A stretch of DNA of 64,000 bases from Octopus sinensis (taxonomy: Eukaryota). The stretch is from assembly GCF_006345805.1 (NCBI RefSeq), contig NC_043001.1:29698001-29762000 (forward strand). Reading direction: 5' to 3'. The translations under genes were made by a program, and so were the position numbers. This document shows positions 1 through 64,000 of this stretch, piece after piece. Positions within the stretch are counted from its first letter, which is position 1; every line of letters begins with the position of its first letter. The notes beneath the pieces are model-generated. The model was not told the DNA's origin, searched no databases, and worked only from the letters and a program-made list of their open reading frames with translations.

Positions 1-557
1 TACCAGTTTCACTTTTTAGAAAAAGATGGTCAAAAGTAATATGTAAAAGTTTGGTTGTGTTAATTATTGGTTGTCACAAAATACTGCAATACATATATAC
101 ATTCTTTGGTATGTTAAGAACATAAAAAAGTTTAACAAGTTCGTTAAAATATTGGGCACACTGTCACTTGAAGTAGAAAATAGTCTTTTACAATAACATG
201 GTGGACCAGGTCAGTTTGAGCTTCCCTACTACTATAATGCAAACTTTTTTGAACTCATATTCTGTGCGGGTATGTATATACAGATGCAATACCTAATTCC
301 ACTGAACTTTTCAATAATTCCTTCTGGAAACTATCTTTAACATTTTCTTGAGAATGTATATATATGTTGTAATATTTTGTGCCCAATATTTTAATGAACT
401 TGTTAAACTTTTTTATGTCCTTAACATGTTCTTGTTACCAAAGACTGTATAACAAGTTCATTAAAATATTGTAGCACTTTGTGACAACCAATAATTAACA
501 CAACCAAACTTTTACATATTACTTTTGACAATCTTTTTCTAAAAAGTGAAACCGGTA
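1..557. repeat. Long imperfect inverted repeat (MITE/fold-back-like), left arm possibly cut by the window edge
   Basis: 1-80 is the near-exact reverse complement of about 478-557; complementarity continues inward to about 160/380. Confidence 0.8.
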
Positions 558-616
558 AAGTAAATAAATATCTTTTAAAACTGCATTTTCAAACCTTCTT
601 TCATATATATATATAG

Positions 617-975
617 GTGCATGGCTCAGTGAAGGCGCATGGCTCAGTGAAGGCGCATGGCTAGGTGGTTAGAGTGTCGAGCTTATGATCGTGAGGTTGT
701 GAGCTCGAATCACGGACCGGGCCGTGTGTTGTGTTCTTGAGTAAGGCACTTTATTTCACGTTGCTCCAGTTCATTCAGCTGTAGAAATGAGTTGCGATGT
801 CACTTGTGCCAAGCTGTATCGACCTTTGTCTTTCCCTTGGATAACACTTGTGGCGTGGAGAGGGAAGGCCGGTATGCATAGGCGACTGCTGGCCTTCCAT
901 AAGCAACCTCGCCCGGACTTGTGTCTAGGATGGTAACTTTCTAGGTGCAATCCCATGGTCTGTGTCGTGACCGAA
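617..975 (+). mobile_element. tRNA-derived SINE (family D) with triplicated 18-bp head
   Basis: Box A-like GGCTCAGTGG, box B-like GCTCGAATC, then TTGTGTTCTTGAGTAAGGCACTT body shared with 20748-21050; ends at a (TA)n tract. Confidence 0.7.
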
Positions 976-1007
976 GGGGGTCTCCTCCTATATATATATA
1001 TATATGC

Positions 1008-1056
<49 letters not shown>

Positions 1057-1290
1057 GATACATATATGTATATATATGCATATATGTATATATATATACA
1101 CATATATGCTTATATATATATATAAATATGCACATATGTATATATATATATATATACATATATATGTATATGCATACATGTGGATATATATATATACATA
1201 TATATAGAGGCATATATGTATCATATATATATATATATACATATATATATAGGCATATATGTATCATATATATATATATATATACATATT
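976..1290. repeat. (TA)n/(TATACA)n compound microsatellite
   Basis: Direct reading; source of the YI-repeat ORFs. Confidence 0.95.
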
Positions 1291-1428
1291 TAAATTTTAA
1301 ATACAAAATACTCTACACACCAATATCATGAGGTGTCATTAATTTACCTATTTCAGCATTATAAGTAAAATTTTTATTTATATCTTCTTATTTTGTATTT
1401 TCTTAATGAATTAAAATGCATAACTTAC

Positions 1429-1617
1429 CCCACTATCTGCATCTGAAGCTTGTACCTGATAAAGAGGTTGGCTAATACCTTGGCTTTCTTTTCTACATAT
1501 TTGAATAGACGGACCAGAAGTGATGACAGGAGAATGCAGATTTCTTGATACTAAAACAGTCACAACAGCAAAGGCACTTTTAGGTGGTTGTCCTCCATCA
1601 TTGGCGCTGACAAAAAT
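1429..1617 (-). CDS. Cadherin exon 24 (189 nt, A-type); gene continues beyond position 1
   Basis: ttttag|[63 protein letters not shown]|gtaag. Confidence 0.92.
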
Positions 1618-3042
1618 CTAAAAATAAAAGTAAACAAATAAAAAATGGGTCAGTTATAGGAAATAATAGTAAACAAGGAATGTGTTAAGATTATCATCTT
1701 AAAATGAATACGAACAGCCATGCTACATGGCAGTGAAACATGGGCCGTGACTGCTGAGGACATGCGTAAGCTCACGAGAAATGAAGCTAGTATGCTCCGT
1801 TGGATGTGTAATGTCAGTGTTCATAGTCGACAGAGTGTAAGTACCTTGAGAGAAAAGTTGGACCTAAGAGGCATCAGATGTTGTGTGCAAGAGAGACGAT
1901 TGCGCTGGTATGGTCATGTGGTGAGAATGGATGAAGATAGGTGTGTGAAAAAGTGCCACACCCTGGCAGTTGAGGGGACCTGTGGAAGAGGTAGACCCAG
2001 GAAAACCTGGGTCGAGGTGGTGAAGCACGACCTTCGAACTCTAGGTCTCACCAAGGAAATGACCAGAGACCGAGACCTATGGAAGTATGCTGTGCGTGAG
2101 AAGACCCGGCAAGACCAGTGAGAACAATCAAAATCAAATCATATATCAGAAAGCAGGGGTTAAGTGACCCATCCGTTCGTGTCCGCTGTCAGCCTCGTCT
2201 GGCACCCGTGCCGGTGATACGTAAAAGCACCATTTGCTTGTGGCCGTTTGCCAGCTCTGCCTGGCCCCCATGTCGGTGGCACGTAAAAGCACCGTCCGTT
2301 CGTGGCCGTTTGCCAGCTCTGTCTGGCCCCGTGTCGGTGGCACGTAAAAGCACCATCCGTTCGTGTCCGTTGCCAACATCGCCTGGCCCCGTGCCGGTGA
2401 CACGTAAAAGCACCATCCGTTCGTGGCCGTTCGCCAGCTCTGTCTGGCACCTGTGCAGGTGGCACGTAAAAAACACCCACTACACTCGCGGAGTGGTTGG
2501 CGTTAGGAAGGGCATCCAGCCGTAGAAACACTGCCAGATCTGACTGGGCCTGACGAAGCCTTCCAGCTTCACAGACCCCAGTTGACCCGTCCAACCCATG
2601 CTAGCATGGAAAGCGGACGCTAAATGATGATGATGATAATGATGATGATGAATGCTAGTATAATTGATAGTTATTGGGAGGCAATTATCTGCTGGCGTAG
2701 CCATACTAACACCGTATTATATTATTAAACTATTTGCTCAGATCGAATTGACTTAGACACATAGGTGGCATGCACAAATTAGCATTAAATCATTCTTAGG
2801 GTATTTTATAAAAATTATTATTTTATCATTTTGTTGTTGAATTCTAAGCCAACTTTGTTTCAGCAAACTTGGTCCAATAAAACTTGGCACCAGTCTTATC
2901 ATAAGTGTTGCTATCAGCCCACAAAGAACAGGGACACACACCACAGGGCATGCCATTCAACCCTCTGCTTGTTTTGAGAACCTTCCTCACACAATGCATA
3001 TGCATACATACACTCACACACACACACACACACAAAGATGCA

Positions 3043-3114
<72 letters not shown>

Positions 3115-5686
3115 CTGCAACACACAATTCTCACTGATAAGAATAACGTTTCTAAAATGGATAGAGAAACTCAAATGATTGTTTTGGTCCAGTGGTAGAA
3201 AGTTTGTCATGTTTTCTGAAGTTGTGGGTTCAAGTCCCATGGGCAGCCTTCAACTTCATCTATCCAAAGGGTTTTTTGACCCAATATTTACATGCTATTA
3301 TTTGTAGCTTTCTCTGCTTTGAATTTCACCATTCCAAAAAGGCTGAGCAACTTTGAAAAGTCTCCCTTATGTATTAGTTCATAGCTTAATCCCTTAGTTG
3401 AAAAGGCTCCCTTATTTATAAGTTCATAGTTTAACATTTAGTTGAAAAGGCTCCTTAATTTATTAGTTCATAATTTGATCAGAATGTTATACTAAATATT
3501 CCCACTATAAATGATATAAGTGATGAACACTGTGGGACATGATTTTTATTCTTGGGTAGCTACTGTTATTTCTTATTTGCTTAGAAAGTTTGAAAAATGG
3601 CTAATATTTGGGAACTTTTGAGAGAACTAGAAATAATTCTTTTTTAGAAGAGTGAATCTCAAAGCATACAAATAGGTAGGTAGGTAGATAGTTGGGCAGA
3701 GAGGTATGTATGTATGTATACATGCATGTATGTAGGTAGGCAGGTAAGTATGTAGGTAGGTAGATAGGTAGGCAGGTAGGTTGGTAGGTAGGTAGGTAGG
3801 TAGGTGTGTAGACAGGTGGGTAGCTTGGTAGATATGTAGGTAGATATATAGGTAGGTAAGTAGATAGGTAGGTGTGTAGACAGGTGGGTAGCTTGGTAGA
3901 TATGTAGGTAGATATATAGGTAGGTAAGTAGATAGGTAGGTAGATAGGTGGGTAGATAGGTGCGTAGATAGGTAGGTATGTATGTAGATATGTAGGTAGA
4001 TATGCAGGTGAATAGATAAGTAGGTAGGTAGATAGGTAGGTAGATAGGCAGGTAGGTGTGTAGACAGGTAGGTAGCTAGGTAGAGATGTGAGTAGGTAAA
4101 TAGATAGGTAGGTAGATTGGTGGGTAGATAGGCGGGTAGATAGGTGGGTAGATAGGTAGGTATGTATGTCAGTAAGTAGGTAGTTATGCAGGTGGATAGA
4201 TAGGTAGGTAGGTAGGTTTGGGTGGATTGATGGGTGGATGGATGGATAATTGTTATGCTTACATTTTAAATCAGGAGCTTTTATTTGTCTTTTTAATCAT
4301 TTTAAATTTTTAGTTTCACCTAACTTCAATAGAATATGCATCAGCATAACAGCTAACTTCATAATGTACATAATTTTGGTCTTCTGACCCAAATAGATAT
4401 ATCAGGTTTCTTATATTTACACTTGGTAGGAGTTTTGGGGAAATATTGGACCAATGTTCATTTGCTTGTATGTATGTTATGTCTGTAATATATGCAATGT
4501 ATGTCATCATCATCATCATCGTTTAACTAGCATGGGTTGGATGATTTGACTGAGGACTGGTGAACCAGATGGCCGCACCAGGCTCCAATCTTGATTTGGC
4601 ATGGTTTCTACAGCTGGATGCTCTTCCTAATGCCAACCACTCCAAGAGTATAGTGGGTGCTTTTACGTGCCACCAGCACGAGGGCCAGTCAGGCAGTACT
4701 GGCAACAGTCACGGAAAATCGTGTTTTTTTTTCTTTACATGTCACCTGCACACTGGTTCAAGTGCCAGTAAGGCGACGCTGGTAACAATCACGCTCGATT
4801 GGTGCTTTTTACATGCCACCAGCACGAATGCCAGTTAGCTGCTCTGGCAACGATCATGCTCAGATGGTGCTCCTAGTGCTCCGCTAGCACGGATGCCAGT
4901 CATCAAATTTGATTTCGATTCCGATTTCACTTGCCTCAACAGGTCTTCGCAAGCAGTGTCCAATGAAGGGAAGGTATGCATAAGCATGCTGGTTACACTC
5001 CCTGGCTTAGGTTATGTGTATATATGTATAGATATGTGGAGGTGCAATGGCCCTGTGGACTTGCAGTTGTAGGATTGCAGTTTTGATTCCCAGACTGAGT
5101 GTTGTGAGCGTTTATTTAGTGAAAACACCTAAAGCTCTATGAGGCTCTGGCAGGGGGTGATGGTGAACCCTGCTGTACTCTTTCACCACAACTTTCTCTC
5201 ACTCTTTCTTCCTGTATTTCAAAGAGCCAGCCTTGTCACACACTGTGTCACACTGAATCTCCTCGAGAACTACATTAAGGATACACGTGTTAAACGATGA
5301 TGATGATGATGATGATGTGTCTGTGGAGTGCTCAGCCACATGCACGATAATTTCACGAGCAGGCTGTTCCATTGATCAGATCAACTGGCACCCTTGTCAT
5401 CGTAACCGACAGAGTGGCACGATGTATGGATGGATGGATGCACAAAACATTCAGAAGAATGGATGGACAGATGCATGGGTAAATAGATTGCTGGATGGAT
5501 GGATGGATGGATGGATGGATTAGTGAATTTTTGTGCTTTTAAATGTTTGGGAGGAATGTGTTCAGTTTTTCAACTGAAATAAATCAGTGTTTATATACTT
5601 TATTAGCAGCTGAAGCTTCTTGAAACTGAGTTCAAATATTGATTAAAGGCTTATGATACATGATAAACTTCAGTCTTTAACATACA

Positions 5687-5720
<34 letters not shown>

Positions 5721-5739
5721 CTTACAAACGTACATATAG

Positions 5740-5795
<56 letters not shown>

Positions 5796-7224
5796 ATCCT
5801 GGCAGTTGAGGGGACCTGTGGAAGAGGTAGACCCAGGAAAACCTGGGTCGAGGTGGTGAAGCACGACCTTCGAACTCTAGGTCTCACCAAGGAAATGACC
5901 AGAGACCGAGACCTATGGAAGTATGCTGTGCGTGAGAAGACCCGGCAAGACCAGTGAGAACAATCAAAATCAAATCATATATCAGAAAGCAGGGGTTAAG
6001 TGACCCATCTGTTCGTGTCCGCTGTCAGCCTCGTCTGGCACCCGTGCCGGTGATACGTAAAAGCACCATTCGCTCATGGCCATTTGCCAGCTCTGCCTGG
6101 CCCCGTGTCGGTGGCACGTAAAAGCACCATCCGTTCGTGTTCGTTGCCAGCCTCGCCTGGCCCCGTGCCGGTGACACGTAAAAGCACCGTCCGTTCGTGG
6201 CCGTTGGCCAGCTCTGTCTGGCCCCGTGTCGGTGGCACGTAAAAGCACCATCCGTTCGTGGCCATTTGCCAGCTCTGTCTGGCCCCGTGTCGGTGGCACG
6301 TAAAAGCACCATCCGTCCGTGTCCGTTGCCAGCCTCGGCTGGCCCCCGTGCCGGTGATACGTAAAAGCACCGTCCGCTCGTGGCCGTTTGCCAGCTCTGT
6401 CTGGCAACCGTGTCGGTGGCACGTAAAAGCACCATCCGTTCGCATCTGTTGCCAGCCTCGGCTGGCCCCCGTGCCAGTGACACGTAAAAGCACCGTCCGT
6501 TCGTGGCCGGTTGCCAGCTCTGTCTGGCCCCGTGTCGGTGGCACGTAAAAGCACCATCCGTTCATGTCCGTTGCCAGCATCGCCTGGCCCCGAGCCGGTG
6601 ACACGTAAAAGCACCATCCGTTCGTGGCCGTTCACCAGCTCTGTCTGGCACCTGTGCAGGTGGCACGTAAAAAACACCCACTACACTCGCGGAGTGGTTG
6701 GCGTTAGGAAGGGCATCCAGCCGTAGAAACACTGCCAGATCTGACTGGGCCTGACGAAGCCTTCCAGCTTCACAGACCCCAGTTGACCCGTCCAACCCAT
6801 GCTAGCATGGAAAACGGACGCTAAACGATGATGATGATGATGATATATACAAGTTCAGTAAAAATTTAGATTCAGTTGAATATGGTACGTAAGTTAAAGG
6901 CACTAGAATTTGTTATGGTATTATCCCTATAAATCAAATGGGGTGATTATAATCAAAATAAGCAACAAGGATATCCAATGGTAGTGTAGTACAATCGTTT
7001 CATGTGACTTCATTTAATTAAACAATGCAAGTATTACATCAGTTCTAAAATGTAGAGCAATCTTCAGCTGCATATGGAATTTTTTAGTTGAATTGACAAT
7101 TCCATAGGCAGCTGAAGATTGCTCTACATTTTAAAACTGATGTAATACTTGCATTGTTTAATTAAATGAAGTTGCATGAACGATTGTACTACACTACCAT
7201 TGGATATCCTTGTTGCTTATTTTG

Positions 7225-7293
<69 letters not shown>

Positions 7294-7491
7294 AGAGAGA
7301 CGTTTGCGCTGGAATGGTCATGTACTATGGATGAATGAGGAGATATGTGTGAAGAAGTGCCACTCCCAAACAGTTGAAGGAATCCAGGGTAGAGGTAGAC
7401 CTAGGAAGATTTGGGATGAGGTAGTCAAGCATGACCTTCAAACGTTGGGCCTCACAAAACTCCATAAACTGGCCATAGCTATCTTTCACTA

Positions 7492-7559
<68 letters not shown>

Positions 7560-10500
7560 AAGAAAGGAAAGAAGGAAGAAAGATAGATACATAAATACAT
7601 ACACACACATGCTATGTACATATTAGCACATATGTACACATCATTTCATTATATACAGATGCATACCAAAAAACTTTTACAATTATGAACATTTATAAAT
7701 TATTTTAAAATCTTACTTGGTAGGTACTCTGTGATGCTGTTCCAATTGATTTCTTCAAAGTTATTAATCCAGTGTTTGAATCTATGGCAAAGTAATTCTT
7801 TGCCTCATCATTTCCTTCTATACTGTAAGTGATTAAATTAAATGGTGCCTGAAAAGACAGTTACATAAACTTCTGTTATTATTTAAACTTCTTTCAAAAA
7901 AAAAATCTCATAATGGTATTATAATTTGTTTATCTTTAAACATTTATTGAAACATTTCTTTTGTCAACTTTAAACAATAGGTGTAGGCATGGCTGTGTGG
8001 TAAGAAGTTCGTTTACCAGCAACAGGGATCCAGGTTTGGTCCCACTGCACAGCACTTTGGGCTGGTGTCTTTTACCATAGCTTTCAGCCAACCAAAGACT
8101 GGATTTGGTAGATGGAAACTGAAAGAAATCTATCATATATATATATATATATATATACGACGTGGGTGCTGAAACATTCCTGGCTTTGGGTAACAGAAAA
8201 TAGAGAAGGAACAATTAATTATAGTTTTATCCAACATATTCCCCTCTCAGATTCACATACCTTTTGCAATGGTCCTTCAGTTGTTCTAAGCCCTATGAAA
8301 GATCCTTAAAGTTAGGAACTTTTCAGCACCTCCTTGTGTCTGTAAGTTCCAGGGATGATTTGTTTGACTGAAACCTTTCAAGGCAATGCCCCAGCTTGGC
8401 CACAGTTCAATGAGTGAAACAAGCAAAAGGTAAAATACAATACATACTTATAATTGTCACTGATTCTCAGACCAAAACTTTGAAACACTTCCATTCTGCT
8501 TGACATATAATAAAGTGCAATGTGTCACAATGCTGAACATATTACGTGGTTCAAATATGTAGAGAGAATGCCAGTTTGGTTGTATGATTTGTTTTCCAAC
8601 CACAAAGTCTTGGGTTTAGTCTGATTGTGTGGCACCAAGGGCAAGTGTCTTATACTATAGCCCCAGGCTAACCAAAGCTCATGGGAGCAAATGGGATTTG
8701 GGAGACAGAAACTGAAAGAAGTTTGTCGTATGTATGTATGTATGTATGTATGTATGTATGTATGTATGTATGTATGTATGTATGTATGTATGTATGTATG
8801 TATGCATGCATGTACGTATGTATGCCATTATTCAGTTTTATTTCAAGATTTCTTGCCAATAGAAAAAGAGCTGTTTTCTAACCTAGATCCAAGGCTCCAT
8901 CATTGTAATTCCAAGATCAACAGGGTGTTTTTGTATATATGTATATGTGCAGATTTGTTTGTATGTTTTGTTTTATGTATATGTTCTCATGTATATAGTT
9001 GCATGTCCATACATGCTCATATATACTTAAAAGATTAACTTCTGGAAAGTTTGGCAGCTTTTTACAGTTCCAGTGATAATTTGGATTTGCAGTCTTCAAA
9101 TAAGTTTTCTCCTTTCTGGTTTTAAGAAGTCTAATTTCTCATGATTGGTATTTAAGTAGTGTATTACAATGTATGTATGTATGTATGTATGTATGTATGT
9201 ATGTGTGTGTGTGTGTTTGTATTATGTATGTATGTGTGTATGTATGTGTGTGTGTGTATGTATGTACGTATGTGCATGTATATGTATGTATATATGTATG
9301 TGTATATGTATGCATGTATGTATGTATGTGTGTATGTATGCATGTATGTGTGTATGTATGTATGTATGTATGTATGTATGCATGTATGTATGTGTGTGTA
9401 TGAGTTTGTATTATGTATGGGTGTATGATGTATGTATGTATGTATGTATGTATGTATGTATGTATGTATGTATGTATGTATGTATGCATGCATGTACGTA
9501 TGTATGCCATTATTCAGTTTTATTTCAAGATTTCTTGCCAATAGAAAAAGAGCTGTTTTCTAACCTAGATCCAAGGCTCCATCATTGTAATTCCAAGATC
9601 AACAGGGTGTTTTTGTATATATGTATATGTGCAGATTTGTTTGTATGTTTTGTTTTATGTATATGTTCTCATGTATATAGTTGCATGTCCATACATGCTC
9701 ATATATACTTAAAAGATTAACTTCTGGAAAGTTTGGCAGCTTTTTACAGTTCCAGTGATAATTTGGATTTGCAGTCTTCAAATAAGTTTTCTCCTTTCTG
9801 GTTTTAAGAAGTCTAATTTCTCATGATTGGTATTTAAGTAGTGTATTACAATGTATGTATGTATGTATGTATGTATGTATGTATGTGTGTGTGTGTGTTT
9901 GTATTATGTATGTATGTGTGTATGTATGTGTGTGTGTGTGTATGTATGTACGTATGTGCATGTATATGTATGTATATATGTATGTGTATATGTATGCATG
10001 TATGTATGTATGTGTGTATGTATGCATGTATGTGTGTATGTATGTATGTATGTATGTATGTATGCATGTATGTATGTGTGTGTATGAGTTTGTATTATGT
10101 ATGGGTGTATGTATGTATGTATGTATGTGTATGTATGTACGTATGTATGTGCATGTATGTGTATGTATATATGTATGTGTATATGTATGCATGTATGTAT
10201 GTATGTATGTATGTATGTATGTATGTATGTATGTATGTATGCATGTATGTATGTGTATTTTGAGAAATCTCGAGTTGCACATGAGAAAGTAAGGAGGGAT
10301 GTCAGGAAGGGCATCGCTGTTACACTTCCAGATGGAAAGGGTCTTCCTATGATGCTGGCATGCAGTGTCTGTGCAAGACTCTGCCTCAGTAAAGCGGGAT
10401 TCAAGAGTCATTTTCGTAGTCATAAAGCGAGACAGATGAGTGACAACCTGGCCACTAGTGGTAGTGTTACACACCATACTAATCATATCTGTCAGGCATG

Positions 10501-12845
10501 TGGAAGAGAGTGTAATTCCACAGGAGGACTTAAATAACATGCAAAGGCACATGAAGCCCAGTTACAACTACAGCTGGCTATTGCCAGTAAAGCTTTTAGC
10601 TGCCAATTCTGTACAAGTCATTGTAGATCTTTAGCTGGGCTAAAAAGTCACATTTGATCACAGCACCAATAACAGGTAAGCTTCGTGCAATGGCCATACT
10701 CGATAACGATGGTGCAACCATCATGTATGTGTAACTGTTTTTTTGACTTGACTTCCTGTGATAGTTGTAAACAAGTGCCTCTGCAATGTAAGCAGTGCTC
10801 TTTGTTTCCAGTTTATCAAGAAAACATGTCTGGGCATGGGGAATATTACCTTGCTTGGAAACTGGACCAGTCTTTGAATTACAGAATATGACAAGACTGA
10901 ATCTCCTTGAGAACTACACTAAGGTTATGTGTGTCTGTGGAGTGCTCAGCTACTTGCACGTTAATGTGTCATGAGCAGGCAGTTCCATTGATGTGATCAA
11001 GAGGAACGCTCATCATCATAACCGACAGTGGCAGAAAAAATATTAACAGAAAAAAATTGAAGCACAGGACTGACCAATGCCTTGGGAGTGAATTTGTAAA
11101 TAAAAACTGTGTGGAAGCCCATCACACACACACTCATGTTTGTTTGTTAGTGTGTGTGTGTGTCTTTGGTGCCTGTATGTGGTAGTTATATCTCCATAAC
11201 TTAGTCGTTTGACAAAAGAGACTGACAGAATAAGGGCCATGATTTAAAAACAAATAAGTACTGGTATCAGATTGTCCAATTATAAACCCTTCAAGGTAAT
11301 GCCCCAGCATGGCCATAGTTCAATGAGTGAAGCAAGTAAAAAATGAAAAATAAAAAATAAAAAAGAGAAAGAAAAGAAGCAAAGAAGCAAAGAAAAATCA
11401 AAACACTTACATTAGTATCCTGATCAGAAGCTAAAATTTGGGCAATTTGTTCACCAGGATTTGCTGTTGAGCTGATACTTTTTTCAATATATTTCTCCGT
11501 AAAGGTTGGTGAAAATTTATTTCTCTGTACCTGAATGGTAACTTTAGCATCAAAAGTAGAGGAACGTGGAGGATCTCCTTGATCTTGGGCTGCTATTGTA
11601 AGCTGAAATAAAAAGATTATTTTAAAATGAATTTTATTTTGTATCAGTGAACATCTTTCAAATTTTTCTGTCTAAAAGGGTTTTCAACTCAATATTTAGA
11701 TACTATTATTTATAGCCTTATATGCTTCAAGATCCATTGGTCAAAAAAAAAAAAAGCAATTATCTCACATTCTCTTGAAAGTTTTTAAAATTCTTGTGAC
11801 ATTTTGAATTTTAATTTAATTGATTTTTTTATGAGTTAAAATAGAGATTTAAATTCAATAACATCTTTTTTGTATTCTAATTAATTTCACATCAAAACCT
11901 GTTCACTATTGCTCAATTATTTTGATATCAATATCTAATATCCTAAACGATATAATCTATGAGAACTTGTAATGTTTCAAGGTAAGTGTTGGATATTTCT
12001 TTCATAGTTTCATTGAAATATATTACAATTTTCTTTATGTTTATTACAGAATTATTAAAATTTCACTTACGGTATAGGAGTTATCACTGTCTCCAGAAAT
12101 ACTTTGCATTAAAGAAATAGCACCAGTCACTGAGTTTATATAAAACTTGTCAGATTTAAACGATGGTTTAATTGAATAAGAAATTACATTGTTGGGGCTC
12201 TGTGAATAAAGAAAAAACAACATAAAAGTTTAATTAATTAATTATTTTTTTTTGAAAAGGCTTCTTAGAATAATTATTATAACATTAAAACTATAAATAT
12301 ATTATAAAAAGGATTTTTTAAATATTTTAAACTATCAGTATTGCCCGGCATTGCTCAGGTTTGTAAGGGAAATACCTATATAAGCATTTTTAGAGATGTA
12401 AAGTATAATAGCCATCTCAATATGGCTAACCACAAAGTGGGGGGGTGTTACTGTAGCTTTTTACATTTTGAGATTTAATAATAAATTTTTAGAGAGTTAC
12501 TTCCCTTATATATGCCAAAAATGCATTAAAAATGGGAAAAATTGATGGTAAATTTTTTTTTAAATCGTAGACTCATCATAGATGTGCGCTAATACCCAGA
12601 AGGGCTCGATATAAATCACGACTATAAGATACCCGGTTTTGGTTAAACTGCACCGCAAAATGTGGGAGTAGTTAGGAATCTAAATCGTAGGAGACAGACA
12701 GCACACAACCTCACTTTTATATATAAAGATTTAACACACCAACATATTCTAAATTGGACACCATAAGAGTGTTTGAAGTACAGTATTGAGAAATCATAAT
12801 TTACATACAAAGTTTTTTTTCACTATACACACACACACATGTGTG

Positions 12846-12904
<59 letters not shown>

Positions 12905-13224
12905 TATAGGATAAATTCTTTATAAGAATTTATCAAGTAGTTAGTGTGAAAAACCCCATAAGGGAAAAATTTATTAATTATTCCCTATAAATATATTTAT
13001 TTATATTAAGGGCATTACTATACATAAATGCCTCATGCTAGGAGGGACTCTTAAAGTCAAAACTACCATAATAACTACATTGTACCAAACGTGAGGGAAT
13101 GCAACTCGCAACTCTCGAAGCTTTGAGAGTTGCATTCCCTCACCTTTGGCACAATGTGGTTATTATGGTCGTTTTGACTTTAAGAGTCCCTCCTAGCATG
13201 TGCCATTTATGTATAGCAATGCCC

Positions 13225-13269
<45 letters not shown>

Positions 13270-14332
13270 CCTCTGCTGGTGACAAAAGGCCTCTCGCACA
13301 GAGTGAAAGGCAGACTGTATGATGCGTGTGTACGAACAGCCATGCTACATGGCAGTGAAACATGGGCCGTGACTGCTGAGGATATGCGTAAGCTCGCTAG
13401 AAATGAAGCCAGTATGCTCCGATGGATGTGTAATGCCGGTACTCACACTCGGCAGAGTGTAAGTACCTTGAGAGAAAAGCTGGACCTAAGAAGCATCAGT
13501 TGTGGTGTGCAAGAGAGACGTTTGCGCTGGTATGGTCATGTGGCGAGAATGGATGAAGATAGTTGTGTGAAAAAGTGCCACACCCTAGCGGTTGAGGGAA
13601 CCTGTGGAAGAGGCAGACCCAGGAAAACCTGGGACGAGGTGGTGAAGCACGACCTTCGAACTTTAGGTCTCACTGAGGAAATGACTAGAGACCGAGACCT
13701 CTGGAAGTGTGCTGTGCGCGAGAAGACCCGGCAGGACAAGTGAGTCCACAACCCGTGGCCTTCTACATGGGATGGAGCCAGCCTACGTATGCATACCTTC
13801 CCTTCTTGGGACACAAAACTCTACTTGTGAAGACGTGTTGAGGCAAGTGAGGATCAGAATCGAAATCGATCAATGGAAATTGCGGATGTGCTACCAGTGC
13901 CGGTGGCATGTCGAAACTCTGCTTGTGAAGACCCATTGAGGCAAGTGAGGATCAGAATCGAAATCGATCAATGGAAATCGATCAATGGAAATTGCAGATG
14001 TGTTACCAGTGCCGGTGGCATGTAAGAGAACTTTCCGTTTCGCGACCGTTGCCAGCACTGCCCCGTTTCGTGTCCGTTGCCAGCCTCGCCTGGCCCTCGT
14101 GCCGGTGGCACATAAAAAGCACCATCCGTTCGTGGCCATTTGCCAGCTCTGTCTGGCACCAGTGCGGGTGGCACGTAAAAAGCAGCCACTACACTCACGG
14201 AGTGGTTGGCGTTAGGAAGGGCATCCAGCCGTAGAAACACTGCCAGATTTGACTGGGCCTGATGAAGCCTTCTGGCTTCACAGACCCCAGTAGAACCGTC
14301 CAACCCATGCTAGCATGGAAAACGGACGCTAA

Positions 14333-14365
<33 letters not shown>

Positions 14366-14489
14366 ACATATATGAATCACTGCAATCACTCCCTTGATTA
14401 ATCATGCTTAGCTTACACTTGTTTTCTTGAAACAACAGTGACCATATTGTAAGAATATAGACAAATCCATTTTTGTTCAGGCTGTGTTT

Positions 14490-14552
<63 letters not shown>

Positions 14553-15481
14553 AGAGAGAGAGAGAGAGAGAAAGATAGAAAGAGAGAGAGTGAGAGATTG
14601 TATGAGCATGTTTTTTCTTTCCCTTTTTTATTATTATTTTCTTTATTCTTAGAAGGAAGGGGCTCATTTCTGATAAAGAAACAAAGATACATTGTTGAAA
14701 TCTTGATGACAACAATGATAATTGTTGAACTTTAGAAAAGTCTTGCATGTTGTTATTGTTTCGTTGACACATATGTGTATTAACTGGTCTCTTTATTTAA
14801 AATCCTAGTTTTGCAGATTGCTACTTAGACATGATAATATAGACAAGTGCACCAACAATTTTAGAGATGAACGGAACAAGGGTTAGGTTAAGAGTTATGT
14901 CCCTTGGCACTAAAATGCCATGTATTATATGTGCTTTGTTTTCAGTCGAGTGGGGGCCTAAAAGCCACATAAACATCTGTGTTTATTAGTGTGTTTTCCT
15001 TCTTTTATGTCGTCACCTTGCAACACCCACTAGAGGTGGTGTTTTGATACCAAGAGACATAAATTAAACTTTAAATTAATCCTTGCTCGGTTCATTTCAT
15101 CGTCTTTCTTACTGCAACCACAAGCAGGCTGTGTCTGTTCACCTCCAACAACAGAGAGCAGTTGCCATATTTCATTCCATAACTATTGTCTCTGATGAGT
15201 GCAGGGTTACACAATCAGACTGTTAAATAACACTCTATTGAACACCTAGTGTAAAACCAATTGGTAAGATCAGCCAAAATAGATTTATAATACTGTACAC
15301 TTCAATTAATACACACACACACACACACATATATAATTCTGAGAAAAAGGAGGCAGTCAGAATTTTGGATAATTCTTTATTAGCCCTTTCATTCATTTAA
15401 ACGAACTCTTCAAGACAAAAATTCTGACTACCTCTTTTATCTCAATATACAATATCTGTGCACCACTTCAAACACTATGTG

Positions 15482-15529
<48 letters not shown>

Positions 15530-15598
15530 TGGATAGATAGAAAGAGAGACAGACAGATAGATAGATATACACACACATATACATACATACATACACAC

Positions 15599-15654
<56 letters not shown>

Positions 15655-15855
15655 ATGTATATATGTTAATCAAAGTGCCCATTTATAATATAATCAATTA
15701 CAGCTAGTCTTACCAATTGGTTTCACACTAGGGGTTTAATGGAGTGTTAGTTAACAGTCCAATTATGTAACTCTAGACTCTTCAGAGATGGCAACTAAGG
15801 AATGGAATATGCTGACTGCCAGTATCTCTCTATATATTTACCTACTTATCTATCA

Positions 15856-15887
<32 letters not shown>

Positions 15888-16492
15888 CCCATGTGCTTTT
15901 CTCCTGACTATCCATTCCTTCTTCCTTTTCTTCCACTAACCAGTAAAGAACTACACTTGAAACATCATATTTTTACTTTTAACTTACCATCAAAATCCTT
16001 CACTAAATGTCAAACTAATATACTTACTCTGTACATCCGTTTGGCTTCATTAGTTTACGTTTTTGTCCTTGAATGTGCTGATCATTACAAATCTGCACAC
16101 ACACACACACACACACATACACATACACACACACGCGCGCGTCACATCACATACATAGACATACACACACGTAAACACACATATATATATATATAATTTT
16201 ACTTGAAATTGTTTACATAATGATGGTCTCTAGACTCTTTTGAAATATTTAGTCTATAAGCACCAAGGATTTATTAAGGGACTAGTATATTCAAAAATTT
16301 GTTACCTTTGAATCAGCATCTGTAGCTCTTACACTGATGATGGTTTCGCCAGGTGATAAGGTTTCATTTATGACGGCATTGTAAATCTGTTTGTCAAATA
16401 TTGGGGTATTCCTATTTCTGTCTACCGTCACCAATACTAAAACTGTTTTCTTACGAGGTGGAACACCATTGTCTGCAGCTTCTACCACAAGC

Positions 16493-16537
<45 letters not shown>

Positions 16538-16923
16538 CATGAGGATTTCAAATTTCGGCACAAGGCCAGCAAGTTTTAAGGGGAGGGCTATGCATTTGAA
16601 TGGTACTTATTTTATCAACCTCAAAAGGCTGAATGATGACAAAGATGTCCTTAGCAGAATTTGACCTCAGAACATAATGACAAATGAAATGCATCTAAGC
16701 TTTGTGTCCAGCATGCTAATGATTCACTGCTTGATGATGATGATGATGATGATGATGACAATGATGATGGTGATGATGATGATGACGATGATGATGATGA
16801 CAACTATAATTATAGTAGCTGTTTCTAGTATAAGCAAAAGATCTGAAATTTGAAGGAATGGTCAGTTGATTACATTGAAAATTAAAATATTTCACAACAG
16901 TATATACGCATACTAAACCATCA

Positions 16924-17009
<86 letters not shown>

Positions 17010-20000
17010 CACATCAACATACACAGATGGATATACACAGGACTAGTGTATGCAGGACTAGTATATAGTCCTGTAGCTTTATGCCTCCCCTCCCCTAGTC
17101 TTACTCATTTCTTTAGCTATCTATTGCTTATAAGATCATTACCTTTTCTTTTTCTTCCCCCTCTATGTATATGTGTATTTGTGTGTATATTTACATCTTA
17201 CATATATATGTCTGCATATGAATGTGGTCTATGTATATCCATCTGTGAATTTTGATGTATATATCTATATTGATGGTTTAGTATGCATATATACTGTTGT
17301 GGAATATTTTAATTTTTAATCGTATTAATTGAATTATATTTCATATATAATTAATGATAATACGTATTTTGAATCTGCTCTTCGATTCAATTATTTTGTT
17401 TATTTTGTTTATCGCATGCATAAGACCGTTATTTAAAAGGACCAATGAAACAAGTCCATTTTTAAAGGTGTATCCTTTAACTAGTTTTGAACATATCGTT
17501 ATTTCTGTTCTACTTTAGCAAAACTGTCCGATGAACAGAAACGTGAAACTCTGAGTAACAGCTTTTGTTATATTTTCTGCTACTTTGAAATAAAGCATAT
17601 TACTCTACCTCTGGTATTTGAGTACTCATCTTTTCCACCTTGTTTCACACTTATGTGCTTACTCCGGTATATATATATATATATATATATATTGTGGGTC
17701 ACACATCACCCAATCCTGTTTGGTATATTGACACCTCTTGGACACCACTACCCAGCTCTTATGCATTGAGAATTTGTCATAGAACTTTCTAGTTGAACTA
17801 CCAGTCCAGAAATTTATCAAGGATTTTGTTCAGAATCCTAGATCTAAAGGCCCACTCATATATCTTAGTCTAAAGATTCTGGCATGCATTCTTATTGCGC
17901 CTTTGACAATCAAGTGCAAAGTAACATTATGAATAGGGGAAACTTTCTTCTCCCTTGCTGAGCACACTGATTTCTGCAAATATCTAAAAAATCTCAGTTA
18001 TTTTTGCTTTAATTCTTCAAATTCCATTCCCATATTCTCTTGTCTTTCCATTAATCATTCATTAATTAAACTTATTTGTGGCAGGGTGGTGGGTCTCCAT
18101 TGGCCCACAATGAGGAATCAGTTGTTCAATCATTTGAATTACCTGCTCCTGAAGTAATGTGTAAGTGACTGAGTATTCCACAGACATATGTGGCCTTAAC
18201 TTAATTTTCAAACAGAATCAATGTGGCATAGAGTGTGACAAGGCTGTATCTATTACATTAGAGGTATAGTTCACCTGATGGGCTTCTATACAGTCTCCAT
18301 CAACCCAATTTCATTCACAAAATATGGGTTAACCAATAGCTACAAAAAAAGACTATTGTCCAAGATGCCTCAAATTGGGATCAAACCCAGAACTGCATAG
18401 CTGTGAAGCAAACTCATTAGCCTTTCATCCATGTTGCATCTACAATAAAACTTACCAGCATGCTTATGAAAGAGGAAGTATAAATAGTATAACATTATGG
18501 GTAAATTACAATTTCATATAATGAACTCTGTAACCTTGGATTATATTTTCTGAGTGAATTTCCTTTCTAAAATATTATTATTGATCATTATCAATTTTAT
18601 TATTTCATTTAAGATATTGTTATCTTATCAAGAAATCTAAATTTAGTTTTAATTCTTCTAGCTTCTGTTGTCAGATTTTGTTATTGCTTAAGCCCAAGAC
18701 AACTTGATCAAACAGATTGATGATCAAAGTCTGACTACAACCATCCCATCTTTGTAGAAGTTCATAGAACAATATTATCTGATGTTTTCTCTCCTTTTCT
18801 GTCATGTTTTCTCTCCTGCTATTTTTAGCAGACCAAGACAGTGTGTGAGAAAAATCTGTGATGTCATAGGAGAGAAATGTGTCTGCATGGAGTATGGTGC
18901 CCTTGTGCTTAATGATTCTGCAAAGAAAGAGGCTTGGAGATGCCATTATGAAAGACTGCTGAATGTGGAGAATGAATGGGAGGAGGAGAGTCTGCTAAAG
19001 GTTGACCCAATTGAGGGACCAGCTACACAAATTGACAGTACCCTGGTAGATAAAGCAATTAAGGATATGAAGACAGGGAAAGCACCTGGCCCATCAGGAA
19101 TCACCGCTGAGATGCTTAAAATATCAGGCAGTGTGGGTTATGGTTTTGTCACCTGCATCGTAAATCCAGTAGTTTATGAAGGAGTCATACCCAATGACTG
19201 GTGTAGCAGCACTATAGTCAACTGCTCCAGACCTCAGTCAAACCATCCAACCCATGCCAGCATGGAAAACGGATGTTAATTGATGATGATGATGATGATG
19301 ATGATGCGTAGCCATGTGGAGACTCCTCTATTTAACTTACAAAAGGATAAATTTCTTCTGTTTACAGTTCAATACAACCATGGTTAATGGCTTAGTAATG
19401 AAACAGTAATTTCAGGTCTTACAATGCCAGGGTTACATGTTCCAGACAGATTACTCTAAACAGCTGAAGAAAGGTATAAATTACTGTGTGGCAAAAAATA
19501 TAAAATTGTGGAACCAGATTTGACTTTCTCAAGAATTATACATTCAGTCTGCATTTTTGTACTACAATTCCTTACTATATCACATGAGATTTATCAGAAA
19601 ATCATCCAAGCCTCTGAGTAACAGAAAAAGGAATGTGTGAGATAGTGAAAAATGATTCCTGAACAAAATACTTACTGTATATTCTAATTCAGATTCCTTT
19701 GTCAAGTCAGCATTGCTTTTCAGTGAAATTTGGCCTGTAGTTCGGTCAACATCAAACAATGTCAAACTCGCATCAATTCCCATCAGAGTGTAGGATATCT
19801 GGTTATATTTTAGATCCTGAGAAAAGCAAGGGGCATGATTTAATTTATAATAATACAATAATAGAATCATTTTAAAAAAATCATATCCTTTATCAAACAA
19901 TTTACAATGGCAAAAGGTATGTGCAAATATGGTTATGTGGTAAAAAAAAAAGTTGACTTTGCCAGTCTAAGCATATTCAGATATTGATGTTACATTCTGT

Positions 20001-22141
20001 AATTTAATATTTTTAAAAGTTTGTCGATGTACTGTATATCTGTACTTAAATGTATTTGATGTACATCACAGTATTAGTCTTAATGCCTTAGCATTCAGGT
20101 TACTCTGTCAAATGTAATGCTTATTTATTTTATATTGTTTTGAATTAATGAGGCATTTATCTTGCAGATTCAAGATTTTGATGATGGGATCGTTTATTTT
20201 TTTAATGTAAACGTGTGAGAAGCCAGATCTGACCAGTTTGAACATATAACGGGTAGAATATTTGGATCAGATGTGACCAGTTTAATTGCTAAAGAGTTAA
20301 ACTGAAATAGAGCATAATTGGAACAGCTCTTGCATACAGAGAGAATATAAAAGAGTGTAGAAGAAGGCTTTAAATATATATATATATGTACATTAGTCAT
20401 CTAAAAGACCATAAGTGAAGGAAAAGATGATCTATCAATAGAGTGGGTATATTTTCCGAAATATATAGTATTATATAGCCATCATGGCTGATCTTACCAA
20501 TCAGTTTCATGCAAAGAATACAATGGAGTGTTAGGTAACCTTACACTCATCAGAGTTAGCCTATATGGAAGGGAATATGGCAACTAGAGAGCAGTCACCA
20601 TATTCCCTTCCATATCAACTAACTCTGATGAGCGTAAGGTTACATAATTGGACTGTTACCTAATACTCCATTGTAGTCCTTGCATGAAACTGATTGATAA
20701 GATCAGCCATGATGGATATATAATATTATACATTTCAGATAATATATAGGTGCATGGCTCAGTAGATAAGGTGTTGTACTCACAATTGCAAGATAGTGGG
20801 TTTGATTCCCAGACTGAGCATTGCGTTGTGCTCTTGAGCAAAGCACTTCATTTCATGTTGCTCTGTGATCATTTCATCATCTGACATGTGGCACTCATTG
20901 CACCTGTACAGGTAATGTCGATTTGATGGAGGGAGTGAGCTTATGTGTACACAAACATTTGATCACTATAAAAAAATCATCTGTGTGGTTGTTCAATAAG
21001 AAATTGTCAAACCTTCATATATCGTCTAATGACGGGAAAGTCCATCATATGTGATATATATATACATATATATATTGGGAAGTTGATTGTTATGGCTGGT
21101 CAGAGAGTGACCATTGGTTTCACAACTTTAAACATCTTAGCTGTACAGGCTTCTTTTTCATATATATGAACTACTGATGATATGGAACGTTAATGGTAAA
21201 AAATGATTATGATGATATATAAATTGCGATATATATTAAACACAACAGTTATACACATACTCACATGCACACACTCATATGCAAATAAAATCTTTATACT
21301 TACATTATCGTTTGCTTTGACAGAGGTGATAATAGATCCTGGTGAGAAATTCTCAGAAATTGTTACCTTATACACAGATTTTGTAAATGTAGGTGTGTTC
21401 AAATTTCTTTGTACATTTACTGGAATTGTTAAAAATGTATTTGTAGTTCTTGAGGGATTTCCTAAATCAAAAGCTTGTAATTGAAGCTGGAAAGAGAAAT
21501 ATAAAAAATGAAAAATACCACTCTACAATGAAAAAACTTCTGGTAGTATAAAAAACACAATTGAAGGGTTTCCTATATCAATGACTTTGATGAGAATTAT
21601 CTGAGATATCTTCTGAGGGCACTGAATAGATAATAATTACGAATTTTTTCTTTTTTTTTTCCTAGATGAAAGGTGTTTTTCCATCAGGATAATGCTCAGC
21701 CACATACAACGAGGATGACATTCCAAAGGCAGGAGCAATTTGAATGGGAAAAGTTTGTCCCACCCACTATATTTGCTGGACATTGCCCCATCTGATTATC
21801 ATTTATTCAGCAGTCTTCAAAATCATTTGGATGGAAAAAATATCAATTCTGTAGACAAGGTTAGAACAGTATTGGAGAAGTATTTTTCATCACGGAATTT
21901 TTCATCTAGTGAATTTTGGAAGAGGGGCCATGCAAGTCCACCAGATAGATAGAAGAGTGTTGTAGAAAATGAAGGAGAATATATTTTAGATTAAAATAGA
22001 ACTTTGTTTATCTTAATTTGGGAAATTAAAAGAAGTATAAAAAATCTGCATTGTTTATGAGATGATCCAATACATGCAGACACACACACATGCACATACA
22101 TATATAAATGTTTGCTGTTTGTATGTAAATATATATATGTG

Positions 22142-22234
<93 letters not shown>

Positions 22235-22283
22235 GTATATATATATGTATATATATGTATATATATATATGTACATATATATG

Positions 22284-22316
<33 letters not shown>

Positions 22317-22323
22317 GTATATA

Positions 22324-22377
<54 letters not shown>

Positions 22378-25300
22378 TATATATATGTATATATGTGTGT
22401 GCATGTATATATATATATATATAGTACAGTTTATATATCATATATGAAGAAAATCAAAATGAATTGAATTCATTGTTTAAAATACTTTTCAATTATATAA
22501 GCTTCAATCAATCATACCTGATAGCTTGTAGCTGAGTCTGATAACAGTGATGATTTCAATGAAACTTCTCCATCAGATGAAACAGTGAAGTACTTGAGAG
22601 CATCTGTGTCACCAACAATTCTGTAGGAAACTTCGTTGTTCGGTTTCTGCAAATATATATGTATATATGAACATTAAGACTGGAGGAATGAAAGGTGAAT
22701 ATATATCTATTTAACCACATAACAACCTTACGGTTATAGCCATTTCACAACCCTTTCATGTAGTATCAATTTCTGTATGAAAAAAATTATGCATATGTTT
22801 GCATTAGTATGTTCAACAATATACAATACTTCTGTCATCGTCATCATCATCATCATCGTTTAACGTCCGCTTTCCATGCTAGCATGGGTTGGATGATTTG
22901 ACTGAGGACTGGTGAACCAGATGGCTGCACCAGGCCCCAATCTTGATTTGGCAGAGTTTCTACAGCTGCATGCCCTTCCTAACGCCAACCACTCTGAGAG
23001 TCTAGTGGGTGCTTTTATGTACCACCGGTATGAGGGCCAGTCAGGCGGTACTGGTATCAGTCATGGAAAATCGTGTTTTCCTTTTACGTGTCACCTGCAC
23101 ACCGGCACAAGTGCCAGTAAGGCGATACTGGTAACGATCAAGCTTGAATGGTGCTTTTTGCATGCCACTGGCACGAACGCCAGATAGCCACTCTAGCAAC
23201 GATCATGCTTGGATAGTGCTCTTAGTGCTCCACTAGCATGGGTGACAGTCATTGAATTTGATTTCGATTCTGATTTCACTTGCCTCAACAGGTCTTCGCA
23301 AGCAGTGTCCAATGAAGGGAAGGTACGCATAAGTGGGCTGGTCTGTATTTATAAATTTATGTGAATAATGAAAGCTAGCTCATCATATGGCCGAAATATA
23401 CATACATATATATGATGGCCTCTCCCATCAAAGATGACATATGAGCATTCAGCTTTTGCTAAATGACTTGCACAAATGATTTGTTTATAGTAATCAAATG
23501 TTTGTGTCACACATTAGCTCACTCTCCATCAAATTGACATTGTCTCAACAGGTGCCCTGTGTACCTTGGGTCAGTTGTCAAAGCGATCACAGAACTCAAG
23601 AACACAATACACCACTCAGCCTAGGAATTGAAACCACAACCTCTAGATCGTGAGTGCAACATTCTAACCACTAGGTTTATTAAGACTTTATATGACTTTA
23701 AAATAAGGATGGTTCATTGTACATCCATGAAGCTTGTTTATTACAGTCATATATGCAATATATTCTCTTTAAAACTCTGTCAGACATGTGTTTCTCCTGC
23801 ATAAGTATCCTAGGATGTGATATCCAGTAGCATCCTGCCAGTTCAGTGGCATTTTGATTTCATCCAAGATAAATGTATCCATGCAACTTTATTCAAGTTA
23901 TTACTATTATGAGGCTTTGAAGCAAACTGAAGTATAAGGAATTGTGATGGTCTTATTCTATGTGTGCTTTAGATGGAGAATGTGTGTGTTTATCAGAGGT
24001 ATTTGAGAAATATAATATGGCTGTAAAGTTCATTATCATTTAACCCTAGAGTGACTTGTTGATTAGAAGGGGTATTGTGAGAGAATTTTGATGTCAGGGA
24101 AGTGCAAACTAGGTCAAAGTGTATTTTCCGAACAGTATATATATCATCGTCATCATCATAACCATTTTCATCATCATCCTCATTGTCACCCTCATCATTA
24201 TCATCGTCATGCTGGCAAGAGTTGGATAGTTTGACCAGTGCCGACAAGCTGGAGAGCTGCAACAGGTTCCAGTCTGATTTGGCTTAGTATCTACAGCTGG
24301 ATACCTCTCTAGTGAGAAAAGAGGAGGAAAATATACTTAAATTGGGCTCTGGTCTGCCTGCTCTTAACAAGGTGGAGTATTCTGCTGAAGGTACTCAAGC
24401 TTCCAGGTTAACTGAGTGATGGATTAAATTTATCATCCACGTAAATCGCCCTTGGTGAGATTTAAACTCAAAATACAACAAACCGGAACATATATTACAA
24501 GTTATTTAGCACAACAATCCATCACACTGGACTGGTACTCTCAGGCATAGGCATGGTTGTGTGGCTAAGAAGTTTATTTTTCAACTACATGGTTTCAGTT
24601 TCAATTCCACAGCATAGCACCTTAGGCAATGTCTTTCACTGAATCCCTAGGTCAACCAAAGCCATGTGAGCCGATTTGATTGATGGAAACTGAAAGAAGC
24701 CCTTCCCCATCTCTATCATCCATGACTCCACCTCCATACATTGTTGCAAACTCTACCCTTATTAGCTCATATTCAGCTTCTTGTACTTTCAGGATCTGCC
24801 TTGACATTTCACCTGTATTTTATTTCTCTTTCCAGCCCCACTCCAATCATTATTTCAATCATGAATTGCTTCTGGTTCTACTCAACTCCAAACCAAGCTC
24901 ATGGCTAAGGTGGTCCTCTGAAACATCTCATTTTAATTTCACCCTTATTTTTATTTTTGTATATACTCAAGAAGGTTGAGAAAAACCTGATTACAAAAAG
25001 GAGCCACATCAAAAGATTTATTAAAGTGTTTAGGCCCAAAACATTTAAGAATCAAGTGTGATTCCCTCAGCCATAACCTACATTTGTTTAAATTAGCATT
25101 AAAGTAATGCTTAAATTAACAGAAAGTGCTGAGTGACCAGTCCTAATCTAATGACACAAAATATTTACACACACAGACATATGATGGACTTCTGCATAGT
25201 TTCCAGCCAACCAATTCACTTAGAAAGCATTCATTGGCCTGTGGGGATACAGTCTCATTGCACAACATCTTGGCTAGGCAAGTGTCTCTCTTATAGCACC

Positions 25301-26020
25301 AAGCTAACCAAAGACTCATCAGTGGATTTGGTAGACGGAAACTGAAAGAAGCCTGTCATGTGTGTGTGTGTTTGTGTACGTGTGTATGTGTTTGAGGGCA
25401 TACAGATTTGTATAAATAAGCATCATCATGAGGCAAGCATGGAAAAATGGACATTAAATGATGATGATGATGATGACGACGACGACGACAACAACGAGGT
25501 GGAAGAGTAGGAGGAGGAGGTTACTTACATGTAAATCTTTATCAGTAGCTATCACTTTCAGAAGACTTCTGCCTACTTCTTCATCTTCACCAATGTTTAT
25601 TTGAAAAGATGTTGAAAGCCAATCTGGAGAATTCAAATTACGATTAACATTCACTGTGATGACAGTTGTCGCAGAACGAGCCGGACTGCCATTGTCCTTA
25701 GCTAAAACACGTATCTGAAATTATAAAGGAAAACAAATCAACAAGACTAAATTTATATCTTTTATCTTTTACTTGTTTCAGTCACTAGCCGGCAGCCATG
25801 CTGGGGCACCACCTTGAAGGGTTTACTTGAAGGGTTTACTTGAAGGGTTTACTTGAACAAATTGACCCTGGTGCTGATATTTTTAAAGTATGTAACTTAT
25901 TTTATTGGTCTCTTTTGCCAAACCACTATGTTACAGGGACATAAACTGACCTACACCAGTTGTCAAGCAGTGTGGAGGACAAGCAGAAACACAAAGATAC
26001 GCACACACACATACACACAT

Positions 26021-26060
<40 letters not shown>

Positions 26061-27768
26061 TTAAATACATTATAAGGAAAAGGGAAATTATGTAATGAAC
26101 TTCATTAGCTTACAGTTGTTTCTGCTAGGACAAACAGTGCACTTTGAGTTAGGTGCTTGTGCATCACCTTATAGCTTCCTCAGAGCTTCTAAAGTGAAAT
26201 GTAAGTTTATTTGCTTGCATTAAATGCTCTGCATCTTATAGCAGAAACAACTGCATACTACAGTATACTTTGATTAACATGTGGGTGTGTATGTGTGTGT
26301 GTACATGCATGAGTGTGAATGTGCATGTGTGTGTGTGTCTGTGTATGTGTGTGTGTGTGTGTGTGCGTACGTACAAAAGGCCTTCTCAGTTTCTGTCTAT
26401 CAATTTCACTCATAAGATATTGGACAACCTACAGCTATAGCAGAGTGTGTTAGACAACAATATCCATGTAATAGGAATGAACCTCAAAGTAGATTCAAAA
26501 CAAACTTCTTAACCAAGGCTGTGTGGTGAGAATTTTGCTTCCCAGTCACATGACATTGGCTTCAGCTCCTCTGCATAGCACCTTGGGCAAATGTCTTCTA
26601 TTATAGCTTTGGGCTGACCAAAGCTTTGTGAAGTGATTTGGAAGACAGAAACTGAAAAGAAGACCAATGTGTATATGCATGTGTGTGTGTGTGTGTGTCT
26701 TTGTCTTTGTGTCTGTCCCCTACAAAAGCTTTACAACCAGCATTGGTTTGTTTACATCCTCATAACTTTGTGGTTTGACTAAATAGACTGATAGAACAAA
26801 CACCAGGCTTTAAAATAACAAGTCCTGGGTCAATTCATTTGATTAAAAACCCTTCAAGGTAAGGGTATTGCCCCAGCATGGCTGCAGTTTAATGGCAAGT
26901 AGAAGAGAAAATAAATAAACGAAATAAATAAATACAGCCACACATATACACATGCACTCACACACATACATAGATATCTTTGTCATTCACTGTGTTTTGT
27001 CATGGAGAAAATTTCTCACTGCAGACATATTTGTGTAAATGCACCCAAGCCATCTTGTACTCTTTATTTCAGTCTTCATATCTACATGAGTCTCATACAC
27101 TGATCTGTTATAGCAGAATTTTGGTGAAAGAAACAGAAATAGGAAATTTACCTTGAATGGAGTTATTGAAGTTGCAGATAAAAACTTTGCTGTTTCTATC
27201 AGGCCTGTAGTACTATCAATTTTGAAAAAGTTTTTAGCTTCACCATCTCCAATTATGGAGTAAGTAATGACATTAAATTGAGGCTGAAATTCAAAGAGTA
27301 AATTGAGTAATTAAGATTAAAAAAATTTTTTTTTTATTTAAAGATATATTTTACAGCATTTAAACAATCAAGTAATAATATCACAGTAGATTACAAACTC
27401 TGTCTTCAAAAAAATTTTTAGTTATATTGCCTTCAACAATTTTGGGTGAGAGGTTAAGTCAATTACATCTGCCCCAGTTCTGAACTGGTACTAATTTTAT
27501 TGACCCCAAGAGGATGAAGGTCAAAGTCGATCTTGGTGGAATTTGAACTCAGAATGAAGAGGTCAATGAAATACTGTTAAGCATTTTGTCTAATGTGCTA
27601 AAGATTCTGCTTCACTGGCATATAAGATGTGCTTTTTTGTCTTTTGAATGTATCAAAAAATAGTCCTGCTTCTAATATGATGTAGGTTAGGGTGTCAGAT
27701 GAACATAAGTTCACTAGGTACAATAACTGTTTTGTCTTGTGCTTTTTTTCAGCTTCAGGTACTGCACA

Positions 27769-27811
<43 letters not shown>

Positions 27812-30800
27812 TGATGGCAGCCACACATGCCCAGCCCTGTTAAAAATACTCTTGATGCATTGAGAAGACCTGTTGAGTCAGGTAAAACCAATATCGTAAA
27901 TGAGAACAATGCCCCCTGGCTGGCTCCCGTGCTGATGGCACATAAAAGGCATCATCCAAATGTGGTCAATACCAGGTCCACCTGATTGGCTCCTGTGCCT
28001 GTGGCACTTAAAAAACACCATCCGAATGTGTTTGTTGCCAGGCCTGGTTCTAGTGCTGGTGGCACGTAAAAAGCACCAACCGATCGTGACTAACACCAGT
28101 ACCCCCTAACTGGTTCCTGTGCTGGCGGCATGTAAAAAGCACCATCCAAACATTGTCATTGCCAGGCCCGCTTTACTGGCTCCTGTGCCGGTGGCGCGTA
28201 AAAAGCGTCCACTACATCCTTGGAGTGGTTGGCATTAGGAAGAGCATCTAGCTGTAGAAACTCTGCCAGACCGGATTGGAGCCAGGTGCAGCTGCTGGCT
28301 CTCCAGAACTCAATCAAACCGTCTAACCATGCTAGCATGGAAACGGACGTTAATCGATGATGATGATGATTGATACATACATATATACATGGTCTTTGCA
28401 TTTGTTCAGTCCACTGTAACTACAGTCTGACCTCTGGTCAGGAGAACTTTGATCAAGAGCATTCTAGCCATATCCATACCAATTTTAACTTAGTGTATTT
28501 AGGACCACATTATCCAGTGTACACTAGTTTTTATATTATTAAGTAGGATATAATTTAAGGAAGACTTGGTTACTATTTCTAACAGGTCAAATGATCATGT
28601 AGAAGTTTCCTCTTAGATTCAACTTGATACAGTAATAATATACTTTAATCTATATAATCTCTTTTGACCACTTAAAAACTGGATTTCTGGATATTGACCT
28701 CATTTGCTGCAAAATATATTGCATTATTCTGTTGATCAAAACAATTTTTTCCACCTGCTTTGCTTCACACATACTAGTTGTTCTAGGAATTAACTAGTAA
28801 TAGGAATTTGAACCAGCACAGGAGCTTATCTTTTATGAGATTAGCATATTAAACTTATTAAAGCTGCAACCAACTTATTCTTTAAACAAATACCGTTATG
28901 AAATATCCTAAAACTTCAAGTTCAATGTTGTCACCATATGTCCATATGCTCAATAAAATATTGTATATACGGCAATGTTTTATTGAAATTATATGTTCAA
29001 CATAAAGATAAAACACTCGTATGGAGAGATCTTCAGTCAGTCAAAATTGACCATGCATATGCATGTCTATACTCAGGTAAGACTTTTTTTGAAGAAGAAG
29101 AAGATGGACAATTGCTCATGAATGTAAGTCTTCCCTCTAGAAGCCACCAATGTTTATTCAAAATAAAGGTCACCAGTAAATGATATAGTTTAGCACCATT
29201 ATCAATGCAAGCATTGTTAGTAGAATGCAAAGAGCTGGAACAGGAAAAACATAGCATCTTACCTAATCCACTGCCCTGTACTGGTATTATGTCATCAATC
29301 CCAAAAGGTTAAAAATCAAAGCTGATCTCAGTGGGATTTGAACTTGAAGTACAAAGAATCAAATCAAGTACTGTGAGGCATGCTCTACTGATTTTTACCA
29401 GTTCACTACCTTGACAACACTAAGTCAGATAACTATGCAAGTATAACACAAGAAATCAACAGCCTTTCTAATAAAATACACATTTCTTAATAACTATGAT
29501 CCTGGTCATCCAACTGGAATGGTATTCATTCCAAACTTCAGGCAAAATAGTCTCTTTTAACCCTTTCGTTACCGTATTTATTTTGAGATGCTCTGTGTTT
29601 CTTTCAATTATTTTAAATATAACAAAGAATTTAGTAAAATAACTTAGTTATCATTAAGCTAGTATTAGGAATATAAATTGCGACTAAGGTTTGGTGGTAT
29701 ATTTTGATGCAAAACTTATGGAAAAAAGACATTTGTACTACAGAGCTAGAGCCAGGTTGGTAACGAAAGGGCACTTTAGCCAGCATTTATGGAAATGAAC
29801 ATCACATTTATTTCATAAATATCACAAAGAAGAATTCTAAAACAAATTTTAATTCTTGCAAATTCATACAGCTCATTATGAAGTTATCAAAACAGATACG
29901 TAAAGAAAAGGAAAATTAAGTAAAAATTACTTACATCAGAATCATTTGCATAAACTCGAATAACGTCTTCGTTAATTGGACTATTTTCCGCGATGTCTGT
30001 AGTGAAATCTTTTATGAAAAAGACTGGTGGTTTATTATTCCTTATAATGTCTATATTTACATTTGCTGTTTTGTCAGCTGTTTTGGGAACAGGAAGCCCT
30101 TTATCTGACACTCTCACTTCAAACTAAAAGAAAACAGAGTAAACAATTGATTTAATATTGAGTTAATATTTATTATGTTTAGTATTAAAAATTTAATATG
30201 CAATTTTTCATTTTATTTCATTTAAATAGTTTTCATTTTTAGACACATACACACACACACACACACATATACATTCTTACACACACATACATACATTCTT
30301 AAACACACATACATACATTCTTACACACACACATACATACATACACACATTCATGCACACACACACACACACACAGGTGTATTTCAGACTAGTGAAATAC
30401 ACTGGTCCATCAAATCAATTACACAATTACACTAATTAGCTTGTGTCCCAAAAACATTCATTAGAATATCTATTTCTTTATTGCCCACAAAGGGCTAAAC
30501 ATAGAGTGGACAAACAAAGACAGACATAGGTATTAAGTCATTACATCGACTCCAGTGCGTCACTGGTACTTAATTTATCGACCCCGGAAGGATGAAAGGC
30601 AAAGTCGACCTTGGTGGAATTTGAACTCACAACGTAACAGCAGACGAAATACTGTTAAGCATTTCGCCCGGCGTGCTAACATTTCTGCTAGCTCACCGCC
30701 TTATCATTATGTGTCTTCTCATACAATGTAAGTCCACCATGAAATGAATGCTGCAGAGTATAAAGTCCTAAGGCAGCAGATAGTATGAGTGAGCCTCATG

Positions 30801-32455
30801 TAGGTTGTGTATGAGTGTGTATATATTAAATAAAATGAGACAAGAAAGCCAAGGTAGTGTGAAATTTCTAGGACATTTCAGAAAGAGAAAGGTAGTCTTA
30901 CAGTTGTTTCAGGGATATAAAAAGCATTCCATCATCAGAGACGATATGAGAGAGTTAAATAGAAGGAAATAGTAGAGTTCAATATAAGAAGTTATTTTGG
31001 AAAGGGAGAGATATAGGAAGTATAAAGGAAAATATAAGAATAAAAATAAAAGATATGTTGGATGTTAAACTCGCTATTCCATTATCCAGGGAATGTGTTG
31101 TATAGAATGGGTAAAAAGGCTTCTTGTCCATGGTATGTAAGTTCTTATAGGAGTTCATATTTTGTTATTACAATTAATAAACATTCACTGATAACACAAT
31201 TAGTTGCCTGGCTGAATAAAAATGTGTTATATGCAACAGAAGCAACATAAAATTAAAATTAATCCTCTCTGGATTAAACATTCAGTTTCACAAACTTTGA
31301 CTTTCTCCTCATTGAATTAATTTTCATCAACCATGTTAATTCTGATTCAAATGAGCCAAAGAGATGCATCTCTTTACTTTTCAGTTTCTGTTTGTCATTC
31401 CACTTTTTCCCAGGTAGTCAGATGGAGCCCTGGAAGCAGTTGTCTAAACCCATTCTGACTACTCCTGTGATGAGTCTAATGCAGAATGATAACAGCCTTT
31501 AGATCCATCAGTGACGTAGAGAGGGAGGGCATGCTGCAAGGGCAACAACCTGTTCTCCATACCAAACTATCCAAGCTTGGATCCAACTGAACACCCTATA
31601 CTGGCCTAACAGTACCAAGACAGCCCACAATTGCAACTTGTGTGGCAGAGACTGCCATTCATGCATCAGACTGTCTTACTTGTACTTGTGACGGCATTCA
31701 CCCATGGCGGGTTGAGCCAGCTTCTTCTCTGTTCTTAATAGCATCACGAACCCTGGTGGCCCACACTCGACGGTCCTGTGCGAGGTCACTGGAGATAGTG
31801 AGCCATTCGCGGTACCATCTGCACAGACCAACCACCTGCAGACCTGAGAGTTCGGAGAGGTCCTCCTTTATCATCGTTGCCCAGACTGTCTACCCACAGA
31901 TGACCCTGGTTGAGTAGCACAGACATATAGGACATTTGTGCACAGTCATTAATGACAGATAGAGGTTCAGAGAATTAACAACAGATGTTATGCATTAACT
32001 ACTGATATAAGCATCCAATAATAGAGTTTAACCTTTCTCAACTATTTTGTATGCCATAAGTAGTGTTAAATCTCACCACTATATGCGGCTGGATTAACCA
32101 ACAAGATTAATTAACAAGACATACTTGTCTGGATCATCAAGTTTTTGATCTGTTGGTGATAAGTTTATAATTCCTTTTAAACATTTATGAAAAAGTGAGT
32201 GTTGGTTGTGAAGTAATACAAATAGCCAATAATTCAGCTAAACAGAGGCGAAATTCTTAGAAAATTGGAATTCACCTCTTTGTTGGAGAATGGAAACAAC
32301 TGGTATCAATTGTAAATGACTATCAGTGGAAAGGGGTGATATTATTAAAATTATTTAATCAACAGGCGCAGGCATAGCTATGTAGTAAGCAGCTTGCTTC
32401 CCAACCACATGGCTCTAGGTTCAGTCCCACTGCGTGGCATCTTGGACAATATATA

Positions 32456-32492
<37 letters not shown>

Positions 32493-33622
32493 GTGTGTGT
32501 CTTTTTGTCTGTGTTTATCCCCACCATCACCACTTGATAACTGGCATTAGTGTGTTTACATCTACATAACTTAGAGACTGATAAAATAAGTACTAGGCTT
32601 AAGAATAAAGCCCTGGGGTCAATTTGTTTAACCCTTCAAGGGGTGCTGCAGTATGGCTGCAGTCAAATTACTGAAATGAGTAAAAGAACATTATTGGAAT
32701 GAAAGATTGGATCCTTGCAGTTAGATATTAAATCCTTATCCTCTTTTAATGTCCATCTTTCATGCTAGCATCGGTTGGACAGCTTGATAGGATCTGTTAG
32801 GTTTAAGAAATGCATTATGCTCCAAAGTCTGCTTTGACATGGTTTCTACAGTGGGATGTCCTTTTTAACACCAACCACTTTACAGTGTTCTTGGCAATCT
32901 TTCCATGATACTAGCATGAGTAAGCTTGTAAAACAAAGATCCCCTGCAAGTGCGATGGGGTGCAGAATTAACTACAGATGTAATGGGTTTCTGTAATAAT
33001 AAGCAAAGAGATAAACATCCAATAACAGAGTTTAACCATTTTCAACCATTTTGTATACTACCAATAGTATTAGAACCCACTACTATATATACATAGAGGG
33101 AAGTGAAAGATGTATAGTGATGGAAGAGATAATTTGCTGCACCTGAAGAGTGATCACTGTAAAATGTGAGTGGAACAGGACAGTATTAAGAATAAAGGAT
33201 AGATATCAAGTGAAATGGTTCCAAGGAGGAGAAAAATAAGTGATAACAGAGAAAAAGATGAAGAAATGTGTATTTCTAGTAAAGTATTCAGTCCAGTATT
33301 CTGCTGCTTCACACATAATTAACCCTGCACATGTAAGTGAAGCAGGGTTATTGTAGTTGTTGGTCTGTCTATGTGTTTGCAAAATTACTGGAAAACGGCT
33401 GAACAAATTTTTACCAAATGTGGCAGAATTACTCATTAATTAAGTGGCTCAAACTCATTAAATTTTGGTTTGATTATCTTTAAAACTAGCGGAGAGATGA
33501 ATCAAATTTTTTTTCTTTGTTACATATGCATAGATGACAAGCAGGGGAAATAACTTTTAATGTCATTTTGTTGAAATATAAATTCGTCTGAAAATATATT
33601 TAAATTAAATTTTATTTTATTC

Positions 33623-33660
<38 letters not shown>

Positions 33661-36600
33661 GGTATGCGTCGCCCCTCCAATGCCTTTTTTTTTTTTCATT
33701 CTAAATGTTCTTAACTGGAAATAGATGGCCAAGAAAAGAAATAGTCAAGTAGAAGAATTTTGGATATATGAAATTAACAGTTTTATTTTGATATCAGATT
33801 AGTTTTTTTAAAACTTACCGAAAAAGATTTGATTGCTTGATCAGCTGCTGGAGAGCGAATAAGTATAACCTCTCCCAAATCATTGACTGAAAAATATTGA
33901 ACTGCATTGTTGGTGCTGATTATCTCATACTTCAGTTCATTATGAGGTGGCTTGAGAAAGAAACATAAATAAAACAAAGTTAAAATTTCGACAAAGAAAG
34001 CTGAAAAAATTTCTAGCCTTATATACAATTTTTAAAAATCTGAATAGCCTAACTTTTCATTGTTAAATTATGGAGTTCTAAAAGTTCACACGGCATATAT
34101 CAGACTGAGACTGAATTGGTATTTCTATTAAGAAATGCTAAACTGTGTGTTTTGAGAAGGTTAGAGATGAAAGACTATGTTACTAAAAGTATTTATTGAG
34201 AGTCTTCTTGTCTGTTTCTAGCATAGATATTTGTATTATTGTAATAATATTGGAGAGAAATGCATGCATGTAACTCCATAATGCCATAAACTCCCCAAAG
34301 AATGCATAAGGATGATGCATTTTTCTATAGGTATATCTATCCATCAGGTAATATACATGTATAAACAATATATGAGTAAATTATATAAAAATATGGCAAT
34401 ACATATGCATATCAATCCATATACATATGTATATAATCATATCACCATCACCATCACCATGACCAACCAGGGTATCAGATGTTGCTACACATTGCTGGTC
34501 ACAATGCGTTTCACATTGTTTTAGCCTTCAAATGATGCCATCCCACTGGCTCAGCGAGCAGGCCAACAGAAGAAAGAGTGAGAGAAAGTTATGGTGAAAG
34601 AGTACAGCAGGGATTTCCACCACCCCCTGTCAGAGCCTTGTGGAGCTTTAGGTGTTTTTGCTCAATAAACACTCACAACGCCTGGTCTGGGAACCGAAAC
34701 CACGATCCTACAACTGCGAGTCTGCTGCCCTAACCACTGGGCCATTGCGCCTCCACATATAATCATATATGTACATATATATACTTATGTGCACCAATAT
34801 ATATATACTGACAGGGAAACACACACATATGTGTACATCCTAAAGCTTACGCATCACTTGTATCCTCAAATGCTTATGTGCGCTTTTATAAAGTGCTTAT
34901 TATAAATGCATAGGGATTACAAAAAATTAATTTTATACAATCCTTTTTCACAACTCTAGGAAGTAACTTGTGCAAAAGAATTAAACAAAGCTAGTTTTAT
35001 GTAACCTTCATGCAAGTGTCATTTGGATGATTTGAAAAATAATTGGCAGATTTAATACAGACATGAAAAAATCATAATTGCAATTGTTGCTATTTTTACT
35101 GATGGATTTTCTTTACTCAGCTTCTAGTGTATGGATCCATGTATAATTCAAATACTAGGAAATTCTTGCTGTTCAAAATATCATTATAAACCAAAAGTTG
35201 AATTATATTAATTTTCTAATAAAAAAAAATTGGAAATATAATTAGTTGTTCTATGTAAAACAATAAATGAAATTAAGGAAAAAATATTACTGCACGGTCT
35301 GAATCTGAAGCAGATATTTTTAGGATTGCAGTATTCAATGGGAAGGTCTCTTGAATTTGCTTGCTGTAAGTAGTTTCTTGCAAAATTGGTTTATTTAAAT
35401 TCCTTTCAACATTCACCACAATAACACATGTAGTTTGTTTTCCTCCACCGTCTTTGGCATATATGGAAAGCTGTCAAAAAGTAAAGTTATAAAAAGTTTG
35501 AAATTATAATGAGAAGATACTTATTATTACATTTTTTCTATTTATCTATTCGGTTGAAGAAAGCAGGATGGCACTTATGCCCTTTAGATGCTTTTGTGGA
35601 ATGGTGAGGTAACTGTGACCGATGTTCAGTTTGATCTGCTTCAGAGCAAGGGTGGAAGTTGCAGAGAGATTGAGTAAAGTGTCTAGTAATAGAGACTAGT
35701 AATAGAGACACTGTATAGATTATTAAAGACAGATAAACAGCAGCACTATGGAATTCTGAATTAAGGGAGTGCATAGATGGCATGTTCAGAGAAGTTAAAA
35801 CTAAAAAGAAAACACATCATATTAGTTAGCTAAAGGCCATATGTGTATATGAAAGGCCATAAATGAACAGATAAAAGTGACTTTGCCAAATAAGCAAGAT
35901 TACATCGTTTGAGATGTACTTTGTTTGCGTACATATATAAATAAAATATAGTCTCTTCCTGATTAGATAATGTTTATTTGGAGCGAAGGGTTTAGGTGGC
36001 TCAAATGAAACATAAGAAAAACAATGTCACGGGACCTTATCCGAAGGCTGTGATTGGTTGGCTTACATACTGGCGCGAAATAAGTCGAGAGACAAACTGC
36101 GCCAATGCCAACCAATCAGAGCAGTGGACACAACAGGGTCAAAATAGCCGAAGATGGTTGTTATCTAATGCGAGATCATTTCTAATATATCTCTCAAACA
36201 GTGAGGATATCACTCACGCTACAAAGTTATACATTGTGCATTCATTTTCTATGAATTCTATGGCGAGGCGTCCTTCATAATGCCAACACTTTAAAGTGTG
36301 TCCTTGGAGCTTTTTTCATGCTATCAGCACTAGTAACTTGCAAGACGGTAACTTGCAAGACGGAGACAGAGAACAGCAACTAGTGATGAGAAGTACTTGA
36401 GGGAAGAGGAGGCATTTTAATATCAAGGCTAAACATGATAAAAGACAAGTATAGATGTCTTGTTGCAAAAGGGATGCATAGCTACCACTCATTATATAGG
36501 GTTGGCTAAGAATAGCTGTAAATGAGAATTTAAGTGTTAGCTTAGATAAAGTGTCTCATAGTAATGAATTGAAACAAGACAGGATATGAAATCTCAAAAA

Positions 36601-39600
36601 TACAACTGTTACCTTACAATACCACCAGACTGAATTTTATACAAAAACTGAGCATGAATATTCAAGTAAAAAAAAACCTTCCTCACCGTATAGCTTAATG
36701 AAGAGTCCTGGGTCAGTGATTTCGCAATTTTTATGTTACCAGTATTTGAATCAACTTGAAAGAGAGTCATGGAAGGTAAATCTCCAGCCAGTTGATATTC
36801 AATTGTACCATATTTCTAAGAAGAAAATTGAAATCATCATCATCATCATCATCAACAACAACACTAGATAATAATATCATCATCAGCAATAACAATATGT
36901 ATCAAGAAGGCTGTCTCTAAGGGTTTCTGTGACTTACTAGAACAGTATTGAATTCTCCCTCAAATTATGCTCTAACATTTTAAAAATGGAAGGAAATAGG
37001 AGACATTGTATAATTTAGTCTTAGATACAGTATGTCTGAAATAAGATTGTATAGTTACAGATAGAATGTCATCCACAATAATATATTCTACCCAAGATAA
37101 TGTTGTATAGTAATCATCATCATCATCATCATCGTTTAACGTCCGTTCTCCATGCTAGCATGGGTTGGACGGTTTGACTGGGGATCTGGGAAGCCAGAAG
37201 GCTGCCCCAGGCTCCGGTCTTATCTGGCAATGTTTCTACAGCTGGATGCCCTTCCTAACGCCAACTACTCCGTGAGTGTAGTGGGTGCTTTTTACATGCC
37301 ACCTGCACTGGAGCTAGGCGAGGCTGGCATCGGCCACAGTCAGATTGGTGCATTTTACGTGCCACCTGCATGGAAGCCAGTCGAGGCGGCACTGGCTTCG
37401 GCCACGATTCAGATGGTGCTTTTTACGTGCCACCGACACGGAAGCCAGTTGAGGCGGCGCTGGCATTGGCCACGATTCGGATAGTGCTTTTTATGTATCT
37501 CCAGTCCAGGGGTCCTGGCATCTGCTAGGTGCCAGTCATAGGATTGGTTCAATTTCGATTCCGATTTCGATTTCACTTGCCCCAACAGGTCTTCGCAAGC
37601 AAAGGGGGGTAGGCATAGGTGCCTGTCGTCGGATGAGGTTCGATATCAACTTCGCTTGCCTCAACAGGGCTTTGTGTGTCCAAGGGAGGAAAGGCATGCA
37701 TAGAGTAATGATAGAGAGATATCAAAAATTAGGTACAAGGATGTTCTAAAGGATTCTATTGGTGTCCTTTCCATTGAATATCATCAGTGGAGTGTTTGTG
37801 TGTATGTGTGTATGTGCATGTGTGTGTGTGTGCATAAGTGTTATGTGTTTGAAATCTGAAATTTAGAGTGATGTGAATCCATTTGAAATTTAGTGTAATA
37901 TGAATCAATTTGCAATCACTCCCTAGTCAGTGAAACATTTCAATACTTACATTATTATCTGCATCAGTAGCCTTCACTACAGCAATCACTTCATTTACAG
38001 GCCTGTTCTCCTGAATGGTCACTGGTGCAATATTTTGGCAAACAGGAGAGGCAGTGTTGCGTATGACATTGACAGTGAGAATTCTTGACTGACTGAGCGA
38101 TGGAGTACCGCGATCAGTGCCGATGAGAGTAATCTAAAAAATAAGCAAACACCCATTGTTATAGAAAAATCTACAAACTTGACAAGCAATAAAAGAATAT
38201 AAAGAGCAGGGAATCAAACCCATACCTACATGCATGCATAGACTCACATAATCTAAGGCCCATTACCACGCAGTATCCTACAATTTACAAATACTTCATA
38301 CAGATTATCATCTGCTTGAGAAAGAAACCTTTTGTAATGAACAGTAAAACTTCTAAGATTTTTCCAACTATTTTATTTCCTTGGTAACTGGTTACTTTAG
38401 CTACAACTAGTTACATTAGCTGTATGTGGTCAGTGGTTGAACATATAAACCCCTACATCATTACATTATCTTGTGACTATCAAATGCATTTTACTAAGAT
38501 AGAAACCATTTTACTAGGACACTTAAAATGAAACAAAAAAAATGGATTATATAGAAATATTATTTCATATGCTCTTTCACTCATAAGATAAAGACCTCTC
38601 ATAATAATTCTTTCTACTATAGGTACAAGGCCTGAAATTTTGGTGGGTGTACTAGTTGATTATTTTGACCCAATCTTTCACTGGTGCTTAATTTATCAAC
38701 CCTGAAAAGATGAAAGGCAAAGTCAATCTCAATGGAATTTGAACTCAGAATGTAAAGACAGATGAAATACCTATTTCTTTACTACCCACAAGGGTCTAAA
38801 CACAGAGAGGACAAACAAGGGTAAACAAACGGATTAAGTCGATTATATCGACCCCAGTGCGTAACTGGTACTTATTTAATCGACCCCGAAACGATGAAAG
38901 GCAAAGTCGACCTCGGCGGAATTTGAACTCAGAATGTAGCAGCAGACAAAATACTGCTAAGCATTTCGCCCGGCGTGCTAACAATTCTGCCAGCTCACTG
39001 CCTTGAGACCTCCCATAATAACCCTGTCTACTCTAAGCACATGGCCTGAAATTTTGGGGGAGGGGGATAGTTGATTATATTAATCCCAGTACTCTAACTG
39101 GTACTTATTTTATCAACCCCAAAAGGATGAAAGGTAAAGTCAACCTCAGCAGGATTTGAACTCTGAACATAGTGGCAGATGAAATACTGCTCAGCATTTT
39201 GCCCAGCATGCTAAGGATTCTGCCCGCTTATCACCTTATAATAATAATAACAGTCACCAGTCCAATTTCCTTCAAAACCATTTTTCCTTTCCTTTCTTTC
39301 TTTTAGCTGGAATATACTCATGTACAAATGTGATCAGTACTCAAGTATATATTATTTTATTTATGTGCCCTTTTCAAGCCTAGCCAGGCTCGGGGGCCCG
39401 GTTTCCTGGTTTCTGTGGTGAATGTGTTCCTCCCAGCTGGACAGGACACTAGTCCATCACAGCGTTACCCAAGAAACAGAAAGAAAGAGTGAGAGAAAGT
39501 TGGGGCAAAAGAGTACAACAGGGATCGCTATCACCCCCTGCCAGAGCCTCATGGATCTTTAGGTATTTTCACTCAATAAACACACACAATGCCCGGTCTA

Positions 39601-39973
39601 GGAATCGAAACCACAATCCTCCGACTGTGAGTCCACTGCCTTAACCACTGGGCCATTGTGCCTCCACACTCAAGTATATGTGACAATTTGTTATTAAACA
39701 ACAGATGCAGCATTTGTTTAGAATAACATTCTGTATATCTTACTTATTCTGTTTTTTTCATTTGTTTCAATCATTTGACTGTGGCCATGCTGGAGCACCC
39801 CCTTGAAGAATTTTAGTTGAACAAATCAACCCCAGGACTTATTTTTTATGCCTATACTTACTCTATCAATTTGTTTTGCCAAACCACTAAGTTACAGACA
39901 TAAACGCACCATCACCAATTGTCAAACAGTGACAGCAGGGGACAAATACAAACACACACACACACACACACAT

Positions 39974-40010
<37 letters not shown>

Positions 40011-41794
40011 ACACACACACACACACAAATGACAGGCCTCTTTCAGTTTCCGTCTACCAAATCAACTCACAAGGCTTTAGTCGGCTCAAGGCTATAGTAG
40101 AAGACACTTGCCCAAGATGCCATGCACTGGAACTGAACCCAGAACCATGTGGTTGGGAAGCAAGTTTCTTACCACACAGCCATGCCTGCACCTTTAGTGT
40201 AGATAAATTGTAGAAAGCCACAACACTGTGGTATTCATCATGAGAAAGCATCTCGTATAGAAGTAGAGGGCTAAAAACACAGAATTTTTTCTGTAACAGA
40301 CAGAAAATGTCCAGCAGTGACAGTGAAATTGCTATATCTGGATTTCTACATCTTTGTACATCATCCATAGCAAGTATCCACTTTCAACTAACAAATGCTT
40401 AGACAAATTTTGCCCTTATTGATATAGAAAAATAGTCGTTAACAAATAACTGGTGTCACAAATAGCTGGCAGGATGGCTAAAATTTAATTATTAGCAGAG
40501 GAAGACCCTCATATTTCATTGAGTGAGTGAAGAAAAGAATGTAACATTTCTTCTATGTGAATGGAAGAGGACTGGTTAATTGAACCTTCAGCTACACTTG
40601 TGGCCATCTTCAGAGTAAAGAAGTAAATAATTTAAGAATTAATATAATTGTGAGTCATCTTAATCAGTAATATGAATCTTACTAATAAGAAATTATTAGT
40701 AATAATAAATTATTACAGCTCACTAATAATTTTGGTTGAAAGGGATACATAACTTGATCTCACTCCTATGAGTTATAATATAATGAAATTGTGGGATGGC
40801 ATGCATGCCTACATACATACAGACATACACACACTCATACATATATACATTATACCAATGTCTTATCTGCTAAAAGGATTTCTTATTTAAGGATAGATTT
40901 CTGTGTAATAATAACAAAGGGTCATCTATTGATCTTCCCACATTTAATGGACATTTTATAAAGCCTTATTCTTTGGTTACTTGTTGAAGCAGTTCTTCAA
41001 TAATTTGGATTTACAGAAGTCCTTAGGCTATTTTGATAACTTTATCAAATCTCTATAAAAGTCAGATAATTGCTTACTTACTGTATAGGAAGTGCTTGAA
41101 TCACTTGTGAGTGGCTTACTAATACCAACATTTCCAGTTACTGGGTTCAGGTAAAACAAATCCGTTCCTGCACTTGGAGTAATGGAAGAAATCCGAAAAA
41201 CTACATCACTGTTTAATGTATTCTGCAAAAAAGAAAAAAACAACAATAAACCATAGAAAAATTGAAAAAGAAAAAAACCTAGAAGATAACAAAAAAATAG
41301 TTTGCAAACAAGTAAAAAAGGAACAGAGCACCACCACATGGTCTAGTTCTTGTTACGGTTTGGTGGCTTATGTGCCTCAATGACCCTGAGAGCTATGCCA
41401 ACAGAGCACAATTTCCTGGTAGGGCTCCCATGTTGGACAGGTTCAAAGGATAGAGGCCAAACTAATATGGACCACCTCTACCCAGAGGTAAAAATGGGTT
41501 TGGGTAGGACCAACCCCCAATCTAGAATAAAGCAAAGTTACAGAAATATCAATGGCAATCCAAATTCAACAACACCTGGGAGAGGAAGGCTTTCCCTCTG
41601 GAAGAGTGCTCCCCATACTGAGAGAGTGGCCCTGCTCATAGTCAAGAACAGTGGAGAAAGGACTCCAACGACTTATGCTCCATAGACAGCAATAGGCTTA
41701 AGTGAGTAAGAATACAGTGAGTTTATGTATGTTTGCACTTATATATGTGTGTGTATGCATGGATATTTATGTGCTTCTGTGTGTACATGTGTGT

Positions 41795-41855
<61 letters not shown>

Positions 41856-44800
41856 GTGTTGTGTTTGTGTGTGGGTGAGTGTAAATATACCTGAATGTTT
41901 TGGATAAGTGAGCAAACAGAATAACAAATTTATACAGAATTTGAATATTTCACTTTGACATCTTGAATAAATAAATAAATAAATAGATAAAGAAGAAGAA
42001 AATTGTGAAAGAAGAAACATTTGATAAAAATTTTAATTAGTTTTTTTCCTGCATCCTTCATTGTTGAAAAGCCAGTTATTCCACATCACATTATAAAATA
42101 TATGAATTTATTTATTCTCTTTAAAAGTACATACTTAGCATTGCTCTAGATGCAAATATTGTCAATGTAAAATGACATTAGACATTCTAACAGCTATAAG
42201 AAAAAGAAAACACAAACAAGACTCTAACATCCTTTAAACTAAGCACACCAAAAGGTAGATTGTCATTGCTGGGATATCAGCTCTGCCCTAAAAAGACAGA
42301 GAACTCACAATTGATTCTGAAGTCAAGTGCACTATTTCATTTACCTAACTCTACCAACCCTTAAAATGGCCCATTACATTTTTATGTAAGTGACCCAGGA
42401 ACTGGCCCTAGAATTACTGGCACCTGTGACAAGGTAGATTTCAACACCTTTACGTCTAGCTTTCTTAATCTTTTCACAAGGAAGAAAAGATATAATTCAT
42501 CATCATCATCATCATCATTTAACGTTCGTTTTCCGCGCTAGCACGGGTTGGACGGTTCAACCGGGGTCTGGGAAGCCAGGGGCTGCACCAGGCTCCAGTC
42601 TGATCTGGCAGTGTTTCTACAGCTGGATGCCCTTCCTAACGCCAACCACTCCGCAAGTGTAGTGGGTGCTTTTTACGTGCCACCGGCACAGGTGCCAGGG
42701 GAGTCTGGCATCGGCCACGATCAGTTGGTGCTTTTAACGTGCCACCGGCACAGAAGCCAGTCAAGGCGGCGCTGGCATCGGCCACGTTTGGATGGTGCTT
42801 TTTATGTGTCACTGGCACTGAAGCCAGTCGAGACAGCGCTAGGAATTAAAGCTTTTACTGCAATTTACAAGCTTCCTCATAAAGGAACCAGTTGAAAACC
42901 AGCTTCAAAGTTTCAGATCCTTTCATTCGTGTAATAAGAAGGGAGAAATCATACTACATTACTTGAAATGATCTTCATACATTTTCTCAGCAATCACAGA
43001 AAGTAAAGATCAATAAGTGGGAGGAAGAACAAAGAACGGCATTAATCGTCCATAGATGTAGTGAATATCAAAGAATTTTTACATCGTATTTTTACTTCAT
43101 TTTATTATTAATTTTGCAGAATTGTTTGAATGATGGACAAAATAATTTGCAGCATTTAGTTACAGCATATTACATTTTAAATTCAAGTCCTGCTGAAGTC
43201 AACTTATCCAATCACTCTTATCCAATAACTCTTCAACAGTCAATAGACTAAGTACCAGTCAAGAAGTGGAGGTTGACATAATCAACTAAGCCCTCCCACC
43301 TAAATTTCTGGTCTTGTGTCTTTGTAAGAAATCATTATTTTTACATTTGCACAAATGCATAATGTAACATCCTGTAGCCCATCATGGCCTAAATTGTTCA
43401 AGTTGTCAGAACCTACCAAACCTGAAGCTACTTCACCTTATTATTTGAAGTGCTTAGCAGATTAAAAAATTTAACTTTCTAATTTGAAATAAAGGGAGTA
43501 GCAGCTGCTCTGTAATGTAATGGTGAGTGTTTTATAATGTATAGTTAGTGATATATGAAATAGCAGGTGCTCTGTAGTGTAACTTGTAATATGGAGTAGA
43601 AGGTACTCAGTAGTGTAATTGGTGACATCATCATCATCATTTAATGTCCATTTTCCATGCTGGCATGAGTTGACCAGTTTGACAGGAGCTGACCAGCTAG
43701 AAAGCCACCCAGGCTCCATACCTATTTCAGCATGGTTTCTATGGCTGGATGCCCTTCCTAACACCAACCACTTTATAGAATATACTGGGTGCTTTTATGT
43801 AGCATCAGCATCCACAACCTTGCAAGATTAGCTGGAGATGAATGCAGGGACATGTCTATATGCAAGGAAAATCACACTTTTATTTAGCTTGATGTGTCTT
43901 CTCAAGAACAACAAGCTGCCAAGAGTTTCGGCCACCTGAAATCCTCGCTGTGAGTCCTAACGTCTGTAGATGCTTTCGCCCCACTTTGTCTTCTTGGGTT
44001 TATCCCTTCCACATGTTACCTTCACAATTTAAAGATCCACACATCTTGATTCAACTGTCTTCACTCATGTATATTAGCTGATCGTACCAGCACAGTTTTC
44101 TTTCTTGCATACTACATCTGATTCCTTGACTGCCCAGTTTTCCTCTCAAATCACTTACACCCTAACATATAAACACACTGACATTTACAACAGAGTGTAA
44201 GTGATTTGAGAGGAAAGCTGGGTATAATTAAACAATCTGGTAATAGATACATGGCTCAAATTCTGTTCTTTGTTTGCCTGTCTCATATCATACTGGAGGG
44301 AGGCGCAATGGCCCAGTGGTTAGGGCAGCGGACTCGCGGTCATAGGATCGCAGTTTCGATTCCCAGACCGGGCGTTGTGAGTGTTTATTGAGCGAAAACA
44401 CCTAAAGCTCTACGAGGCTCCGGCAGGGGATGGTGGTGATCCCTGCTGTACTCTTTCACCACAACTTTCTCTCACTCTTACTTCCTGTTTCTGTTGTACC
44501 TGTATTTCAAAGGGCCGGCCTTGTCACTCTCTGTGTCACGCTGAATATCCCCGAGAACTACGTTAAGGGTACACATGTCTGTGGAGTGCTCAGCCACTTA
44601 CACGTTAATTTCACGAGCAGGCTGTTCCATTGATTCGGATCAACCGGAACCCTCGTCGTCGTAACCGACGGAGTGCTTCCATCCATCATACTGGTACTTG
44701 TCTAATATTATTTCACAATTCAAGAGTGATTAAAAAACTGGCTTAGAAATTATGATTACTTACTTGTTTGTCAGCATCTGTTGCAGAAACTACAGCCAAT

Positions 44801-44929
44801 GTTTTTCCCACTTTATCTGTCTCCAAAACAGTAACGGTTGAAGGATTCAAAGACACCTGAGGTGCGTTATCATTTACATCCTATGGAAAAGGAAAAGTTT
44901 AAAAAACTAAATAAATAAAAGAATGCTGT

Positions 44930-44961
<32 letters not shown>

Positions 44962-47900
44962 TGCATGCATAAGTGATGACTTGCATATTAATTCTTAATT
45001 ATGGATTATGTTATCATGTTCAGTATGAATTTTTGCAAATATTGCAGGCATTGCTGATCTTATATTTTGTCAAACAAATTCATACTGTTTTGCTTTGGGA
45101 TATGATTTGGATTTAACATTGTACTACCTTAACTCTTTCATTACTGTACTTATTTTGAAATGCTCTGTGTTTCTTTCAATTACTTCAAATATAACAAAGA
45201 ATTTAGTAAAATATCTTAGTTATCATTAAGCTAGTGTTAGGAACATTAACTGTAACTAAGGTTTGGTGGAAGATTTTAATTCAAAACTCATGAAAACAAG
45301 ACATTTGTACTCAGAGCCAGAGCTGGTTTCAGCTGGGTTGGTAACAAAAAGGTTAATAAGGTACTATTTCGAGAAAACTAGCAAGATTTATTCAAGCCAG
45401 CAAATATTCTGATAAACAGGGCTTCATAAATATGATGCATCTGAAGAAATACAAAAGAAATATTTATAATGCCAGACTTGCCCATATTAATGCAAGATTA
45501 ATTCTATGTTAAACTTGTATATGAAAGAAGTTTTTCTTTCAAGTGAATCTGTTTTAACATACTCTTTTACTCTTTTACTTGTTTCAGTCATTTGACTGTG
45601 GCCATGCTGGAGCACCACCTTTAGTCAAGCAAATCAACCCCGGGACTTATTCTTTGTAAGCCCAGTACTTATTCTATTGGTCTCTTTTGCCGAACTGCTA
45701 AGTGACGGGGACGTAAACACACCAGCATCGGTTGTCAAGCAATGCTAGGGGGACAAACACAGACACACAAACACACATATATATACATATACATATATAC
45801 GACAGGCTTCTTTCAGTTTCCGTCTACCAAATCCACTCACAAGGCATTGGTCGGCCCGGGGCCATAGCAGAATACACTTGCCCAAGATGCCACGCAGTGG
45901 GACTGAACCCGGAACCATGTGGTTGGTTAGCAAGCTACTTACCACACAGCCACTAACTTAATTCCATGCAGAGGAAAAGTTAGAAACCGTCACTTTAGTT
46001 ATGAAATGTTTTTTCTTCTACAAAGAGTGTTTATTATCTATTGTTTATTGATAGACTGAGATTTTGGGCTTGTTTGAACCATAATCCTATCAGTAACATA
46101 CATTAATAATCAGTAGGCTTTTAGCTATGTTTAGTTGGCTGTACACAATAAAAATAGAGAGTTTTTCTTTGTCTTCATTTCCTGATCAAATAGGAGTGAA
46201 AATTAGCCACTAAGTGATGTCAATATGATTTCATACACTTCAAAATTAATTCAGTTAATTACTAACAAAAAGTATCTATTTCTTATTAAGCTTTTAACTG
46301 AAATATTATTCTCAACCTATCAGAATATGACTTTTAACAGAATGTAATCCTAACCATTTATTAAGGAAAATATTACAAATCTTTTTCTAGGTACATCTCT
46401 TCAAATTTAGTTGCCACACTACTGAGGCTAACCACTAATGAGAACTCTATCATTTGATGTATATTACAGTTTAATGAATTGGTGAGCTGATGTAGTCTAA
46501 GCTTTAGTTGTATAGTCTTAGGATTTAGCTGTCTAATTTAAAGGTGAGGTTAAGGTAGTCCAAGAAGGTTATTTTCATTTAGCTACTCATTATAACTTCT
46601 TCATCTTATTTGTGTTATGTTCGAGCATCTTGAATCATAAACTGTCAAATCGAGAAAGCACAAGTAAAAAATAAGAGATACATGTTTATGTGTTTACTTA
46701 TTAGTGCAATAAACAAAGTCATTCACTAAATCTATTATGATCATGTGTAATTAACAACAGACAATCAGTCCTGTTGACTTCGAGGAAAGGAATTAAAAAT
46801 AGGAGTTTCGGTCTTCAGGAATTTCGGGAGCATTATCACTCTAAGTAAAATGTAATAAGTATAAATGGAAACCAGAAGCAAATCACAAATTGGATTTTCT
46901 AAGCCCTTATAATTGTAAGCTAAATAGTAATAATCATTTTTAATTATGTTAATAACTCTTTGTATTTTTTAAAACTAAACACTAATAATTCTGTGAAACA
47001 AATTTATTCTTCTCAATCAGTTTTGGGCTTGCTTTTTTAGCAATATTTTTTACAGATATACATACATTTTTATTTCAGTGCTATACTGCTGAATTTACTT
47101 ACCAGTACATTAACAGTGATTTCTGCTCTGCTATTTGGTGATAGTGAATTTTTGCCATCCTTTGTGGTAACAAAAAACTTATAGACAGTTTTAGCCTCAT
47201 AATCTAACGTTGTGCTAGTGGTAATTACCCCACCTTGATTTATAGCAAAGGATTGAGAATCTCCGTCAAGTTCATAAACTATCGAAGGTGTGGTGTCTAA
47301 ATCAACTGCCTTTAAAGAGAAAGAAAAAAAAAGAAAGAAATCATACAAAAATATAGGAAATGTATTTTTTTCATCTATATTGAAATAATTTACCCTCAAA
47401 ATTAAAGTGATTTTAAAAGTTATAAAAGTTTTATTTATCAAAATATTGTGCGTGTTTTTACTGGAAAAAATCCCTGATTATTAATATGTGATTTAAGTAT
47501 ATTTATATATCATTCAGAAGATATAGACATGTGCCTATTTGTTTATAGAATAAACATAACATTAAAAACATTGGTTTCAAATTTTGGAACAAGGCTCGTA
47601 TGTTCGGTGGGGAGTGGGGTTAATCTATTAAATTGACCTCAATGCTCAGCTGGTACTTATTTTCTTGACCTCCAAAAGGATGAAAGGCAAAGTCAACCTC
47701 AAGGGAATTTGAACTCAAAACATAAAGACAGATGAAATGCCACTAACCATTTTAACTGACATACTAACAGCTCATGAAATGCAGCCCATGCCAGTATGGA
47801 AAATAGATGTTAAATCAGTGGTTCCTAAAGTGGACCATACCCCCCCCCAGGGGCGGTGGAAAGATCTAGGGGGTGTTAAGGAAAGGTGGGGTGACAATGG

Positions 47901-50622
47901 GGTAACCAAAAGGGGACAGTGGATGTAAAAAAAAATAACGGGTTTATTAGGCTAAGTTTTTATTTATGAAATACTGTTATTTTGAATTTGCGGCAGAATA
48001 TGGTCAATGTCTGTGATTGTGAGTTGGGGGAGGAGATACTAGGTATATGGCTTTAGAACCTAGTGGGCAGCAGCCTGAAACATTTTAGGAACCACTATAT
48101 TAAATGATGATGATGATGATGATCATGATTATGATCTTATCCATATAATTGCCATGTAATTTAATTCATTTTTCCTGAAGAGCAAAAGATTTAGAACTTC
48201 TGGTTTCTTGCCTTACCTTTACAGTAATTACAACAGTATTAATAAGTGCATCTTCCTGCACAAATCCCTCATATTTAGTTTCTGTAAATATTGGTATTGA
48301 ATCGGGCAAATCAAGTACCATAACAGTTATACTGGCGTCTGTATTAAATTTACCATCGTTTGCTGTTACTTTGAAGTTGTAAAGAGTTTCTGTCTCATAA
48401 TCAAAAGTAATTCGGTTGAATATTTTTCCAAGTGTGTCAATGCGAAAGCTACAAAATTCAAAATAAGAAACATAGCTTAATGAGAGGAATGGATATTACA
48501 AGAATATAGACAAAGCAAACAACATACTCAGATTTATTGCACAAACAAACAGGTGTGTCTGTGTGGTAAAACACTTGCTTTTCAACCACTTGATTTTGGT
48601 TTATTCCCCTTGTCTAGTGTTTCCTGCTATAGCCCCAGGCCAACCAAAACCTTGTAATGGATATAACTAATAGATGGAAACTGAAAGGAGCCTTGTATAT
48701 ATATATGTCAATGGTGTATAACCAGCACACTTATGAGTACCCTTCATTCATTGGACAATAAACTTTGCTTGTGAAGACATGTTGAGGCAAGTGAAATCAA
48801 AATCAAAATCAAAATCACTGATGTGACTGATGACAGTAGCACCTGATTGGCACTCCTGCCAGTGGAACGTTAAAAGCACCATCCAAGTGTGACTGTTGCT
48901 AGGGCTGCTGACTGGCTCCTGTGCTGGTGGCATGTAAAAAGTACCATTCGAGCATGGTCATTGCCAATGCTGCTGGACTGGCTCCCATGCAGGTGGCACA
49001 TAAAAACACCTTTTGAGTGTAGTCATTGCCAGTACCCACTAACTGCCCCTCGTGCTGGTGGCACGTAAAAAGCACCCACTACACTCTCGGAGTGGTTGGC
49101 ATTAGGAAGGGCATCCAGCTGTAGAGACTCTGCCAGATCAAGATTGGAGCCTGGTGCAGCCATCTGGCTCGCCAGTCCTCAGTCAAACCGTCCATCCCAT
49201 ACCAGCATGGAAAGCGGACGCTAAACGACGATGTTGATGGTGATGAGCCCTTCATCTCTTGACAACTGGTGTTGGTTTAATTCTATCCCTGTAACTTAGC
49301 AGTTCTGCATAAGAATCTGACAGAATAAGTAAGCAAGCTTTAAAATAAATAATAGGGTCAATTTGTTTGACTAAACCCTCCAAAACAGTGCACCAGCATA
49401 GCCAAAGACCAGTAACTAAAACAAGTGAAAGATAAACAAGAAAAATGAAAAATGTATCTCAAAAAATGAGATATGTTAGTTGAGAATATCATGTGAAGAA
49501 CAAGATCCTGTCTCTCGTTAACAACAGGCTCATTTCCACATCAAATATTTGTCTTGATGATACAGTTTCCTGTTCTGTTATACATACACTGCATGATCGA
49601 ACAATGGTGATTTCCTAAACAACATGATTGGTAGTTTTTGAGGGTTTTTTAATAAAAATTGGGAGAGTATATCAGCTTTTCTATTTAATGGTACTTTAGC
49701 CAGAAGTCAGTCACTCATTATAAATAGTACAAACTCTGTTATTAGTAAATCAAATGCCACAGAAGAATGTACTATACTGAATAGGTAATATATTGCCAAG
49801 GTTTGAACTTATTGTCATATAGTCAGCCAGTATTTGAGTGTCTTAAACTAAAAGCCATTGTACCTTGCATGACAATGGACGTGAAATTAGTACAATATTT
49901 TTCATTATTATTATTGTTGCTGTTGTTAAGGTAGTAAGCTGGCAGAATTATTAGCATGCCTGGCAAAATTTTTAGATAGCATTTCGTCTATTTTTATAAT
50001 CTGAGTTCTAATTCCACCAAGAACAATTTTGTCCTTCATCCTTTGTAGGGTCTATAAAATAGGTACCAGTTGAACACTAAGGTTGATGTAATCAACTTAT
50101 CCCCTCTTCTGAAACTTCTGCCTTGTACTAAAATTTGGTATCATTATTATTATTATTGAGTGAGAGAGCAGTGCATGCCATCAAAGTGACATTGGGGTAT
50201 AATATACAAAGTCCAATATACCCATCATGACTACCCATATGATAAGGGTACACAAAACACATGCATCACAACCATATGTGCTCAACATGGTGATCTCATA
50301 TCAATATAAACAGTGCATGACTTTGCAGGTGGGACTCAGTTAGAATTTTCTTTAGGTCAATTAGCCCATCCTGCACAAAAGGTCTCTGAATAAGGGTTGT
50401 TTAAGGATGTTGAATGAAACACCTGTTTCTAGAGGTGGATTATTCAAACCCCAAAGAATTCCTTTCAATACATAGCTATGATGCTCTCCCACTACCTCTA
50501 CTTATGATCAGAGATGCACATTTCGTCAGCCACCAAGCTCAATTGGTTATGGTCAAACAACTGATAAGCAAATCTGTGGTATTGAGCAGAATATTTGCAG
50601 TAGCCCATCTTTTACACCAATG

Positions 50623-50670
<48 letters not shown>

Positions 50671-53635
50671 ATTACATTTTGCATAATATATGGGTAAAAT
50701 TCTAACTTAATTCCAGTACTATAATAAAACTCTTCAAACTAACCATGCATTATTCTAAGATATCTGTAACCATTTTTGCATCAGAATGATAAAATTAAAC
50801 TACAGTTAATTCCTAAATTCTAATTTTGGTTCACCATTTTTGTTCTTTATCAGTTATTCTTTATCTAACAGAAAAATACAATTTATGACATATTAGAAAT
50901 ATCCAGTGTACATATTAAATATATGACCAATGTCCTAATCTACAGTCATCTTTTATATAAGAAATAACTGGAATTTCTCACTCTTATTAACTCTACAATT
51001 TCAGACTAGAAAATAATACCAAAATACTTGAGATGTGTAAATTCACATAAATAAAATGAAAGCTAAAGAATTCCATATTTCATAGGTGACTATCAGAAAC
51101 TGAAATGTCTCTACTCGTAAATCTACTACAAATTAACCAGATACAAGAATGTTTGCAATTTCAAATAAAGAAAATATTTAACTGATTGATTAATTACTAG
51201 GTAATTGAATGAAAATAAATTCTTCAACCCACACTTAAAACAATATTTGTTTTCATACTAAATTCCTTATAAATTTACAAGCATTACAGTAATTTTTCAA
51301 ATGGGTAATTTATGTAACAGTAACTTTGTAAAAAATGAGAAAGTGTAACTGCATCATCATACTTACTTATTAGAGTTAACTGAAAGTGTTATGAATGAAT
51401 TACTATCTGCATCTGTAACCTGGAAATATGGGAAAGGCAAGTTAATCAACTGATTTTCTTCAATATTAGTTGTTATTTCAATGCTACCATAATATTCATA
51501 TTCAATCCCATTAACATGAACAAAATTCAGAAAACCTTAAATTTTATTAATACATTTTCCTGGTAAAAGATTACTCATTATTATCCCTTAAGTTTTCAAG
51601 TGCTTCATAATCAACTTAGTCTATTTGTTTCTTCCCATTCTGCTTGTCAATGATGAAGCAAGGGAATTGTAATGACATTCTTCAAATGCAGTATCATTCA
51701 GTGAAGAAGACAACACCTTATTCATGTGGCCATCTCAACTACATCTTTATGATATCAAGTTATTATAGAGTCAATGACAGTTAAGTTACCACATTAATAG
51801 ACTGTGACTCCAGAGAGATTGTGCTCAACTCAGATTTATTTGGTTTTAATAACTAACCTAATCTACATGTGAAGATCAGGTTTGTAATTAGAAAGAAGGT
51901 AAACATCTCCAAGGCGAAGTCCCTTGTCTATCTTCAATAACTTGTCCAGCAAGAGATTCTGATGCCTGTTCCTTACTGCCAGATGAAACACCAGAGACCA
52001 AACTGGAGTGACAGATCAAAATTATCACTGCTTTGATAAAAAAACATAATTTTTTTTTACTTAAATATGCAAGTTTAGAAGTAGGCAACAGTTCAACTTT
52101 TGCTTACTTCTAAACATTTTAGCATTCTAAGTGTTAATTGGCACAAGTTAAATTATTTAATTAACATATAAACTATTAATTCTTAAAAGCATAGGAAATA
52201 CAATGATACTATGTAATAGCATCTTCTAAAAGAGAAGGGAAAAGTACTGCAAGGTAATATCTCTTATTCTCTTATTCTCTTATATGTTTCAGTCCAATGA
52301 CTGTGGCCATGCTGGAGCACAGCCATTGGTATGATCATGTTAAAAAAAAAACATTCCCCAGTCATGATAAAATGATCAAAATTGTAGTAACAATCAAACG
52401 ATAAATAACAATTAATAGATTAATAAATTAATAAATTAATAAATTTACTCACCTCTACTTGCCCAACAACTTGATCCAAAGTTGTTGCTTCACTTATCTT
52501 GAACAAGTACTTGTCTTGTGAAAACTTTGGAGGGTTATCATTAACATTTTGGATTTTGACGACAAAAGTTGTTGTTGCTGTCTATAGTGGAAAAGATAAT
52601 AAAAGAAAACTTCTTTAAAAATTAATAACAAACATGCAAAGTAGAGGTGTAATTTCAATCACATTCAATGCATTACTGGCAGTCAATTTAATTTTACACA
52701 GTATATTACTGGTACTTCTTTTGATTGAAAGTGCCCACATGGTGCCACGTAAAAGCACCTGTGCAGTGCTATATAAAGCTGCCCATGCAGCATCATGTAA
52801 AAGTGCCATGCAGTGTCACATAAAAGTGCCCGTGTGGTGCCATGTAAAAGCACCCATGTGGTGCTATGTAAAAGTGCCCATGGAGCATCATGTAAAAGTG
52901 CCTGTGCGATGCCGCATAAAAGTGCCCGTGTGGTGCCATGTAAAAGCACCCATGTGGTGCTATGTAAAAGTGCCCATGGAGCATCATGTAAAAGTGCCTG
53001 TGCGATGCCGCATAAAAGTGCCCGTATGACATCACATAAAAACACCTGTATAATGCCATGTAAAAGCACCCAATGCACTCCGTAAAGTGGTTGGCATTAG
53101 GTAGGACAGCCAGCTGTAGAAACCATGCCAAATCAGAATGGAGTTTGGCGCGGCTCCCCAGCTTGCCAGCTCTGGTCAAACCATGCCAGTATAGACAACA
53201 GTTGTCAAATGATGATATTTTGTAAATATAATTTTAACAGGCACTCTTCAGGAAAGCATTTAAAACTTATAGCAAACTAGCTGACCCTGTGCCATCAAAA
53301 ATGACGGCTAATTGTAATATTTTACATATAAATAAGGTATAAAATAAAGTGCATAATAATCACAGATACAAATATTCACATACTTCCCATGTACATGCAC
53401 ACACATACACACATATACTTGCACAGAGTTGAAAAGCTGATTTTTTTTCACCCCTTTATTATTCATCTATCACCCCTTCCTTTCTCCATTGCTATTACTT
53501 TCTCTCACTCTCTCTCAGTCAGGACTACATCTCTCACTACATCTCCTTCACTGAATTACTATTTTCTCTCCTCTCTGTTCACTTATACTACTCTTTCTCC
53601 TACTGTGTCCTACACCTACTCTGTGATTTTGGACA

Positions 53636-53693
<58 letters not shown>

Positions 53694-54709
53694 AATATAT
53701 ATGTATATAAATATATAAAAACACTATGCTCATTGTTATATTAGGAGATGAAAAATGCCAGATATAAAACTGAATTTCTAAAATACAAAAATAGAAAAGT
53801 TTTTTTTTACCTGGCCAGGTATGGCTTTGTTCGAACATGTAACAGTCATGTCATATTGTGAAATTTGTTCCGCATCTAAAGATTTTGCTACTGTTATATC
53901 TCCTCTGTGAAAAAACACAAATAATAAAAAGTGTAAGTAGAACAGTGTGTGTGAGGAGGGTGCATGTATATGTATTTCTCTCTAGCTATATATCTATATA
54001 TATATAGTACAGAGATGTACTTGCATAGCAAGTGACCTGATCTGAGATCGTGTGCTGGAAGGAAAACAATTGCAGCATGGAAGGTGATTATAAGCCATTT
54101 AAGAAACACAAAAAACGTTAGATTCACTTCGACATTTGAATTTAATTTCTCAAAATATTTTCGTTGCTTTGAGACCACAACATGTTAGCACGGAATTTTG
54201 TCAGTGAACAGGTCGCCATCTCAAAGTGACGAAAATATTGTGATAAACTAAATTTAAATACTGAAGTATGTGTGTGTTTCTTAAATAGCTTATAATCACC
54301 TTCCACGCGGCAATTGTTGAAACATGTGTCGGAAGTAAAAGTTAAACTCCATTTATTTATATATATATTATACATAAAATTCCACGTAATCCTGAAGTTT
54401 CTACCTTTAAAAACAAGGAGTTACAACCTCTTTACTTGTGTGATTTTTTTGCTACCCTGGTAACAATTTATCTATTTTTTCTGTGTTAATTGTTAACAAG
54501 GGAAAAATACACTCATCTATTTATATATATATATTTAGATGGGTGAATGAATTATCCTATGTTTACCGTTAACATAGGCTCTCTTTCTTTCCCGATGAGA
54601 AGATTGCATCTTACACTGTTTATTCCTTTGGAATAAAACCATGCTATCTTCAAAACATATGTCGAAAGAAGAGGAATTTTATTAACATCTTCGTTCAACT
54701 CCATTTATT

Positions 54710-54759
<50 letters not shown>

Positions 54760-54782
54760 GTATGTATTTGTATATATATATG

Positions 54783-54819
<37 letters not shown>

Positions 54820-57800
54820 ATACACAAGAACAGCAATTCTACATGATAGTGAGACATGGGCCCAGAATGCAGGAGACATGTGAATGTTAGAAAGGAATGA
54901 GGCTAGTATGCTCCACTGGATGTATAATATAAATGTACATGTTCAACAAAGTGCTAATGTTCTGAGAGAGAAATTGGCTGCTGTGTGCAAGAGAGAAGAC
55001 TGCACTTGTTTGATTATGTGATGCAGATGGATGTTGACAGTTCCATAAAGAATGTCTGGATTGCTCAAAGTGGATAGAATACATGGAAGTGGGAGACCGA
55101 GGAAGACATGTGATAAAGTACAGAAGAATGGCCTCAGGACACTGAACCTTTCAGGTGAGATGACAAAGGACCAAGATGCCTGGTACTTTGCCATACAAAG
55201 AAGACTCATACTCCACAACAGGAGTGTTAAGACCAATTCTTCTGGTGGTGTAAAGCATTCGTTATGGTGCCATGTAAAAGCATCCATGCAGTTCCACATA
55301 AAAGTGTCTGTGCAATGACACGTAAAGCTTCCCATGTGGTACCATATAAAAGCATCCATACAGTGCCATGTGAAAGCACCTGTGTGATGCCACCTGGTGC
55401 CATGTAAAAGCACCTGTGAAGTGCCACATAAAAGCATCCAGCGCGCTCTCTAATGAAGTTGGTGTTAGGAAGGGTATCCAGCTGCAGAAACCATTCCAAA
55501 TCAGACTGGAATCTGGTGCAGCTCCCCAGCTTGCCAGTTCTGGTTAAACCGTCCAACCCATGCCAACATGAACAACAGACATTAAATGATGACAATGACA
55601 ATGATGATTATGATGATGATGACATTAAAATCATAGCTAAATTTATATGACCAGTTTCACTATTGCTTGTTGCTGTTCAGCCTCAGGCCAATTCTTAATA
55701 AAGAGGCATATGGTTAAAAGCATTCTCAGTGTAACAGTCTTTATCCTTGACTACATCATCTAAACTTCCTTTACTTTCTTAAGACAAGAGTGTAATTTCA
55801 GAATGATTTGGCTGTTGTTTCTTAGAGGTTAAATAATGGTTGATGATCATGTGAAAGAAGTGTGGGAGAAGAAGAGTGAAAATAAAGAGTACTGGGATTG
55901 ACAAAAGGAAGATCAGTAAGGTGAGTATAATGTTTGATTATTATGAGGGAGAACAATAATAAGGATACTTACCCTGTTGTAATAGCAAAATCGTCTAGTG
56001 AATTGCTGAGTTTGCAGTCAAGCTGTGCATTCTGAGGGTCTACTTTCTGAAATGAACAACAAGAGTATTTAACATGGAATGTTCATATTCTAAGCTAATA
56101 ATGTAGATACATACACATGAAGAAATGTAATCTCTGCATTGCTGTAAAGTATCATATAAAACTATGACTTATTCAAACTGTAAAACAGAAATAACAAGCA
56201 AATATTACTACAAAAACAAATATTACTTAATGAAAAGCAATAGACAAATAGCATTTGACTAGACAAATGGATGTAGGTAATAAGATGAAATGGAAATTCA
56301 TGAAAATACCAAGTGAACCTAAAACCAATCACATATGTATAGTGTATTAGAACAATACAAATGCCATAATAGAAAAATTTGACAGTTGATACTCTCTAAC
56401 AATTGTCATTTTGGCATGAAACTTTAGAGTAGTGGTATCAGCATACTCTAGTAAAGGTCCTAGAAAATGAGAAAGCAACCATACTCTGGGGTCTGCCAAT
56501 ACATACATAAGGAGATCAAGGTTAATCAGCTAGATATGTTCTAAGTTCAAATTCCACCAAGGTTGACTTTGCCTTTCATTCTTTCTGGGTCGAAATTTGG
56601 TGGGAGGGGATAATTTGATTACATCAACCTCAGTTCATAGCTGGTACTTATTCTATTGACCAGAAAAGGATGAAAGGCAAAGTCGACCTCGGTGGGATTT
56701 GAACTTAAAACATAGCGATGAACAAAATACCACTAAGCATTTCATCCAACACACTAACAATTCTGCCAGCTCACCACCTTAGAAGACTACTAAATAATGA
56801 CAAAATAACTTTTGTTTTCTTAGAATAAAGCCTGAAAAACTTCATCTGGAAATAGTTGCAGAATTAAGTCTTAAATATACCTGAGCAGAATATTACATTC
56901 CTTTCTCTGAGACAGGACAAAAGTTTTAAGAACTATAATGACGTTAATCTTATGTGATAATACAAATAATTGAAATGAAAGGCAAAATGTCTAGCAGAAA
57001 AGATTTCCCATTTTCCTCATGGTATAAAATTCATTCTAGTATTTGAATCATTCATATTGCTTTTTCTCATCAAAGAACATCAATAACCGCTGATGATTCT
57101 CTCTTTTTCTCAGTATTGCATGATAAGTTGACTCAAAAGTTAGTTGAATAAAATAGGCATATTTTCCCCCCTATTAGTTCATCTAAGTCCTGATTAAGCC
57201 TTTTGTTACCAACCTGGCTGACACTGGCTCTGACTCTGCAGTACAAATGTTTTGCTTGCATAAGTTTTGAATTAAAATCTTCAACCAAACCTTAGTCACA
57301 ATTTATGTTCCTAACACTAGATAAATGATAACTAAGTTATTTTACTAAACTCTTTGTTATATTTAACATAATTGAACGAAACACAGAGCATCTCAAAATA
57401 AATACAGTAACGAAAGAGTTAATACTACAAGCAAATATATTTATAAATAAATTCATATTAGTACAAAGAGTATACTATAATAATATTAATTCTTTCTACA
57501 ATACACACAAAACCTGATGTTTGTCAGGAGTTAGTCAATTACATCAACCCCAATGCTCGACTGATACTTATTTTATTGACCCCAAAATGATGAAAGGTAA
57601 AGTCAACCTTGGTGGCATTTAAACTGAGAACATAAAGAACTGGAAGAAGTGCTGCTATGCATTTTGTCTGGTGCAGTGATAATTCTGCTAGCTTACTGCC
57701 TTAATCATATTAATGGTAATTTATAAAAGCAATGCCTGGCAAAAATCTTTTTATTCTAATTATGATTTCACATATTGGCAAAGGCCTCTTGTTTGTAAAG

Positions 57801-60800
57801 GTGGTAGCGGTGGCAGTGGCAGTGGTGCTGGTGGAGATGATGACGATGATGATGATGATGATGACGATGATGAAATATTTATCAAAGTACAAAATAACTA
57901 AATTTATTTCATTTCTATGGTTTCATAAATGAAAACAATTTACTTACATCTTTAAAAGTGTAAATGGAAGAAGCAACAGCTGTATCTTCTGAGATTGTAA
58001 TTGTATAGGACTGACTGAGAAATTTCAGGTTGACAGCACTGTTTTCAGTAACAGTTACAACTATAGTGCAATAACTATTTCTCCTACAAAAGAGAGACCA
58101 AATTTATTTATTCCCGTGAAAAAAAAAAAATGTCAAATGAAAAAATTGTATCTGAGACCTCACAAGGAAAGTAACATGATGTAAATACTAATATTTAAAT
58201 ACTATAACTTTGGATATTTTCAAAGAAACTAGAAAGATAGAAATTTGGTAAATATAACTTTCTAATAAAAATATAATGAAATGGTAATAAATGTTTGTTT
58301 GTTTTTTTGTTTTTTTCTTTTAAGTAAAAAGTAAATAGATGGTAGAAACTGAGAAATGGATAAGGTTAATGTTTATAAATAAAAAGTCAAGTATAATAGA
58401 TGACTATTGCTTCAATTCAAATGACAAGTACATTTCATGTTTATCAAAGCCCTGCCTTTTATAAGGAAAGTATAAATGAAACAAGATGTGTTTCTTATTC
58501 AAGTAGACAGCCTGTGCTACTAATTTCTTCATACTAAAAACATAGTCAATACCTAAAATAAAGTACTTCTTTGACTCAAGCAGATTATATATTTTATGTC
58601 TAAAATGAATGATAGCTGTTTAACTTATTTAACGTTATATTTTGGAATTATCCATACAACATGCAAAATATAGAAGTTTACATAAACCGTTAGCATTTAG
58701 TTGCATAGAAACTATTGCTTGCTTTTGTCAACTGACATATGGCAATGGCATAAAGTGTTCTTGAGTTGTTGTTTTCCCTAGCTATTACAACCACAACTAA
58801 GGCCATGATGGAGTACAGCTTTGTAGATGAAGTACTTAAGAGATCTGGCAGTTATTGATGCTTTAGCCCCAGGTTTAAAATTAGCCCCATGTCTACTCTT
58901 ACCAATCAGACTTATAACCAAAAATTTTCCAGTCGTGACCACCCTATTTTTTAAAGGCAATCTAAGACTACATTATTTAACATGTCCTTCTTTTTTCTGA
59001 GATGCTAGTGTATGATTTGAGAGAGATTTGGATGCTTCTTCTAGCAGGTCAGCTTACCACATTGAGACTCCCTCATTGACCTGCTATTGTTATTGATATT
59101 AATTTAATTTAATGACAACATATAACTGAATGGATCAAACCCTTAGTGAAACCCAATAATTTATTTAATGAAACAGTTTAATTTGTGGCCACTAATCTTG
59201 GTATATTAAAAGGTTAAAAACAATTGATCTTTGCAGAATGTAAAGTTGAATCAGTTTGAACTGGATTAAAACTAAAGCAATCGAATTTTCAAGTATTAGT
59301 CTTAATAAACAATTAGTTCACGAGATTACAGTAGAGTTATTGCTGCAAGCTTTTATCAATCTTAGTTTTATCAATCTTAGTTTTATCAATCTTATCAAAC
59401 ATTCAGAGGTGACTTAAGCAAAACACTTAGAATGGCTACTGGTAAATATTTTAGTATCATATAGATGAATGACCAAAGTTAAACCAGATTTTTAACTTGG
59501 AACTATCAGTCTATTAATTACTGTGAAGTAATGCAGACCTCTATTGAAAAACAACGTATTAAATTACAAAATTCACAAAAATTCACAAAATTTCTAATCT
59601 GTGACCAAAATAAATCTGCTTAAATAGATTTATAGCAACTGTCAATTCATTTCTATAAATGATATTTTATGGCAATCTTTTACCATGATATGCAAAATTT
59701 TTAAATTATATTTCTATATGTAGTTATTGTGGAGGTGCAATGGCCCAGTGGTTAGGGCAGCGGACTCGTGGTCGGAGGATCGCGGTTTCAATTCCCAGAC
59801 CAGGTGTTGGGTGTGTTTATTGAGTACAAACACCTAAGAGCTCCACGAGACTCCAGCAGGGAGTGGTGACAACCCCTGTTGTACTCTTTCACCCCAACTC
59901 TCTCTCACTCTTTCTTCCTGTTTCTTGAGTAACGCTGCGATGGACTGGCATCCTGTCCAGCTGGGGGGAATACATACACCAAAGAAACCGGGAAACTGGG
60001 CCCATGAACCTGGCTAGGCTTGAAAAGAGTGCATAAAAAAATATTATGTAGTTATTATTAAAACTGAGAATAGTTCTTTTTAAATATATACCATAATATT
60101 TGGGCAAATTATTTATCTGGAAAGCTCTAAAAATTCCTTGCAACTATAATTATAGCAATTTCGTCAACTACTTGTTACAGTATCTGGGGAATGGTATTGA
60201 TTGGTATTAACTTCTTTACTATCACTTCAATTCTAAATTGTTGCCACTCAAATGCCTCAGTAAAAAAGTTCATATAAGGCCAAATCATGTCCAAAATTTT
60301 CCCCCTTAATTACTGAAAATATAAAAATACTATTAGTATATAAACATTTTAACCTCACTTTGAACACACACTTTGTAATCAATAGACAGATGTGTCTAAT
60401 ACTTTTGATGGAATTCAACAACCCCTGATCAACTGAAGAATTTGAACTCAAAACCACCAACTATAAAGCCCCTCAGCAATTAAACCTACTTCCCAAAAAT
60501 TACCTAGAGTTAAGCAACATAAGAACTTAGTATCCCAAAACTGATTTGTGCTCTTTTATGTCACATATCTAAATAAACTTAAGCATTAGAAAATCACTCA
60601 CCTTAAGCTTTCTGGTGTGGCTTGATCTTCAGCTTTAATGACAACAATATATTTATCGTTCCTGTTTAACTTACCAACAGCATTCAAATTTTTGCCACTT
60701 ATACTAAATTTATCTTTTCCACTGGTCAAACTATAAACAATGATTTTGTTGTCTCCACTGTCTTCATCAGTAGCATCAAACTAAACAAAAGATAGAATAA

Positions 60801-62752
60801 ATTAATGGTTGCTTTATTTGTTTTTACATTTGATGCAATGATGATGATGATGATGATGATGACAAAATCAACTATATTTATCCCTAACAAGTACTGTCAA
60901 TTGAATTGATCTTCTTGTCAATAATATTGTTTATTTTTATTAGTCTCAAGTCCATTTGGATACGACTTAGATTTGTTTCCAATAAAGATAAGTGTTGTAT
61001 TACGTTTAGTCCTACACTGAAATAAAATCTTTGTAAACATTATTTCAGGATAGCATTTAATCCTCTAGCATTCATATTATTCAGTCAAATGTAATGCTTA
61101 TTTATTCACATTGTTTAGAATTAATCATGCATTATTTTGTAGCTTTGAAATTTCATTGATAGGATTGTATATTTGTACAATGATATTGTAGCATAGGTGT
61201 GAGAGGCTGAATTTGACAGGTTTAAACATGAAACAGTCAGAATATTTTGGCCTGATATGGCCGGTTTAAATGTTAAAGGGTTATATATGTTACCTCTGAC
61301 ATACATATTGCCATTCTTGCAGATATCATCTCCAAATTTTTTCATCTCTAAACTATTCTATTTTTACATGTCAGCAAATGTACAATCTAACGTGTTTACT
61401 TAGTGATTCTTTTATCCCTATTTTGGAATGTATACAGGATGCTATGTTTAGTAAAAGGGTCCATATAAGGCCAAATCATGTCCAAAATTTTCCCCTTAAT
61501 TATTGAAAATATAAAAATACTATTAGTAATTGACTAACATCTTTTTTCCTCACTACATAATTATTTCCTATTAAATATTTCTCACTAGATATTTAATTAT
61601 TTCTAATTAGATTTCTGATGCTTGCTACTTTAAAAATGTCCAGACTAACTTAACTGGAGATGATAATTCCTTTAAATTTTGTTGGGGAGCTTCAATGTAG
61701 TGCCTCAAATGAACTGAAGGCACTGTCTATGTAGCTGTGAACAGATTCAGTTATTTGAATTGATCAAAATATATCACTGAAAGTTATTTTAAGTAAAGCT
61801 GACGCTAGCTGGATTTTAATCTCTGTTATGGAAGCTACAAAGTTAGGCTTGAATTCATAACAATGAGGTACCAAATTAGGTTTTATCTCATAACAGTGAA
61901 GTACCAGTCCCAACTGGTATTGAAAAGTAGTTTTAATCTCAAAGCACAAACTGGGTTTGAGCCCAAAACTGTGAAATGTCAAAGTAAATATAATAAAGCT
62001 TCCAATCCAGTAAACTATTGATTACATCAAACTTATATTTAAAGGAAATTTTTTAAGAAAAATAAATCAGTTATGACATAAACATTTGTAAAAGATATTC
62101 ACTTCATAATTAACTCACTAGTTGTCAAGTCCTTAACAGTTAACTATTTCAACTCTATAAGTTTACTGTCTTAAATAAGAAACATTCAGTCTGTTCATTA
62201 TTCAAAAGTTTTCTTGTTAATTGTACCCAGAACACATTTGAAGGTGATACATCAAAAACAATGCTATATTTTCATTCAAGTGGAACAAAACCACACAGAT
62301 TTGTAGTTAAGTGTTATAGTCAATTATTTAATCCTTCAATACATGACTGGTACTTATATCACTGACCATAGGAAGAAGAAAGACAAAGTATTCTCCACAG
62401 AACTTAGAATGTCAAGGTTTGAAACTAAAAGCTACCCAGCATTTAGATAAACATTCTGTATTTTCTAACATTCTATCGGCTTTAAAACTATCACGATAAA
62501 AAGATATATAAATTAGTATATTAATGAAACAGAAATCAGATACTATTATGAAAGCAAATAGCCTAATCATAAAAGGAAAGTATCTATTACCGAAGTGATT
62601 TGACGAGGGCTACTGGAATAATCCCCTTCTATCACGGAGGCTGACGAACACTGGGTAAAGATTGGTGGATTGTCATTCTTGTCAAGGACGTTAATTGTTA
62701 GTGTTCCAGTACCTGTCTGAGGATTCTGAACACCTGTCTCAACTATGGTAAC
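1429..62752 (-). CDS. Large multi-exon cadherin-superfamily gene (Fat/Dachsous/CDH23-like long EC array), internal portion: 24 exons, 1,209 codons, about 11 complete EC repeats
   Basis: 24 GT-AG exons found by eye join phase-consistently into one open frame with repeated cadherin motifs (xE, DxD, YxI, F, TG, LDxE, DxG, DxNDNxP). No start, TM or stop in the window, so the orthologue cannot be named. Confidence 0.93.
1708..2650 (+). mobile_element. 5'-truncated RTE-clade LINE (ORF C-terminus, 5-unit 3'UTR array, (GAT)n tail)
   Basis: ORF 1720-2121 has [15 protein letters not shown] and GRGRPRKTW motifs typical of RTE-type RT C-termini; tail CCAACCCATGCTAGCATGGAAAGCGGACGCTAAA(TGA)n. Confidence 0.88.
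3355..3480. repeat. Three-copy ~44-bp minisatellite
   Basis: GAAAAGGCTCCCTTATTTATTAGTTCATAG-like unit repeated three times. Confidence 0.7.
3675..4248. repeat. Complex (TAGG)/(TAGA)/(TGGA) tetranucleotide satellite
   Basis: Direct reading; includes an internal ~58-bp duplication (gtgtgtagacaggtgggtagcttgg...). Confidence 0.9.
4504..5000 (-). mobile_element. RTE LINE 3'UTR/tail fragment
   Basis: Starts with (CAT)n and the reverse complement of the same tail as 2480-2650; closely resembles 22835-23342. Confidence 0.8.
5035..5420 (+). mobile_element. SINE family C, tail type 1, with internal (GAT)n insertion
   Basis: GGAGGTGCAATGGCCC head; body matches 44297-44684. Confidence 0.75.
5797..6845 (+). 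mobile_element. 5'-truncated RTE LINE, near-identical sister of 1708-2650, with an 11-unit 3'UTR array
   Basis: 5797-6010 matches 1961-2175 almost base for base; same terminal tail; different flanks. Confidence 0.88.
6948..7230. repeat. ~283-bp near-perfect palindrome (fold-back element)
   Basis: Arms 6948-7081 and 7098-7230 are reverse complements with about five differences; ~16-nt loop; followed by (TA)n. Confidence 0.9.
7290..7460 (+). mobile_element. Short degraded RTE RT C-terminal fragment
   Basis: [11 protein letters not shown]...[17 protein letters not shown]. Confidence 0.8.
7717..7848 (-). CDS. Cadherin exon 23 (132 nt, B-type)
   Basis: tttcag|[44 protein letters not shown]|gtaag. 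Confidence 0.93.
7981..8140 (+). mobile_element. SINE family A, 5' half
   Basis: GTGTAGGCATGGCTGTGTGGTAAG...GGAAACTGAAAGAA matches the head of 45561-45954. Confidence 0.7.
8750..10110. repeat. Tandem duplication of a ~682-bp unit bounded by (TATG)n
   Basis: Unique core 8805-9170 repeats at 9487-9852; ORFs 8917-9099 and 9599-9781 are identical, offset 682. Confidence 0.9.
10258..10725 (+). pseudogene. Decayed triple C2H2 zinc-finger coding segment, probably an RTE/RTEX LINE C-terminus
   Basis: CSVC...H FRSH; CQAC...GLK*HAKAH; CQFC...GLKSHI*SQH in one frame with two in-frame stops; ends in CGATGG...CCATCAT, like RTE termini. Confidence 0.65.
11411..11602 (-). CDS. Cadherin exon 22 (192 nt, A-type)
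   Basis: tttcag|[64 protein letters not shown]|gtaag. Confidence 0.93.
12071..12199 (-). CDS. Cadherin exon 21 (129 nt, B-type)
   Basis: tcacag|[43 protein letters not shown]|gtaag. Confidence 0.92.
12331..12730 (-). mobile_element. Non-autonomous Helitron-like element
   Basis: Minus strand starts A|TC(TTTATATATAAAAG) and ends with a degenerate GC hairpin followed by ..ATAG|T; internal ACAGAC repeats. Confidence 0.55.
13002..13232. repeat. ~231-bp near-perfect palindrome (fold-back element)
   Basis: TATATTAAGGGCATTACTATAC...GCAACTCTC / GAGAGTTGC...GTATAGCAATGCCCTTAATATA; followed by (TA)n. Confidence 0.9.
13267..14365 (+). mobile_element. 5'-truncated RTE LINE with longer 3'UTR containing a ~100-bp internal duplication
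   Basis: [20 protein letters not shown]...RLRWYGHV...GRPRKTW, stop at 13743; same tail and (GAT)n. Confidence 0.88.
15155..15820. repeat. Two outward-facing half copies of the 20464-20730 palindrome family around a microsatellite spacer
   Basis: CCTAGTGTAAAACCAATTGGTAAGA (about 15246) is the near reverse complement of TCTTACCAATTGGTTTCACACTAGG (about 15708); both arms resemble 20464-20730. Confidence 0.6.
16306..16491 (-). CDS. Cadherin exon 20 (186 nt, A-type)
   Basis: ttatag|[62 protein letters not shown]|gtaac. Confidence 0.93.
17340..17670. repeat. Unclassified interspersed repeat, possibly a Penelope-like terminus
   Basis: CCGATGAACAGAAACGTGAAAC resembles the CTGATGA...CGAAAC signature of Penelope ends; weak. 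Confidence 0.3.
18830..19305 (+). mobile_element. Internally deleted RTE LINE: pre-RT region fused to the terminal tail
   Basis: [11 protein letters not shown]...[14 protein letters not shown]...IPNDW then directly CCATCCAACCCATGCCAGCATGGAAAAC(GAT)n. Confidence 0.8.
19676..19816 (-). CDS. Cadherin exon 19 (141 nt, B-type)
   Basis: tctcag|[47 protein letters not shown]|gtaag; first D completes the DND motif across the junction. Confidence 0.92.
20084..20296. mobile_element. TTAA-flanked MITE family 2 (piggyBac-type)
   Basis: TTAA on both sides; degenerate TIR (C)CTTTAGCA...TGCTAAAG(A)G; homologous to 61061-61280. Confidence 0.65.
20464..20730. repeat. ~267-bp imperfect palindrome (fold-back element)
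   Basis: CCATCATGGCTGATCTTACCAATCAGTTTCATGCA...GGAAGGGAATATGG / CCATATTCCCTTCC...TGCATGAAACTGATTGATAAGATCAGCCATGATGG. Confidence 0.85.
20748..21050 (+). mobile_element. SINE family D
   Basis: GGTGCATGGCTCAGTAG head, GGTTTGATTCCC box B; reverse-oriented relative at about 23400-23675. Confidence 0.65.
21304..21486 (-). CDS. Cadherin exon 18 (183 nt, A-type)
   Basis: ttccag|[61 protein letters not shown]|gtaag. Confidence 0.93.
21665..22072 (+). pseudogene. Mariner (Tc1/mariner) transposase C-terminal relic with right TIR
   Basis: FHQDNAQPH...EQFEWE [frameshift] [24 protein letters not shown]...EGEYILD matches the mariner HDNARPH and [13 protein letters not shown] motifs; ends ...TTATGAGATGATCCAATA. 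Confidence 0.85.
22130..22425. repeat. (TA)n/(TG)n compound microsatellite
   Basis: Direct reading. Confidence 0.95.
22518..22646 (-). CDS. Cadherin exon 17 (129 nt, B-type)
   Basis: ttgcag|[43 protein letters not shown]|gtatg. Confidence 0.92.
22835..23342 (-). mobile_element. RTE LINE 3'UTR/tail fragment
   Basis: (CAT)n plus reverse tail; colinear with 4504-5000. Confidence 0.8.
25529..25714 (-). CDS. Cadherin exon 16 (186 nt, A-type)
   Basis: tttcag|[62 protein letters not shown]|gtaag. Confidence 0.93.
26515..26925 (+). mobile_element. SINE family A, degraded full length
   Basis: GGCTGTGTGGTGAG head, (TG)n centre, GCCCCAGCATGGCTGCAG tail. Confidence 0.7.
27152..27283 (-). CDS. Cadherin exon 15 (132 nt, B-type)
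   Basis: tttcag|[44 protein letters not shown]|gtaaa; absent from the ORF track. Confidence 0.92.
27860..28372 (+). mobile_element. RTE LINE 3'UTR with ~62-bp array and (GAT)n tail
   Basis: Repeated GGTGGCACGTAAAAAGCACC-like cores; same terminal tail. Confidence 0.8.
29561..29771 (+). mobile_element. TTAA MITE family 1 (piggyBac-type)
   Basis: 13-bp TIR CCCTTTCGTTACC / GGTAACGAAAGGG, left TTAA; homologous to 45133-45352 and 57198-57418. Confidence 0.8.
29935..30123 (-). CDS. Cadherin exon 14 (189 nt, A-type)
   Basis: ttttag|[63 protein letters not shown]|gtaag. Confidence 0.92.
30467..30702 (-). mobile_element. tRNA-derived SINE family B
   Basis: Minus: GGCGGTGAGCTAGCAGAA...GAGTTCAAATTCC...GTCGACTTTGCCTTTCATCCTTCCGGGGTCGATAAATTAAGTACCAG. 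Confidence 0.8.
31620..31930 (-). mobile_element. RTE-like LINE C-terminal fragment of a different family
   Basis: Minus frame [30 protein letters not shown]...LAQDRRVW...; the TW...KEDL...W...AQDR..W pattern of RTE ORF ends. Confidence 0.6.
32364..32688 (+). mobile_element. SINE family A
   Basis: Head, (TG)n centre and GGTGCTGCAGTATGGCTGCAGTCAAATTACTGAAA tail. Confidence 0.75.
33318..33500 (+). mobile_element. DINE-1/HINE-like (Helentron-associated) element fragment
   Basis: 5' hairpin AACCCTGC...GCAGGGTT followed by GTCTGTCT repeat and AAAACGGCTGAAC..ATTTT..CCAAA. Confidence 0.4.
33819..33950 (-). CDS. Cadherin exon 13 (132 nt, B-type)
   Basis: ctcaag|[44 protein letters not shown]|gtaag. 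Confidence 0.9.
34442..34756 (-). mobile_element. SINE family C, tail type 3, with TSD
   Basis: Family C head; (GGTGAT)n tail; ATATAATCATA duplicated at 34431-34441 and 34757-34767. Confidence 0.85.
37114..37702 (-). mobile_element. RTE LINE 3'UTR with array and (CAT)n
   Basis: Reverse tail plus repeated GGTGCTTTTACGTGCCACC. Confidence 0.85.
37951..38133 (-). CDS. Cadherin exon 12 (183 nt, phase 0-0, long A-type)
   Basis: ttttag|[61 protein letters not shown]|gtaag. Confidence 0.92.
38620..39240 (-). mobile_element. Three head-to-tail SINE family B copies
   Basis: GATGAAAGGCAAAGTCRACCTC...ATTTGAACTC occurs three times (about 38710, 38895, 39127); the middle copy looks youngest. Confidence 0.8.
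39351..39667 (-). mobile_element. SINE family C, tail type 2, with TSD
   Basis: ACTCAAGTATAT at 39339-39350 and 39668-39679; tail matches 59729-60044. Confidence 0.85.
39758..40192 (-). mobile_element. SINE family A, full length
   Basis: Colinear with 45561-45954; central (CA)n. Confidence 0.8.
41082..41222 (-). CDS. Cadherin exon 11 (141 nt, phase 0-0, short B-type)
   Basis: ttgcag|[47 protein letters not shown]|gtaag. Confidence 0.9.
41350..41715 (+). mobile_element. Possible bipartite (5'UTR + 3' end) non-autonomous RTE element
   Basis: GGTAGGGCTCCCATGTTGGACAGGT and GGGTTTGGG resemble RTE 5'UTRs; short AGTGAGT tail; from recall only. Confidence 0.35.
42498..42840 (-). mobile_element. 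RTE LINE tail with array
   Basis: (CAT)n plus reverse tail plus GGTGCTTTTACGTGCCACC units. Confidence 0.85.
43622..44170 (-). mobile_element. Old degraded RTE LINE 3' end
   Basis: Minus frame [13 protein letters not shown]...EDS*IK..; tail at 43622-43830. Confidence 0.7.
44297..44684 (+). mobile_element. SINE family C, tail type 1, young full-length copy with TSD
   Basis: TGGCCCAGTGG box A, TTTCGATTCC box B; ATCATACTGG at 44287-44296 and 44685-44694. Confidence 0.9.
44764..44880 (-). CDS. Cadherin exon 10 (117 nt, phase 0-0)
   Basis: ccatag|[39 protein letters not shown]|gtaag; last canonical DxNDN linker in the window. Confidence 0.93.
45133..45352 (+). mobile_element. TTAA MITE family 1
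   Basis: TTAA at 45129-45132 and 45353-45356; body matches 29561-29771. Confidence 0.8.
45561..45954 (-). mobile_element. SINE family A, young full-length copy
   Basis: Minus: GTGGCTGTGTGGTAAG...GGTTCAGTCCC...(microsatellite)...GGTGCTCCAGCATGGCCACAGTCAAATGACTGAAACAAG(TAAAAGAG)n. Confidence 0.85.
47103..47309 (-). CDS. Cadherin exon 9 (207 nt, phase 0-0)
   Basis: ttaaag|[69 protein letters not shown]|gtaag; lies inside supplied ORF 47070-47441. Confidence 0.93.
47816..48097. mobile_element. hAT (Charlie-like) MITE inserted in an RTE tail
   Basis: TIR CAGTGGTTCCTAAA / TTTAGGAACCACTA; 8-bp TSD TGTTAAAT / TATTAAAT (7 of 8). Confidence 0.75.
48217..48448 (-). CDS. Cadherin exon 8 (232 nt, phase 2-0)
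   Basis: ttgtag|[77 protein letters not shown]|gtaag. Confidence 0.92.
48550..49435 (+). mobile_element. SINE family A interrupted by an RTE 3'UTR (about 48725-49245)
   Basis: SINE head to GGAAACTGAAAGGAG, then RTE UTR to (GAT)n, then the SINE resumes at TTGACAACTGGTGTTGG and runs to its tail. Confidence 0.75.
49929..50140 (+). mobile_element. SINE family B, degraded
   Basis: GGTAGTAAGCTGGCAGAATT...GAGTTCTAATTCC...TTCATCCTTT. Confidence 0.7.
50150..50670. repeat. Unclassified interspersed repeat flanked by (ATT)n
   Basis: More GC-rich block between two (ATT)n tracts; no coding signal recognised. Confidence 0.35.
51367..51419 (-). CDS. Cadherin exon 7 (53 nt, phase 0-2)
   Basis: ttccag|[17 protein letters not shown](N)|gtaag; supplies the required DxD motif and the phase change. 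Confidence 0.85.
52453..52581 (-). CDS. Cadherin exon 6 (129 nt, phase 0-0)
   Basis: ctatag|[43 protein letters not shown]|gtgag. Confidence 0.92.
52730..53217 (+). mobile_element. RTE-type tail preceded by a 24-bp-unit array with a duplicated 96-bp higher-order repeat
   Basis: Unit like CATGTAAAAGCACCCATGTGGTGC; CATAAAAGTGCCCG recurs at 52819, 52915 and 53011. Confidence 0.8.
53276..53690 (-). mobile_element. Helitron-like element with a clear 3' terminus
   Basis: Minus strand ends GCCGTCA-TTTT-TGATGGC hairpin, then ACAGGGTCAG CTAG|T; 5' end lost in (TA)n. Confidence 0.55.
53811..53904 (-). CDS. Cadherin exon 5 (94 nt, phase 2-0)
   Basis: tcacag|(G)[31 protein letters not shown]|gtaaa; G-x-I...LDAE...Y motif. 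Confidence 0.88.
54065..54318. repeat. Imperfect palindromic MITE-like element
   Basis: AACAATTGCAGCATGGAAGGTGATTATAAGCCATTTAAGAAACACA is nearly the reverse complement of TGTGTTTCTTAAATAGCTTATAATCACCTTCCACGCGGCAATTGTT. Confidence 0.75.
54850..55625 (+). mobile_element. Degraded RTE LINE 3' end with 24-bp array
   Basis: GSGRPRKT motif, GGTGCCATGTAAAAGCA units, tail plus (GAT)n. Confidence 0.75.
55973..56046 (-). CDS. Cadherin exon 4 (74 nt, phase 0-2)
   Basis: tttcag|[24 protein letters not shown](G)|gtaag; phases fit both neighbours. Confidence 0.8.
56535..56780 (-). mobile_element. SINE family B
   Basis: GATGAAAGGCAAAGTCGACCTCGG...TTTGAACT...CTGCCAGCTCACCACC. Confidence 0.75.
57198..57418 (-). 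mobile_element. TTAA MITE family 1, reverse orientation
   Basis: TTAA at 57194-57197 and 57419-57422. Confidence 0.8.
57500..57702 (-). mobile_element. SINE family B, degraded
   Basis: Same body motifs as 30467-30702. Confidence 0.65.
57948..58083 (-). CDS. Cadherin exon 3 (136 nt, phase 2-0)
   Basis: tttgtag|(R)[45 protein letters not shown]|gtaag; phase matches exon 2. Confidence 0.88.
59729..60044 (+). mobile_element. SINE family C, tail type 2, with TSD
   Basis: TATGTAGTTATT at 59717-59728 and 60045-60056. Confidence 0.85.
60602..60780 (-). CDS. Cadherin exon 2 (179 nt, phase 0-2)
   Basis: tgtttag|[59 protein letters not shown](R)|gtgag; ATDED and AED motifs. Confidence 0.92.
61061..61280. 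mobile_element. TTAA MITE family 2
   Basis: Matches 20084-20296; left TTAA, right end TGTTAAAGGG. Confidence 0.65.
62591..62752 (-). CDS. Cadherin exon 1 in window (162 nt, phase 0-0)
   Basis: ttatag|[54 protein letters not shown]|gtaat; canonical DKNDNPP linker. Confidence 0.92.
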
Positions 62753-63397
62753 CTATAACATAAAATTCAGACATTAAAATAATTAAATACATATATTTAA
62801 TTAAATAGTGTTATGGGCATATATTTGCAAAGAAAGAAAGAAAGAAAGAAAGAAACACACACACACACAAATATATACATAGCTATAAATACTTATGCAT
62901 ACAAATATAATCTTGAGTTAATGATGGTGCTTCTAAGCAATCATTGAACTTCCTTAAAGCAGTCATCAAATCTCATCAAATCACATCCGGCTTTCTTAAA
63001 TAAATACAATACGTTAGATAATAAAGGCTCTGATGAAACACAAAAGTTATTGCAAGAAAGCATTTGGTTATAGGTTTCCTAACTTAGAGCTAATCTGAGA
63101 TCGGACAACAAGAAATGTTTAAACATAATGCTAACAACGAGGGATCCATCTAACCATGTTAAGATTTTAACTTAGATCAATGAAACACTTCCCAATACAT
63201 TTATCACTATTGTATCTCTAATAAAGTTACTTGACATGTAGCAAATCAGTTGATGTTATAAAAAGAAACTACAAAGAATTACAGTTCTCTGCAGTAAGTA
63301 GAATGAATATTTTGGTTTGAATGTTGCAATACCAAACCCAAACCCTCCCAAGGATAGAACTTATTACAGACTGCTGTTCTTATCCAGTGATGGTGTA

Positions 63398-63815
63398 TTT
63401 ATTTCATCTTTATTTCATCTAGTTTCAGCTCACGAGCTGTGGCTATGCTGGGGCACCGCCATTTGGTGTTGCTACATGATTTTACTTCACGAATGCTTTT
63501 TAGCAATTGACATTTGGTGCATGAGAGAGTTTGATGCAGCTGCCCTCATCTGCACCTCCTGCCATGAAGTTGGTTCATCTGGGACACCTGACAGGAAGAG
63601 GTCGAGCTTTATTTTGAAGACACCTACATCCACCCCATGCAGATCTCTCAGGTCCTTCAGGAGGAAGAGCTGTGGACCTCTGAAGCCCAGGCTATTGCGG
63701 TATCTTGTCCTACATCTTGATGGCAAATTCGGAGTCCTTGGCACTATGCAGTGGCGCCCAGTTCTGGTATTTGTGTAACTCTCAATGCCAAAGTTTGGGA
63801 CAAGTCTTGTCTGGA
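63398..63815 (-). mobile_element. CR1/L2-group LINE 3' end (RT C-terminus plus tail)
   Basis: LVPNFG...RTGRHCIVP...NSLGFRGPQLF...FKIKLDLFLSGVPDEP...RAAASNSL; tail GGTGCCCCAGCATAGCCACAGCTCGTGAGCTGAAAC followed by short A-rich repeats. Confidence 0.8.
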
Positions 63816-64000
63816 GTTTACCTCACTATTTTTTCTTTTAGCAATATGGAAACTGGAATAAGAACTTTCAGACTAAAAGATTTTCCCAGAAATTGTTATA
63901 GATAAAAAGGAATAAAATATTTGAAAAACATCAATATTAATATATATCTTTTCAGTGAGGTTAATGTACGCTGTGAATATACTGAAATAAAACAGAACAT

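Follow-up and report, generated by a model that had tools for sequence, protein, structure and literature searches.

The window, that is the whole stretch of 64,000 nucleotides analyzed here, contains the middle of a giant cell-surface cadherin gene on the minus strand, with both gene ends lying outside it. All exons described below are on this strand and are given in the order of transcription. The exon at 62591..62752 has an open frame between acceptor tatag/GTT and donor TCG/gtaata, is collinear with Mytilus P0024, and encodes the end of a repeat, the canonical linker DKNDNPP (family EC4-5 position) and the start of the next repeat. An exon at 60602..60780, with a translation ending in PESL, leaves its last 2 nt as a split codon and joins in frame to 58083, the first base of an exon (57948..58083) which carries a non-canonical linker at the family EC5-6 position. 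The 5' boundary and phase of the exon at 53811..53904 (ending AIPGQ) are provisional, and a search for the exon expected 5' of it did not find one. Downstream are exons at 52453..52581 (canonical linker NVNDNPP), 51367..51419 (17 residues), 48217..48448 (LDYE-type motif FDYE and linker LDLPDSIP, matching Haliotis P0003 residues 223-295) and 47103..47309 (AVDLDTT, LDYEAK and NVL in turn, with 49-55% identity to the Haliotis and Elysia orthologues). The last canonical linker, DVNDNAP, is encoded at 44764..44880 and occupies the family EC8-9 position.

The run of xRNxxxP linkers

The run with RN linkers starts after DVNDNAP. Each of its repeats is built from two symmetric phase-0 exons, and the 16 exons present in the window are all of phase 0 with GT-AG introns, giving a stop-free model of 851 aa in which Pfam recognized 8 Cadherin domains (E=1e-109). 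The limits given by the first-pass annotation, 41222 and 1429, are both true exon ends. Its seven quoted linkers were all found on the minus strand but the count is eight, since the repeat which it skipped (exons 36815-36687 and 35470-35291) has a linker of its own, ERNLNKP (35407-35387), which brings the run to eight of eight in the window. Exon B0 (41082..41222, boundaries cag/AAT and ACA/gtaagt) encodes the central part of the run's first repeat and contains LTSD. Exon A1 (37951..38133) follows with GTDRG, linker IRNTASP at 38064-38044, QEN at the XEX motif and TDAD at DxD, and then come the two overlooked exons, B1 (36687..36815, LTQD) and A2 (35291..35470, AKDGG, ERNLNKP, QET and SDSD). 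Exon B2 (33819..33950, PAAD) shares 54% identity with residues 594-639 of Haliotis P0003, and is followed by A3 (29935..30123, VSDKG, IRNNKPP at 30045-30025, AEN, NDSD), B3 (27152..27283, LSAT), A4 (25529..25714, AKDNG, NRNLNSP at 25645-25625, GED, TDKD) and B4 (22518..22646, LLSD). The remainder comprises A5 (21304..21486, AFDLG, QRNLNTP at 21411-21391, SEN, NDND), B5 (19676..19816, LTKE), A6 (16306..16491, AADNG, DRNRNTP at 16422-16402, NET, TDAD), B6 (12071..12199, ISGD), A7 (11411..11602, AQDQG, QRNKFSP at 11527-11507, SST without the Glu, SDQD), B7 (7717..7848, IGTA) and A8 (1429..1617, ANDGG, SRNLHSP at 1548-1528, SDAD). The gene runs on past position 1, and in the close orthologue P0178 the run extends beyond the window end by at least 12 further linkers.

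Arg and Asn are invariant across the RN linkers of the window at a pairwise repeat identity of 21-44%. Among the linkers of 139 unrelated giant cadherins, RN-type strings made up 1.4%, and x=R within DxNDN 1.8%; the pattern in the window is not due to chance. Positional orthologues of the window repeats kept the motif in Haliotis (34-47% identity) and in another octopod (81-88%). A wider census of 295 linkers, taken from 26 related proteins of molluscs, a brachiopod and a nemertean, had Arg at position 101 in 86%, in agreement with the earlier proposal that the run represents a single conserved alternative linker design. The best relatives, at 31-39% identity, came exclusively from molluscs and had many RN linkers, while non-molluscan matches had 0-2 of them; an exhaustive profile search also recovered RN-rich giants in Lingula and Tubulanus. 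The lophotrochozoan class which had been suggested is borne out, with members in Mollusca, Brachiopoda and Nemertea. Repeats number about 28 or more per family protein (Potamilus P0209 has a length of 3387 aa), the array from the EC9-10 joint onward accounts for some 15-20 or more of these, and the RN joint occurs more than 20 times in orthologues.

With respect to the calcium ligands, the DxD motif was conserved in all eight window repeats, as had been reported. The xDxG motif was likewise present in eight of eight, although the A/G-x-D-x-G form attributed to it has one exception in which Val replaces Ala/Gly (VSDKG), and the Asn early in each B exon was found in seven of eight, the exception being KYGT. 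The LDRE motif had been described as gone; the D67 position is indeed lost in 8/8, but 6/8 retain an Asp or Glu at the E69 position (LTSD, LTQD, PAAD, LLSD, LTKE and ISGD). The XEX Glu (E11) was retained in six of the eight repeats, and the Arg occurs without it in the two other joints, after SST and after CRK. Across the census the site-3 ligands Asn102, DxD and xDxG were 94-99% conserved (Asn102 94% in the repeat profile), and strict RN linkers had D134 in 182/185, D136 in 184/185 and D195 in 168/169. Acidic residues were present in these linkers at D67 in 12/196, at E11 in 141/176 and at E69 in 128/198. D100 and D103 were absent in >90% of RN joints, the replacements being mostly Thr/Ala for D67, Asn/Ile/Leu for D100 and Leu for D103. 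The earlier reading that site-3 ligands are kept while D67, D100 and D103 are mostly lost holds across the census. A second Ca2+ might nevertheless be bound at site 2, jointly by E11, the acid at the E69 position and D136.

Kinship with PCDH15 and Cad99C

PCDH15 had been cited only as a comparison protein, yet by sequence comparison the window gene itself is a PCDH15/Cad99C-type cadherin, an assignment for which the PCDH15-like end modules were seen in family members only. Like PCDH15 (CDHR15) and its Drosophila orthologue Cad99C, family members have an N-terminal EC1-3 module (in which the EC2-3 linker reads DxDD(L/Q)xP and EC3 opens with a Cys pair), and C-terminally a MAD12-like membrane-adjacent domain, a single transmembrane helix and a tail ending T-x-L; canonical and atypical linkers are also mixed in both. 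The juxtamembrane motifs RY..Y and YETQ.L.M.VP.D are common to the family and arthropod PCDH15 orthologues. An HMM of the family C-terminal module matched PCDH15 orthologues of arthropods (1e-32 and 4e-28), and gave no convincing match among about 140 other giant cadherins. The Mytilus N-terminus matched PCDH15 in one collinear stretch (E=6.6e-27), and Bemisia P0084 followed PCDH15 structures collinearly from EC2 through MAD12. The membrane-adjacent domain, for which structure prediction reached a pLDDT of 37, appears by profile to match PCDH15 MAD12 (profile A2 against the MAD12-TM entry 6c14, E=4.7e-5). Octopus P0067 alone had no significant match in the PDB; it carries the tail and may be a paralogue of the window gene. 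The RN-repeat HMM scored arthropod EC9 at 71-84 bits versus 5-46 for other repeats, and EC9 was also its best stretch in three PCDH15 PDB chains, so that in profile terms the RN repeats most resemble EC9 of PCDH15.

The family differs from PCDH15/Cad99C, which has 11 repeats, in its length and in having several paralogues per genome (Patella, Haliotis), and vertebrate and arthropod PCDH15 are without the array of EC9-like, xRNxxxP-joined units. One survey reported PCDH15 as lost in oyster (PMC10734073). The many cadherin repeats and a generic repeat similarity are shared with Fat, Fat-like and CELSR proteins (CELSR1 8vy2 was the top PDB match by total score). The Fat/CELSR identity implied by automatic annotation names was rejected on the single transmembrane helix, the different tail and the Pfam result for full-length P0209 and for P0160, neither of which had an EGF, laminin G, HormR/GAIN or seven-pass domain.

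Calcium and arginine at the RN joint

Our preferred explanation, which we consider reasonably probable, is that the protein is a lengthened lophotrochozoan relative of PCDH15 with joints that bind one Ca2+ at site 3 and pair Arg101 with Glu. At each joint of the array the ligands of site 3 remain (linker Asn102, DxD and xDxG, plus the backbone at 104 and 143) while D67, D100 and D103, which are specific to sites 1 and 2, are replaced, and because of this pattern an RN linker probably needs one calcium ion, not three. A structurally solved parallel is the PCDH15 EC5-6 linker (YTD, IVG, PPNNQ), which carried a single Ca2+, at site 3, in every crystal form; its XEX, DRE and DXNDN acids are lost, the linker Asn is kept, DXD and XDX are mostly kept, reading DRE and SDG, and in CDH23 EC1-2 site 3 is the highest-affinity site (PMC7547225). 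The RN joint is similar in its loss of DRE and DXNDN acids and in mostly keeping the linker Asn, DXD and XDX. While EC5-6 is a single, conformationally variable joint with no Arg and no XEX Glu, the RN joint usually keeps the Glu, adds a near-invariant Arg and occurs in 8 copies in the window. The proposed partner of Arg101 is the XEX Glu that remains, with a weaker contact to the acid at the E69 position; the Arg would neutralize acids left without calcium and, together with Leu103, fill the Ca1/Ca2 space.

The salt bridge proposed earlier for the Arg gained specific support from covariation. E11 was acidic in 158 of 191 linkers with a basic residue at position 101 (83%) and in 5/21 without (24%; p=6.4e-8), a comparison with only 21 linkers in the latter group and no phylogenetic correction for repeats related by descent. 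E11 ranked first of 105 columns (runner-up p=0.0045), dropping repeats >=60% identical left the result unchanged, and the site-3 ligands of the next repeat were conserved with or without Arg at 101. This fits an Arg-Glu ion pair in place of sites 1 and 2. An AlphaFold2 model of a window repeat pair, with DRNRNTP as its central linker, gave pLDDT 94, pTM 0.76 and joint blocks of 93-98. Straight Ca-bound pairs could be superposed on it across the two repeats (rmsd 5-7 A), but the bent PCDH15 EC9-10 could not (rmsd 14 A); as modelled, the RN joint has a defined extended geometry.

Two Ca2+ per joint, at sites 2 and 3 as in PCDH15 EC2-3 and EC3-4, seem unlikely. The second ion would be held by E11, the E69-position acid, D136 and backbone carbonyls, with the Arg turned outward and used for something else, for example contacts in a cis-dimer or with a partner. 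Retention of E11 in 80% and of the E69 acid in 65% of RN joints agrees with this, as do the partial two-calcium linkers known in PCDH15, but those linkers retain the D100 position, e.g. DGDDL (PMC7547225), whereas the site-2 ligands D100 and D103 are both absent in >90% of RN joints, and there would be little reason for an outward Arg to co-vary specifically with a calcium-ligand Glu.

We also give a rather low probability to calcium-free joints, modelled on DN-cadherin EC2-3 and PCDH15 EC9-10, in which Asn, DxD and xDxG would serve hydrogen bonding or folding and the joint would be flexible or held by protein contacts. Most site-1 and site-2 ligands are gone, vertebrate PCDH15 EC9-10 is calcium-free, and the Arg, though not the Asn, is present in the arthropod EC9-10 linkers from which the RN joints probably descend. 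Calcium-free linkers (DN-cadherin EC2-3, PCDH15 EC9-10, LI-cadherin EC2-3, Fat/Dachsous) resemble the RN joint as non-three-calcium designs inside long cadherins, with uncharged ligand replacements, Leu103 and Thr/Ala67. However, they have lost all motifs, DXD and XDX included (AIN and DSL in PCDH15 EC9-10), are often bent and are reported to have no common sequence motif (PMC5120219), in contrast to the strong consensus and intact site-3 ligands of the RN joint. DxD/xDxG conservation of 98-99% over three phyla, with Asn102 at 94%, would be difficult to account for if these residues were not ligands, and similar losses in PCDH15 EC5-6 have not abolished Ca2+ binding at site 3. That the uniform motif is a mere trace of recent tandem duplication, with Arg and Asn free of selection, is very improbable and conflicts with the conservation seen: the uniform two-exon phase-0 unit and the resemblance of all repeats to one ancestor, EC9, point to a tandem-duplication origin, but Arg and Asn are invariant among divergent window repeats, and the motif is kept in positional orthologues and in brachiopod and nemertean proteins.

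With one Ca2+ at site 3 of each joint, as in PCDH15 EC5-6, and Arg101 paired with Glu, the outcome would be a long extended filament of about 4.5 nm per repeat, the integrity of which would rest on a single site-3 calcium per joint. By analogy with PCDH15/Cad99C, this cadherin would probably serve to link microvilli, cilia or stereovilli at the apical side.

Exon architecture of the window gene

The window has a base composition of about 36% G+C, AT-rich and eukaryotic, with abundant simple and interspersed repeats. Between 41222 and 1429 on the minus strand, 16 exons were recognized, all of phase 0, with AG acceptors behind a pyrimidine tract and GT donors. When joined, these exons gave 851 residues with zero stops, in which Pfam PF00028 detected eight cadherin domains (E=1.1e-109), placing the product in the cadherin superfamily. 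Both limits of this run had been set by the first-pass annotation and are genuine exon ends, and the seven linker strings of the form xRNxxxP (RN linkers, in place of the canonical DxNDN) that it quoted were recovered, 7/7, all on the minus strand. Its count of seven was nevertheless too low, as the exons at 36815-36687 (minus strand, carrying LTQD) and 35470-35291 (minus strand, carrying the linker ERNLNKP at 35407-35387) had been omitted. With this whole repeat restored, the run comprises eight joints, all eight of the RN type.

Each repeat of the run is encoded by two exon types: an A exon of 180-192 nt, which begins with the F strand (A-x-D-x-G), includes the linker and reaches the DxD of the following repeat, and a B exon of 129-141 nt, which supplies the middle part of the repeat. 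As 16/16 exons are symmetric (phase 0-0), skipping of an adjacent B and A pair would delete exactly one repeat unit in frame. Further upstream, exons at 62752-44764 on the minus strand carry canonical or other linkers, including DVNDNAP, and the window alone encodes at least 13 cadherin repeats. No in-frame join was possible between the exon ending at 57948 (phase 0) and that starting at 53904/53902. About 30 residues, the DxD ... F-x-I part of that repeat, should be encoded by an exon between them, and Haliotis has this part; an HMM scan of every open segment, tblastn with the Haliotis segment and visual inspection all failed to reveal such an exon. The exon may have been lost, the assembly may have a gap, or the repeat may be degenerate.

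The model of P0178, a close orthologue, has no counterparts of exons 33950-33819 and 30123-29935, nor of 12199-12071, which may reflect alternative splicing or gene-model error. The introns contain copies, 76-94% identical and in both orientations, of one interspersed repeat (1709-2646, 5798-6850, 13331-14360, 27979-28368, 37107-37604, 42490-42847 and 48763-49246), some containing tandem units of roughly 60 bp (6005-6672), and these copies create long spurious minus-strand open frames. The intron between exons 11411 and 7848 contains a tandem duplication of about 683 bp at 8720-10190 (8720-9507 versus 9403-10190; identity 97%) with abundant (TATG/CATA)-like microsatellite.

The RN linker and its calcium ligands

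The canonical calcium motifs of cadherin linkers are XEX, DXD, D(R/Y)(D/E), XDX and DXNDN (PMC7547225, PMC5120219). With residues given in E-cadherin numbering, the window joints retain Asn102 (8/8) and, as had been reported from the sequence, DxD (8/8) and x-D-x-G (8/8), with the XEX Glu (E11) present in six of the eight. The reported loss of D100 and D103 was also borne out, D100 being kept only once (1/8, the D of DRNRNTP) and D103 never (0/8). The statement that the LDRE motif was gone was half right: the D67 position has lost its acid in 8/8 joints, but six of the eight retain Asp or Glu at the E69 position. The window joints thus display a site-3-only signature, with the acids of DRE and DXNDN lost and the linker Asn, DXD and XDX kept. 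N-glycosylation as a reason for the conserved linker Asn was rejected, an N-x-S/T sequon at that Asn occurring in 0/8 window linkers.

Pairwise identity among the window repeats is 21-44%, which argues that their common motif is not a recent copy. Nor is the motif a product of chance: among 139 unrelated giant cadherins, RN-type strings made up 1.4% of linkers, and Arg stood as the "x" of DxNDN in 1.8%. The best database relatives (31-39% identity) were all molluscan, with 3-12 RNxxxP linkers apiece; non-molluscan cadherin matches had 0-2. The positional orthologue, Haliotis P0003, has the linkers DTQDSIP, DQNDFTP, IRNTAP, NKNLNAP, IRNANPP, TRNFQRP, FRNNNAP and NRNLNPP. P0178, a UniParc protein of 81-88% identity which most likely comes from another octopod, keeps every RN in its matching repeats and has at least 12 further RN repeats beyond the window end. 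A single-repeat alignment used as a homologue-search query returned only nine short fragments. The RN-repeat profile search suggested by the first-pass annotation, run exhaustively against 1.8 billion representatives, recovered RN-rich giants in Haliotis, Patella, Potamilus and Bulinus among molluscs, in the brachiopod Lingula anatina and in the nemertean Tubulanus polymorphus. The RN linker and a lophotrochozoan giant PCDH15-like cadherin were not found described in our literature search.

A census of 295 linkers from 26 proteins, 211 of them strict RN linkers, showed Arg at position 101 in 86% of the 295, in keeping with the conservation predicted for orthologues; Asn102 reached 94% in the family repeat profile. 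Following the strict RN linkers, the next repeat had D134 in 182/185, D136 in 184/185 and D195 in 168/169 cases, while an acidic residue occupied D67 in 12/196, E11 in 141/176 and the E69 position in 128/198; Asp was present at D100 in 16/211 and position 103 was mostly Leu. Set against the canonical scheme, all site-3 side-chain ligands are intact and those peculiar to sites 1 and 2 have been lost. A fully calcium-free linker, such as DN-cadherin EC2-3 or PCDH15 EC9-10, lacks all five motifs, DXD and XDX included, and in the RN family these two are 98-99% conserved. Moreover, whereas published calcium-free linkers have been stressed to have no common motif (PMC5120219), the RN joints have a strong one.

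A precedent is provided by PCDH15 EC5-6, in which XEX is replaced by YTD, DRE by IVG and DXNDN by PPNNQ, while DXD and XDX largely persist (DRE and SDG, respectively), and a single Ca2+ occupies site 3 in every crystal form (PMC7547225). On this analogy, one calcium ion per RN joint, as first proposed for the window repeats, is the best-supported reading, reached by inference. The accompanying proposal of a salt-bridging Arg was addressed by covariation, in a sample whose repeats are all related by descent and from which any repeat sharing 60% or more identity with an earlier repeat had been removed: with Arg or Lys at 101 the XEX residue was acidic in 158/191, compared to 5/21 with any other residue (Fisher p=6.4e-8). 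This association was by far the strongest when set beside 105 other alignment columns, the runner-up reaching p=0.0045. The acid at the E69 position tracked a basic residue at 101 weakly (58% vs 33%, p=0.04), and the site-3 ligands of the following repeat were conserved with or without Arg at 101. Covariation of 101 with XEX is the outcome expected of a direct ion pair between Arg and Glu.

An AlphaFold2 model of the window pair joined by DRNRNTP, the structure prediction that had been called for, was confident (pLDDT 94, pTM 0.76, joint blocks 93-98). Over both repeats the model superposed on straight calcium-bound pairs with an rmsd of 5-7 A, the bent PCDH15 EC9-10 giving 14 A. A Foldseek search with this two-repeat model retrieved cadherin pairs of a generic kind, without singling out any one structure as nearest.

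Kinship with PCDH15 and Cad99C

Relatives of the window gene carry database names such as "protocadherin Fat 4-like", "Fat 1-like", "cadherin-23-like" and "CELSR-like". Pfam analysis of the family proteins P0209 (Potamilus, full length), P0160 and P0067 (Octopus) gave, sub-threshold hits aside, solely cadherin-type models. A Fat or Fat-like identity was rejected, as Pfam on these three proteins shows none of the EGF and laminin G domains that Fat cadherins have between repeats and membrane; a CELSR or Flamingo identity was likewise rejected, there being one hydrophobic helix and no HormR/GAIN or seven-pass domain. Full-length P0209 (3387 aa) and the C-terminally complete Tubulanus, Lingula, Patella and Octopus members share instead one transmembrane helix and a conserved tail, with no EGF, laminin G or seven-pass domain.

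A family C-terminal HMM, which took in a pre-membrane domain some 130 residues long together with the helix and the motifs SRY..Y and EYETQSLNMYVPPDE, was compared with about 290 proteins, about 140 of them other giant cadherins. Outside family members and tail fragments, convincing matches were obtained for two only, Bemisia P0084 (1e-32) and Homarus P0075 (4e-28), the latter named "cadherin-99C-like". Bemisia P0084 aligns collinearly, in single stretches, with PCDH15 structures from EC2 to the membrane-adjacent domain MAD12 and, as judged from its sequence, is a bona fide PCDH15 orthologue. When the C-terminal module profile was searched against the PDB, the top matches were PCDH15 6c14 (4.7e-5) and 6c13 (1.9e-4), over MAD12 and the transmembrane helix. 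By profile, the family accordingly has the membrane-adjacent domain which precedes the single transmembrane helix of PCDH15, a part lying outside the window. Used singly, the Octopus tail matched molluscan fragments alone as a search query and nothing significant in the PDB; the link of the tail to PCDH15 emerged solely through the profile and the arthropod orthologues. AlphaFold2 on the last repeat plus membrane-adjacent domain, with six sequences as input, gave a pLDDT of 37 and did not confirm the fold.

The tail ends, as in PCDH15, in a T/S-x-L of putative PDZ-binding type, with TTIL in Octopus P0067, RTEL in Lingula, TTML in Potamilus and TTEL in the arthropods. The cytoplasmic tail of P0067, P0139, P0148, P0160 and P0209, covered by no Pfam family, is conserved from molluscs to the brachiopod and nemertean, with the motifs E(T/V)QSL.M(Y/F)(V/I)PPD(D/E), LGE(I/V)N(M/L).F, NP.(Y/F) and the terminal T-x-L; in Lingula the ETQSL/ETKSL motif occurs three times.

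At the other end, the N-terminus of Mytilus P0024 matched PDB PCDH15 over one collinear stretch that begins at the end of EC1 and reaches into EC4 (E=6.6e-27). Human PCDH15 has DGDDL as its EC2-3 linker (PMC7547225). Mytilus P0024, Potamilus P0209 and the arthropod orthologues have in common a D-x-D-D-(L/Q)-x-P EC2-3 linker followed by Cys-x5-6-Cys-x-(N/H)-P-x-Y, so that the EC1-3 module of PCDH15, with its modified EC2-3 linker and Cys pair at the start of EC3, was found in both P0024 and P0209. The N-terminus of the window gene lies outside the window, and its EC4-9 exons are collinear with members bearing the PCDH15-like N-terminus. Against the PDB these repeats gave generic cadherin matches, with PCDH15 collinear but not best, and EC4-9 alone therefore do not identify the family.

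The family probably works like PCDH15/Cad99C and has both terminal modules in common with it, but PCDH15, which forms a heterophilic handshake with CDH23, has eleven cadherin repeats as opposed to about 28 in P0209 and 25-38 in other members. On domain, linker and profile comparisons, the family is for this reason filed as a lengthened PCDH15/Cad99C relative, possibly a co-orthologue, rather than as a plain member.

Origin of the RN array and its significance

In family members the RN run starts exactly at the EC9-10 joint. When an HMM built from RN repeats only was applied to the arthropod orthologues, EC9 scored 71-84 bits versus 5-46 for every other repeat, and EC9 also gave the top-scoring stretch in each of three PCDH15 PDB chains spanning EC8-11. 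The EC9 scores of Homarus P0075 (796-895) and Bemisia P0084 (723-822) are as high as those of true RN repeats. The arthropod EC9-10 linkers, SVERVIAEPP and VFIRHATTVPP, have the Arg but lack the Asn, and the Arg may therefore be older than the RN array. On the best reading, the starting point would have been an ancestral PCDH15/Cad99C-type cadherin. An EC9-like unit of this protein, the product of a symmetric pair of exons, would have been amplified, its joint gaining or retaining site-3 calcium along with the Arg. We give a little short of an even chance to the full proposal: that lophotrochozoan PCDH15 was not lost but EC9-amplified into a filament of 25-40 repeats in which the new joint was fixed, an Arg-Glu ion pair replacing two of the three calcium ions, to yield a genetically encoded calcium-sparing linker with its own mechanics.

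Patella vulgata (P0139, P0156, P0202) and Haliotis rubra (P0002, P0005) have several RN-type giant cadherin models on a single chromosome or contig; these may be paralogues arranged in tandem, or a single very large gene whose model was split. A molluscan-type last repeat, membrane-adjacent domain and tail were also present in P0284, an EukProt protein from the transcriptome of Piridium sociabile, a protist parasite of whelk; host contamination is the most likely source.

A cadherin survey reported PCDH15 as lost in the oyster C. gigas (PMC10734073). A Magallana gigas protein, P0281/P0294 (A0A8W8I2M9), groups in one of the tail clusters, which has a transmembrane helix and tail of the PCDH15 type as found in the RN family, and the apparent loss may represent an unrecognised, very divergent giant orthologue. 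These observations suggest that molluscs, brachiopods and nemerteans still have PCDH15, in the form of a giant protein misnamed "Fat 4-like". Atypical cadherin joints have hitherto been described as single exceptions with no common motif, whereas the RN joint is strongly conserved, occurs dozens of times within one protein and has been retained in at least three phyla, offering a natural test of the replacement of calcium by side-chain charge and of its effects on stiffness and calcium dependence. If the proposal is true, it would also suggest how shortened or calcium-insensitive cadherin rods might be engineered. The RN family is relevant to the evolution of the tip-link protein family and, if the proposal holds, its members would be candidates for the long links, apical or ciliary, of sensory and epithelial cells in lophotrochozoans.
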